A DNA stretch of 64,000 bases from Chiloscyllium plagiosum (GCF_004010195.1 NC_057719.1:34153042-34217041), one strand, 5' to 3'. Shown: positions 1 through 64,000, counted from the stretch's first letter. Translations and numbers: made by a program. The notes: generated by a model from the letters alone, not told the origin.

Positions 1-327
1 TTTCCTCATTTCCCCTTCCCCCACCTCACCCTAGTTCCAAACTTGCAGCTCAGCACTGTCCCCATGACTTGTCCTACCTGCCTATCTTCTTTTCCACCTG
101 TACACTCCACCCTCCTCCCTGACATATCACCTTCATCCCCTCCCCCTTTCACCTATTGTACTCCATGCTACGTTCTCCCCACCCCCACCCTTCTCTAGCT
201 TATCTCTCCATGCTTCAGGCTCTCTGCCTTTATTCCTGATGAAGGGCTTTTGCCTGAAACGTTGATTTTACTGCTCCTTGGATGCTGCCTGAACTGCTGT
301 GCTCTTCCAGCACCACTAATCCAGAAC
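1..327 (+). mobile_element. 3' end / pseudo-LTR of a Penelope-like element (family A)
   Basis: C-rich tract, then TAGCTTATCTCTCCATGCTTCAGG...CTGATGAAGGGCTTTTGCC; the same terminus follows PLE coding sequence at 40041-40208 and, in part, at 16610-16810. Confidence 0.8.
232..267 (+). ncRNA. Minimal hammerhead ribozyme (family A)
   Basis: ATTC-CTGATGA-A-GGGC TTTT GCCT-GAAA-CGTT-GATT: hammerhead core with stem II and palindromic ACGT stem III. Confidence 0.65.
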
Positions 328-542
328 CTCCTTACTCTTGTTTTAATACTTTGACTAATTAAGGCAAGTATTCCATATGCCTTCTTAACCACCTTATCTA
401 CCTATTTTACTGCTCCTTGGATGCTGCCTGAACTGCTGTGCTCTTCCAGCACCACTAATCCAGAACCTCCTTACTCTTGTTTTAATACTTTGACTAATTA
501 AGGCAAGTATTCCATATGCCTTCTTAACCACCTTATCTACCT
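265..542 (+). repeat. Perfect 139-bp tandem duplication (265-403 / 404-542)
   Basis: The two copies read as identical by direct comparison; the unit spans a PLE terminus and adjacent CR1-like sequence. Confidence 0.95.
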
Positions 543-1440
543 ATACTGCTGCCTTCAAATACCTTTGGACAATATCGATCACCCTTTCCATCAGTTTTCT
601 GATGATCAGGAATAGACTGACGGGGTGGTAATTGGCTGGGATTGTTGTTGGGGTTTAAAAGGGGGTTCAAGTTTTAACTGGATAGAACCATATATTGATA
701 ATTCATCACTATTTTCATGGGATTATAACTAACCTGTTCAGTTTCTTTCTGCTCAGTTGATTCCCATCCGACAGGTAAATCAGGGACTTCACATGCTTTA
801 ATGAAATCATTAGCTTTTACAGTAATACCAGATTAGTGAAGTTTAAGAGTCAGCACATTTTCTGAAGTGGATCATTGTGAAAATATTAGACCGAAGTGGT
901 GACTCTGCCCTGCCATTCCCAAGACAAAATTCAATGACTCCTTGTGTGTTCAAGTATTTGCAACTACTGACTGGCTGTCTGCGAATTCTTAGAGTGATAA
1001 TGTTTCTAAAGTGAAGAACTTACTTTCATGAAACTTGCTCTGCTCATGTCAAATCAGACCTTTTCCACCCTTGTTACTTTGAGTTATCTACACAACAATC
1101 CAGCCATCAGGTATGTTTTAAAGAAATAGAACAATAAGAAAACCATTTCAAGTTTCCAATCCAAATTTTCTTCCAAGGATTGAGATCCCACATATGTCAG
1201 ATTACATTTTCAGAACCAGAGAGAATTTTCAGTCATAATCATACCATTACATTACTCAGGAATGTACCAGCCCTTAATCTTTTCGAATGTTTTTAATGTG
1301 AAATTCTCAGTTCACAATGCTCATGTCTTTTTAATGTGAAGTCTATCAACAATATTCCCTGTCATGGAATAGGGTATTTTTGACAGCAATATCTGAGTGC
1401 CTATCTATCTCAGCATATTCTGAAAGCTACAGTCAGAATT

Positions 1441-1740
1441 GGGCGACACGGTGGCTCAATGATTAGCACTGCTGCCTCACGGTCCCAGGTTCGATTCCAG
1501 CCTTGGGTAACTGTCCGTGTGGATTTTGCACATTCTTTCCTGTCTGTGTGGGTTTCCTCTGGGTGCTCCAGTTTCCTCCCACAGTCCAAAGATCAGGTGA
1601 ATTGGCCGTGCTAAATTGCCCATAGTGTTAGGTGCATTAGTCGGAGGGGAAGTGGGTCTGGGTGGGTGCTCTTCGGAGGGTCAGTGTGGATTTGTTGGGC
1701 TGAAGGGCCTGTTTCCACACAGTAGGTAATCTAATCTAAT
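1441..1740 (+). mobile_element. HE1-type tRNA-derived V-SINE
   Basis: GGGCGACACGGTGGCTCAATGATTAGCAC A-box head, GGTTCGATTCC B-box, central GGGTTTCCTCTGGGTGCTCCAGTTTCCTCCCAC domain, (CTAAT)n tail. Confidence 0.85.
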
Positions 1741-3999
1741 TCCTCCATTTTAACAGTGAGGGTGGTTAACCTCACTTATATTCTCATCACAAAATCTAGG
1801 CCAATGAATTCAGCCTAATGAATGTATCTCTTAGAACAAAAGTGTTGTGTATTGTAACTTAATTTAAATTCACTTTGTAGTGTTAAACTAAAGGCTTCAG
1901 ATTTTTCTCGTGCCCTGTGGATTAGAGAGAGGATCATCTCACCACCTGTTTCTTAGCATCTGTGATGCTGTACATGACAGGAGATACAAAGGAACCATGC
2001 CTTGGGATATATAACGCATCTAGGCCGATCACATCATTCAATATAACTGGAAAAGAGCCACTGTCAAGGCATTTATGTTTAATCTGCACATAACCAGATG
2101 GGTAGCTATAGCCTGACATGGAATACAGAAAAAAAGACTTTGCATTTAATTTCCACCAGAATTGAGAAGCAGGAACTAACGCTTTGATAGATATGGCTAA
2201 GTATTTGTATTTTGCTGTCCTGGATAGAGAATAACAGAGAAACAACGCTATGGAACAATAATCAAATATTAGGTACCCATGGTAATGCTGTATATTTGGC
2301 TTAGGTTGCTGACATGATATGAGGCTGAGGTTTTCTCCACACCCAGAGCAAAGGGCACTCCAGAGCTTCATTCAGGAACATGTGTGTCATGTAGTCAACT
2401 GTGTGCTGTGATCACTAATGTCCTGACTTGCACACAATGTAGTGGACAATCCCATTCTGGATTTGGAATCTCGGATCAGGATTCAAGGGCTTAACATTGA
2501 CATTAAACTTGGTGCTGTTGAAAGACCTCAGGCTCAAAAATCAATATAGTTGGTTTCAGACTATAGGGATCATTATGTGTGATTACTCAGAAGCCAGGCA
2601 AGTTGATTTAGGCAGCAACCACCACGATTGCAGATGGCTTAGCGCTAAATATACAATTCACTGATTATAAACTCAAAAGGACATATATGTTCAGCTAAGG
2701 TTAGCATGAATTACAGCTAATTATCACTTCCTAAAAGGTAGCCTACACCTTTTAAGGATGAAATACATCTTGGCTGCAGCAGTTGCTGTAACTATCTCTG
2801 TAAGTGCATCTCATGAGGAAGAAAGGCAGAATTAACAAGATATAGAGAAGGCTCTTAGGTTCTCTGATGCAACACTGATTACTATTGGTGCAAAGGACTT
2901 GGATCAGGGCTTGAGTGGGATAGCACACAGAACACAGTTGATGGATGTGCACACAGGGTGTTTTGTGCCTTCCATAGGGACTCATGCCAATGTTACTGAT
3001 ATGGAAGAGATCACTTCAACTTGACGTAGAGCTCCATGCAGAGTTTGGAGCCCATCCTGTGCAGGATGGAAATGGTATTCACCTCCAGGGCAGCACCTGC
3101 ATACCCAGCCACAATACAGCATCTGAACGCAATTGCCCAGCTTCTATTGTATCACAAGAAGAAGCTGCCCATGACCTAAGGACTGCACTGTAAGCTCAAG
3201 TCAAGGTCATGAGGTCTCTGTTTCTTTCCTGCAGAGCCAGCTTGCTGTCATCCAGATTCTGACATCATGGGTTTTAATATACAAGTGCTCAAAGGGACTT
3301 GCAGGTTCTCATAAGTGTCCAAAAGGCAATGGTCCAGCAGAACACCAGGATTGCTGAAGCACTGCCCAGGGAGCGATACTATACCTTTTCTCAAAATGAC
3401 GGGACCCATGCTTCCACCATAGCTGCTGCCAAGGTCTCTCCGTCTGTTAACAAAGGCTGCTGATATGCAGGCCAAAATTAATGCTGACAAAGTTGGGCTC
3501 TCAAGACCCAGAGCTAGTCATCTGCAGAGTCCCATCCTGAGAGTCAGCAACCTTTAACCAGTCGTGCTGCAACCATTGGAGTTGCACTGATTAGCAACGG
3601 AACAGCAGATTGTGATGGTATGTAGAAGGGGATAATTGAATATTTTATATATTACTAGTAGTTTTGTTGGGTAAAGGTATTGTAGATTTTTTTTTGTGTG
3701 ATCTTTTATTTCATTTTGCCAAAATAGTAATGTAATGTTCATTAATAGAGAAGTTATAAGATGGACAACTGTGGAAAGTAATCTGGAGATTTTGTTCAGG
3801 GAAAATGGGGTCTGACGAACTACTCTCTGAAAGCTTGTTTGGAGAAATTATATCTCAAATACTTTCTCCCTTTTCCTCCTTTACATTTTCCTCCACTTCT
3901 TCATCCTCTTCCTCCTGGTAAACACCCCCCTGATTGCCTGCTGAGGTTCCCATAATGTTGAAACTAGCTACAAAGCCTAATATCACAGACCTCATTCAT

Positions 4000-5155
4000 T
4001 TCATAAGGCCATAAGGAATAGGAACCTGAGTAGGCCATTCAAACCCTTGAATCAGCTCCATCATTCAGTAAGATCATGGCTGATCCAACATTCCTCATGT
4101 CTACTTTCCTGTGCTTTCCTGTAACCCTTGATTCCCTACTGATCAAGAATCTATCTCAGTCTAAAATAAACACAAGGACTCTGCCATAGAGCTCTCTGCA
4201 GCAAGTAATTCACAAGACTCTGAGAAAGGAAATACCTCCCTATCTCGGTCTTAAATTGGCACCCCTTTCGTCTGAGACTATGTCCTCTGGCCCTAGACTC
4301 TCCCATGAGAGGAAACATCCTCTCAGTATTTATACTGTCAAACCCCTTAAGAATTCTGTAAATTTTATTGATAGCACCTTTCATTCTTCTAAACAACTTG
4401 TTTAGCCTTTGCTCATAAAACAATCCCTCCACACTGGAGATTATCTTAGTGAACCTGCTCTGAACTGCCTCCAGTGAAATGCTTTATTTCCTCAAATAAT
4501 GGGACCAAAACTGCTCACAGAAGTGGTCACAAAAGCACCTTGTAGATTGCAATAAGACCTCCCTACTCTTATATTCCAACCTCTTCCTCAACATTCCATT
4601 AGCCTTCTTGCTGTGCGCTAGCTTTCTGTGTTTTGTGCACAAGTATGCCCAAGTTCCCTTTGGCAGTTTTCTGCAGTTATCTCCACTTAAATAATGTCCT
4701 GTTTTCACTTTTTCCTATATTATACTCCACGTATCCACTTTTTGCCCACTTACTTAAGCTATCAATATCTTTCTGTAAACTGTCTGCATCTCCTCTACAA
4801 CTTGCCTTTCTAAACTACTTCTGTATTGTCTGCAAATTTGACTGCAGTACCTTCACTTCTTTCCTCCAAGTCATTCATAAACACTGATTCCTATGGAAAC
4901 ACATTGGTCAGAGGTTGTCAGCCTGAACACAAACCTTATCCCCACTCAGTGTTTCCTGCCCATTAGCCGATACTCCACCCATGCAAATATACTACCTCAG
5001 ACACTATGGGCTCTTATCTAAAGTCTAAACTCTTAGTGAGGCAACAGGTGTTTGGCTAATTAGCCTACAGTTACCTACTTTTCGCCTCTCTCCCTTTTTG
5101 AATAGGGGTGTCACATTGACAATTTTTAAATCTTCCAATACTTCTCCAGAATCTG
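4000..5155 (-). mobile_element. CR1 LINE remnant (internally deleted ORF2 plus 3' UTR)
   Basis: Peptides MEGLFYEQRL..KIYRILKGFD..SRARGHSL and NVTPLFKKG match CR1 ORF2. Confidence 0.85.
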
Positions 5156-5218
5156 AATCCTCCAGTTGGGAACAAGCTATAAAAGTGACTTCCTGTTTGT
5201 CACTTAGTTTTGCTTTTG

Positions 5219-5568
5219 GAGAAGCCAGTGTTGGACTGGGATGTATAAAGTTAAAAATCACACAACACCTGGTTATAGTCCAACAGGTTTAATTGGAAGC
5301 TGAAAAATGTGTTGCTGGAAAAGCGCAGCAGGTCAGGCAGCATCCAAGGAGCAGGAGAACCGACATTTCGGGCATAAGCCCTTCTTCAGGAATCCAGCAA
5401 CACATTTTTCAGCTCTGATCTCCAGCGCCTGCAGTCCTCACTTTCTCCCAGGTTTAATTGGAAGCACTAACTTTCGGAACGCTGCCTCTTCAGCCCAGCG
5501 CTCCGAAGGCTAATGCTTCCAATTAAACCTGTTGGACTATAACCTGGCATTGTTTGATTTTTAACTTG
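5219..5568. mobile_element. Family B short inverted-repeat PLE-terminus element
   Basis: GTTAAAAATCACACAACACC...AACAGGTTTAATTGGAAGC and its reverse complement; flanked by TTGCTTTTG (5210-5218 / 5569-5577). Confidence 0.8.
5301..5448. mobile_element. Family A element nested in family B; hammerhead on - strand (5358-5393)
   Basis: 17-bp TSD CAGGTTTAATTGGAAGC (5284-5300 / 5449-5465); reverse complement reads ATTC-CTGAAGA-A-GGGC TTAT GCCC-GAAA-TGTC. Confidence 0.85.
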
Positions 5569-5627
5569 TTGCTTTTGTGAGAGAAAGGGTGTCAATGAAA
5601 ATGATTAGATCCTTACTGATAGCCAGG

Positions 5628-5782
5628 TGGAAGTGGGTTCTGCAGATGTTGGAGATTATAGTCAAGATTAGAGTGGTGCTGGAAAAGCACAGCAGGTCAG
5701 GCAGCATCAAAGGAGCAGGAAAATCCATGTTTCAGGCAAAAGCCCTGATGAAGGGCTTTTGCCCAAAACATTGATTTTCCTG
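5628..5782. mobile_element. Family A element, partly inverted
   Basis: GTGGTGCTGGAAAAGCACAGCAGGTCAGGCAGCATC followed by inverted CTGATGAAGGGCTTTTGCCC at 5745. Confidence 0.75.
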
Positions 5783-6014
5783 ACTATCAGCTACTTAAGT
5801 CCATGCCCACATCTTTTACTTATGCTGGTTTTCCCAGGAAATTATCATGTTTATGCTGTTTTCACAAGAGTTACTATTCACCTTTCTCTGCACGTTGCAG
5901 GGGAGGAGAACATAATGATAGCAATGGACATGCCCAACAATTCTGTTTGCAATGAGGATCCCACTTTACATCATCAGACCTGTACAGACCCAGACGTTCA
6001 GGGCTTGCTCTAAC

Positions 6015-6185
6015 CTTTTTTGTCAAAAGACTGTAAATGAACTTTATGCATTGGATATGCATCAAACGCCCAATCCTTTTGATGTAGGTGTGTAATCCAA
6101 TTTCCATCAGCTTCAGGCCTCTCACACTGGTATTGCGCCAAACCATTTGTGCATCTAGCGTGAACCTCCATAGTACTAATTGCTT
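6015..6185 (-). other. Candidate 171-bp exon, product unknown
   Basis: Acceptor CCCCTGTTTTTAG|, donor AAG|GTTAGA, length 57 codons, open as KQLVLWRFTLDAQMVWRNTSVRGLKLMEIGLHTYIKRIGRLMHIQCIKFIYSLLTKK; no homolog recognised. Confidence 0.3.
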
Positions 6186-6554
6186 CTAAAAACAGGGGAC
6201 ATAAGTTGCAGCATAGTAAGCAAAACAGGTATACCTAGACTAGCAATCAGTAAGTAAACCATTACACAGCAATTTGCACAATTTCCTCTTGAGGAACCTG
6301 TTGAGGTCAACAAATGAGACTAACATGAGTGCCTCAACACCATTGTATGTACTGCAGTCCACAAAGTATCCATTTATTTAACAATACAGTTACATTTATC
6401 AAACACAACTAGTTTGCTTTACTGGATTATGTTTCTCTAACTACCCATTAGTTTTATCCGAATTACATGATGCCATCTGTAGCACAATCACATACCAATC
6501 TATTAATCAGTGCTTTGATGTCCAGCCAAAAGGGCAGGATTGCTTTTTTCTCAC

Positions 6555-6753
6555 CTTCTTACAGTTGGCTCTTGAAGTGATCACCAGGCATCTTAGCTCA
6601 TTAAGAAATGCGCGACTGGCATAATTTCAGATACATCATTAATGGACAGTTCTCTGCTTTTCACAATCAATTCTCTGTTGCACAAATTCAGTGACAGGCA
6701 AAACCCTGCCATCTGCTCTTTCCTTTGGTGGTTGTTTAAATTTGGAGAAGATT
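6555..6753 (-). other. Candidate 199-bp exon (non-coding or decayed)
   Basis: Acceptor TATTTTCACTCTTGCAG|, donor AAG|GTGAGA; all three frames contain stops. Confidence 0.25.
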
Positions 6754-6899
6754 CTGCAAGAGTGAAAATATCCCTTATGGTCTTGAATATTTTGTCTTCT
6801 AATGTTATTTTAAGTAACACTATAGTTAGCATTGGTTGACAGTATTACGTAGATGTGATAACAATAGATGTCACAGGTGTAGCACAGCACAGTCTTTTC

Positions 6900-7990
6900 A
6901 TTTGTAGCTAATCTAGGTAGATAGAACAAAAATCACACCATGTGGAGAATCCTTGGCTTAACAGTGATGAGCCACCTGCTTGAACCACTGCAGACTATCT
7001 GGTGAAAGCGAAATGTTGCTTATGGACATGGGATACTTCTGAACCTTTGGGGTTGTGAATGTTGTTGAAAATTCTGCAATCATCAGGGAAAATGCCCACT
7101 TCTGAACTTATGATGCAGTAAGGATCATCAATCAAATAGCTGAAGATGGTTGAGCTTGGAAAACAATCCTGGGGAACTCCTACAGTGATGTGTTGCATCT
7201 GAACCTCCAACCACCACAACCATCTTCCTCTGTGCTCAGTATAACTGCAATCAATGGAGAGCTTTCCCCCCATTCATACTGACTTTAATACTATTCCTGG
7301 GATTTTGTCAGGGCCCATAGCTTTTGCACCATCTGGTGCTTTCATCCATTTCTTGGTATCATGTGAAATGAGGAGAAAATGAGGACTGCAGGTGCTGGAG
7401 ATCAGAGTCAAAAAGTGTGGTGCTGGAAAAGCACAGCCAGTCTGACAGTATCCAAGGAGCAGGATACTCCTTGTTTCAAGCATAAACTCTTCTTCAGGAA
7501 TGTCACATTCCTGATGAAGAGCTTATGCTTGAAACGTTGACTCTCCTGCTCCTTGGATGCTGCCTGATTGGCTGTGCTTTTCTAGCACCACACCTTTTGA
7601 CTCTGATCGTGTGAAATGATTTGAATTGATTGAAGACTGGCATTTGTGATCTTGTAGACCTTAAAATGAGGCAGAGGTGGACCATCCATTTGGCATTTCA
7701 CAACTCCTGCTGCTGCCGCAGAATGGAAATTTGTGGCAAGACTGCACTGGTTTATTCTGACCAGTTTGTTGTGCCATTTTTTAAAATTTTCCATCTGTTG
7801 CATGCTGCCTCCATTATTTGGCATGTAAGTAATCCTTACTATAGTTTCACCAAGTTGACACCTTATTTTCAGGTCTAATTAGGTCCTGGTCCTGGAATGC
7901 TCTTCTGTACTCTTCATTAACCCTCTGGCTTGATAGCGATAGAAGAATGAGAAATCTACTGAGTTCTGAAGTTAGAGAATGTGGTTGAAT
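6900..7990 (-). mobile_element. Old CR1/L2-type LINE remnant
   Basis: GVPQD..FPDD and KAMGPDKIPGIVLK peptides typical of non-LTR RT. Confidence 0.65.
7372..7605. mobile_element. Family A inverted-repeat element; hammerhead at 7507-7542 (+)
   Basis: Arms inverted about ~7503; TSD ATC(A/G)TGTGAAATGA (7358-7371 / 7606-7619); CTGATGA-A-GAGC TTAT GCTT-GAAA-CGTT. Confidence 0.85.
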
Positions 7991-7999
7991 ACAATTCTG

Positions 8000-8603
8000 T
8001 TGCTCCTGGTATGAAAATGAGGAAGTCTTGCTAAAACTAATTGACCACACTTGGAATACACCGAACAGTTTCAATCTCTTTATCAGTTATCCACTAGCAT
8101 TGGAGGCAATCCAGAAGGGTTCACTTGGTCTTTCCCAGGTATGGATGGATTGTCTTATGAGGAGAGGTTCAATGGATTAGGCCTGTTCACATTGGAGACT
8201 GGAAGAATGAAAGGGGACCTTATTGAGGCATACAAGATTCTTAGGGGATTTCACAGGGTAGATTCGGAAATGCTGTTTCCACTTGAGGGAGAGTCTAGGA
8301 CCAGAGGATATAATCTCAGTGTAAGGTTTTGCCCAGTTAGGACGGAGATGAGGAGGAAATTCTTCCCTCAGAGGGTTATGAATCTGTGAAATTCTTGACT
8401 GCAGCGGGCTGTACAGATTGCATCATTGAGTCTATTTAAGACCGAGAGAGACAGATCTTTAATCGATAGGGAAATTAAGGGTTATGAGGGAAAGGAAGAA
8501 ATTGAAATTTAGGATTATCATAACAGCCTTGATCTTATTGAATAGCAGAGCAGACTCTGTGGGCTGAATGTTCTACTTCTGCTCCTATGCTTTATGGTCT
8601 TAT
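8000..8603 (+). mobile_element. CR1 LINE 3' end
   Basis: PGMDGLSYEERFNGLGLFTLE..GDLIEAYKIL..SRTRGYNL..FFPQRVMNL. Confidence 0.9.
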
Positions 8604-9658
8604 TGTATTCTGGGATTTAAATCAAATTTACAGATTTTGAGAAAATTAAACTAACAATGCATCAACTTTCTCAATAGCCACTTCTTTTAAGAACCTATGA
8701 TGAAATCTGTCAAATCTCAGTGAACTGCCAACCCAAACTTCAAACCACCTGCTCAGTATTGCTTCTCTGGTGATTGGATTTTCCTAAATTTCTCCCTGCC
8801 ATTCATTTCCTTATTACTGAGATATCACATGCATCCTCTAGAGGAAAGGTTAATGCAAAATATCTATTCAATTCACCTCCCATTTCCATATTTCCCACTA
8901 TTAATTTCTAGACTCACTTTCTATAGAACCCGATACCAACTTTGCTAACATTGTTGCTTTTTTAAATTTCTGCAGGAAGTTTTATTGTCTGTTTGTATAT
9001 TTCTAGTCAGCTTTCTGATGTACTTCTAATTCATTTTATAGCCATCCTTTGCTGTCTTTCACATTCTAAACAAATTTCTGACCCGCCACCAATCTTTGCA
9101 CAACTATACACTTTCCTTTTAAGTTTAATACCATCTTGAACTTTTTTAAGTTAACCACAATGATGGATGTTTCTCTTGGATTTTTAAAAATTGCTCCTTG
9201 AAATGTACCAATTCTATGCATTCTGAAATATTCCCATAAATATTTGCCACTGCATCTCTAATACTAAAATACAATACAGTGGATGCAGAAAATATGAAAT
9301 AAAAACAAATAAATGCTGGATATACTCAACAAGTCAGAACATGTCTGTGAATAGAAGTCGAATTAGCAGTTTAGGTCAGGTTGACTTTTCAACAGAACCA
9401 ATAGTGCACTCCAATATATTTGAAGACCTTCCTACTTTCCTTCAATGGCGTTCATTGCTTTAACAGTATGTCAGACATCCGATTCGGCAACTTGGTAAAC
9501 ACATTTCTTAATGCCCACTTGCCTTTTCAAAACAAAGCCCTGTTATCAATCACTGTATTAAAACCACTTCTAACTTATCATGCAGTATTTCATTATTACA
9601 CATGAAGTTCGCAATTTAACTTTCATATTATTCTGGAAGCCACGTCATGATTCCCCAA

Positions 9659-9739
9659 CGTGTCAAGAGTGTGGTGCTGGAAAAGCACAGCAGGTCAGAT
9701 AACATCCAAGGAGCAGGAGAGTCGACATTTTAGGCAAAT
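9659..9739 (-). mobile_element. Truncated family A element
   Basis: 11-bp TSD TGATTCCCCAA (9648-9658 / 9740-9750). Confidence 0.8.
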
Positions 9740-10254
9740 TGATTCCCCAATGGTTCATAATGCCTCTGGACTGGTGTCATCTGCGTCACTTAGAAAACTG
9801 GGAAAACTCAATGAAAATTGCAGAAGATCTCCCTCTTCGACAATGGTGCCAACAATACTGGGACATCAATGTTCAGGCTTGCACCTTGCCTCTTCACCCC
9901 ATGCAACTGAAAATTGCCAACTCCAGAATTCTGGATTGAAGTCCATTCAGCCATTTTTAATGCCTAACCAATGTAGTCCTCTACTTGGCTGATAAAATGC
10001 AGCCCAAACATTTGCATTGAAGATAGCCCAATGGCTGATGGTCAGGCGACAAATGTACTGAAATGAGATAGCTGCTTGATGCTTGGATTGGTCAACACAG
10101 AGGGTGGGGACACTCTGAGTTTCCCAACAACCACCTACCAGCCTGATTGACCAGCGTAACAAACACTGAAATTAGTGCACAAACTGTGTGCTAAGCCCTT
10201 AAGAACTGAAAATAATTAGCAAACCTCTCTATTATCTGCAAAAAAAGACCTCAA

Positions 10255-11532
10255 TGGAAACATTTGGAAGATGGTGTGCTGTGTAAATGTTTTAGGGACA
10301 TAGATTCGCAATAATTCACAATATATAGTAATGATTTAAATTAGGGCACTAAATGTAAAATCTCCAAGTTTGGCGACAAAGCTAGGTGGGAGGGTAAGCT
10401 GTGAAGAGGTTACAGAAATGCTTCTTCATGGACTGGACAAGTTAAGTGAGTGGACAAATACACAAAGTTTAATGTGAATAACTGTGGTAGCAAAAAGAGG
10501 AAAGCAGGTTATTGCCTGAATGAATACAATCTGAGAGAGGGTTATATGCATCAAGACCTGAGTTGCTGAAGATAAGTATGCAGGTGCAGCAGGCAGTAAA
10601 GAAAGCAAACAGTATGTTGACCATTGTAATGAGAAGATTTGAGTACAAGAGCAGAGATAGCTTTCTGCAATTACACAGAGCCATGGTGCAACTACATTTG
10701 GAATATTATGTGCAGTTTTAGTCTCCTTATCTGAGGAGGAAGTTAGTGCGGTGAATGTTTACCAGACTTGTTCCTGGGATGGTGGGTCTGATATATGAAG
10801 TGAGATTGAGTTAGTTAGGATTGTATTCACAAAATCTCAGAAAAATGAGGATGGATGTCATGGAAACTTAAAATGGTTAGACAGGTGAAATGCAAAAAAA
10901 AATCTAATGCTTAGAACTAGGTGTCTAAGCATACAGGGTAAACCATTTGGGACTGAGATGAGAAATCATAGAATCCCTACAATGCCATTTGGCGTATAGA
11001 GTCTATACTGGTCCTGCGAGAAGCATCTCACCTCAACCCAGCCTTCCACCCTATTCCATAACCCTGCATTTACCATGGCTAATCCACCTAATTTACACAT
11101 CCCTGGACACGACAGGGTAATTTAGCTGGGCCAATCCACCTTAACTGCTCATCTTTGGACTGCAGGAGAAAACTGGTGCATCTGGCAAAAACCTACAGGT
11201 TTTTACAGAGAGAACATGCAAAGTCCACACTGACAGTTACTCAAGGTTGGAATCAAACGTGGGCTCTTGGTGCTGTGAAGTTGCAGTACTAGCCACTGTG
11301 TGACTGTGCTGCCACTCACAGAGTGGTGAGCCTGTGGACTTCATTAGCTCAGAAAGCAGTCAAGGTCAAAACGTTTATGATTTCAAGAAGTAGTTGGATA
11401 TAGTACATGGGACAAAAGAGATCAAAGGGGTAAAGAGGGAACAGGCGATTGAGTTGGGTGGTCAGACATGATCATAAGAATGATGAAGTGGGTCTTGACA
11501 GGCTGCTCCTACTCCCATTTTCCATGTTTCTA
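10255..11532 (+). mobile_element. Decayed CR1 LINE interrupted by an HE1 SINE
   Basis: ISKFGD-like RT motif, KKANSML and LEYYVQF-like segments, CR1-type 3' UTR. Confidence 0.75.
10966..11313 (-). mobile_element. HE1-type SINE
   Basis: Reverse-complement similarity to 1441-1740. Confidence 0.8.
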
Positions 11533-11767
11533 TATCTCACCATGGCATACAGTAAAATTTGAATTCAATAAATTTCTGAAATAATAGCCAAATGGCAGCC
11601 ATGTAACGACTGTTGATTGTTGTAAATACCCACCTCGTTAACTAATGTTCTTTTAAGGAGGAAATCTGCCACCCTTATCTGATGTGGCCCATATGTGATT
11701 CCAGACCCAGCAAAGTGGTTGACTCTTAATTATGGACAAATGGGGATAAGCAATAAAAATGCTGGTA

Positions 11768-12236
11768 GAGCCCAGGTGTTCTTGGAGAAGGAGCACACAA
11801 TGTCCACCAACACCCTCGAGATTTTCAGGGAAAGGTGAGCACCCCAGGGAGTGGACTGTATTATTTCCCCCTCCAACTCTATTTTGATTTAATCCCTGCC
11901 CTCCCCTTCACTGTTTGATCACGCAGCATTGCCCTTTGTTGAGAAGGGCACTACTTGTCACTGGCCACTTGGGTGTTTTCTTTTTTCTGGGTGGTGGAAA
12001 CTGAATTAAGATTGGTACACCTGTTGTCTTTCACTGTGTCTCACACCTGCACACACACAACATGGGTAAGCACTACCGCAGTTAGGCGGGAGTGTGTGGG
12101 TTTTTTGGAAAAAAAGAAAAAAAAAAGGTATAAACAGAGATTTAGAGTCGCATCAGTTTAGAGGACTGACTCTGTGCTGGCTGGTACTACAGTCAGTGTG
12201 CTCCTGCCGTTGTTGGTTTCTGCTTTTCTAACAAAA
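11768..12236 (+). mobile_element. Tx1/L1-clade LINE 3' end
   Basis: ORF2 C-terminus LEKEHTMSTNTLEIFRER*APQGVDCII, then 3' UTR and A-rich end; 16-bp TSD AATAAAAATGCTGGTA (11752-11767 / 12237-12252); inserted in a SINE similar to 28254-28925. Confidence 0.7.
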
Positions 12237-12418
12237 AATAAAAATGCTGGTATGCTAGAAATGCCTGCAAGCCAAGAACAAATTATGTATTCTTTAAAAT
12301 GCAGATGTTCTCTGCTGAACATTGGTGATGATGTGGAGATGCCGGTGTTGGACTGGGGTGTACAAAGTTAAAAATCACACAACACCAAGTCATAGTCCAA
12401 CAGGTTTAATTGGAAGCA

Positions 12419-12453
12419 CACTAGCTTTCGGAGTGACGCTCCTTCATCAGGTG
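12419..12453 (-). ncRNA. Minimal hammerhead ribozyme (family B)
   Basis: Reverse complement reads CAC-CTGATGA-A-GGAG CGTCA CTCC-GAAA-GCTA-GTG. Confidence 0.75.
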
Positions 12454-12526
12454 GTAGTGGAGGGCTCAATCCTAACACACAGAATTTGCTTTAAATTCTG
12501 TGTGTTAGGATTGAGCCATCCACTAC

Positions 12527-12561
12527 CACCTGATGAAGGAGCATCACTCCGAAAGCTAGTG
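12527..12561 (+). ncRNA. Minimal hammerhead ribozyme (family B)
   Basis: CAC-CTGATGA-A-GGAG CATCA CTCC-GAAA-GCTA-GTG: stem I CAC/GTG, palindromic AGCT stem III, CUA cleavage triplet. Confidence 0.75.
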
Positions 12562-12675
12562 TGCTTCCAGTTAAACCTGTTGGGCTATAACCTGGTGTTG
12601 TGTGATTTTTAACTTTGAACATTGGTGAAGCTGCTTTGTTGTTCAAATGTCTGTGTTTCTTTAAAATCAAAATAA

Positions 12676-14545
12676 GTGAATTGAATTGAACTTATTGTTT
12701 CGTGTACCGAGGCACAGTGAAAAGCTTTGTCTTGCGAGCAACACAGGAAGATCACAGAGTTAAGCAGCAAAGGTAAGTAAGTAATAGGTAAACAATGGCA
12801 AAAACAAAAACACAGGTACAAGCAAATGTTAAGAGTTTGAGAGTCTATTCAGTATGCTAACAACAGTAGGGTAGAAACTTTTACGAAACCGGCTGGTTTA
12901 TGTGTTCAGGCTTCTGTACCTTCTCCCCGATTATAGAGGTTGTAGAAAAATATTGCCAGGGTGGGATGGATTTTTAAGAATGCTGATGGCCTTTCCTTAA
13001 CAGCGGACCTGATAGATGGATTCTACAGATGGGACATTGGCCCTTTGTGATAGTCTGGGCTGAGTTCACCACTCTCTGTAACCATCTCCGATCTTGAATG
13101 GTACAGTTGCCATACCAGGTAGTGATACATCCAGACAGAATGCTCTCGATGGTGCACCTATAAAAGTTGGCAAGGGTATTCGCCGGGGTGCCAAATTTCT
13201 TCAGCTGCCTGAAGAAGAAGAGATCCTGTTGGGCCTTTGTAACCAGTGCGTCCAAAGCTTATTGTGGATGACCACTCCCAGGAGCTTGACACTCTTCACT
13301 CGTTCTGATTTTGAATGGTACAGTTGCCATACCAGGTAGTGATACATCCAGACAGAATGCTCTCGATGGTGCACCTATAAAAGTTGGCAAGGGTATTCGC
13401 CGGCGTGCCAAATTTCTTCAGCTGCCTGAAGAAGAGATCCTGTTGGGCCTTTGTAACCAGTGCGTCCAAAGCTTATTGTGGATGACCACTACCAGGAGCT
13501 TGACACTCTTCACTCGTTCCACCTCTGTGCTGTAAATGTATAGTGGAGCATGAATAACATCCCGCCGAAATTCAATAATGAGTTCCTTGGTTTTGCTGGC
13601 ATTGAGAGCTAGGTTGTTCTCAGTGCACCATTTTTCTAGGTCTTCCACCTCCCGTCTGTAGTCTATTTTGTCGCCATCTGAGATTTGACCGACTATGGTG
13701 GTGTCATCAGCGAACTTGTAAATGGCATTAGTCTGGTATTTGGCGATGCAGTCATGGGAATATAGTGTACAGTAGGGGGCTGCGTATACCCCTGGGGGCT
13801 CCAGTGTTGAGTGTTAGTGAGGATGAAATATTGTCCCCAATCTTCACTGATTGTGGCCTGTGGGTCAGGAAACTGAGGATGCAGTTGCATAGAGTGGGGC
13901 TTAGTCTGAGATCACTAAATTTAGTAATCAGACTCCAGGGGATAATAGTGTTGAAGGCTGAACTGTAGCCAATGAGTAGGATTCTTAGGTAGCTGTTCTT
14001 GGTGTCAAGATGTTCTAGAGAGGAGTGAAGGGCAAGTGATATGGCATCTGACGTGGATCTGTTGGTCCGATAGGCAAATTGGAGTGGGTCAAGAGTAGTG
14101 GGGAGGCTGGAGTTGATTAATGCCATGACCAGCCTTTCAAAGCACTTCATGACCACCGAAGCCAGGGCCACTGGGCGGTAGTCATTGAGAGATGCAGCAT
14201 GAGCCTTTTTCGGCACTGGGATGATGTTGGCCCTTTTGAAACAGGCAGGGTCAGTGGCCTACTGCAGGGAGAGATTGAAGATGTCCGATAAGACCTCTGT
14301 CAGTTGATCTGCTCGTGCTCTGAGTGCACGGCCTGATACTCCATCTAGTCTCATCACTTTCCTTGGATTCACACGAAGGAAAACTGATCTCACCTCTGAT
14401 GTAGTTACTATTCGGATAGGTTCATCAGGAACTGTCGGACTAGTTGTTACCTCTCCACCAAAATTATGCTCAAAGTGAGCATAGAAGGCGCTGAGATGAT
14501 CTGGAAGGGATGTGTCATCGTCTGCTGTCTTGTGCTGTCTCTTTT
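12676..14545 (-). mobile_element. Rex1/Babar-clade LINE, 5'-truncated RT
   Basis: [87 protein letters not shown]; (TTCAA)n tail. Confidence 0.9.
13094..13519 (+). repeat. Tandem duplication with 217-bp period inside Rex1
   Basis: Copies start at 13094 and 13311 and differ by about 2 substitutions and one GAA indel. Confidence 0.9.
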
Positions 14546-15789
14546 TAGTGGACAGTAGTTGCAAATATTACAGTCCTACAGTTACAAGTAGTTACAGGAT
14601 CAAGTCTTTACACAATTTGCTATGATAACTAAAGATACATCATTCTTCATAATCCAGTATGACTATAGCATACAATTGTTACTCAAAACTCTTTGAACTA
14701 ATTTCACCTTTGATCTTTACATTTCATGCCTCCTGCCACAAAATCACAACATATCAGAAAGGATGGCATAACAAAAAGAAGCATTTAGCCTAACTCAACC
14801 TCTCCTGATTATTCTGTCATCATGATTATATGGTTCACCTAAACTTTTCCAATCAATTTGCTACTTTAAACGCAGTGACCAGATCAGCATCACTCAGACC
14901 TCAAGACTGAGATGGAATGACCTTCACGCATTATTTCAACTCTTTATCCTTGCATTAGGCCTGTCACAAAGTAATGCTGCTGTCATTAAGCTGTTTTAGC
15001 TCATCGTTTGCTGATCTGTTGAGCAGCCCGAGATGTCAAGGTACACAGGTAACATGAACTCTTATTCCCACGGGCTGAAGGGACTGACTACCCCAGCCGA
15101 CCTATCGTCTCAGCCTGCTCCTGCCCCACTGAATTAATCTCCATATACCTCAATAATGTCCCATCCCCCCTCGTCCAGGAACTCCTCACATACGTTCAGG
15201 ACACCACCCACGCCCTTCACCTTCTCCAAGGCTTCCATTTCCCTAGCCCTCAACACCTCATCTTCACCATGGACATCCAGTCCCTATACACCTCCACCCG
15301 CCATGACCAGGGCCTCCAAGCCCTCCGTTTCTTCCTCTCCCAACGTCCCCACCAGTACTCTTCCATTGACACTCTTATTCGTTTGGCTGATCTGGTCCTC
15401 ACCCTCAACAATTTCTCCTTCGAATCCTCTCACTTCCTCCAGACGAAAGGCGTAGCCATGGGCACCCACATGGGCCCCAGCTATGCCTGTCACTTTGTTG
15501 CCTACGTGGAACAGTCCATCTTCCACAGTTACACCGGCACCACTCCCCACCTTTTGCTCCACTACATTGTTGACTGCATCGGTGCCACCTCATGCTCCCA
15601 CAAGAAGGTTGAACAGTTCATTTACTTCACCAACACATTCCACCCTGACCTTAAATTCATCTGGACCATCTCTGACACTTCTCTCCCCTTCCTGGACCTC
15701 TCCATCTCCATCAAGAGTGACCAACTTAACACTGACATTTTCTACAACCCACTGACTCCCACAGCTACCTGGATTTACACCTCCTCCCA

Positions 15790-15920
15790 GGTAAAAACGA
15801 GGACTGCAGATGCTGGAAACCAGAGTCTAGATTAGAGTGGTGCTGGAAAAGCACCGCAGTTCAGGCAGCATCCGAGGAGCAGTAAAATCGACGTTTCGGG
15901 CAAAAGCCCTTCATCAGGCC
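15790..15920 (-). mobile_element. Family A element inserted antisense into a PLE; intact hammerhead core 15888-15917
   Basis: 15-bp TSD TTACACCTCCTCCCA (15775-15789 / 15921-15935); reverse complement CTGATGA-A-GGGC TTTT GCCC-GAAA-CGTC-GAT. Confidence 0.9.
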
Positions 15921-16257
15921 TTACACCTCCTCCCACCCTGCCTCCTGCAAAAATGCTATCCCTTATTCCTCCACCTCCATCGCATCTGCCCCCCAGGAAG
16001 ACCAGTTCCACCACAGAACACAACAGATGGCCTCCTTCTTTAAAGACCACAATTTCCCCTTCCACATGGTGGGTGATGCCTTCCAATGTATCTCATCCAC
16101 TTCCCGCACCTCCGCCCTTGAACCCCACCCCTCCAACTGCAACAAGGACAGCACCCTCCTGGAACTCACCTTCCACCCCACTAACCTCCGTATCCACCAC
16201 ATCATCCTTTGCCATTTCTGCCACCTACAGATATATTTCCCTCCCCATCCCCATCCG

Positions 16258-16609
16258 NNNNNNNNNNNNNNNNNNNNNNNNNNNNNNNNNNNNNNNNNNN
16301 NNNNNNNNNNNNNNNNNNNNNNNNNNNNNNNNNNNNNNNNNNNNNNNNNNNNNNNNNNNNNNNNNNNNNNNNNNNNNNNNNNNNNNNNNNNNNNNNNNNN
16401 NNNNNNNNNNNNNNNNNNNNNNNNNNNNNNNNNNNNNNNNNNNNNNNNNNNNNNNNNNNNNNNNNNNNNNNNNNNNNNNNNNNNNNNNNNNNNNNNNNNN
16501 NNNNNNNNNNNNNNNNNNNNNNNNNNNNNNNNNNNNNNNNNNNNNNNNNNNNNNNNNNNNNNNNNNNNNNNNNNNNNNNNNNNNNNNNNNNNNNNNNNNN
16601 NNNNNNNNN
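16258..16609. other. Assembly gap
   Basis: N run. Confidence 1.
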
Positions 16610-16811
16610 AACTATCACCTTTAACCCCACCTCCATCCACCTATTGCACTCTCAGCTACCTTCCCCCCAGCCCCACCACCCTCCCATTTATCTCTCCACC
16701 CCCAAGGCTCCCAGCTTCATTCCTGATGAAGGGATTTTGCCTGAAATGTTGATTTTCCTGCTCCTTGGATGTTACGTGACCTGCTATGCTTTTTCAGCAC
16801 CGCACTCTTGG

Positions 16812-17212
16812 TGCTACGTTTGCTGATGACACAAGAATGGACAGGTATGTAAGTTTTGAGAGCCAAAAGGAGACTACAAAGGGATATAGATAGCTTAAGA
16901 AAATGGACAAAGATCTGGCAAATGGAATAAAATGCAAGAAATAGTCCATTTTTGCAGGAAGGAAACAAAAAGAAGCACATTGCCTAAAATGTGGATAATG
17001 CAGAGATCTGAGGGATCTGGGATGGATGTGGAAAGGATATTTCCTCTTGTGAGACAATCTAGAACCAGGTTCACCATTCTGAAAGCAATGTCTCTGAATA
17101 TTTTAAAGGCAGTGGTGGATGGAATTTTGATCAGAAAGGGGGTGAGAGCTTATCCTGGTATAGTAGATTGACGGGCCAAATGGCCTGTTCTTGCTCTGAA
17201 CTCATATGTTCA
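16812..17212 (+). mobile_element. CR1 remnant
   Basis: FADDT motif, ERIFPLVRQSRTR, CR1-type 3' UTR. Confidence 0.7.
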
Positions 17213-18039
17213 CAGGCACCATTATGCCTCTTGCAGGACTATCAGTGGCATCACTGTTTCTGTTTAATCTTTGATCCATGCCATTCCTCACCATGCAGGA
17301 AAATGCTTCCCAGCAACGAGTGGAACGCCAGCAGCACTGACTGACTGCTGGTTGTTAACACTTCAATTCCAGCCCATACTGAGGCTCCCAGCACACCATA
17401 AATATATCTTTAAACTTGCTCAGATACCCTGAGTGTCTTCAATGTAAGAGCCATGATCTAGTCCCTTGACTGTGGTACTTTGATAGTCCATAGCATTGTG
17501 AATCAATGTCTGGGTGTATAATGTAACTTGCTGTTGCAGTGAATATTTGCATCATCTTGTTCAACAGGGGCTTCACCAATGGAGGAAATTAACATTTAGA
17601 AGGATGAGCAGTAAATGCTGATCTTACCAACAAATCCCACGTGCTATGAGTGAATAAATGCATAGCTGGCAAAAAAAAAGCTGTGAGGAAAATTGTAATA
17701 TAGTCTAGGACTGTTTCATTAAACAATACAGAAGTTTACTGCAAGGTTCAGCTATTTGATTCGCTTATATGGCCTTGCATGTGTACATACACAGAGTTAG
17801 AGTCACCAAGTGAAACAGCTAAGGATTGCCATTACTCACAAGTTGCATTGATGTGATTGTATTACAATTGTTCACAACCAAAGTCAAATGGTGATCATTA
17901 AAAATTGACCCACCTGAAGCAGAACTAACAAGATTGTGTCAAACATTTTTCACCTTCACAACGTTTCTTAGTGGTCAATTGAAAATAGGAAAAACTTGGT
18001 TTCATTTGAGCCTTTCATAACTTCAGAACATTTCAGCTC

Positions 18040-18480
18040 AAATACAAGATACAGGTGTACAGTGAGAAGTGTACAAATTTGCCTTTCCTGGCACCATCTT
18101 AGGTATAAAGGTACCTCGTAACAAAATCTTGGGTACGAAAACAGAAAAATAGAAATAAGTTAAAAAGTTCAACATTATAGTCCTTCTTAAACTATGGGCC
18201 TATAGACGCTACGTGCTGGGTTTTCCCACAAGGACTCACTTTCACCCACACTGAGCTCATCAGCCTCTGCTGCCAACCACCATGTCACCACTGACTGCCA
18301 TCCATGCTCGCACTGACCACTCCAGGCCCCCTGACGCTGCCTCCATGACTGAGCTCTCTGCAAATAAAACTAAAAAAACTAAAAAAACTAAAACAAAACA
18401 GAAAATAAAACAAGCAAAGAAGGTAAAAATGAAAAACAAACGAATGGACTAGGGCTCTGTCACCATCACCATCTTAGCCT
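18040..18480 (-). mobile_element. Unclassified retroposon with LINE-like 3' tail
   Basis: Shares the (AAGATGG.GCC..CTT.TCACTGTA) tail with 30460-31260 (-) and 42110-42400 (+). Confidence 0.5.
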
Positions 18481-18519
18481 TCCAGTTACTGTAGGAAAAT
18501 CAGGAGTACATCAACCATA

Positions 18520-18792
18520 TCTACACAGCAGACTTCCGCTAACAGCAAAGTGATATGACTAGCACACAATCTGAAGTTATGCTGGTTGAGGGAGAGATAT
18601 TTGTCAGGACTCTGAAGGCTCCTACTGTCCTTTGATTCAGTACCACGGAATTATATATGTTCTCTTGAGAAGGTAGGGGAATCCTGATTGAGCATCTCAT
18701 TCAGAAGGTGGCATTTCTGACAGCACTCCCACAGCACTGCATTGGGAGTATTGCCCTAGGTAGGAGTTGAACCCACAACCTCTGACTCAGAT
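18520..18792 (-). mobile_element. Deu-domain SINE (SacSINE1/AmnSINE1-like)
   Basis: Reverse complement has GGTTGTGGGTTCAACTCC head, then CCAATGCAGTGCTGTGGGAGTGCTG..GCCACCTT..GATG core; similar to 45125-45650. Confidence 0.55.
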
Positions 18793-20072
18793 TAAGCAGA
18801 TCTAAAATAAATGGTGGTTCTGATCCTTTCATTGTGCTGTGCTGATTTGATTACATCGGCCAGGGTCAGAATTACATTTTGATTAATATATATTTGTCAA
18901 CATTTTCACGTGATGGCCAGGTAACTGTGGTTAATACTCTCTGCTTGGTGCTCCAGGTTGGACTGAGGGAACAGTGTTGAGACTTCAACTAATTCATTCC
19001 ATTCCTTAATGTGAAGTAATCTTTAACAGGAATAACTGAAAATAAAATTATCTAATTAATCCAGAATCAATTAATGCAGATGTATGAATGTATGAATCTT
19101 GGAAATCTTGCCAGGATAAAGCGCTTCAATAATATTGCAGGCAGAGACGTGCAGATAAATTTACTGCAATCTAGAGTTTTTTGAAAAGAGATTATTATGA
19201 TTCATCTGCCTTTTAAAGAACTTAATAATAAACATAGTCCCTTTTTTGTGGATGCACAGACAGTGGTAAAAAAATTGTTAAAAACTTCAACTTTGTAGTT
19301 CAATAGAGCCAGAACAGGATATCTATTTTATCTGACTACACATTGACTTGAAGTCTCCAAAGACTTCCTCACTCATAAAAAGAGATTAAGACAAAAGTAC
19401 TTTATTCACTAAGAAACAATACTGGACTGTGAGAATATTTTTCTTCAAATATTTGTTTGAATGTCCAATTTTCTTAAACTAAATTTGAAGATTATGTATA
19501 ACTAGTAGGTAGAATTGTTTTGTTGTAATTATCTTTAATTGAACAAATAGTAAACTCTCCTGATTAAAGGTGTACATACTGGATTTGACTACTTTTACAA
19601 CAGTTACTATATATATCTAAATTGATTCTCCTTAATGACTTATATGAATCACTACTCATTACTATAGTATAATCCAGAATTGATTTATATGTTGAGTATT
19701 ATTTTGCAATTTTTCAAATGGTAGCCTCATAATTAATTCCTCAGGAAATCACAAACAGATGAATTATTAAGTTAGGGTTCTTTATGCTGATATTGGTCAA
19801 TTTAGATAAGTTGGTTTTGCTATAATGTACCTGTTGATATACTCTATTCTAAGATAGTTTTGCCCTTCTGAAAATTCTTCAGAGGGAGAATGTTTTATTG
19901 TAGGACCTAGAGTGTAAATTAATTACTTGAGGTTTTAGTCTCACAATAGGTTCAATTCGATAGGCTTGCTATGTCAGGGGGAACCAATAACACATTATTG
20001 CGGGAAATCATTTCAAAATTTAATTTATGCTTTCTTTTAAGAACTATCAATATCTGATCTGTTAAATATTTT

Positions 20073-20180
20073 TAATCAACCTGCTCAGACATGTTATGAC
20101 ACAACATTGGAGCAGTTCAAGCTTGAACACAGGCCTGCTGGGCCAGAGATATGGAAACTGCCACTGTACCACAACAGCCT
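20073..20180 (-). mobile_element. Short tRNA-derived SINE
   Basis: Same family as 20708-20921 and 57745-57852; A/B-box-like head on - strand. Confidence 0.6.
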
Positions 20181-20707
20181 GTTTGATCTTTTAAGCAGGA
20201 CATGTTTTACCTCATCTGTACTTCACAAGCAATTAAAAATAATCAATTCCTGATTCCTTGTCACAGTATTGATTAGCAGTGAGTCCCCTGTGAAAATCTG
20301 GGCTTTCTGTGGGAATGCTCTTGAGTGCTAATGTCAGCAGAAACTCTATAACCCTACACAGAAGCCACAATCATTATCATAGCAGAGCTGATATTAAAAC
20401 TCTACCTTTTACTGAATTCCACAATACACAATAGCAGATTTCTTTTTCTTGACTCACAGATGATAATAATTGTCTTAGGATATTTGAATAGAGTTGAATT
20501 TTAATTTTATTAAGGGGTACAGTAATATTTATTGCATCTCGCCAATTACCCTGAAATAATAAGCTATATAATGATTGTTTAGAGTCCCTTACACCTTCCA
20601 GGAAATATATCATTGAGCCAACTAGTTTCTTTTTAACTGCAATTCTATTTATTTATATTTAGGTTTCTCTTGAGACATAATTAAAATCAATACATTGTTA
20701 TGCATTT

Positions 20708-20921
20708 TAATCAATCTGTTCCGGTGCGTTATGTCATACCTCCAGGAGAGGTGGGACTTGAACCCAGACTTTCTGGTCCAAGGAGAGGGATTTAAGAATC
20801 TGTCATATGCCTACCTCCAATCAGTAGGTTCAGGTTCAAGTTCAATTGCCCCAGAGGTGTGTCATAATGTATCTAAACAAACTGATTAAAATTACTACCA
20901 CCACTGCGCCACAAGAGCCCC
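20708..20921. mobile_element. Short tRNA-derived SINE (-) with a + strand copy nested inside
   Basis: Reverse complement GGGCTCTTGTGGCGCAGTGGT head and GGTTCAAGTCCC B-box; internal GGTTCAAGTT..CCAGAGGTGTGTCATAA in the opposite orientation. Confidence 0.6.
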
Positions 20922-21049
20922 ATTCATCTGTACTTTGTGAAAACAAATATTTTCAACAGTGGCAATTAAACTAAATATATTGGTAATGGTTCACAAGAGC
21001 AGGATGAATGTTATCTTTGGAAGGAACAAGTTTGATAATCTGCTAAATC

Positions 21050-21262
21050 ATACAGTCATAGAGTCATAGAGAATGTACAACACGGAAACAGGCCCTTCGA
21101 TCCAACTCATCCATGCCGATCAGATATCCTAAATAAATCTAGTCCCAATTGCCCACATTTATTCCTCTAACTCCTTCCTGTCCATATATCCAGCCAGATT
21201 CCTCTTTAATGTTGTTACTGTACCAGCCTCCACCATTTCTTCTGGTAGCTTGTTCCATCTGC
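21050..21262 (-). mobile_element. CR1/HER1 3' end
   Basis: (ATGACTCT)n tail and GGGCCTGTTTCCGTG on - strand. Confidence 0.75.
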
Positions 21263-21289
21263 GCTGGCTCTTCACGAGTGTCATCTCAT

Positions 21290-22150
21290 GCTATCTTCCA
21301 AAGCAGCGCTGCTGGCGTTGCTTGCTTCTTCCATGATCGTGGGTTTCCCACCTACTGGTTGACAGGGCCCTCAACCACATCCAACCCATTGCCCATGCTT
21401 CCGCCCTTCCCCTTTCCAATCACTCACAACAGCATGATCAGGTTCCCCTTCTCCTCACTTGTCATCCCACCAGCCTCCGCATTCAAAGGGTCATTCTCCA
21501 ACATTTCAGACAACTCCAGCGGAACACCACCACTGAACACATCTTCCCCTCAATCCCCCAGTCTGCATTGCGCAGGGATCATTCCCTCTGGGACACTCTA
21601 GTGAATTCCAATATCACCAACATCACCCCCTTCCCCCCAAGCACGGCACCTTCCCATGTAACTGCAGAAGGTGCAATACCTGCCCCTTCACCTCCTCCCT
21701 GCTCACTATCCAAGGGCCAAAACAGTCTTTCCAGGTGAAACACCTGTACCTCCTCCAATCTTGTGTACTGTATTCACTGCACCCAATGTGGTCTACTCTA
21801 CATTGGAGAAACCAAATGCAGACTGGGTGGCCACTTTGAGGAACACCTCCTCTCTGTGCGTAAGAAGAACTCTTACCTTCCTGAAGCGAGTTATTTGAAC
21901 ACAGTGTGCCTATGTGTTTATCTTTGGCTTGCTGTTGTGTTCCAGAGAATAACAGCACAAACTGGAAGAGCAATATCCTGTCTTCAGCCTAGGCACTTTA
22001 AAACCTTCTGAATTGTGAACCACTTCTTCCCTTTCTTTTAGCTTGTTATTATGTCCTCTGCCCCCTACCCTATTCCACTGTCTGTCCTTTCAAGTCTGGG
22101 AGGAGACCCACCATTCTAACATCTCGATCGCTTAATCTGAACTATCGACA
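21290..22150 (+). mobile_element. Penelope-like element fragment (Neptune-like): Cys linker plus GIY-YIG endonuclease
   Basis: GTFPCNCRRCNTCP linker; VYCIHCTQCGLLYIGETKCRLGGHFEEHL. Confidence 0.85.
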
Positions 22151-23262
22151 TTTTTTCTGCACCAGAACCTTATACCCACTATCTCCAAATGACAAGTGAT
22201 GGCAGAGAATGCAGCTCACCAACTTTGATAAGCAGCCCAGTACATGACTGACCAGACCTCTGACCGCAATCTTTGCAGCTCCTCAACTGATTTTACATGA
22301 TTCCCCTTACTGGTGCTATTGCTATCCACTCTCCGGATTACAGTCAGATAGGTCCCTTGACATTGACAGTTCCAAGCTAACTACTGAATGTAGCCAACTC
22401 CCTGGACTGTGTACAGACTTTGCCCCTGCCTGATGTTACCTGGACACCCTGACTGACTACTTTCTCTCTTTGACAACTAGCTTCCAGATAGTTTCGGACA
22501 TAGTCATTGGTTGAAAGAATGTACAATATGTTTGCCACACTGGCTACTGGCACATGCTGTAGGTGACATGTTTGTGTGCCATACAAGAAGACATTGCCCA
22601 CCTTCCCCTTAGGAGCCTAATGACAATGAGACAAAATAATTGCCATGCACAGGGCATGTCAGGTGAGTATACTGGTAGGATTTTAATTAATTAAAATTAA
22701 TCAACCATAAAATAATACTTGATCAATTAATTTGCTTAAGAAATACAATTTTATAATTTATTAAATAATTTTCAATTAATTTGTCAGATGTAGGAGATAA
22801 CTTTCAAATACCAAGGGACAGTAACATCAAATGATTCTGACTTTTCCAACAAGTTAAATCTGAGACATGTTGAGAGTGAGTACAGTAAACCATTTAAGTT
22901 AACTCCCTATAAAATAGTGTCATCAGCAAAGATGAAGCAGATGTCTGGTGATAACTTTTAAGTTTTCTTTATTTCTATTCAGTCAGTTAATAGTTTAATA
23001 TTAAGGCAGGATGCCACAGTGATGTGACCATGAAGTAACATCCTGTTATTCCAGGATTCATATCATGTACTGGACAAGAACATGTGCAGAAAGTATCATT
23101 TGCTGGAGCAGCTCCAACTACAGATTTTGGACATTTAGCACATTTGGCATCACTGCAGAACATCCACAGGACCAAAGATGTTATGGATTATTCATTTCTG
23201 GGCTCTAATCATAGAACTTCATGTATGGGTGATACCAGGCAGTTAAGATGGATCTGCAGGTT

Positions 23263-23605
23263 AGAGTCATAGAATCCCTACAGTGCAGAAAGAGGCCATT
23301 TGGCCCATAGAGTTTATACCAAACTTCCGAAGAGCATCCTACCCAGACCCAAGCCCTCATCAATCCCCGTAATCCCATATTTCCTATGACAAACCCACCT
23401 TGTCTGCACATCTCTGGACACTAATGGGCAATTTAACATGGTCAATCCACCAACCTGCAGATCTTTGGACTGTGGGAAAAAGCTGGAGTACCTGGCAGAA
23501 GCACACCTAGACACAGGAGAACATGCAAACTCCACAGAGTCACCCAAGGCTGGAATCTAATCTATGTCACTGGCACTGTGAACCACTTAGCCATCTTGTC
23601 ACCAC
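23263..23605 (-). mobile_element. HE1-type SINE
   Basis: Reverse-complement similarity to 1441-1740. Confidence 0.8.
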
Positions 23606-25037
23606 TTGCAAGAGTCCCGTGAATACATTTCACTTTTCAATCAGTACTCCATTCTGAAGGGAGATGTGGCCTATACAGGCTTATCACTTTGCACCTGAAT
23701 AGAGAGGGGAGCAATGTCCTTTTAGGTGGTTTGTTATGCTGTTGGAAATGCTTTACAAACGGAGAGGAATGAGAACCAGGATGTAACATTAGCAAGAGTA
23801 GCAAGGATAAACAAGGTTTTTATGATCTCAATGGAGACCATAACTTTTAAAGATAAATATGAACTCCCAGCCATTATCTGAAAACATTATGCCATAATGT
23901 TTCACATTTATAACAAAAAGCTTTACTGTATAAGAATTAAGTAAAGGAAATGCACTAACTTAGTGCTATATTTCATATATACATTCTTCAGACTAGAAAA
24001 TCTCAAATGAACTCCCCATTCTATGTTTATTTTGAATAAGTGCTCCCTTATATTTTACAGCATCTCAAGATCCTTCACTTCTCTTAGGACCAATCTAAGG
24101 TATGCCATAGCTCTCAGGAAATTACTTTGATTCTCCTCAGTGTTTCAGTATTCTACAAGTTACAGGATATATTGAGGTTCCTTCCATTCGAATCCAAACT
24201 AGTAACAAGTTAACTGTCCTCAAGTATATCAAAATTGTGGATACCAGAGTGAACTTAATTGCACTTTTGCTAAGTGACATCAAAAAATGTCTTGATTTCT
24301 GGTAACATTCTGCTATTTTCTACACCTCCTTTACAACTCCTGACACAGTCTTCATCAGCTTGTCTCAATTCTGCTCACAACTGCCTGTGTGTCTGCATAA
24401 AATCACACAGGTAAACACAAATCAAAAGGATGCCCCTTCTGTAGCAATGTGGCAGATGTAGGATGTTCTAGACAGAGACCTAAAATAATTAATTTTACCT
24501 TCGAAGCATTCCTTTGATTCTAGGTCAAATGACGTTTGAAATCCTTTATGAAGACAATTATAGACAATAATGTCCACCAGGAGTCAGAGAGGAGTCATTT
24601 ATTTTTTAATTACCATGCTGAAAAAAAGCATAGTCCACCATTTGAATTACAATTACGTTGAAAAAGAAAACTCAAAGACAAAATACAATGTGCCCTTTAA
24701 TATAGAGCATGCAGCACGAATGAAGTTCTCCTCTTACCTGCATGATAGGTCTCATCCACCCTCACCTCCAACATGTGCAAGGAGTCTACTTGAATTGTCT
24801 GCTTTGTCACTCACATTGAAATAATCCATTAAACTGCTTCTGCCTCTTCACTCCCTTCTATTAACTCACTGAACCACAATTCCTTTAATGCCCTAGTCAT
24901 AAACTCCCAGCACTCTCCAATTGCTTTCTTTTCTCCTCGTGCCTTGTCTGACCATATCTTGACCATGAGACCGACCCTCCTGCCACCTCAATCCATGAAG
25001 TATTCTATGACTGCAATAGATTTCTCAACATGTCTGA

Positions 25038-26653
25038 ATAAAGAACAAAGAAAATTTACAGCCCAGGAACAGGTTCTTTGGCCTTCCACGCCTGAGCCAA
25101 TCCAAATCTACTGTCCAAACCTATCGCCCAATTCCTAAACATCTGTATCCCTCTGCTCCCCACCTACTCATGCATCTGTCCAGACACATCTTAAATGAAT
25201 TTACTGAGCCTACTTCTACTACCTCTGCTGGCAATGCATTCTAGTCACCTACCACCCACTGTGTAAAGTAATTTCTGTGTGTATCCCCCTTAAACTTTTC
25301 ACCTCTCACCTTGAACGTGTGATCTCTTGTTATTGAATTCCTCACCTTGGGAAAAAGCTTATCTCTATCTACCCTGTCTATACCCTTCATGATTTTGGAG
25401 ACCTCAATCAGGTTCCCCCTCAATCTGCTTTTTTCTAATGAAGACAATCCTATCCTACTCAGCCTCTCTTCATAGCTAGCACCTTCCATACCTCGTAAAC
25501 CTTCTCTGCACCCTCTCCAAATCGTCCACATCCTTTTGGTAATGCGGCAACCAGAACTGTACACAGTATTCTAAAATTCAGCCAAACCAAAATCTTGTAC
25601 AATTTTAAGATGACCTGCTAGCTCTTATACTCAATACCCCATCCGATGAAGGCAAGCATACCGTATCACTTCTTGACCACTCTATCCATCTGTGCAGCCA
25701 TCTTCAAGGTACAATAGACCTGAACTCCCAGATCTCTCTGCTCATCAACTTTTCCCAAGGCTTTTCTGTTTATAGAATAATTGGCTCTAGATTTAGACTA
25801 CCCAAAATGCATCAGCTCACATTTGCCTGGACTGAACTCCATCTGCCATTTCTCCGATCAACTCTCCAGTCCGTCTATATTCTCCTGCATTCTTTGACAG
25901 TCCCCTATGTTTTCTGCTACTCCACCAATCTTCATGTCATCTGCCAACTTACTAATAGACCAACAATGCCCTCTTCCAGATCATTTGTGTATATCACAAA
26001 CAACAGTGGCCCCAGCACTGACCCCTGTGGAACACCACTGGTCACCTTTCTCCATTTCAAGAAAATCCCTTCAACTACTACTCTCTGTCTCCTGTTGTTT
26101 GACCAATTCTTTATCCAACCAGCTAGAACACCCTGCACACCATGTGACTTCACTTCCTCCATTAGTTTACCAGGGTAAACCTTATCAAACACCTTACTAA
26201 AACCCATGTATATGATATCTACATAATTCCTTCATCTATCAACTTGGTCACTTCCTCAAAGAACTCTATTAAGTTGGTAAGGCACGATCTCCCCCGCACA
26301 AAACCATGTTGCCTTTCATTGATAAGCCCATTCTTTTCCAAATATAAATAGATTTTATCCCTCAGTACCTTCTCCAGCGACTTTTCCACCACTGACATCA
26401 GGCTCACTGGTCTATAGTTAACGGGATTATCCCTACTGCCCTTTTTGTGCAGGGGAACAACATGAGCAACCACCCAGTCCTCCAGCACTTCACCTGTGTT
26501 TAAGGATGCTACAAAGATATCTGTCAGGGCCCCAGCTACTTCGTCTCTCACTTTCCTCAGCAACCTGAAATATATCCCCTGTGGTCCTGGGGATTTGTCC
26601 ACCTTAATATCCTTTAGCCTACCCAACACATCTTCCCTCCTTATGTCAACATG
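25038..26653 (-). mobile_element. Relatively young 5'-truncated CR1 LINE
   Basis: [65 protein letters not shown]; (TTCTTTG)-type tail. Confidence 0.92.
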
Positions 26654-26659
26654 AAATCT

Positions 26660-27105
26660 TTGACATGTTTGACCTCACCATACTCTTCCAACATCTCATT
26701 TCTGCAACCAGCTGGGTGGAAATGCTTTGACCTGGCTCTATTCTTATCCATTTAATCGCCACCAGAGAATCAATTACAGTGGATTCACTTTGTGCTGCTG
26801 CACCATTAGCTCTAGCATCCGCCGGGCTCTACTCTTGACCTCTCCTATTTCTTGTCTACATGCTGCAACTTGGTGACTACATTCAGGAACTCTGCCAGTT
26901 TACCCATATACACTAATGACATCCAACTTTCTATCACGGCCACCTTTCTCCATTCCTCCACTTTTGATAAATTATCAGACAGCATCTTTGACATCTAGGA
27001 ATTATGAGTATAAATCTCCTCCTATTAAACATTAGAAAGACTGAATTCATTGTCTCTGGTTTCCACTTCATTGTGTAGCTATCAGCTTCATCCCTCTCCC
27101 AGGTG
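26660..27105 (+). mobile_element. L2-type LINE remnant
   Basis: Degenerate W..SYLS.R.Q, LF..YML.LG, YTNDIQL and LNIRKTEFI segments. Confidence 0.55.
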
Positions 27106-27158
27106 CTATGAATAAGCTTCCATTATCATCATTTTCTGAGGACTCTTTTCTGAAAGAT

Positions 27159-28003
27159 TGTGATGATTGGTCCATTAAGGCTGCTGAAGAGACCTGAATA
27201 TATTTATATTTTAAAGCTCACTGAGGGACACGTCGGACACATTTATTTTAATGGACACTTCCTGGAAATCACATTTCTTCAGCTAACTGCATTGATTAAC
27301 TGGAAGCCACATGTCTCAGTTCTCACTGTCAGGACCATGATTGTTCAGGATTGTTTGGTACTATGTTGGGATGTAGCCTGTGAAGAGGTAAGACTCCCAG
27401 CCACTTTCCTCAGAATCTCATGTGCGAGCTGAAAAACAGATACAACTATTCTCCCTGAATGGCTTTGGGAAGACCTTGACATCTCCTGAATAAACTGCAT
27501 TTGAAGATCTCAGCGATAGTCCTCTGTGTCTAGAGACCCATCAACAACTACAAGGACATAAGAATTGCATCAATGTGGAACATTCCGTACTGCTAATGTC
27601 CTGTTATTTTCCTAGAACTAGCAAATGTTTAGCCCAACTATATATTTTTCCAAAGATCCTCTTTGTAGAGAAAGCTTTTTAATTTAGTTTTATTTAACTG
27701 GCGTGTGTCTGTGCATGTATATGTGTGTGTGGGTTATATGGTAAATATTTATACTGATGAAATTCAAACCATGTAAGTCAGATTTACATCTTCGTTGAGT
27801 AACTATTGTTATTATCATAATATTATCATATTTATATGATTCATAAAATACCCTAGTGGGCCCTCTTGTTCTGAACATGACATAGTTAAAATATATAATT
27901 AGTGACATTGGTGACTGCATAAAACATTGACAATTATGTTGTGATTAGTGAAGTGATGGGACTAGAGACAGACAGCACACCTTTCCATCATCAGTCAGAA
28001 TGC
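27159..28003 (+). mobile_element. Putative 5' LTR of a Gypsy-type element
   Basis: TG...CA ends, non-coding, immediately upstream of a gag-like start at ~28130. Confidence 0.4.
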
Positions 28004-28253
28004 AATATCTCAGGCTTGTCTCAGACAATCTAAAGCCAGAAACATCCAACTGGAAGCTATAATAATTGAAAAAGTTGAAAGGAATGACCCCCAGCGTTCT
28101 TGTGCATTACAATGAAGTTTATTCAAACAAAATTGTCTTGTCAGTTGCTATGATCTTTCTCGAGGTAGAAGCTTCCTTTCTAAGTGATTTCACAGAGTCC
28201 CATAAATCTGCTGCACAGAAAGAGGCCATTCAGCTCATTGTGCCATTCAGCTC

Positions 28254-28925
28254 ATGGGAGGTGATGGCCTAGTGATATTAGCACTTGATTGTTAATCTAG
28301 AGATCCAAGTAGAATTCTGGGAACCGGAATTCAAATCCCGTCATAATAGATGGTGGAATTTGAATTCCATAAAAGTCTAGAATTAAGAGTTTAATGATGA
28401 CCATGAGTTGAATGCTGGGAAAATCCCACCTGGTTCACTAATGTCCTTTAGGGAAGGAAACTGCTATCTTTACCTGGTCTGCTCTGTATGTGACTCCAGA
28501 CCCACAGCAATGTGGTTGATCTTAACTTACCTCTGGCCAATTCAGATTAGATTAGATTCCCTACAGTGTGGAAACAGGCCTTTCCGCCCAACAAGTCCAC
28601 ACCGCCCCTCCGAAGAGTAACCCACCCAGACCCATTCCCCTCTGACTAATGTACCTAACACTATGGGCAATTTAGCATGGCCAATTCACCTGACCTGCAC
28701 ATTTTTGGACTGTGGGAGGAAACCGGAGCACCGAAAGAAACCCATGCAGACGCGGGGAGGATGTGCAAACTCCACACTGACAGTTGCCCGAGGCTGGAAT
28801 TGAACCTGGGACCCTGGTGCTGTGAAGCAGCAGTGCTAACCACTGAGCCACCGTGCCACCATGGATGGACAATAAATGCTTGCCTACCCAGGAACACCCT
28901 CATTCTATGAATGAATTTTTAAAAT
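28254..28925 (+). mobile_element. tRNA-derived SINE (second family), interrupted by HE1
   Basis: GGTGATGGCCTAGTG head, TTCAAATCCC B-box, GGTTCACTAATGTCCTTTAGGGAAGGAAA core shared with 11535-11765. Confidence 0.65.
28545..28860 (-). mobile_element. Young HE1-type SINE
   Basis: (ATTAG)n tail, CpG-retaining body, GGTGGCACGGTGGCTCAGTGGTTAGCAC head on - strand. Confidence 0.9.
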
Positions 28926-30166
28926 ATCATTATCTATTTTTCTACTTTCCTGCTTTTCCTCCATATCCTTGCACTTTTTTTTAACCAAACAATCACCCAA
29001 AGCCTTCTTGAATGCCTCAATTGAACCTGTCACTGCCATACTTCCAGGCAGTGTATCCTATAGTTTAACTACTTGCTAAGTGAAAAAAATATTTTTCCTC
29101 ACTTCACCCTCTCCTATTTTCAAAATCTCTTTAAATCTATGTCCTCTTATTGTTGGTCCTTTTATGAGCAGGAACAATTTCTCCCAATTTACTATATGAA
29201 TTTGCAAATCTCTATCAAATCTCCTCTCAGCCTTCTTTTCCTCAAGGAGAACTTTAATCTATCCTCAGCATTGAATTTTCTCATTCCTCAATCCATTCTT
29301 ATAAACTCTGTCCAATATATTCACATTGTTTCGATAACGTGACATCCAGTACTGTCTACAATAATCCAGGTGAGCCAAAATTTTTGACTGACTCTCCAAC
29401 ATCTGCAGTCCTCACTTTCTCTCTCTCTCTCTCTCATACTGAGTACCCCATCAAAAAATTGAGGATACTTTATGCTTTACTTTTGTTTTGCTTTCAATGT
29501 GCTTCCCACCAAAATGCATCGCCTCACACTTTTCTGCATTGAAACACATCTGTCACCAATTTCCCTTCTCTACCAATTTGTCTATGCCCATCTGGTTAAC
29601 CCTGATAGCATTTGCATTAAAATTGGAGGTGGAATTGAAAATCAGGGTTTTGAAAGTAGACATAATTGAGGTAATAGTGAAGAATCTGTAATTACAAGAA
29701 ATCCAAACGGTAACTCAATTGAATTAGCTGGAGTTCAGCTAAAGATGAAGCTGCTTGAAATAGAAAAACAAATGAATAAACATTAACTTCAGGGACAGGA
29801 AATAGAAAAAGTATTTTAGACAAAGGAAAAGAAAAGACAAAGAGAATCACAAAGGGGGGGGGGAGAATAAATGAAGCTGGAGAGATTATAGAGATAGAAT
29901 TTAAGAAAAAGGTTCCTGAGACTCTGCAGCAACTTCTGATGAGGAAATATCTAATTCCAACCCAAGACGCAGTAGAAACCTGTTTAAATTTGTTCAAGCC
30001 CTTCTGAGATTTGATGTTATATAAACATTTTGTGTTTCTTTTAAAAAGGTAGCTGAACCCTCACCCGATTGCACATTTCCAGAAACTGATGAACGATTGG
30101 TTTCTAATTGTATGGTTAACCTTGACAATGGGCTGTTATATCATGACACTTGGAAGAGCCACCCAG

Positions 30167-30291
30167 GAGGAGAAAGTGAGGTCTGCAGACGCTGGAGATC
30201 AAAGCTGAAACTTTATTGCTGGAACAGCACAGCAGGTCAGGCAGCATCTAGGGAACAGAAGATTCGACGTTTCGGGCACATGCCCTTCTTC
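30167..30291 (-). mobile_element. Family A element ending in the hammerhead core
   Basis: 13-bp TSD AAGAGCCACCCAG (30154-30166 / 30292-30304); reverse complement TGAAGA-A-GGGCA TG TGCCC-GAAA-CGTC-GAATC. Confidence 0.9.
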
Positions 30292-30459
30292 AAGAGCCAC
30301 CCAGAACAACTAGAAGCCCTGACTGGAAAATTGCAGTCTGAAGATTTGGTGATAAACCTTGCCAGAAGTAACTTTACAAAACCACAGGTAATCTATTTCA
30401 TGTGTAGAGTAGAACATAGACAAGTGCTGGCAAGAATGAATGATGAATGATGAATAACG

Positions 30460-31260
30460 ATTGATTTATTTATTGTCACTTGCATTTTATAGTGAACAAT
30501 ACAGTAAAACACAGTGAAAATCTTCCACAGTCACCACAATCCAGTTCAATTTTAAATAGTTTAAGAATAAAAAGGATAAAATATATAACTGAAAGAGAGC
30601 CCTGAGCTAGCTCACCGACAGCATCTGCACCACCACCCCTTCTCCACTGCTCAGCCACTGTCTGCACCAGACTCACCAACGTGGGGGTCACCATTCCTTA
30701 GGTACCATCTCTTCATTGCTAGGGCCACCTTGCCAAGGCCACCATTGAGCCAAGTCCCATGCTCAAGCCACACTCAACCCGCAACCAGGAGTGCCCACTC
30801 TGCTACTGCCTCGATGATGTCAGGAGTCCTGGCTCCAGGCATACCACACTGCCACTGCTGCAGCCAACCCTTCGCCAAGGCAAGGGAGTCACTGCTTTAG
30901 TCCTTCTACAACCGGGAATCCCTGGCTTTGCTGCCAAGCCAAGCCACCACCATTGTCTTGCCAAGAGTCCCTCCATCATCCAAGATGTCACCTTGCTGAA
31001 ACCACTCTCTTGAAAAGTCCATTGCCACCTTTGCTCCAACCACTGGGAGGAGCCGCCATTTTGCAATTGCCCACTCTCATTGCCATGCCAATTTCGCCAA
31101 CTAACCTGGCACAAAGGTTTCAAAGGAAAGAAAAACAAAAAAAAAGGAAGAAAAGGAGCAGTACAAAAAAAAGGGAAAACAAAGAAAGCATGTGGGAGTG
31201 AATGAGGCCTGGGCAAGAGCCCACATGTAGTCCTACAAACACGACTGGAACTCCCAGCCG
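30460..31260 (-). mobile_element. Unclassified retroposon related to 18040-18480
   Basis: Same layout: tail, GC-richer body, A-rich tract. Confidence 0.45.
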
Positions 31261-31369
31261 GTATGGCTAAATGATCAATTATAAAGACATCTGTGGGAAT
31301 GTGTGGTTTCTATCATAGGTTATACCAAACGGTAGCGTGATCAGGGGAGTTCAAAGCATCCCTTGGGAG

Positions 31370-31785
31370 GCTGAAAGCAACTTTGATCAATGTTGGCTGT
31401 CCCCAAATTTCACTGAACCCTTCAAAATAACAATTGTTACTAAAAACCTGGGAGTAGGTACAATCCTGTTACAATAGTATGGTTCAGGCATAAAGAATCC
31501 TGTGGGAGATAAAGCTAAATTAGCAACAAAAGAGATATTCTTCAGCGAAGAATAAATTCCCTGGGGTTTGCTGATGGCTCTAAAACATTTTGAAGTGCAT
31601 GTCCATCTCATCAATGGACAGATAGTGATATATACTGATCATAAACTCTTAGCCTCTGTGGGAAGATGCTAAAAACCACATGTGAGATTCTTTCAATGAA
31701 TTTACAGAACAGCCCTATCAAGTAAAAAATGTCCATAAAGCAGGAAAGACCAATATAATTACTTGTGCTTTGGGTGGAATTTAAT
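31370..31785 (+). pseudogene. Gypsy pol RNase H remnant
   Basis: EPFKITI..LGVGTILLQ, LGLLMALKHFEVH..IVIYTDHKLL, HKAGKTNIITCAL. Confidence 0.75.
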
Positions 31786-32091
31786 TTTACTATGAATTAT
31801 CTGAGTACCAAGATTCTACCAGGCATAACCATTTTCATTACCTGCAAAAAAAGGAAGAGAATAAGCAGGCTAAATGAGATTTTTTTGTCTATATTTTGCT
31901 TTGTTCACTCTTTATAATGAAGTATATTTAAAGGTGATATTTCATTTTCCAAGTTAGAGGTATTAAGAAAGTGTTCCATTTGTATTTTGTCAGCACCTAA
32001 GTCTGAAAGTTTGTGAAAATTTGTTCACTTGAGGTACTTAAGAAAAAAAAACCTGGTACTTAACATGTTGATGTTCAGTTGATATCTGGTA

Positions 32092-32324
32092 CAGGTTGTT
32101 CTCCTATAACATGCGTTTCTTTACTGCAAATTTGATGGAATGTGATTGACGAATTAGGACATTGTTTCTAAAGCGCAAACATTGTACTAGCTGTAACACA
32201 AAATATGTACTAGCTGTAACATAATTACACCACCAAGAATTTAAACGCTATTTCTAAAGCACGATTTTTCTGTAACACAGGGTTGCACAAGAACACAACC
32301 ATCGCACTATAGAAAATCTACCTG
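32092..32324. mobile_element. Tc1/mariner (pogo/Tigger-like) MITE
   Basis: TA|CAGGTTGTTCTCCTATA ... CTATAGAAAATCTACCTG|TA: imperfect TIRs with TA TSD. Confidence 0.7.
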
Positions 32325-32419
32325 TATAAGAAAGTTGGCAGAATGGTTGAGAAACAAGCTAGAAAACTGCAAAGGAAATATGTAATGCTAACCTCACGTC
32401 AATATCCAACTGAATACCC

Positions 32420-32622
32420 AGTTCAAAGATTTGCAGGTTAGGTGGATTGGCCACACTAAATTGCACAAAGTATCCAGGGATGTGTAGGTTAAGTGGATTA
32501 GCCATGGAAAATGCAGAGTTACAGGAATGAGGTGGGTCTTGGTGGGATGCTCTTTAGATGGTTGATGTTGACTCGATGGGCAGAATGGCCTGCTTCCACG
32601 CTTTAGGGATTCTATGACTCTA
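32420..32622 (+). mobile_element. 5'-truncated HE1-type SINE
   Basis: CAAAGATTTGCAGGTTAGGTGGATTGGCC ... (CTATGACT) tail. Confidence 0.75.
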
Positions 32623-32704
32623 TGAATAGCAGCTGCATTCATCACACAAGACCATCATTCAAAATCACTTACAATCACAGAATTGATAGCAGACATTATA
32701 CAGA

Positions 32705-33168
32705 AACATAGAAAATAGAAGCAGGAGTGGGCCGCTTGGCCCTTTGAGTCTGCTCCACCATTCATATGATCATGGCTAATGATCCAACTTCATACCTTGT
32801 CCCACGGCCTTTGATTCCTTTACCCATAAGAAGTATGTCTAACTCTTTCCTGAAAGCATTCAATGCTTTAGCCTCAACTGCTTTCCGTTGCAAAGAATTC
32901 CACAGGCTCATTATTTTCTGGGTGAAGAAATTTCTCATTATCTTGGACCTCAACACACTATCCTGTACCCTTCAATTGTGACCCTTGGTTCTGGACTCCA
33001 TGCTCATCAGGGACATCTTTCCTGTGTTTACCCTGTCTACTCCTGTTAGAATGCTATGCGTTCCTATGAGACCCTCCTCATTATTCTAAACTCCAGTAAA
33101 TATTGTCCTAACCAAACCAGTCACTCTTCATATGGCAGTCGTGTTTTCCCAGGAATCAGGCTGGTAAA
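32705..33168 (-). mobile_element. CR1 3' end
   Basis: RNFFTQKIMSLWNSL..AVEAKALNAFRKELD. Confidence 0.8.
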
Positions 33169-34693
33169 AGATAGCAGTAGAAGAATATGAGAGGTTGAAA
33201 TCTGGGAAAGTTTTAAGGAATTTTGGAAAATAATGAGTGTCATATAGCAGGGAGGAATAATGGGTGACATGCAGGTTGCAAGCTCAAGGCAGCTGAACAG
33301 TTTAACAGCATTGGTGTGATTATGCAGGTATCAATATTAAATTCTAAGCACTAAAGGCAAAGAAATGTAAGACAAATTTATTCTGTAGCTAATAATGGAT
33401 TGGTCTCACAAGTTAAAAGTTATTTTGGCAAGTTTATTTAATGATTGCGGGGCATTGAAGTGAAGAGAAATGTATCATAGAGTTAGTAAAATTTCATGGA
33501 ACTGTGGACCAGACATTTTATCACTTTTCTCTAAATATCTAAATGAGTAAGGATATGTTGAAGCCTTTAAGATCACTAATCAGCTCCCATGCATATTAGT
33601 ATATCCTCTTTAACTGTTGTATTGAAGTGTCTAATTAAACTGCAAAAGATTAAAGCATAAAGGTGTTATTTCAATTTCATTAAAGTGAAACTTATCTTGG
33701 AGTGAAGTGCACTAATATGCTTGAAATTGCTAAATTATTCATGCATGAACTGCAAAAAATAATCAATTAGTGGAATCACCATCTCATATTAAACCTTTCA
33801 TGTGTCTTTCCAGAATTAAACCTGAACTAACTAGCTTTATATAGTTTAAATCCCAAATAATTAATAGCAAAAACTGAGTCATCTTTTAATGTACATTGGG
33901 CCAAAAATTACCTCCTCCATTGGCAGAATTCCCAGTTGCCAATACTCAAAGATACAAACTGAGAAGGACATTTCCATGGATAAGCTGAGACCCATACTTT
34001 TAATAGAGATTCAGTCACACTTGAGCCATGATGTCTCTACAAAGTGGACTGACATACCTCTGTTCGACTTCAGATTTGTCCTTCTTGAATCAAAGGTAAG
34101 CAATAAGTTTCAGAATTTTCAGGAGAGGTTTGGTTCACCATCTGAAAATGCTAGTTTTGATCTGTTAACATCTAGGAATTCAGGATTGTTGACTTATAGT
34201 AGCATGAGAGAGAATATGAGGGTCCCGTGAAGGACAATGTTGTCATTTCAATGTTCCAGCGAAGAATGAGGACAGTACAACCAGGAATTAGGTCTTAACA
34301 GCAGAACATGGCTCCCATGGTGCACTGGTTTCAAAACTGACCCGAAAGTGCACAACTAGGAGATGCTGGAGAAGGGAGGAGAGGAAAGATAGGGACAGTG
34401 GTCTGGGAGTTGGGAAAAGCTTGAACACTTGAAGAAAAGATAAAGGCACTTGGAATTTGATAGCTGTTTATAATTCCCAGTCATGGTCACATATTTAACC
34501 TGAAAAAAGGAGATTTAACTTTCCACCAATACGTCAATTAGCTGGTTATAAAATAACAATTAACTAATTGATTTTTATACTCCATTCATCACGTAATGAC
34601 AGACTTAGATTTGGAATTTAAAGAGAGAAAACGCAACCTTTTTACTGAAGTTTTTGTCAAATCTCCATTCATTGTGATAACTATCTACACTGA

Positions 34694-34777
34694 GGAGAAA
34701 GTGAGGACTGCAGATGCTGGAGATCAGAGCTGAAAAATCTGTTGCTGGAAAAGCGCTTTTCCAGCAACACAGTTTTC
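34694..34777. mobile_element. Minimal fold-back family A insertion
   Basis: 14-bp TSD ACTATCTACACTGA (34680-34693 / 34778-34791); perfect palindrome TGTTGCTGGAAAAGCGCTTTTCCAGCAACA. Confidence 0.9.
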
Positions 34778-34821
34778 ACTATCTACACTGAACCTAGCAG
34801 CCAAAAACAAATGACTACCAT

Positions 34822-35260
34822 TGTGTCCATAAATCACAGGCTATATCCATATGTATCCTTACATATAGATGAGGAAGGACACCACTTCAACTGGGACAAC
34901 ACATCTATCCTCGGACAAACCAAACAGAGACATACACGAGAATTCTTTGAAGCATGACATTCCAACTGGAACTCTATCAACAAACACATTGATTTGGATC
35001 CCATTTACCACCCCCTGAGAAAAAGAACAGGAAATGACATCACCATGGGAAAAAATGTAACCACAGGAAATGACATCACCAACCGTAGGAAACTCAAACA
35101 TGTAAATAGAAAGCGGGCTACACAAGCAGTGCTTCATTCAGAGGCTCACTGAAGATGTTACCTAGTATGGTGATGAAATGTCTGAAAATGAACTTTCCAG
35201 CTCAGCAAGAAAACCTACATCCAGAACCTCAGCCTAAGCTGCAAATCTTCTCAAAACTCC
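34822..35260 (+). mobile_element. Penelope/Poseidon-like PLE 3' end (family C)
   Basis: GIY-YIG C-terminal segment HHFNWDNTSILGQTKQRHTREFFEA*HSNWNSINKHIDLDPIY followed by a hammerhead. Confidence 0.8.
35146..35185 (+). ncRNA. Minimal hammerhead ribozyme (family C)
   Basis: TCA-CTGAAGA-T-GTTACC TAGTAT GGTGAT-GAAA-TGTC-TGA; the two deviations are consistent with CpG decay. Confidence 0.7.
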
Positions 35261-35560
35261 CACGCCAAATCATTGATGATAAAATACTTCTGTTTTGCGT
35301 GATGATGTGAAAGGCATAAAATTCCATGCAGTTAATTGTTCTGGATTTGCATCAATGAGGTCGGATTTGTGCCAGACTCACCATTATTTACAGTAGAAAA
35401 CAGATTGAAATGCCCATTGATTGTTCTCCAGCCCAAACCCATGTGCTTAGCTCAGGAGGTTGAGCTCAGCCAGCTGCACTGGGATGCATCCATGTGACTC
35501 TATGCCATTTCATTTAGAAAGGCTTCCAAAAGGAACTGTCGGACAGAGCTGATGAAAAGT

Positions 35561-35778
35561 TAAAAACATCACACAACATCAGGTTATAGTCCAACAGGTT
35601 TATTTGGAAGCACTAGCTTTCAAAGTGCAGCTCCTTTATCAGGTGCTTCATCAGGCACCACCTGATGAAGAAGCAGAGCTTCGAAAGCTAGAGCCTCCAC
35701 ATAAACCTGTTGGACTATAACCTGGTGTTGTATGATATTTAACTTTGTCCACCCCATTCTAACACCAGCACCTCCAAA
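35561..35778. mobile_element. Family B inverted-repeat element; hammerhead 35659-35693 (+)
   Basis: TSD TGATGAAAAGT (35550-35560 / 35779-35789); CAC-CTGATGA-A-GAAGC AGA GCTTC-GAAA-GCTA. Confidence 0.85.
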
Positions 35779-36347
35779 TGATGAAAAGTAAGGCAGAGAC
35801 AATAGTCACATATTTCCTGGATGGCAACAAGTCTATAACCCCAAATTTAAGAATTACATGATAAAATCCTTCACAGTTATGGTTAACCACAGTCATCAAC
35901 TTTGTGTTTTAAAATGTTTTACCATTACCACACCCCTCCCTTCCCCACCCCTTCAGCAGAACCTACCTGACCAGAAAAACATTTTGATAATAGCAATACC
36001 ACCAGACAGCTTACATCAAGTGTCCAACGCCATGTTTGAGATAGCTATGAGCATTCACCTAATTCATTCATTGTTATCCCTGGGAAATCTAGCACACAAT
36101 CCCATGGAAAGCAAAACATCTGAGGGAACTCCCCTGCCATTATGGTCTCATTCCTTAAATGATGTTGCTAGAGAGGGACTTTATTCCAACCAGTGAAACT
36201 GATAAAGTCAATGGTGTTAGCTTGGGGTCTCACACATGCACAGTTATTCTAGCATCTCTGTGCAGACACTCTCAACCATATGCTCCTTGTACACCTTACT
36301 CTATCTAGTTAATCCTAAGGGTGTTAATTCCTGTTTTGTTCCTTAAG

Positions 36348-36426
36348 ATCCATCACAGCAGCAGGGATCAATGAATAAGCATCAGGAGGAGGATAATGAT
36401 GAACAGAAGGAGGACATCTTCACCAG
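36348..36426 (+). other. Candidate 79-bp exon
   Basis: Acceptor CTGTTTTGTTCCTTAAG|, donor CAG|GTAAGA; open as PSQQQGSMNKHQEEDNDEQKEDIFT. Confidence 0.3.
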
Positions 36427-38450
36427 GTAAGAAGTTAACTACCAATGATGGATAGAATCACAATTAAGAAACAGAAGCTGTGAAAGTCAAGTCAACCCAT
36501 GAATCAATCTAAGCCACAATCATACTCTGTGTTCCACTGTTACATACCACCTGGACTGATTAGTGGTAGCCAGCATGACTCTGTACATGTGAAATCGTGT
36601 CTCACAAACTTGATTAAGGTTTTTGAAGAGGTGACCAAGTAGATAGATAAACATAGAATAGTAAATACTATCTACATGGATGTTAGCAAGACCTTCGACA
36701 AGGTTCCACATGATAAATTGGTTCATAAGGTTAGGTTACATGGGATCCAAGAAGAGTGAGTCAACTGTGTACAAATTGGTTTGATGGTAGGGGTTTGAGG
36801 GTGGTAGCAAAGGTTTGTTGGGGTTCAGACTATAGGCCTGTGGCCAGCAGTGTGCCACAAGGATTGGTGTTGGGACCACTCTTGTTTGTGGTTTGTATAA
36901 CAATTTGGATGAGAATAGAGGACGTATGGTCAGTAAGTTTATGAATGACACCAAAATTGGTGGTATAATGGAAAATGAAGAAGGTTATCGAAGAGTACAA
37001 CAGAATTATGATCAACTGGACATAAGGCAGCATAAAGAGGGAGAAAGTGTTGGGTATGCTGAAAGGCACTATGGTGGACAAGTCTCCAGGTCCAGATGGA
37101 ATCTATCCCAGGTTACTGAGGGAAGCAAGGGAGGAAATAGCTAAGGCCTTAACAGAAATCTTTGCACCATCCTTGAACATGGGTAAGGTCCCAGAGGATT
37201 GGCGAATGACTAATTTTGTCCCCTTGTTTAAGAAGGGTAACAGATGAGCCTGAAGTCAGTGGTAGGGAAGCTGCTGGAGAAGATTCTGAGGGACAGGATC
37301 TATTTACATTTGGAACAAAATGGGCTTATCAGTGATAGGCAGTATGGTTTTGTGCAGAGAAGGTCATGTCTTACCAACTTAATAGAATTATTTGAGGAAG
37401 TGACAAAGTTGATTGATGAGAGAAGGGCTGTTGATGTCATATACATGGACTTCGGTAAAGTGTTTGATAAGGTTTCCCATGGTAGGCTGATGGAGAAAGT
37501 GAAGTCGCATGAGTTCCTGGGTGTACTAGCTAGATAGATAGAGAACTGGCTGAGCAGCAGAAGAAAGGGAGTAGAAGTGGAAAGGAGTTTCTCAAAATGG
37601 AGAGCTGTGACCAGTTCCACAGGGATCCGTGTTGGGACCACTGTTGTTTGTTATATACATAAATGATCTGGAGGAAGGTACAGGTGGTCTGATTAGCAGG
37701 TTTGTAGATGACACTAAGATTGGTGGAGTAGCAGATAGTGAAGAGGACTGTCAAAGAAAGCAGCAGAATACAGATAAATTGGAGAGTTGGGTGGAGAAAT
37801 GGCAGATGGAGTTCAATCCTGGCAAATAAAAGGTGATGCATTTTGAAAGATTCAATTCTAGAGTGAACTATACGGTGAATGGAAAAGTCCTAGGGAAAAT
37901 TGATGTACAGAGAGATCAGGGTGTTCAGATCCAATTTACCCTGAAGGTGGCAATGTAGGTCAATAGAGTGGTCAAGAAGACATATGGTATGCTTTCCTTA
38001 TTGGACAAGGTACTGAGTACAATAGTTGGCAGGTCATGTTACAGTTGGATGGGACTTTGGTGTGGAATACTGCATACAGTTCTGGTCGCCACATTACCAA
38101 GAAAATGTGTATGCTTTGGAGAGGGTGCAGAGAGGGTTCACCAGGCTGTTGCTTGCTATGGAGGGTGCTAGCTATGGAGAGGTTGAGTAGATTAGGATTA
38201 TTTTCATTAGAAAAACAGAGGTTGACAGGTGACCTGATAGAGGTCTACAAAATCATGAGAGGTATAGACAAGGTGGATAGCAAGAAGCTTTTTCCCAGAG
38301 TGGAGGACTCAATTACTAGGGGTCATGAGTTCAAGATGAGAGGGGAGAAAAGTTTAGGGCAGATATGTGTGAAAAGTTCTTTACACAAAGAGTAGTGGAT
38401 GCCTGGAACGAATTGTCAGTGGAGGTGGTGGAGCTGGGCATGATAGCATA

Positions 38451-40208
38451 ACTCATAGTCCGGGAACCCCACACTGCCAAGTTCTACCTCCTTCCCAAGA
38501 TCCACAAGCCTGACCACCCTGGCCGACCCATTGTCTCAGCATGGTCATGCCCCTACTGAACTCATCTCTACCTACCTCGATACTGTCCTATCCACCCTAG
38601 TCCAGAAACTACCCACATACGTTCGAGACACCACCCATGCCCTCCACCTCCTCCAAGACTTCCGTTTCCCCGACCCCCAACGTCTCATCTTCACCATGGA
38701 TATCCAATCCCACTACACCTCCATCCGCCATGACCAGGGCCTCCATGCCTTCTGTTTTTTCCTTTCCAGACATCCCCAACAGTACCCTTCCACCAACACT
38801 CTCATTCGTTTGGCCGAACTGGTCCTCACCCTTAACAATTTCTCCTTTGAATCCTCCCACTTCCTCCAGACCAAAGGGGTAGCCATGGGCACATGTATGG
38901 GCCCCAGCTATGCCTGTCTCTTTGTTGGCTACATAGAATCTAATCTAATCTAGTAATCTTCCGTAATTACACCGGCACCACTCCCCACCTATTCCTCCGC
39001 TACATTGATGACTGCATTGGCGCCACCTCGTGCTCCCGCGAGGAGGTTGAGCAATTCATCAACTTCACCAACACATTCCACCCTGACCTTAAATTTACCC
39101 GGACCATCTCTGACACCTCCCTCCCCTTCCTGGACCTCTCCAACTCCATNNNNNNNNNNNNNNNNNNNNNNNNNNNNNNNNNNNNNNNNNNNNNNNNNNN
39201 NNNNNNNNNNNNNNNNNNNNNNNNNNNNNNNNNNNNNNNNNNNNNNNNNNNNNNNNNNNNNNNNNNNNNNNNNNNNNNNNNNNNNNNNNNNNNNNNNNNN
39301 NNNNNNNNNNNNNNNNNNNNNNNNNNNNNNNNNNNNNNNNNNNNNNNNNNNNNNNNNNNNNNNNNNNNNNNNNNNNNNNNNNNNNNNNNNNNNNNNNNNN
39401 NNNNNNNNNNNNNNNNNNNNNNNNNNNNNNNNNNNNNNNNNNNNNNNNNNNNNNNNNNNNNNNNNNNNNNNNNNNNNNNNNNNNNNNNNNNNNNNNNNNN
39501 NNNNNNNNNNNNNNNNNNNNNNNNNNNNNNNNNNNNNNNNNNNNNNNNNNNNNNNNNNNNNNNNNNNNNNNNNNNNNNNNNNNNNNNNNNNNNNNNNNNN
39601 NNNNNNNNNNNNNNNNNNNNNNNNNNNNNNNNNNNNNNNNNNNNNNNNNNNNNNNNNNNNNNNNNNNNNNNNNNNNNNNNNNNNNNNNNNNNNNNNNNNN
39701 NNNNNNNNNNNNNNNNNNNNNNNNNNNNNNNNNNNNNNNNNNNNNNNNNNNNNNNNNNNNNNNNNNNNNNNNNNNNNNNNNNNNNNNNNNNNNNNNNNNN
39801 NNNNNNNNNNNNNNNNNNNNNNNNNNNNNNNNNNNNNNNNNNNNNNNNNNNNNNNNNNNNNNNNNNNNNNNNNNNNNNNNNNNNNNNNNNNNNNNNNNNN
39901 NNNNNNNNNNNNNNNNNNNNNNNNNNNNNNNNNNNNNNNNNNNNNNNNNNNNNNNNNNNNNNNNNNNNNNNNNNNNNNNNNNNNNNNNNNNNNNNNNNNN
40001 NNNNNNNNNNNNNNNNNNNNNNNNNNNNNNNNNNNNNNNNTAGCTTATCTCTCCATGCTTCAGGCTCACTGCCTTTATTCCTGATGAAGGGCTTTTGTTC
40101 GAAACGTCGATTTCGAAGCTCCTTGGATGCTGCCTGAACTGCTGTGCTCTTCCAGCACCACTGATCCAGAATCTGGTTTCCAGCATCTGCAGTCATTGTT
40201 TTTACTTC
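38451..40208 (+). mobile_element. Penelope-like element (same family as 15085) nested in CR1; hammerhead 40077-40112
   Basis: FYLLPKIHKPDHPGRPIVS, FTMDIQS, GVAMGTCMGPSYACLFVGY, RYIDD; terminus CTGATGA-A-GGGC TTTT GTTC-GAAA-CGTC. Confidence 0.92.
39150..40040. other. Assembly gap
   Basis: N run. Confidence 1.
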
Positions 40209-42109
40209 CATAATTTAAGATGTACCTAGACATATACATGAATGGGCAGGGAGCATGGGGATACAGATCATTAGAAAATAGATGACAGGTTTAGATAGAG
40301 GATTTGGATCAGCGCATGCTTGGAGGGCCGAAGGGCCTGTTCCTCTCCTATAATTTTCTTTGTTCTTTGATCTTTGTTCTGGACCAGTGGGCTGAGGAAT
40401 GGCAAATGGACTTTAATTTAGATAAATGAAAGGTGTTGCATTTTGGTAAAACAAACCATGGCAGGACTTACAAGGCTAGTAGTAGGGTCCTGGGGAGTGT
40501 TGTCGAACAGAGAGACCTACAAGTGGAGGTACATAGTTCCTTAAAATGGTATCACAGAAAGACAGAATGGTAAAGAAGTCGTTGGCACACTGACCTTTGT
40601 CAGTCAGAGTATTGAGTATAGGAGTTGGGATGTCATGTTATGGCTCTACAAGACATTGGTTAGGTGACTTTTTGAAAATTGTATATAATTCTGACCTTCT
40701 ATAGGAAGGATGTTATTAAATTGGAAAGGTTGCAAAAAATATTTACAATGATGTTACCAAGACTGGAGGCTTTGAGTTGTAAGGATGGGCTGGACATACT
40801 GGGACTTTTTCTCTGGAGCGTAGGAGGCTGAGAGGTGACCTTATAGACGTTTATAAGATCATGAGGGGCATTGATAAGGTGAATTGCAAAGATCTTTTCC
40901 GCAGGCTAGGAGATTCCAAAATGAGAGGGCATAGTTTTAAGGTGAGAGGAGAAAGATCTAATAAGGACCTGAGGGGCAACTTTTTCTCACAGAGGGTGGT
41001 GCATATGTGGAATGAGCTGCCAGAAGATGTTGTAGAGATGAGTACAGTTACAACATTTAAAATACATTTGGACAGGTGTATAGTTAGGAAACATTTAGAG
41101 GGATATGGGCCAAACGCAAGCAAATGAGACTAGGTCAGTTTAGGAAATCTGGTTGGCATGAGGGAGTTGGGTCGGAGGGTCTGTTTCCATGCTGTATGCT
41201 TCTACAAGTCTTCCATCAAATTAGGTAACGTAAGTTAAGGTGTGCACCAGTGATCCATAAAGCTCAAGGGAACTAGTAAAATGTGACGTGATTTAGAATT
41301 ATGCTGACAGGTAGGCTACTTAAGGCTTCAGGGCTATGAAATGCTGAATAAAAAGGAAACTATTCAAGGAATATTAAAGGTTCATGCGTGCTCCAAAGTC
41401 AATGTGAAAGATACGTGACAACTAACCAGTATGGTTTTGGAGTGCAAAGTCTTTATTTGTGACCACATCACGAAAGCTTTAAGCATCGATAGATTATGTG
41501 GCCGTTGTTGTTCTGTCTCATGATCAGGATGTCAGTATGTCTCTCGAAGATGTGCTTATGAAATCATCACTCTATCAGAACATATGTCCTGAGGGTAGAA
41601 AGGTCTAATTTCCCATTGTACTTCAGAACTCACAAAGTATGACAGGTACTGCAGAAACGCTCCTGCACAATCATTTTCAGGAGTTTCATGGAAGCTTCCT
41701 ATCCAGTGACGAATCTCACACAGTTCTCTGCTGCTCACCCCAGTATGTATGTGTCACCCTCTTAAGGGACTGCGTTATTGTGCACTCACCAAGCAGCAGA
41801 TATTCTCACCGCTACCTAGATATGCAGGGACTCATGCCACTGATGTCATATTTAAATCCCAGCTGTGCACCAGTTCAAATACTGCAGGCTAAAAATAGCT
41901 CTTCACAACTTCCCTGGAGATTGTCCGACAGAAGGAAGTTGGCATACCAATTGATCCTGGTGAATGGATGCTGGAGAGGAAGGCCATCTTCTTTCTTCAG
42001 CACTAGCAAAGGAGGCCTTACCACAAGGCTAGGCCAGCCAGGACTGAAGTTACTGTCAGACTCAGTGTGGTATCCAAGATGCGGAAGAATGCCCAGCACT
42101 CCAGGATAA

Positions 42110-42400
42110 ACGCTAGCATCTTCTCTCTATTACCTCACACTCACTTAAATACATGCAGCATCAAAAAAATCCTCCCCATTTCAGTCCAAAATTACTACTT
42201 TTTATTTATTATTTTATACTGAGAAGAACTGTAATGTTGAACTTTTAACTTATTTCTTTATTTTTCGACTTTTTACTGAAGATTTTGTACCTTGTACCTG
42301 AGATGGCACCGTGAATGGCAACATTGTAAACTTTTCACTATACTCCTGTATTCCTGTACTTGAGAACACATGGCAGTAAAACCTCCTTTTGATTCTAATT
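42110..42400 (+). mobile_element. Unclassified retroposon tail
   Basis: GAGATGGCACCGTG..TAAACTTTTCACTATACTC..(ATTCTA)n; family of 18040-18480. Confidence 0.5.
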
Positions 42401-43689
42401 CTAAATGGGGTGCGAGCTGGTCACTGCTTATGGAGTGTGCCTCAGATGTTGGTGATGTTGTCCATGATGGCAAATCAGAAAAACAATTGGCGAGCTAGAG
42501 TCACCAGGTAGCCACTCTGATCTTCAACGTCGGGAACTGTCACCACCTAGTGGCAGCTGGGAGAACAGGAAACTGCATGTAAATGGGATAAGATTAACTA
42601 ATAACGAGATATTAATGTTTGCTATTCCAAACAAATAGGCCTCTCACTACTCCCCAGCAAGAATCTCAAGCTGCTTTCCAACACTTGGTTGGAAAATGCA
42701 ACGTGTTGGTATTGATGTCTTGCCCTTTTCACATGATTTTCACAATGTTCTTGCCAATGCCCACATCATTCAGAGCGTGAGAAGATTGCAACCACAGTCA
42801 CATTCTGAGCTTACATATTGTATCAATATCTGATTACAGTACGCAGACTCATTGCACTGAGCTAGGAGTGACTGTGAGTCAGGATCTCTACACCAGAGTG
42901 TCACATCTCATGATGTCAAGTAACAGTTTTCACGGCACATTGCCTGTCTGATCAGGGAGTAATGCAGTAATACAGCAAACCCAGTCTATCTGGAGGATCC
43001 CATGTTCCTTGAAAGCCCAGCCTGCAGACTATGCCTCCCAGTGTAAGAAGGTTGACTGAACAGTGAGGCTACCATTCTGAAAGACTGAGATACAAGGTGA
43101 TAATTAACAAAGGGACAATTTTGGGTGATGCCATGCAACGTTCACCCGAAACTATGCCATTGTGCATGTGCACAGTTGCTCTGATATTCCATGCATGGTA
43201 ATCAGTGTTGGCCCACTGATTGTGGCATTGAGTTCCAGTTCTGGAGGCCTGGGAAGCCAGTGAGAAAATGTGAGGGAATGCTGACAGCACATTTCAATGG
43301 TGACCCATTGCAGGTTCTTCTCAAGACTATATTGAGGAAAGAAAGCTCCCCAGGTACCAGAAGAGTAAACCTTCCCATGTAAACCTGGATGGAGGTCAAT
43401 GAGGGGGTCAGTAGCCATGAAGCTTTCCAGAGAATCTGCCTGCAATGTCATCAGCCTATGAACCTCATTATTCATTCTACTACAGTTCATACTCCACACT
43501 TTGGTAACATTAGGGTTTGTGGAAGAATAAATGCAAGAATACAGTTTTTCAAGAAAGGGAAGACTACCAGTGAATTACAATGGAATGAGGCCACAGCAAT
43601 AGCCAATATCTGCCACTCTGACATCTGGACATAGTCTATCTTCTGTCTATATATCCTTGCAATGGGATTCCTTCTTCTCCATGCTTCTT

Positions 43690-44140
43690 ACAGTTCCCTA
43701 AGATCAAAGGACTTAGGACTAAGAGAAGGCCTTTCAAGTCTGCTTTGCCATTCAATAAGATCATGTCTGATCTGTTTGGTTTCAGCTCCACATCATAACT
43801 CTTACCTACTTTGATTGTCAAAGATCTTTCAATTCATCGAGTGACCAACCTCCACTGTTTTCTGAGGAGGTAAATTCTCCTCATCTTCACTTTAATGAAT
43901 AGACACCGATTTTCATGTCCCCTACTTCTACTCTTCCTCTCAAGAGGAAGCATCTTGCTGGTATCCATTTGATTCAAACTCCTCAGGATCATATATATTT
44001 TATGAGATGACCACTCATTCTTCTGCATCAAATGGGTAAAGGTCCAACCCCCTGTTCAAACTTTCTTCATGTTCTTCATACAAGGAATGAGTTGAGTGAA
44101 TCTTCTCTGAACTGCTTCTAACATGGTGATGTCCTTTTCA
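43690..44140 (-). mobile_element. CR1 3' remnant
   Basis: KIYMILRSL..KMLPLERKSRSRGH. Confidence 0.65.
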
Positions 44141-44149
44141 AATCTTCTT

Positions 44150-44590
44150 CTTATACAATTGAAACAGAGGATGACTTTCTTCCCCTCCACAGTTTTGACT
44201 AAATAGTCTTATGCCTCATCCGTACACTGCCACAAGCATGATAGGTGGAGTTTGAAGAGATAGGAGGATTGAAAGCTCACATTTTCCCTCAATCTTTCCA
44301 CTGTGTGTGTGGCTTCCATTTGGACCATTCAGAGATACTCGAGATGGTTAGCACTTTCATGGATGTCTCTCCTCCAGTATACATTGTCTTCGGCTGGAGA
44401 TTCCCTGAGTTGATGGAGTTATTGCATTGTTTCCCAGAAGTCTTTAAGGGTGCCTTTGAAGTGTTTCCTGTGCCCTCCTGGTAATCCTTTGCTGAGAAGG
44501 AGCTTGGAATACAGATCTTGTTTTGGAAGTCTTATATCACTCATGCTGATGATGCGGCCTACCTAATCTAGTTGATTAACAATGACTGGT
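44150..44590 (-). mobile_element. RTE-clade LINE 3' remnant
   Basis: Reverse complement encodes PKQDLYSKLLLSKGLPGGHRKHFKGTLK, matching the RTE PK..LYSEL..G.R..GG..KR.KD.LK motif. Confidence 0.65.
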
Positions 44591-47090
44591 ATCTCAATGA
44601 CTCCAGTTTAATTTCTAGTCAATATTAACCTCCCAGGATATTGATGATGGAAGATTTGCATATAGTCAAACAGGGATTGTTAGATTTACTCTTGTTGGAG
44701 ATAGTCATTACCTAGTGTAGCATGAATCTCGTTTGACACTTATCTATCCAAGCCTGAATGCTGCCCAACTATTGCTGATATTGACAGCCTTAATATCTAA
44801 GAAATTGTAAGTGGAACTGAACACTAAGCAATCATCAGTGAACATCCTCACACCTGATCATATGGTGTAAGAAAGATCACCATGGGGGAAATTACAGATG
44901 GTTGAGACTAGAACATATTTTGAAAACATATGCAGCAATGTCTTTGGACTTAGTTGAGTTGCCTCCAATAACACTACCATCCCTCTATGTGCCAGTCCAG
45001 CCGCAGAGTAATTTGCCCTGTGGCTTTCATTGACTTCAACTTTACCATGGTTCCTTGATGTTACACTTGTTCAAGCATTGTGCTGATGCCAACAGCATTC
45101 AGTCTCACCTTGAGTTTATTAACTGTGGCTTAGATGACTTTCATCATTTAATCAAATAGTTATGGGTTCAAATCTCATTCCACAATTTCAGTGTAAACTC
45201 AAGGCTGATACTCCAGTGCAACTCAGGGTGTACTACACAATGGGAAATGCCATTGTTTGAATTAAACATTGAACCAAAATAAGGTTTGCCCTTTTAGATA
45301 GACACAAAAGAAAAACTGAAATGACTATGTCTCAAAGAAGAGTGAAGGAGTTATCTCCAGTGTCCCGGTCAATATTAATTATTCAGCAGCAGCATCACAT
45401 TTATCTGACCATTTTCAAATCACTGTTGTTAGGAGCTTTAAGTGCACACGAATTGACATAGTCATTTGTGCTGAATGGTCACTGGACCAGAAACATTAAC
45501 TCTGCTTTCTCTCCACAGACCTTCTGAGTTTTTCCAGCGATTTCTGTTTTTCTGTTGCCTGTTATTTTCTATGTTACACAATTATGATTTCTTATTGGCA
45601 GTGAAACACTTTACAATATTCTAAGATCATGAAAGATGCTCTAGTATCTTCCTTTCTTTTTAATTCTGGAATTAGTTTTTTTTAAATCCATGATTAGGTC
45701 AAAGCTGTAATGACTGAGATCCAAATCGGTGTGCCTCTAGTAGAACTCAATTTGAACATTGGTGAGCAAGTTATTGGTGAGTTTATGCAGTTTGGTAGCT
45801 CGGTCAATAAAGCCTTTCCATCACTTTGCTGATGATGGAGAGTTCAGTGAAGGGCCAGTAGTTGAATTTACCCTGCCTTTTGAATACAGAGAGGACGGAA
45901 CATTTCTTCACAGGTAGGTTTCACAGAAGAGTTTAGTTAGAAGTACAGTTTGTTCTGGACCACATGCTTTCAGAATTATATTGTAATGATGTTGAACCCA
46001 CAATCTTTTCAGCACCTAGTGAGCGCAATCATTTTTTGATATCATGTGAGTGAAATAAATTGGCTGATGTCTGGCATGCCCTCAGGGGATGGACCATCCA
46101 CTAAAGTTGGTGCAAATGTTTCAGTCTTGTCTTTTGCACTGATTCTTCTGAGTTCCACCTTTGTTGATAATGGTAATATTTGGGGAGTTTCAAATTGGTC
46201 ATCAGTTGCTCAGTATTATTCATTATTGAATGTGGCAGGACTATAGAAATTTAATCTGATCCATTCGTTGTGGAATTGCTTGTTCTGTATATTGCTTGCT
46301 GTTCTGCTATCTACTATGCTTGTGGTATGTTATAGCTTCACCAAGTTGCCACCTCAGTTTTCAATATGCCTACTGCTGTTTCTCGCATGCTTTCCTGCTG
46401 TCTCCACTGATTCGGGGCCAGTGCCCCTGATTAATGCCCGCAGTAGAAATATATATCAGTCCGTGAGGTTTCAGATTGTGATGATGTACAATCTTACTAC
46501 TCTTAGTATTACACCATATCTTATAAATACACAGATTTGAGCTGCTAAATTATTTTGAACCAATCCTATTTAACGCCATGATAGATGTCACACTCATAAC
46601 AGTATTGTGAAGATTGTATCTTTCTTTCCACAAACACTATGTGTTTGCCATTTCTACCATGGATGGATGAACAGGTGAGGATGAGGTTTTGTTTCTCTCA
46701 AGCCCAGTCTGGTTTCTGTGTAGTTCAGGGACTCAGCCAGCTCAGTTAGTTATGGTATGACTGAGCCACTTTGGTGCTTGTCACTGAGGTTTACCATCCA
46801 GAGTACATCCTTGCTACTCTTACTGCTTCTTCCAAATGATACTCAACAAAGAGAAATATTGACTCATCAACTGAGGGTGAAGGGTAAAGGGTGATCAGCA
46901 ACAGGTTTCCTTGCCCATCCATGAGCTGATAACATTTTTTCAGAGTATCAAGTATTAATGTTAAAGGCTCACAGGTCCACCTCCTTCTAATTACGAACTG
47001 TTCAGTTACCTCTGCTGGATCTGTCTTACCCTAGGAGATTCAAGAATGGAGATGCAGGAGTTTAGAGCATTGTCACTCTTATAGAGTCAT
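44590..47090 (-). mobile_element. Ancient CR1/L2-type LINE remnant
   Basis: Similar to 6900-7990 (for example TTTTGATATCATGTGAGTGAA and TATAGCTTCACCAAGTTG blocks). Confidence 0.55.
45125..45650 (+). mobile_element. Deu-domain SINE
   Basis: GGGTTCAAATCTC head; AGGCTGATACTCCAGTGCA..GAAGAG..GGAGTTATCTCCAGTGTCCCGGTCAATATT core. Confidence 0.55.
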
Positions 47091-47399
47091 GCCTTTTAGA
47101 CAAAGACAGGCTGTGGCTTAACTTGTCTGGGGAATGTTTCTCCCATAAGAAAATTCTTTTTCTTAATACAGTGAATGGTTACCACCCAGAATCCATTGCC
47201 TCAGACAATGGAGACAGATTCAGTCATGGATTTCAAAGGGGAATTAGATCATTATCTAAAGAGAAACGTTTTACAGGGCTACAGGGAAAAGACATAGAAG
47301 TGGAACTAACTGAGTTGCACACAGAGGGAGCCAGTGCAGATACAATGGGCTGTTAGCCTCCTGTGTTGTGATTATGCTATAATTCCATATGGCACAAGT

Positions 47400-48110
47400 C
47401 CATAGAGCTCGTTCTCCCATCTTTATCTGATTGGCAGGATGTAACAAAAGGACTCCTACAGGGTTCTGTGCTTGAGCCTCAACCTTCTACAAATGCTATA
47501 ATTTTTTTTATGAAAGTAAAAGAACATAAAAATAAGGATGTTATGCTCCAGATATAAAAGAAATTTGTGAGACCAGATCTAGACTGCTTTATGTAGTATT
47601 GATCTCCTTGTTGAAGGAAGGGTATAACTGCATTGGAGGCAGTTCTGAGGAGGGTTACCAGGTTGATGTCATTTCGAGGGGGGGTTGGGCAGACTGAGTT
47701 TGTTTCCACTGGAGTTTAAAACAGTGTGGGGTGACTTAATTGAAGTGTATAAGGTCTGAATGACCTTGATAAGGTGGAGAGGAAATAACCTTTCCTCTTG
47801 TGGATGAGTCCAGAAGCGGAAGCACTGTTACAATATTAGGGTCATTTTAAGACAAAGCTAAGGATAATTTCTTTTCTCTCAGACAGTTGTGCACCTTCAG
47901 ACTTGCTATATCAGAAGATGGTGAAGGTGGGAGTTACTTAATTCTTTTAGAAGTGGATTGTTTCTTGTCAGGCAAAGGATTCATAGGTCTTTGGGAGGTA
48001 GATGGAGATATGAAGTGCAAAACACAAACAGATTAGCTATGATCTTACTTAATCACAGACTAGGCTAAAGGGGCCAAATGGCCTTCATCTGCTCTTATTT
48101 CATACATTCA
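47400..48110 (+). mobile_element. CR1 remnant
   Basis: GLLQGSVL-like, RPDLDC and GDLIEVYK segments. Confidence 0.65.
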
Positions 48111-48529
48111 TACCTAAGTAGGATGTTACCGGCACAGAGGGCATGTACTTAATATCTGCTTTGGTTAAAATCGAGATTTGACGACTCCTGAATCTCCAAC
48201 ATGTGGAGGTATTTCATCTAATTTTAACCCAGATCTGACTCATTCACAGGGGCCTTTAGCTCAGTAAGAAGCCTGTGTGTAGCCTGGATAAGAGCTGAAA
48301 TAGCAGGATATGCTCCTGGTGGCCAGGGAAACACCCAGTCCGTGCAGCAAATCTCCATACCACACTCCATTCAATATGTTGTAGAACATGGATTTTATCA
48401 ACCAAGCTACAATCATTCACAGTTGCCCGACCTTCATGGTATGTACTGCACACTTCGCAAAAACATTAACTGCAATTAGTTTAATATCTTGGAAAGGTTT
48501 TCCTTTCCTGAATATTAGAGTGTTGTTTT

Positions 48530-49170
48530 AGAGTATTGTTTACAATTCTGGACACCCTGCTATAGGAAGGACATTATTAAATTGGAGAGGGTTCAGAAAA
48601 GATTTACCAGGATGTTGCTGGACCAGGAGGGTTTGAGTTGTAAAAATATATTGGATAGGCTGGGACCTTTCTCACTAGAGCATAACATTGGAGTGGAGTG
48701 ACTTTATAGAGGTTTATAAAATCATGAGGGACATGGATCAAGTAAATAGCTAAGTTCTTCATTCTAGGGTGAGGTAGTCCAAACTGGAGGAGGTCGGTTT
48801 ATGGTGATTGGAGAAAGATTAACAAGGGACCTGAGGGGCAACTTTTTCACAAGTGGTTCACAAGTGGAATGGACTGCCAGAGGAAGTGGTCGATACAGAT
48901 ACAGAAGAAGGGCTTATGCCCGAAACGTCGATTCTCCTGCTCCTTGGATGCTGCCTGACCTGCTGCACTTTTCCAGCAACACATTTTTCAGATACAGATA
49001 CGGTTATAACATTTAAAAGATGTTTGGACAGGTACATGAAAATGAAAGGTTTAGAGAAATATGGGCCGAATGCAGGCAAGTGGTAGTAATTTAGTTTGGG
49101 AAACATGGTCAGCACAAATGAGTTAGGACCAATCATCTGTGTCCGTGCTTTTTGACTGTATGACTCTATC
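48530..49170 (+). mobile_element. CR1 3' end
   Basis: DLRGNFFT, WNGLPEEVV..TFKRCLDRYM..YGPNAGKW; (ATGACT) tail. Confidence 0.8.
48903..48990 (+). mobile_element. Family A element starting within the hammerhead core
   Basis: 11-bp TSD GATACAGATAC (48892-48902 / 48991-49001); GAAGA-A-GGGC TTAT GCCC-GAAA-CGTC-GAT. Confidence 0.88.
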
Positions 49171-49394
49171 TTTTAACCAGATGAAATCATCTGCTTAGAA
49201 TTAGTAGTTATAAAAATTAAACATGAAATATGCACTGTGCATTCCAGATTTGTGACACATTTCTCTCAGAAACTTTTTGATGTTAAATATGTCCAAGGTA
49301 GAACTTCCTGGGATGTTAAATTAGAAAGCCTGCTGTGAAAATCGATAATTCAATTAGGGGCAAAGTTACTTGTGTCCATTTGGAAATGCCATGC

Positions 49395-49492
49395 TGGATG
49401 ATACAAAGTTAAAAATCACACAACACCAGATTATAGTCCAACCAGGTTTAGTTGGAAGCACTAGCTTTCAGAGCACTGCTCCTTCATCAGGT
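49395..49492 (-). mobile_element. Single-arm family B element ending at the hammerhead
   Basis: Reverse complement CTGATGA-A-GGAGC AGT GCTCT-GAAA-GCTA-GTG. Confidence 0.8.
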
Positions 49493-50919
49493 TTTTGCTC
49501 TATTAGTCTGTCAACTGCATTTTCTGTATTTCAAATTTTTATTTCAAATCAAAGCATTACTCCATAACTTGTAACAGCCTTCATCATTATTTTAGCTTCA
49601 TGCTGCAGAGACACCAGAACATTGTTGTAATGAAGCAAATTTCACCAATAAACACTTTGTTGAACTAGTAATATCTCCTGGAAATGTTATTTTCAGGAGG
49701 TAGAGGTGAATATTTAACCTGATGAATGCATGCATTGTGCGTATTTTCTATATTGAAAATGGTGTTGCTGGAGATGAGAGACAAATTACACGTTGGTGAT
49801 AATAGCTGATAAAAACTAATAGCTGACGGAGGTAACATTATTTTAAGATAATAAAAAGAGGAATTTCCGAAGACTATACAAAGCCTTGAAAGACGAATAT
49901 CAGCCACAACTTTCTTAACAGCAATTTCTGGAAAGCAGCAATATTCTGTAAAAGGTTACTTTTTTTTGAAGACAGAATTATTAGATGTTTATCCTTTACA
50001 TTTTCCAATATGGCTTTAAATATAATCTTTCCAATAAAAATGCAAGCTATGAATACAGGATAGAACTATTTAGCATTTGCAGTCTGGGTTTTAAAAGGCA
50101 CAAGACACCTTTATAAATTTTTTCTCATTCTGATGTTAGTTTTGATTAGCTACTTCATTGCAGGCTGGTGCTGGCAACAATCCTTTACTTAACTGCATCA
50201 ATCCAGAAGAAACCTTAGCCAGCCACCTGCTTCTGTTGGTTGCAAAATATTCAGAGAAAGAAAACCACATCATGCACTGGGACAAGCACACTCCCTAAAT
50301 AGAATAATTGATAGCTGGAATCGCCTCAATAAGTAAAAGATATGTCAAAGTGTTTTTTTTAAGGAATTAGTGCGCCCAGTGCAGAGCCTCATGCACCAGG
50401 AGCATGTGTAACACAGGTGAAAAAGCAAGCAGAGTGTGTTGACTGTTTGCCTGAACTCCCAGTATGTCCTCCTGCATATGGAAATTGATACGCAAACAGT
50501 AATGTATAAAAGGTACTTTATTAATAATAAACAAGAATCATATATTTGGATCATTAAATGCAAGTTACAGGTATTTTAATTCATTCAAGACAAACTGAAT
50601 GGAAATATGGGGCAACAGTCTTGCATTTTTCCAATGGGTGCAGCTGATGACTTAAAGACCTGACTATTGACTCCAATGCCACATATTCAGTATTCCTGTG
50701 GTATGAGCTGAGCTCCCAGCTCCTCCCTTTGTACTTTTTTGTGACTGATATTGAATTGAACAACAGCGTTCCTCCAATCTGCCAAGTAAGAGGTTACAAT
50801 TGATTGTAGCAATTCTGTGCTGCTGGTTAATCCAGTCTCAATAGTACAAGCTCCTACATGGTGATGGTTCATTGGTGATGGTGTCAAAACACAGCTCATT
50901 TGTCACACCACTAGCTTTC

Positions 50920-51920
50920 ATGTGTTATGCTGATGACACCCAGGTCTACCACACCCTCAACTCTTCTGACTTCTCCACACTTGCTAAATTATCATTTGGC
51001 TTATTTGACATCCAGTACAGGGTGAGCGTAAATTTCCTCCAATTTTATTTTAGGAGGACAAAAATCACTGTTTTTGGCCCAGTTCTACATTTAGTTCATC
51101 TCTCACCCCAACAACAATATTAGAGTAAATCAAACTTGTTTGTAATGTCCTGATCACAATTGACGATTTGAAGACAGTTTTCTGACCACAGATTCACAGT
51201 TTCACAAAGAATATTTTTATCCACCTCTGTAAGATTATTCAATTGGACCTTATCACTGTTGCCGAAACTTTCATTCGTGTCTTTGTTACCTCAAGATTTG
51301 ACTATTGCAAAGCAGTGCCACACCCAACACAAACACAACAGCTCAACCCCTGACCTAACCACTGTAAACTCGTAGAGCCCTGGACCTCAGTTACTGGGCA
51401 CTGACGGAATTCCTGTCCCAGTCCCTGTTGCACTGACCTGCATTGACTCCTGTTCAATCAGTATTTGGTTTTAAATTTCTCCGAATCGATAGCGAATGAT
51501 GCTGGAATGAGGCAGCATCTGATGAACAATAGAGTTGACGTTTCGGACAGGACCCTTCATCAGTCCTGCTCCTCAGATGCTGCCTAACCTGCTGTGCTTT
51601 TTCCAGCGTCACACTTTATCTAGTCTGAATCTCCAGCATCTGCAGTCCTCATTATCTCCCTTCTAAATTTCTCATCCTTGTTTCTAAATTCATCCATGAC
51701 CTTGCTTCCTCACCATCTCTGTCATCTCAACCCTCTGAGATATCATTACTGAATTCTGAACTTCTCAGTATCTCAGACTTTAATCATTCCACAGTGGCTG
51801 TTCTTTTAGTTATGTCTCAGTTCAATTTCCTTCCTCAAAATATGCCTTAAGTTCTCTCGCCCTTTCACTAAGCATTTGGACAACTGAGTAAATGCCTCCT
51901 TGTGTATTTTGGTATCATAC
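50920..51920 (+). mobile_element. L2-clade LINE remnant
   Basis: FMCYADDTQVY; ETFIRVFVTSRFDYC; LH*LL..FKFLILV motifs. Confidence 0.75.
51482..51663. mobile_element. Family A element, partly inverted
   Basis: TSD TAAATTTCTC (51472-51481 / 51664-51673); hammerhead remnant on - strand 51533-51563. Confidence 0.8.
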
Positions 51921-52189
51921 ATGGTGTCATAAGGTTCCTTTGTGGCTAATTGTGACATGTTAAGTCTAAATTTACCTGGAAGGGTTTTCCCTAGCCCCCA
52001 GCTGAAGAGCTGGGGACAAACTAGCCTCCACTTGGCTGAATCATCCCGATCCCTAATCATGCCCGTTCAGCTATTAGTTAGTTCTGAGGAAAGCATTCAG
52101 CCCGTATAGGAGGAAGATCTATGCACAATATTTGCAAAGCCATCAGGGATGCCAAGAGACAATATCAAACTAAACTAGAGTCCCACACT

Positions 52190-52430
52190 AACCATACATA
52201 CACATGTCAACTGTGCAAGGCTCTTAACAGACTTATGAACGGACCTTGCATATACTGGAGTTGATTTTTTTCTGCACCTTCTCTGTAGTTATAACACTAT
52301 ATTCTGCATTCTGTTCTATTACCTTGATGTACTTATGTAAGGCATGATTTGTCTGATTATCATGCAAAACAATATTGTTTCACTGTATCTCAGTACATGC
52401 GACAATAATAAATCAAATCAAATCAAATCA
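52190..52430 (+). mobile_element. LINE 3' UTR (Rex1-like)
   Basis: TTTCACTGTATCTCAGTACATGCGACAATAATAAA followed by a (TCAAA)n tail; resembles the tail of 12676-14545. Confidence 0.65.
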
Positions 52431-52989
52431 CCTCTGAGACTTCACAACAATGATGATCAATGTAGCTGTTATGTTTGTCTCAGTTATTATGCAATATAAC
52501 ATTGTGATTTGCTCATGATATCATTACTGCATCATATTAAGTGACGTGAAGATAAAAAGATCTCAAGATCCATCTTAACTGGAGCCATTTGAAACATGAC
52601 TCAGTGGTGGTAGCGTGCTACTCTTTGTAACTGATCAGTTTAATTTTAGCCTAGAGACTGAAATGTCTATGACTACACTATAGAGTCTATTGAATCTTAC
52701 AACATCAATGTACCCACAGTTAGTTCTTACACTACATGCACTAATACAAGCATTGCTGCATCAAGTACAAATATCCTGCCAGTTGCAAAGCCCAAACTAC
52801 AGTGGCATTTGGAAAAAACATAAGCCATAACATTTTTTTTTGTTTTTCATTATGGTCTAAAATAAAGAAAAACTATTTTTAAAACCAAGGATCGAGGAAG
52901 GAATTGCTACACATTTGAAAACAAGTTGCTAGAACTCATTATGAGTGGTGTTTACACTGTTGCTTTGTTCAATCAGTGGGGGAAGTGGC

Positions 52990-53740
52990 ATTATGAAGAT
53001 ACAGCATTGTGGTGTGTGTGTGTATATGCAGAGTGTGATTTGGCCGGTAACAAAGAGCTAATTGTTTTGTCCAATTGTGACCAATCATAGATGCAAAAGG
53101 CAATTAGCCTGATAACAATTGTCTGTCTCTGATTGGTTTCTGGTCAGCAGACTAGCTTGTGTGTATGAATGATACAGAGGTAGAAAGTCACAAGACTGGA
53201 CGAAGCAAGCTGTCTCTATATCAGCGCAGTAAAAGTTCCCAAAGTTATTTTCTTTTGTCAGCTGCTGTAAGCTGTTGCCTTTAACCAGTAAGAGACTTTA
53301 TTATTAGTTTACCAATTAATGCCCTTTGCTTCCTGAAAGAACCTGGAGAAGAAGATCAGACAAAGAAGATCTTTGGAAGTAAAAGGAACATTTCATCGTG
53401 TCTTGCAGGACTAGTGCTAATGAATCATGTTTCCATCCATAATACCATTTGTTTTTGTTTTTTAGGTTTAAAAGTGGTGGAGAGATGGAAAGTTTGTGAT
53501 TCAACTAATTGGATTATATATTGTTAGCTCATAGTTCTGTTTATGTGTGGCTAGAAACTAATTATTTGTAATAAACAGTAGTTCTTGTTAAGTACAGGAA
53601 CTTGGTCAGTGTTTTCTGTTAACCTGATATCACCAAGCAGGTGAACTGGGGACTTTCCATGCTTTGATTAGATCATTAACTTGGGAACTCTGGGAATAGT
53701 GGGTCTGGAGTATCAAGACATTTTCCCAATTGGTATTGAA
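52990..53740 (+). mobile_element. Possible solo LTR
   Basis: CCAAT boxes, TATA-like motif, AATAAA at 53570, and a 3' end loosely similar to 27900-28003. Confidence 0.3.
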
Positions 53741-54722
53741 CTGTTACTTTAAGATCTTCAAAAAGTAACCAGACAGGCATGAGGGATGCCCCCCCCCCCC
53801 TCAACCTTCAAAATTCTGCCAGATGACATGTAAAGCAGCATAGGCAAAATACTAGTGATGTTGGCACGAGACTTTCAACTAGTCATTCATTGGCAAATGG
53901 GTGAATGGGCTGTCTGATGTCTCTTTGTTGCTGGTAAGATGTGAGGAGATGGGTATTGTGCAGGCATGGCACTACTGTCATAGCTCCCTATTATACACCT
54001 TGCTAGCCAGCCCCTACCACAATGGGGAGGTTGGGAGAGTGCTGTAGATCTTGATCCTTTACTACATAAATCACAACATTATAAAAATATCAATTAGTGA
54101 TGCTTCACTTGTTGGAGAAGCAATTCCACAGTTACATTGATGAATGGGAATTTTTGCTGCCTATATGCTCATGCAAGTAGAAAGGATTATGTTTTAATAC
54201 ACAGCAACAGTCCCTTTAGGAGCTGCAGCAAGCAGAATCTCAAAACAGAGAGATCATGAACACCATCTTTCACTAAATATATAATTTAAAGTCCAATAGT
54301 TGTTGATCCCAACTGCACAAGTACAAATTAATATAAGCAGTCTTGCAGCCCAAATGTGGAACAAGAAAATTCATCCCTATAAGAAACTTCAGTACCATAT
54401 GGAGGCTGCCGATGTATGATCAAACATATCACTTCAGTTGAATATATTCAAGCAGCTGAGGACGGGCAGGAAAAGCCAGCCTTGTCAAAGATGTCCAGAG
54501 TGTTTTTCTTAGATTTCCTGCCTAATCCGCATTCTGATTTTAAACTACTCACTTATGAGGACCGAATAAGTAAAATTAAGTGGGCTAACTGTCAGAAATT
54601 TAGTCAATCAAACGCAGTTAATTAGCATTGAACTGTTACTTCAAATCTTCCAGAGGTGGCCAGACATGCATGAGGGACGTCCCCTCAACCTTCAAAATTC
54701 TGTCAGATGACATGTAAAACAG
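53735..54722 (+). repeat. Diverged ~100-bp direct repeat (53735-53838 / 54627-54722)
   Basis: ATTGAACTGTTACTT...GCATGAGGGA...CTCAACCTTCAAAATTCTG.CAGATGACATGTAAA in both. Confidence 0.9.
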
Positions 54723-54954
54723 ACGAGTGGTTTGTTATCAGATCAAAAGGAAAGTCCCATGATCAATTCAGACCTAACTAAATGAAACCGGCTTGTGTAG
54801 CATGTGTTTAATAATGTCTGCTTGGCCTATTTAAGACTACTCCAGTCTCAGAATCTCTATCATATTATTTAAAATGTAAATTCTTAATGAGCTTTCTGTA
54901 CAATCACTATTTTGCTGTATAGACATGAGTAGAACACATGGGTCACATCACAAG

Positions 54955-56430
54955 ACATGGAAAAATAAGTGGAAGCAGGTATAGGCCATCCGGCCCATCA
55001 CGGGTGATCTGCTATCTCAACCCATACTCACCCCATTATCCCTTGAAGCATTAAGTATCTAGAAATCTCTTTTTCTTTCTGAAAGATATTTGTTGCCTTG
55101 ACCTCCACAGCCTTATATGGTAGACAATTCTACAGGTTAATCACCCTCTGAATGGAGGAATTTCTTCCCATCTCAGCTTTAATGGACTACTGTATATCCT
55201 GAGGCTGTGGACCCTTGCACTAAAGTGTCCCTCCCTTGCTAATTCTCCACGATGCCAGCATCAGAAACATCAAACTCTACATCCAATCTGACCATTCCTG
55301 ACCATCTGACCAGAACTTTATATGTTTCAGTGAAATTTCCTCTCTGTTCTGAAATCAAGTGGATACATGTCGGATCCTCGGATACATCCTCAGATGCTAC
55401 CTGACCGGCTGTGCTTTTCTAGCACCACACCTTTTGACTCTGATCTCCATATCTGCAGTCCTCACTTTCTCCTAGTTGTATACATGTCCAGGTGACCAAA
55501 TCACTCTTCATATAACCAGCCTGCCATCTCTGGCATGTCTGGTGAACTTTTGTTATGCTCCCTTTATGACACATATATCATTTCATTATAAAGGAAACCA
55601 AAGCCTCACACAACACTCCAGGTGCGGTCTCAGCAAAGCCTCTACAACTGCAGTATGACACCTGGATCCTGTACTTAAATCCTCTTGCAATAAAGGCCAA
55701 TATACCATTTGCTTCATAACTACTCACTGTACCTGCATGCTTGCTTTCAGTGATTGGTGTACAAGGACACTCAGGTCTCTTTGTGCACCAACATTTCCCA
55801 GTCAAATATGATTTAAAGCATACTCTGCCATTCTGTTTTTCCTATCAAAGTGGATAACATCATACATAATCATGTTACACAGCATCTGTCATGTACTTGT
55901 CCACTCACTCAACTTCTCTACATTACCTTGAAGCCTCTTTGCAACATCCTCATCATGCACAGTCTTCCCTAATTTTATGTCATCAGAAAATCTGGAAATA
56001 TTATACCAGATTCCCTCATCCAACTTGTTGATGTATGTTGTGAATAGCTGGGTCCCAAACAATCCCTGCAGTACCTAACGAGTCACTGTCTTCCTCAGAA
56101 AAACAGACTTTCTGATTCCTAACTTGTTTCCGGTCGCTAACCAATTCTCAATCCATGCCAGTATATTACTTCCAATGCCATGTTCTTTAAAATTGATCAC
56201 TAACCTGCAATCAAAAGATTTCTGAAAATCCAAATACACTAAATTGACTCATTCTCCTTTTTCTATTCTGTCTGCTTGAGCATCCCTAGTTTAGTTTGTT
56301 AGCTATGGTTGGACCACTTTTCCTCGTGTGAATTTGCACCTGATAGGAATATACAACAGTTCCCGTGCTTCTTAAATATTCACCACTACCTGACCACCAT
56401 CACACCTTTTAGTGAACCTGCCAAATCTAT
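54955..56430 (-). mobile_element. CR1 remnant
   Basis: ANGILAFIARGFKYR; 3' UTR at ~54960. Confidence 0.75.
55372..55479 (+). mobile_element. Family A fragment
   Basis: TSD ATACATGTC (55363-55371 / 55480-55488); ends CTGCAGTCCTCACTTTCTCC. Confidence 0.75.
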
Positions 56431-59221
56431 ATCATGTGGATTTTAAGAGACTACAGTTGGAGACACTTTATGTATACTTGGTCACCATGGACACTACAAG
56501 TTGCTCTGACTTCCCACACATACAGGAGAATCATTCCACCTGGTCAAACTGTCCAACAGTGACTCACATTTAAATTAATCCCAAATGTTTATTTCCTTAA
56601 TTTAAAAATATCAAGTACTGTATACATTTATTATTCCTTACCTGACTTCTCAAACTTTTGTTTAGATGAAGCAATGTTTAAGGACCAACAGCTGCCCAAC
56701 AGCTAATCAATTCAGAACTTTTCTGTGATGCCTGTCTTGGATTGTGGTTTTCAAACTTTGCTCAGTTGCCAAGTGGTGTCCCATTTTGCTCAGTTATCCT
56801 TCTGCCCTGAGAAGGCCCTGAGCTCTAGGGCAAATTTATTGTCTCTCTCCAGTCAGGTTAGACCATAGTCTCATTCTTCTCAGTTGTAACTCTTCCTGTC
56901 TCTGCCAAGTCTCCAATTACCTTGGTAACCATCCTTAGTTACATCTCTTGTTCATAATGCCAGTACATTTCAATTTAATTTTACACAGTTTTTGGCTCAA
57001 TAAATGTATGTTTTGAATCATTGAAGTGGGTCTTTTATTGCATCATTTTTCACTGTTAATGCTGCAAATGTGATATTTGGTGTATGAAACACATAAAATG
57101 GTCTCTGTTTATCTTGATTCAGGGTTAATCTTGAATTCTCCTTTTAATCTAGTGATCTAATGTGCTGTGTCGCTGAGCCACGAAAGGACATTTAAGAAAA
57201 AGTATGGTAATGTATGAAATTACTGATCTGAGTGTGAGGGATAGACATCACAATCACTTGAGATTTAAAAAGCCAGTGGGTATGAAGGCAAGCGCAACAG
57301 AAAATGCAGTGCTTTCTGATCTTATTATCTTTGAGGATTGACTAAAACCCTTCCAGTACAATTTCACAATCCTCTAGGAGTCACTAGTAATCAGAATGGA
57401 AAGCTCAATGGTTGCAAAAACATTAAGCTTTTAATTCTGCTCATTTGAAATTTAAATGTTATACAATGCCCATTTACAGAGAATAAAAACACATTGAAGA
57501 AGATTCATGCTTTGCTCTACCAGAATTATTCAGATAATTTACTGAATGCTCAATGTTATGCACTTAACAGGCTTTGCAAACAACGCTGTGGAGCTACAAT
57601 AAAAAAGGAGAATGTTGGCAAGCTGCTCTGGCAGCATCTGTTCCAACTGATGTATGCTTAATGACTGCTATGGATTAAACACAAAAGCATTATAACAAAG
57701 GTGTAGATCACATGTCTCTGACAAGTCACTGTAGGTAAGACACTTTTAATCAACATGTTCAGATATTTTATAATATGCTACTAGAGTAAGTGGGTCTTGA
57801 AGCCAGGCCTTCTGGACCAGAGGCAACAACAATACCACTGTGCCATAAGAGGACCAGTTGCTAAGTAAATGTACAGTTGCATTTTTTAAAACAGCCCCTT
57901 TTTCATTAAAACAATTGCATGCACTACTATTTGCAGTTACAATTTATATAAGTTACACTATATATGTGATCACTAAAAGCATCATTAATTAAAGAAATGA
58001 TGTGTTAACTCAAGAACATTTCACTACTGCCATACAAGTCTCCTAGTGAAGCATGTGCATTTGTCCCTTCACTATTCATCTGGTATCTGCTCACCCCTAA
58101 AGTGGAGACCTTCATCTCTTCTTGGACATCACAGTAAGTACTTGCTGATTTGCCCTTTAAATAATGCTTGAATTAAGTTGCTTAGCATTGTCTCCAACTG
58201 CAGTTCAAGCACCAAGTGGGTGGAGGGTAGTTTTACCCATGAGGCAGGTTAAAGCAGAAGAGACACTGAGGGTGGGCAAGGCTTGGGCTCTGTCTGTCCA
58301 GCAGTGTGCCACTGTCAGCAGGGAGGTGCGGGTTGGGGGAGGGGAATTGCATTATCTCTCTCATGATGGAAGGATGGGTTTTACATTCCTGTCCTGCGAC
58401 ACTCAGGGCTGGAAAGGTTCACCAGGGAGCTGGCTGTCCAAACATGGTGTCCCATCCCAATGAGATCCCATAAGATCATGGGAACGTAGCATATTGTGAG
58501 CTGATATCATCTCATGATGTCTGAGTGATGGACACAGCTGTGGAGAAAGGGAGATACATTCAATCCATAAATGTCCTGTTAACCCAGACCAATCATCACA
58601 AGGTCTGCAAGCTCTGGAATGCCAGCAGGAAGCTCCTGACTAACAGGGAAGGGTTGGAGAGAGGTGTGTTGGTGGCCAGGGGTGGAATTTTATAATATTA
58701 TATCAGCTGTAAGGATCTGAAAGGGTTAATGCTGAGGACTGCATTAAGCACTGCCCAGTATAATTACAGTTATAAATCAGGCCAGACCCCCTCAAAATAT
58801 TTCAAGAAGATAACCTAGACCCTACATTTTTCATATTTTAAAGACAGATGTGAAGTGGATATTCCAGGTGTGATGCAAATGGTCAAACCACTCAGCTTTA
58901 AGCAAAACAGAATTTGTTTAAATGCTCCAGACATTTCGACACCTCTGCCTTTACGATGTCTCTGTAAAGAATTCCAATGACAAAATAATCATCTAAAAGT
59001 GACAGCATTGCCCAATTAGGAAATTTACAGATTACACAAAAATTGGAGTGTTATTGATAATGAGAAGGACTGTCTCTAGCTATCGTCTAGTATTGATGTG
59101 CTCATAAATTGGGCAGAGCAATAACAAATGGAATTTAATACTGATAAATGTGAGGTGATGCTTGTGGGGAGGTCTAATAGGAAAGGATTTAATCATGAAT
59201 TGTAAGTCCCCAGAGAGTAGG

Positions 59222-60320
59222 AGATTGTGAGGACCGCAGGTGCTGGAGACTCAGAGTTGATAAAATGTGGCGCTGGAAAGATCACAGCAGGTCAGCCAGC
59301 ATTTGAGAAGCAAGAGAATCAACATTTCAGGTAGGACACTTCATCATGACTGGGCGTGGAAAGGGGGATGAGAAATAAATAGGAGGATGGGGATTGGGAC
59401 TGGGACAAAGGTGAGTGGGATGGTAATAGATAGATGCAGGTAGGAGCTGGTTTTGATAGGTTGGTGGGAAGGATGTACCAGATAGGTGGGAAGGAAGATG
59501 GACAGTTGGGTCAGATCAAGAGTGCGGTACCAAGTTAGAGGGTTGTTGTCTCGGATGGGGTGGGGGGATTTGGAAACTAGTGAATTCAATATAGATGCTG
59601 TTGATGCTGTGTGGTTGTAGATTCCCAAAGCGGAAGATGAGGTGTTCTTCCTCCAGTTTAAGGGTGGCCTTGTTTAAGCAGAGGAGACCCAGAATGGACA
59701 TGTCATCAGGGAGTGAGAGGATGAGTTGAAATGGATGGCCACTGGAAGTTGGAGTTAGTTGATGCCAGAGATATTCCCTTAGCTGTTCCGTGAGTTTAGC
59801 CTTGGTCTCTCTGATGCAGAGGAGACCACAACGAGTACCATGGATGCAATAAATGAAGTTCAAGGATATGCAAGTAAAGGGGGGGAAGGGTGGCCAGGTT
59901 TGGAGCGGGGATTGGTGGGCAACAGAATCTAACAAGGGGGTCGCATAGCGAACGGTCACTATGGAATGCAGATAGGTGTGGGGAGGGAAATATATTTTTG
60001 GTGATGGAGTCTGACTGTAGATAGTGAAAATGACAGAGGGTGAAGTGCTGGATTTGGAGATTGGTGAGCTGGAATGTGAGGACTGGGGGAAGTCTATCCT
60101 TGTTGTGGTTAGTGGATGTGAGTTCGAGGGCTGAGGTGCAGGAAATGGAGGAGACACGATTGAGGCCATTGTAGATCATAGGGGAGGGGGAATTACATTC
60201 CTTGAAGTAGGAGGACATCTGAGATGTCCTGGAGTGGAATCGTTCATCCTGAGAGCAGATATGGTGAAGGCGGAGGAATTGAGAACAAGGGATTGTGTTT
60301 TTCCAGGAGGCCAAGTGGGA
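59222..60320 (-). mobile_element. Penelope-like element 3' half
   Basis: KNTIPCSQFLRLHHICS; IYCIHGTRCGLLCIRETK; KLEEEHLIFRFGNLQPHSIN; family A terminus. Confidence 0.88.
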
Positions 60321-60399
60321 GGAGGTACAGTCCCCAGGACCCTAGGGAATACTGAGGAACAAAGGGACCTTGGTGTACAAATCCATCGATCGGCACAGG

Positions 60400-60505
60400 T
60401 AGGCAGATGGTTTAGCCATTGGGAATGCAGGGTTACAGGGTAGGGGGCCGGGAGGTTTAGTGTGAATCCAATGAGCCAAATAGCCTGTTTCCACACTGTA
60501 GGGAA
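60400..60505 (+). mobile_element. HE1 SINE 3' fragment
   Basis: TTAGCCATTGGGAATGCAGGGTTACAGGG..CCTGTTTCCACACTGTAGGGA. Confidence 0.65.
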
Positions 60506-61214
60506 ATATCAGCAAGATGAGGGGACTTAAAAACAATAAAAATTCAAACAAAGCTTTCTGTCTCAGGGACTGATCAAGACCATTTTTATTTATTTCACCA
60601 TCTGAGTAGATCAGTCAGAAAATGGTATAACTGGAGTCCGAACCATGGGGAAATGGAAGAAGAAACAGAAGGCATACAGCTCTACAAAACCAGTTCATCT
60701 CTCTCTGTCTTTCCAACCACGACCAAACCAAGTTTCCTACCCCAAGGAACAGATACAACCCCAAGGACATTGACAAGAGACAGGGTGAACAGTTCATCCA
60801 GAGCCTGCAGAATACTCTAACCAACACCACGTGGAGCGTTGCTCCACATCTCCTGACCAGGACTTAGGTAACTTTGAGAGTTTAATAATCATGAGTAAGG
60901 GAATCTGGAAGGGTTTCATTCAATGAAGTCCATGGGAAAGAAATTTGTTTTGTTATTATTCGTATAAAGAATCTTCAGCATCGATTGTACCATATTGAGA
61001 TTCATTGTACATATTAATCATACTCTTGTTATTCAAATTCTGAAACAATGTCCATTGAATTATTCACCATCCTTTTGAGTGATTTATAAAAGTAAACCCA
61101 CATTTTTGACTCTAAATAAGGGAGTTCAGTTATGACCAGCAAGATGGCTGAATGACCCACACAGGATCAAAAGCTACAGATCTGATGAGTCACATAAGAG
61201 ATTTGGTCTATGAA

Positions 61215-62760
61215 TATGTCTTCAGGAGAATTTTGAATATCAAGGAAAGAACTTCCTCATAATGTACATGAAGATTAATGTGGCCTAGTCATAGATTGTG
61301 GACATAATCCATTCTGGCTGCCCTCAGCAGAAAGCAGCAGAATGGATAGAGAGCAAAAGGCACAAAAAGACCAGGAAAAGACTGTGGAATTGTTATGTCT
61401 GCGAAAGAAAATTTAGAGAAAGGCTCAATATAGAGTTGGAAGCCTTTGAGGAAGAGTCTGAGGTTAGAGGGATGACAGGGAGTAAACTACTGCAGGATCT
61501 CCACTCCACAAGGAAGGAGTATAGGCTTGTTGGGTACCTGAAGATCAAATGCAAGTTCAGAGACTTCAAGAGGATATCCAAAGGTTACAAACCATGGCTG
61601 GCACATCTTTAATGACATGAGGGTAGTTTGCAAGAGAGAGGGTGGTGGCTTACGAGTAGGAGATCCACCAGCTTACCAAAACCTTGTAAAATGCCAGAGG
61701 GGTGGTTAGTCTGACAGCTCTGGAGGCAGTCAAACTAGCCAGGAATGGGAATGGTCAGAATGAGCCTGTCAGTAGGTCTCAGGTATGCAATCCCAGGAAG
61801 AGCAACAGATGTTGGGAAATCCCATGTGTCCTCTGTGACAGCAAAGTGAATCATCAGTGAACAGGTTTGGTCCACCATCAGTGAACAGGGACCAAGGGCC
61901 ATTGCAGAGCAACTATGGGGTGCTTTGCGCCAACTCTGAGCTGCAAATCGTTCTTGCAGGACCTCCATGTTAAGACAGAGTCCTCGATTCACTTCATTGA
62001 ACAGATTGGGAGAATGGACAGGAGTAATGAGGTGGGTGGGGGTGAAATAGAATCTTTCTTCGACCAGCACGGATTTGCTTGCAACAACAAAAAAAAAACC
62101 TGCAGGAATTAAGAGAAGCTTCCATTCTTTTCTGATCTTTCCCTAACACCAGTCCCCAATCTCCCCCAGCTCGGTCACCCCAAATTAACAGGATGTTGCT
62201 GTTATCCCTAGACAGGAAGCTTGTATCAAAGTCTCCCCACAGCCACCAAGGTCACGGTGGAGGGTTTGTGGCATCACAGATGCCCTGAAGGATAAGATCT
62301 TGGCAGCCGGGGGGCATAACCAGAGGAGACTATTCTTATAGGTTGAAAAAAAAGGCATTTGCTCAGAGGGTCTCCAAATGTATTTGCAGATCAGCTGTAG
62401 CCAATCTATGCAAAGGTATCGCAGGGGGTGGTTATCTGGGCATTGCTGATTGGTCCCAATGACTTAGGACACTTGTGGCAAACAGCTCACTCAGGATCAG
62501 GAGTAGGGCTGAGAACTGGTTTGACTCTGAAGATCTTGCAAATACAGAAGTAGGTGTAATATGGAAGCTGAGCCTAACTTTTAAAACTGAGGCTGGAGGG
62601 GAGATCAAACCGAAGGGAAAGCTCCATGAATTTCAGGCCAATAAGCCTCAGAAAGAATGGTATCAGGAAGGAGGTGATGCCAACAAGTATGGATGTAGGA
62701 AGTTGGGCTACTGGACTAAGAACTGCCTCAAAAGGGGAAACACCAATTCAGATTAGAGGT
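61215..62760 (+). pseudogene. Decayed gag-like gene of an LTR retroelement or endogenous retrovirus
   Basis: Purine-rich same-strand ORF fragments ending in the degenerate CCHC knuckle K-Y-G-C-R-K-L-G-Y-W-T-K-N-C. Confidence 0.5.
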
Positions 62761-63270
62761 CCTGCATGAAGGAAACTGATGGTCCTGAATATGTTAAAAG
62801 AAGTTTTTTTTCAGAAACAGGAAAAATCTGGATGCTGCAATGTACAGTTCCCACAGCCCCCATATGCTCCCCAACTACCCTGACTCAAGAGCACTGGGAA
62901 GAGGTTTCAGAGCAGGTTAGCAGGAAATGGGGAAGTGTCTGAATTAGTATTTTGTTTAGGCCCCAACCCTCCATGGCATGCATGCTTTAATTTTGAAAAT
63001 ACAGACTGAAAGAATACAGAAAAAGGCACAGTACAGGAGCGGGGTGGTTTTTGAGGATAATAACCATGATGGTGGGTGGACTGGTGGTCAACTCCATGTA
63101 AAGTCAGGGAGATATCAGATGAAAGTCAGATTTGGGGTGACAGAGCTGGGGGAGATTGGGGACTGGTGTTAGGGAAAGATCAGAAAAGAATGGAAGCTTC
63201 TCTTAATTCCTGCAGGTTTTTTTTGTTGTTGCAAGCAAATCCGTGCTGGTCGAAGAAAGATTCTATTTCA
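62043..63270. repeat. ~143-bp near-perfect inverted repeat (62043-62185 / 63130-63270)
   Basis: Arms differ by one substitution and poly-A length (10 vs 8). Confidence 0.95.
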
Positions 63271-63759
63271 TCAATAAAGTTTTTGTTCATATTTGCTGGC
63301 TGTTCAATTGGAATCCTTGACAACTCCTTGGCAATATATCTGCTGTGGTTTGATACTTTCCCTAAATGTATTCCATTATAGCTATTACAGCATTCTATCC
63401 AATCAGTCTTAGATGAAATCTACGCAATCTTCTTGGCATTTATGTAATTTCCTTGGTGTTCAATAAAGTTGTCAAACATTGTGAATTTTAACAGTAGGAC
63501 AGAATCAATTTTTTTTCTTACTTTTCCATGTAGCTGCTAGTGCTCCTTTCTCAACCACAGCATACCTTTTCTCCATTTTTGTCAATGTCCTTGATGCTTT
63601 GTAGACGAGTCTCTATTTTCCACCTTCCTGGATTTGGAATAGTACAGTTTCTAGTCCAGTCAAAGATGCATCTGCTGCAACTATTTATGGTAATTCTGGG
63701 TCACACTGACCTCAGATTTCTAGTGAGATAACTGTTGCCTTAATTTTCTGAAAGGACTT

Positions 63760-64000
63760 AGAACATAGAAAAATATAACACGGAATGGGCCCTTCGGCCC
63801 TCAATGTGGGGCTGACCTGTGAACTATCCTCAGCTCATCCCCCTACACTATCCCAAAATCATCCATGTGCTTATTCAAGGATTGTTTAAATCTCCCTAAT
63901 GTGGCTGAGTTAATTACATTGACAGGTAGGGCATTCCATACCCTTTCTACTCTCTGGGTAAAGAACCTGTCTCTGACATCTGTCTTAAATCTAATCCTCT
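63760..64000 (-). mobile_element. CR1 3' end (runs off the window)
   Basis: AGAACATAGAA tail, GGCCCTTCGGCCC; FFTQRV..WNALP on - strand. Confidence 0.8.

Follow-up and report, generated by a model that had tools for sequence, protein, structure and literature searches.

We conclude that the short hammerhead-bearing inserts scattered through a 64,000-nucleotide stretch of the Chiloscyllium plagiosum genome (hereafter, the window) are pseudo-LTRs (pLTRs) of three families of Penelope-like elements (PLEs), likely laid down anew by the parental reverse transcriptase (RT)-endonuclease (EN) copying the front of a capped mRNA. Evidence comes from the coding parents of the inserts, the positions of their 5' and 3' ends, and the pairing of their arms.

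Hammerhead cores and inserts in the window

We searched the window for hammerhead cores with a descriptor comprising CTGAnGA, an optional extra nucleotide, a stem of at least 4 bp (G-U pairs allowed) and GAAA nn T H. The search returned 11 cores (Table 1), compared with a mean of 0.03 and a maximum of 1 in 100 dinucleotide shuffles, in line with the roughly one dozen cores of the original prediction, which was made from the sequence of the window alone; further cores were more decayed. As that prediction had also proposed, the window cores carry the parts of minimal type I hammerheads (core, stem II, a palindromic stem III remnant and stem I). Stem I is just 3–4 bp long (3 bp in family B) and contains a U-U mismatch in A1 and A2. 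The ribozyme fold is the minimum-energy fold for A3 alone, and an Rfam search gave no hammerhead match at E ≤ 1. The miRNA-like matches from Rfam correspond to a hairpin at 12439-12541, and we rejected a miRNA reading of it.

All 12 inserts listed in the original prediction start directly after an exact direct repeat of 9–17 bp that recurs at the opposite end, confirming the target site duplications (TSDs) it reported. Three or four inserts were said to have lost the core; three indeed lack it (9659, 34694 and 55372), while two others start within it (30167 and 48903) and that of 5219 is decayed. Seven of the 12 are head-to-head inverted pairs, an arrangement that the prediction did not mention. 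One arm of the pair at 5301..5448 begins 4 nt upstream of the core (position -4) and is preceded by a G, and the pair at 12329..12615 has a tail on one arm only and folds as a whole into one long hairpin. The piece at 404..468 was ruled out as a separate insertion by the exact tandem duplication in which it lies, and a candidate host exon around 30167 had no Pfam or protein match among the longer proteins searched.

Table 1 Hammerhead-related inserts and PLE remnants in the window (., no strand assigned).
Feature	Position	Strand	Core passing descriptor	Decayed core	TSD (bp)	Remarks
A1 PLE 3' end	1..329	+	236+			coding end, 3' UTR, short 3' end
A1 piece	404..468	+				without core; exact 139-bp tandem duplication (265-403 / 404-542)
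B head-to-head pair	5219..5568	.		5493	9	hosts 5301..5448
A2 head-to-head pair	5301..5448	-	5389-		17	nested in B pair
A head-to-head pair	5625..5782	.		5745	looked for, none found	absent from the original prediction's list
Older A head-to-head pair	7372..7609	.	7511+	7497-	10	
Older A single arm	9659..9739	-			11	
B head-to-head pair	12329..12615	.	12450-, 12530+		13	
A PLE remnant	15084..16809	+		16723		RT to 3' UTR, internal assembly gap
A single arm	15790..15920	-	15917- (intact)		15	with tail; inside RT remnant 15084..16809
A3 single arm	30167..30291	-			13	with tail
A2 head-to-head pair	34694..34777	.			14	
C PLE remnant	34805..35260	+	35149+			broken EN C-terminus, UTR, tail
B head-to-head pair	35561..35778	.	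35662+	35654	11	
A1 PLE remnant	38452..40207	+	40081+			RT, assembly gap, UTR, full tail
A2 single arm	48903..48990	+			11	without tail
B single arm	49399..49492	-	49490-		looked for, none found	
Older A head-to-head pair	51482..51663	.	51563-		10	filler
Older A single arm	55372..55479	+			9	with tail
Old A PLE remnant	59219..60326	-		near 59350		tail

Coding parents and abundance

Judged from their sequences, families A, B and C are the pLTR ends of protein-coding PLEs. A family A copy elsewhere in the genome (L107) contains a 725-aa frame with Pfam matches to RVT_1 (E 2.8e-6) and GIY-YIG (E 6.5e-4), neither quite reaching its curated cut-off, followed by a UTR, the core and the tail. The window remnants at 1..329 and 38452..40207 are 88% identical to this copy over 336 nt and 91% identical over 703 nt, respectively, and the latter has a weak Pfam RVT_1 match of its own. 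The L107 RT gave 32,055 first-look candidates, and a search of solved structures with the family A protein gave no match. The core is placed after the 3' UTR, and for family A the tail was seen to continue into the ORF start (748 exact matches), the likely start codon lying ~45 nt past the tail end. Family C has an RVT_1 match (E 2e-8) in a copy, L301, whose EN end is homologous to the window remnant at 34805..35260 (59% aa identity over 61 aa). In family B, the core lies 540–920 nt behind the GIY-YIG coding end (L015, L027, L251 and L281); the coding match covers the EN end and linker (32% identity to A over 38 aa), and no B-linked RT was seen in the copies examined. A cysteine cluster in the RT-EN linker, the motif by which we compared A and B with Neptune and C with Penelope/Poseidon, is present in L107 and L015 and was not seen in L301, in agreement with a statement in PMC8557442.

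These results bear out the predicted PLE origin and insertion by PLE machinery. The original prediction placed families A and C at PLE ends, correctly, but B is likewise a PLE end, and the stand-alone inserts it described for A and B are also found in C, as short and inverted inserts at two loci (L246 and L269). Random sampling gave one insertion per 5.8 kb, or roughly 0.6 million genome-wide, close to the very high copy number of about one per 5 kb that had been proposed, and family A alone has 86,254 exact matches. A literature search, conducted without Repbase or Dfam, found no description of these shark families. They represent new families, present in very high numbers, within a retrotransposon class that is already known.

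Conservation of the core

The core had been expected to be more conserved than its flanks across copies. In copies from random loci core decay equalled flank decay (12/460 versus 22/1088, P = 0.45); we therefore discarded an earlier apparent excess, which arose because the sample was enriched for intact cores. Shared variants, in a sample partly picked for intact cores, were found at 0 of 40 non-CpG sites in the core and at 15 of 114 sites elsewhere, which suggests that the core is under selection in source elements. The ribozyme is probably functional only in those elements, in dimeric or protein-assisted form, and the stub inserts are likely dead ends.

5' ends and the extra G

The 5' ends are non-random, as the original prediction had it, and accumulate 4 nt (A) or ~8 nt (B) upstream of the core, ~32–37 nt upstream of the ribozyme cut site. 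In a sample that was partly enriched for intact cores and excluded the 80 older-subfamily arms among 435 A arms, 69 of 252 A arms ended at -5..-3, where an even spread over -99..+44 would put 5.2; for B, 46 of 97 arms ended at -11..-2 (6.7 expected). With random loci only, 32/36 A and 11/21 B arm ends lay within 12 nt of the core start. B ends are scattered over several positions, with a mixed upstream consensus. Independent sequence sets contained loose ends at the same three places.

An extra G often stands at the 5' junction where the template has C. By hand count, G preceded an A2 end at -4 in 49 of the first 100 matches listed and a B end at -8 in 87 of the first 100 (~27 expected in each case); for a control end at -2 the count was 11 of the first 100. 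Many G junctions also show 1–3 nt of homology to the target or partner arm, and half of the A2 ends at -4 have no G. Yet G was still present at 35 of 41 B junctions without GA homology (P = 3e-9), and when 19 G-junction loci were examined whole, it was absent from both target and partner arm in ~9. One locus, L305, has G on both arms. We considered a splice acceptor at the 5' boundary, an idea motivated by the D. virilis intron, and rejected it, as no AG precedes the boundary and the bases before the G vary. Of two RNA runs, one (X19), a poly(A) single-cell library poorly suited to the purpose, showed no pile-up of molecule starts or ends among 1,857 reads, 93% of which continue into unlike sequence, as expected for inserts lying within host transcripts; the other (X20) had zero matching reads. 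An RNA search with the front end of family A1 found no match.

3' ends and paired arms

The 3' ends are bimodal, falling at two sites 33–37 nt apart, and among single arms the short site is used as frequently as the long one. Pairs combine a long with a short arm in 75 of 82 cases and two long arms in none. Both arms belong to the same subfamily in 79 of 82 pairs, and a common two-site variant was found in 29 of 32 A2 pairs, versus 38% expected. Such same-variant arms fit one RNA, and also two RNAs of one source locus or later gene conversion. TSDs measured 12–16 bp in 53 of 79 pairs, with a peak at 15 bp. In 31 of 51 A pairs, the 5' reach of the short arm exceeds that of the tailed arm. Junction signatures were distinct in 72 of 79 palindromes; one junction recurs, with identical polarity, in 5 of the 79, as copying of a unit would also yield, and these five differ in their variants and short-arm ends. 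Among the 100 A2 junctions at -4 listed, 13 are perfect fold-back centres.

Proposed insertion mechanism and alternatives

In the mechanism we propose, the parental RT-endonuclease would begin copying its own mRNA at internal sites a short distance downstream of the ribozyme and, ~90–135 nt later, run off at the cap. Transcription would begin 4 nt (A) or about 6–11 nt (B) upstream of the core, and the extra G would be either the copied cap or the result of C addition at the end of the template. The endonuclease would nick both target strands ~15 bp apart, each nick serving as primer for one of two start sites in a shared RNA; microhomology would then link the resulting cDNAs by their 3' ends into a head-to-head pair. 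A single arm would be the outcome when one cDNA alone is retained. Long copies may come from priming at the downstream pLTR of a tandem, read-through or circular RNA, and almost every template would carry an uncut ribozyme. The purified PLE of Anolis, which uses uncut RNA and has been modelled as a dimer, cleaves both strands and extends them, with synthesis beginning at two internal positions that delimit the tail (PMC11167929). A stricter version, to which we give slightly less than even credence, is that the stubs, in their hundreds of thousands, are a fossil record of an RT-endonuclease dimer that nicked both target strands ~15 bp apart, primed a single capped mRNA at two fixed sites separated by 33–37 nt, and copied from each as far as the cap, 4–8 nt before an uncut hammerhead.

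The end data also bear on other origins. We think it unlikely that the inserts are ordinary 5'-truncated PLE copies, generated by RT stalling at the ribozyme structure and paired through fold-back self-copying of the cDNA, the self-priming put forward by Arkhipova et al. 2013 (PMC3846280). Strong 5' truncation and inverted pLTRs are standard for PLEs (PMC8557442, PMC3846280), variants are common to both arms, the A peak at -4 is the outer edge of stem I, and perfect fold-back centres do occur (the 13 of 100 listed above). However, stalling does not add a G, both L305 arms carry the G, and the B peak at -8 falls outside the 3-bp stem I. A copy of a tailed cDNA cannot exceed the 5' reach of that cDNA, yet the short arm does so in 31 of 51 A pairs; a copy of a short cDNA cannot produce a tail; and single arms end equally often at both sites. 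SINE-like non-autonomous lineages, keeping an internal promoter, transcribed from the same start and re-mobilised in trans, would explain why the 5' ends are defined and coincide with a likely start site, and why one junction is seen five times; the D. virilis promoter is internal, within the pLTR (PMC2377424), and Chlamydomonas has PLE derivatives that are putatively non-autonomous (PMC8557442). We nonetheless judge this origin quite improbable. In a sample of a few hundred arms, which small lineages could escape, all 16 variant classes with at least three copies span long (UTR-bearing) and short copies; the diagnostic subfamily mutations that the original prediction had named as a test did not appear. 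Moreover, 72 of 79 junction signatures are distinct, the five recurring junctions differ in variants and short-arm ends, and the inserts stop at the start sites, without the ORF-start segment that, by analogy, the Anolis protein requires (PMC11167929).

The separate, non-autonomous retrozyme-like system of the original prediction is not supported. True animal retrozymes, in which tandem hammerhead repeats give rise to self-cleaved circular RNAs that the PLE enzyme re-inserts, are in our estimation very improbable here, although the cores are minimal type I with a palindromic stem III, a preprint (10.64898/2026.07.22.740005) describes pLTR-derived tandem retrozymes from a single chondrichthyan genome, and two or three pLTRs can be found joined head to tail as mini-tandems in this one. 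A core was absent from all 163 tandem arrays present in 120 loci of 10 kb each (1.2 Mb), the inserts are single or head-to-head, no variant with at least three copies was confined to short copies, and the core shows no excess conservation among copies. The 5' ends lie upstream of the ribozyme instead of at its cut site: a start within 1 nt of that site was found for only 7 of 252 arms in family A and 3 of 97 in family B, and ends there have 366 genome-wide matches, mostly in GA-homology contexts, versus 4,280 at -4 (the filters differ). We rejected cleavage-defined 5' ends, for which there is a weak excess at most, the cut-site matches listed being mainly GA-homology contexts; the neighbour-position control consisted mostly of point mutants, with ~25 of the 100 listed being true ends by eye. 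Mini-tandem junctions vary by locus; A1 mini-tandems have three ends at +28, one of them explained by homology.

Comparison with known systems

The following comparisons refer to the portions of the cited papers covered here. Among the closest known systems are the EN+ PLEs (Neptune; Penelope/Poseidon; PMC3846280, PMC8557442), which likewise have parents with RT and C-terminal GIY-YIG, a hammerhead in the pLTR, head-to-head inverted 5'-truncated copies, TSDs and partial tandems, as well as a one-armed tail (30–40 bp, compared with 33–37 nt here). Unlike the EN+ PLEs described, about half of the arms here comprise nothing beyond the pLTR, have a fixed 5' end and carry an extra G, the TSD peak is at 15 bp versus 8–10 bp in rotifer examples, and there are ~0.6 million insertions. 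Anolis carolinensis Poseidon in vitro (Frangieh et al. 2024, PMC11167929) shares the two start sites, the uncut template and a tail continuous with the ORF start; its ORF starts within the ribozyme, whereas that of family A starts ~45 nt past the tail end, and two-armed inserts, capped templates and an extra G are not described in the sections covered. The minimal hammerheads of metazoan PLEs (Cervera and de la Pena 2014, PMC4209133) also have an extra nucleotide before stem II, a palindromic stem III remnant and a short stem I, and are mostly single dispersed motifs ascribed to truncated PLEs, with some close opposite-strand pairs. The 2,000–9,000 motifs in fluke, coelacanth and frog compare with 86,254 exact matches for family A, and no shark families appear in the portions of that paper covered. 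Animal non-LTR retrozymes (PMC7229834; Li et al. 2026, 10.64898/2026.07.22.740005) are similar in their type I hammerhead, their non-coding nature and their relation to pLTRs, but are defined by ribozyme-bearing head-to-tail units and circular RNAs, whereas the inserts here occur singly or in head-to-head pairs, with starts upstream of the ribozyme.

Full-length L1 insertions also have an untemplated 5' G, interpreted as a copied cap (PMC9341517). Our literature search found nothing on a cap-derived G or dual priming in PLEs. In L1 twin priming, reportedly set out by Ostertag and Kazazian in 2001, two target strands prime one RNA, resulting in an inversion. Because priming in L1 takes place at the poly(A) tail and at an internal site upstream of it, the two arms have hardly any overlap; in the present inserts, a single 5' segment is copied into both arms, starting from two fixed sites.

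Significance

As elements, these families are ordinary; their value is mechanistic. To our knowledge, only one PLE has been reconstituted to date, and the end statistics predict for a reconstituted PLE a capped template, an extra base, a long and a short arm, and a 15-bp stagger. The origin of the tandem and inverted structures of PLEs, and of their tail, is still undefined according to Craig et al. 2021 (PMC8557442). If the stricter version is true, a single reaction would yield the stubs, the one-sided tail and the inverted pLTR, the ribozyme would act as a self-decapping switch in the front part of the mRNA, and template jumps back to the ORF start would seed the retrozyme-like mini-tandems. 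A predicted transcription start just ahead of the ribozyme shifts the possible role of the latter away from circle making, towards cap removal or 3'-end trimming. With ~0.6 million insertions, many of them hairpins of 100–140 bp once transcribed, the inserts would constitute a large source of dsRNA in this genome.

Abundance and coding parents of the hammerhead inserts

The window was predicted to hold about a dozen hammerhead cores within inserts flanked by target duplications (TSDs), and our searches bear this out: a strict descriptor found 11 cores, compared with 0.03 in shuffled sequence, and exact TSDs of 9–17 bp were present at all 12 listed inserts. Five of these inserts are single arms, an arm being one copy of the pseudo-LTR (pLTR) of a Penelope-like element (PLE), and the others are head-to-head inverted pairs (Table). 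Across 80 arbitrarily placed 10-kb stretches of the 3.56-Gb genome G000 (758 kb excluding gaps), we counted 90 family A, 29 family B and 11 family C insertions and 66 descriptor-passing cores. The resulting density, one insertion per 5.8 kb, agrees with the very high copy number originally predicted (about one per 5 kb) and extrapolates to ~0.6 million insertions genome-wide. One exact family A pattern had 86,254 matches genome-wide, and its reversed control had none.

Each of the three families is the end of a coding PLE. The original prediction placed A and C correctly at PLE coding ends but could not see this for B, which lies 540–920 nt downstream of a GIY-YIG coding end. In L107, a coding copy of family A, a frame of 725 aa with matches to RT and GIY-YIG is followed by the family A end, and four window remnants match this copy at 66–91%; the frame upstream of family C has its match in L301, an RT-bearing copy. 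The RT–EN linker of A and B contains a cysteine cluster that the relative of C lacks; by the distinction given in PMC8557442, this tentatively points to Neptune for A and B and to Penelope/Poseidon for C. The family A tail (the sequence behind the ribozyme) runs on into a 5′ UTR and ORF start (748 exact matches), and the stub therefore serves one unit as its 3′ end and the following unit as its front, like known pLTRs. More divergent A-like tails with other upstream sequence (loci L015, L074, L079 and L065) represent additional PLE families, uncounted here. Family C comprises several subfamilies with differing stem II sequences (L259, L301, L246) and also forms head-to-head pairs (L246).

Table. 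Features of the window.
Position	Strand	Feature	Remarks
5219, 5301, 7372, 12329, 34694, 35561, 51482		Head-to-head inverted pairs	n = 7
5219–5568		A2 pair nested within B pair	Nesting like this and the row below at several loci
15084–16809		A arm nested within A-family RT remnant	
265–542		Exact 139-bp tandem duplication across A1 3′ end and flank	Either genuine or an artefact of assembly
30049–30386	+	Open frame with splice-like edges; A3 insert plus 13-bp TSD (138 bp) in frame, stop-free	No match in Pfam or protein searches; unproven candidate host exon
13087–13435		132-nt near-identical repeat, 217 nt apart	Inside LINE RT remnant
13418–14567	−	LINE RT remnant	
62091–63224		Inverted repeat of 95 nt, copies 99% complementary and separated by 944 nt	Candidate young DNA transposon or MITE

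Insert 5′ ends and the extra G

To map the ends, we used a motif lying downstream of the cut site as anchor for 435 A and 115 B arms. We set aside 80 older A arms for which no upstream consensus could be used; the remainder were extended upstream against their subfamily consensus (core C3 = 0). The 355 A arms comprised 61 long arms (at least 100 nt of UTR), 42 running into gaps, 106 single and 146 in pairs. In the mapped set, which was chosen in part for intact cores and includes a few duplicates, 69 of 252 A ends fell at −5 to −3 (5.2 expected if uniform); for B, 46 of 97 lay at −11 to −2 (6.7 expected). At random loci only, 32/36 A and 11/21 B arms ended no more than 12 nt from the start of the core. 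Short copies thus often end just upstream of the core rather than at random, random 5′ ends being what the original prediction expected of merely truncated PLEs. Independent contigs and RNA reads on one A2 copy had loose ends at −4 and at both 3′ sites.

The base before the 5′ end was often G where the template has C. Using patterns that ruled out the template base as well as one base upstream, we counted by hand the first 100 matches listed for each end: G preceded 49 for the A2 end at −4 (4,280 matches genome-wide; p = 1e-6) and 87 for a B subfamily end at −8 (884 matches; p = 1e-36), with ~27 expected. At a control end placed at −2 the count was 11, and about half of the rows there showed the G junction again, seen from the opposite strand. 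The non-G A2 rows among the matches listed included 13 fold-back centres and 9 apparent mutated long copies. Some G junctions can be put down to microhomology with the partner arm; among B junctions without a GA match, 35/41 still carried G (p = 3e-9). In 19 G loci examined over their whole length, the G was in neither target nor partner in ~9, common to partner or target in ~9, and part of a mutated long copy in one. At L305, both arms carry the G, flanking a 2-nt filler. A spliced exon as the source of this boundary was rejected: the site has no AG acceptor in front of it, and the bases preceding the G are variable. Both A and B ends read pyrimidine then A, and the family A context fits the initiator consensus. 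Untemplated 5′ G has been read as copied cap in L1 (PMC9341517). From these junctions, we infer that A and B inserts end at the physical 5′ end of a parent mRNA that was probably capped and whose ribozyme was uncut.

Retrozyme-like origin versus PLE insertion

The inserts had been proposed to form a dispersed retrozyme-like system. Animal retrozymes, as described in PMC7229834 and preprint 10.64898/2026.07.22.740005, consist of repeats arranged head to tail, and their RNA is expressed in cleaved and circular form. Our data do not support this proposal: none of 163 tandem arrays in 1.2 Mb of G000 held a core, few ends lay at the cut site or 1 nt from it (A 7/252, B 3/97), and all 16 variant classes with at least three copies occurred in both long (UTR-bearing) and short arms, leaving short copies no diagnostic mutations. 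Junction signatures were distinct in 72 of 79 pairs; one was seen five times, on different variants. Nor was the core conserved beyond its flanks across 46 random A arms (12/460 versus 22/1,088, p = 0.45), yet in a biased sample shared variants occupied 0/40 core sites versus 15/114 other sites, and together these observations suggest selection on the core in source elements, with their copies decaying neutrally. Stem I has 3–4 bp, the ribozyme fold wins only in A3, and one head-to-head pair is predicted to fold as a single hairpin (−230.6 kcal/mol) with both cores buried.

The nearest thing to retrozymes was a set of head-to-tail mini-tandems (L321–L350, e.g., L323 and L338), among which 25 of 30 tail-continuing rows listed (28 loci) had a pLTR, 57–490 nt of ORF start and another pLTR, internally deleted; L331/L332 comprises three units, each with its own core. 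The mini-tandem junctions vary from locus to locus, with a cluster near −77, upstream of the core, and two or three restart at ~−4. They look like template jumps during insertion and are candidate seeds of retrozymes, fitting the idea, in the same preprint, that retrozymes derive from pLTRs.

Insertion by PLE machinery is instead suggested by the 3′ ends, which were bimodal in A (near +88–93 and +123–126) and B (near +81–84 and +117–121). Among 82 pairs, 75 combined one long and one short arm (with and without the tail), seven had two short arms and none two long; both arms came from one subfamily in 79, and a two-site variant was common to both arms in 29/32 A2 pairs (38% expected). TSDs were 12–16 bp in 53/79 pairs (mode 15). 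Simple fold-back copying cannot yield short arms that reach further 5′ (31/51 A pairs) or single arms ending at either 3′ site, both of which occur. Pair formation would instead use two start sites on one template. This pattern matches the purified Anolis PLE of PMC11167929, which cuts and extends both strands from two internal start sites bounding the tail; it is modelled as a dimer and uses uncut RNA, and its ribozyme cuts only with protein present. The inverted-plus-tail layout is long known (PMC3846280 and PMC8557442), as are start sites within the pLTR of D. virilis Penelope and a Chlamydomonas element.

The inserts are thus real and abundant pLTR-only PLE insertions, for which sequence patterns suggest a PLE insertion mechanism. 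New here are the extra G, the rule that a long arm pairs with a short one, and the variants common to paired arms, which together provide a testable model of PLE insertion.
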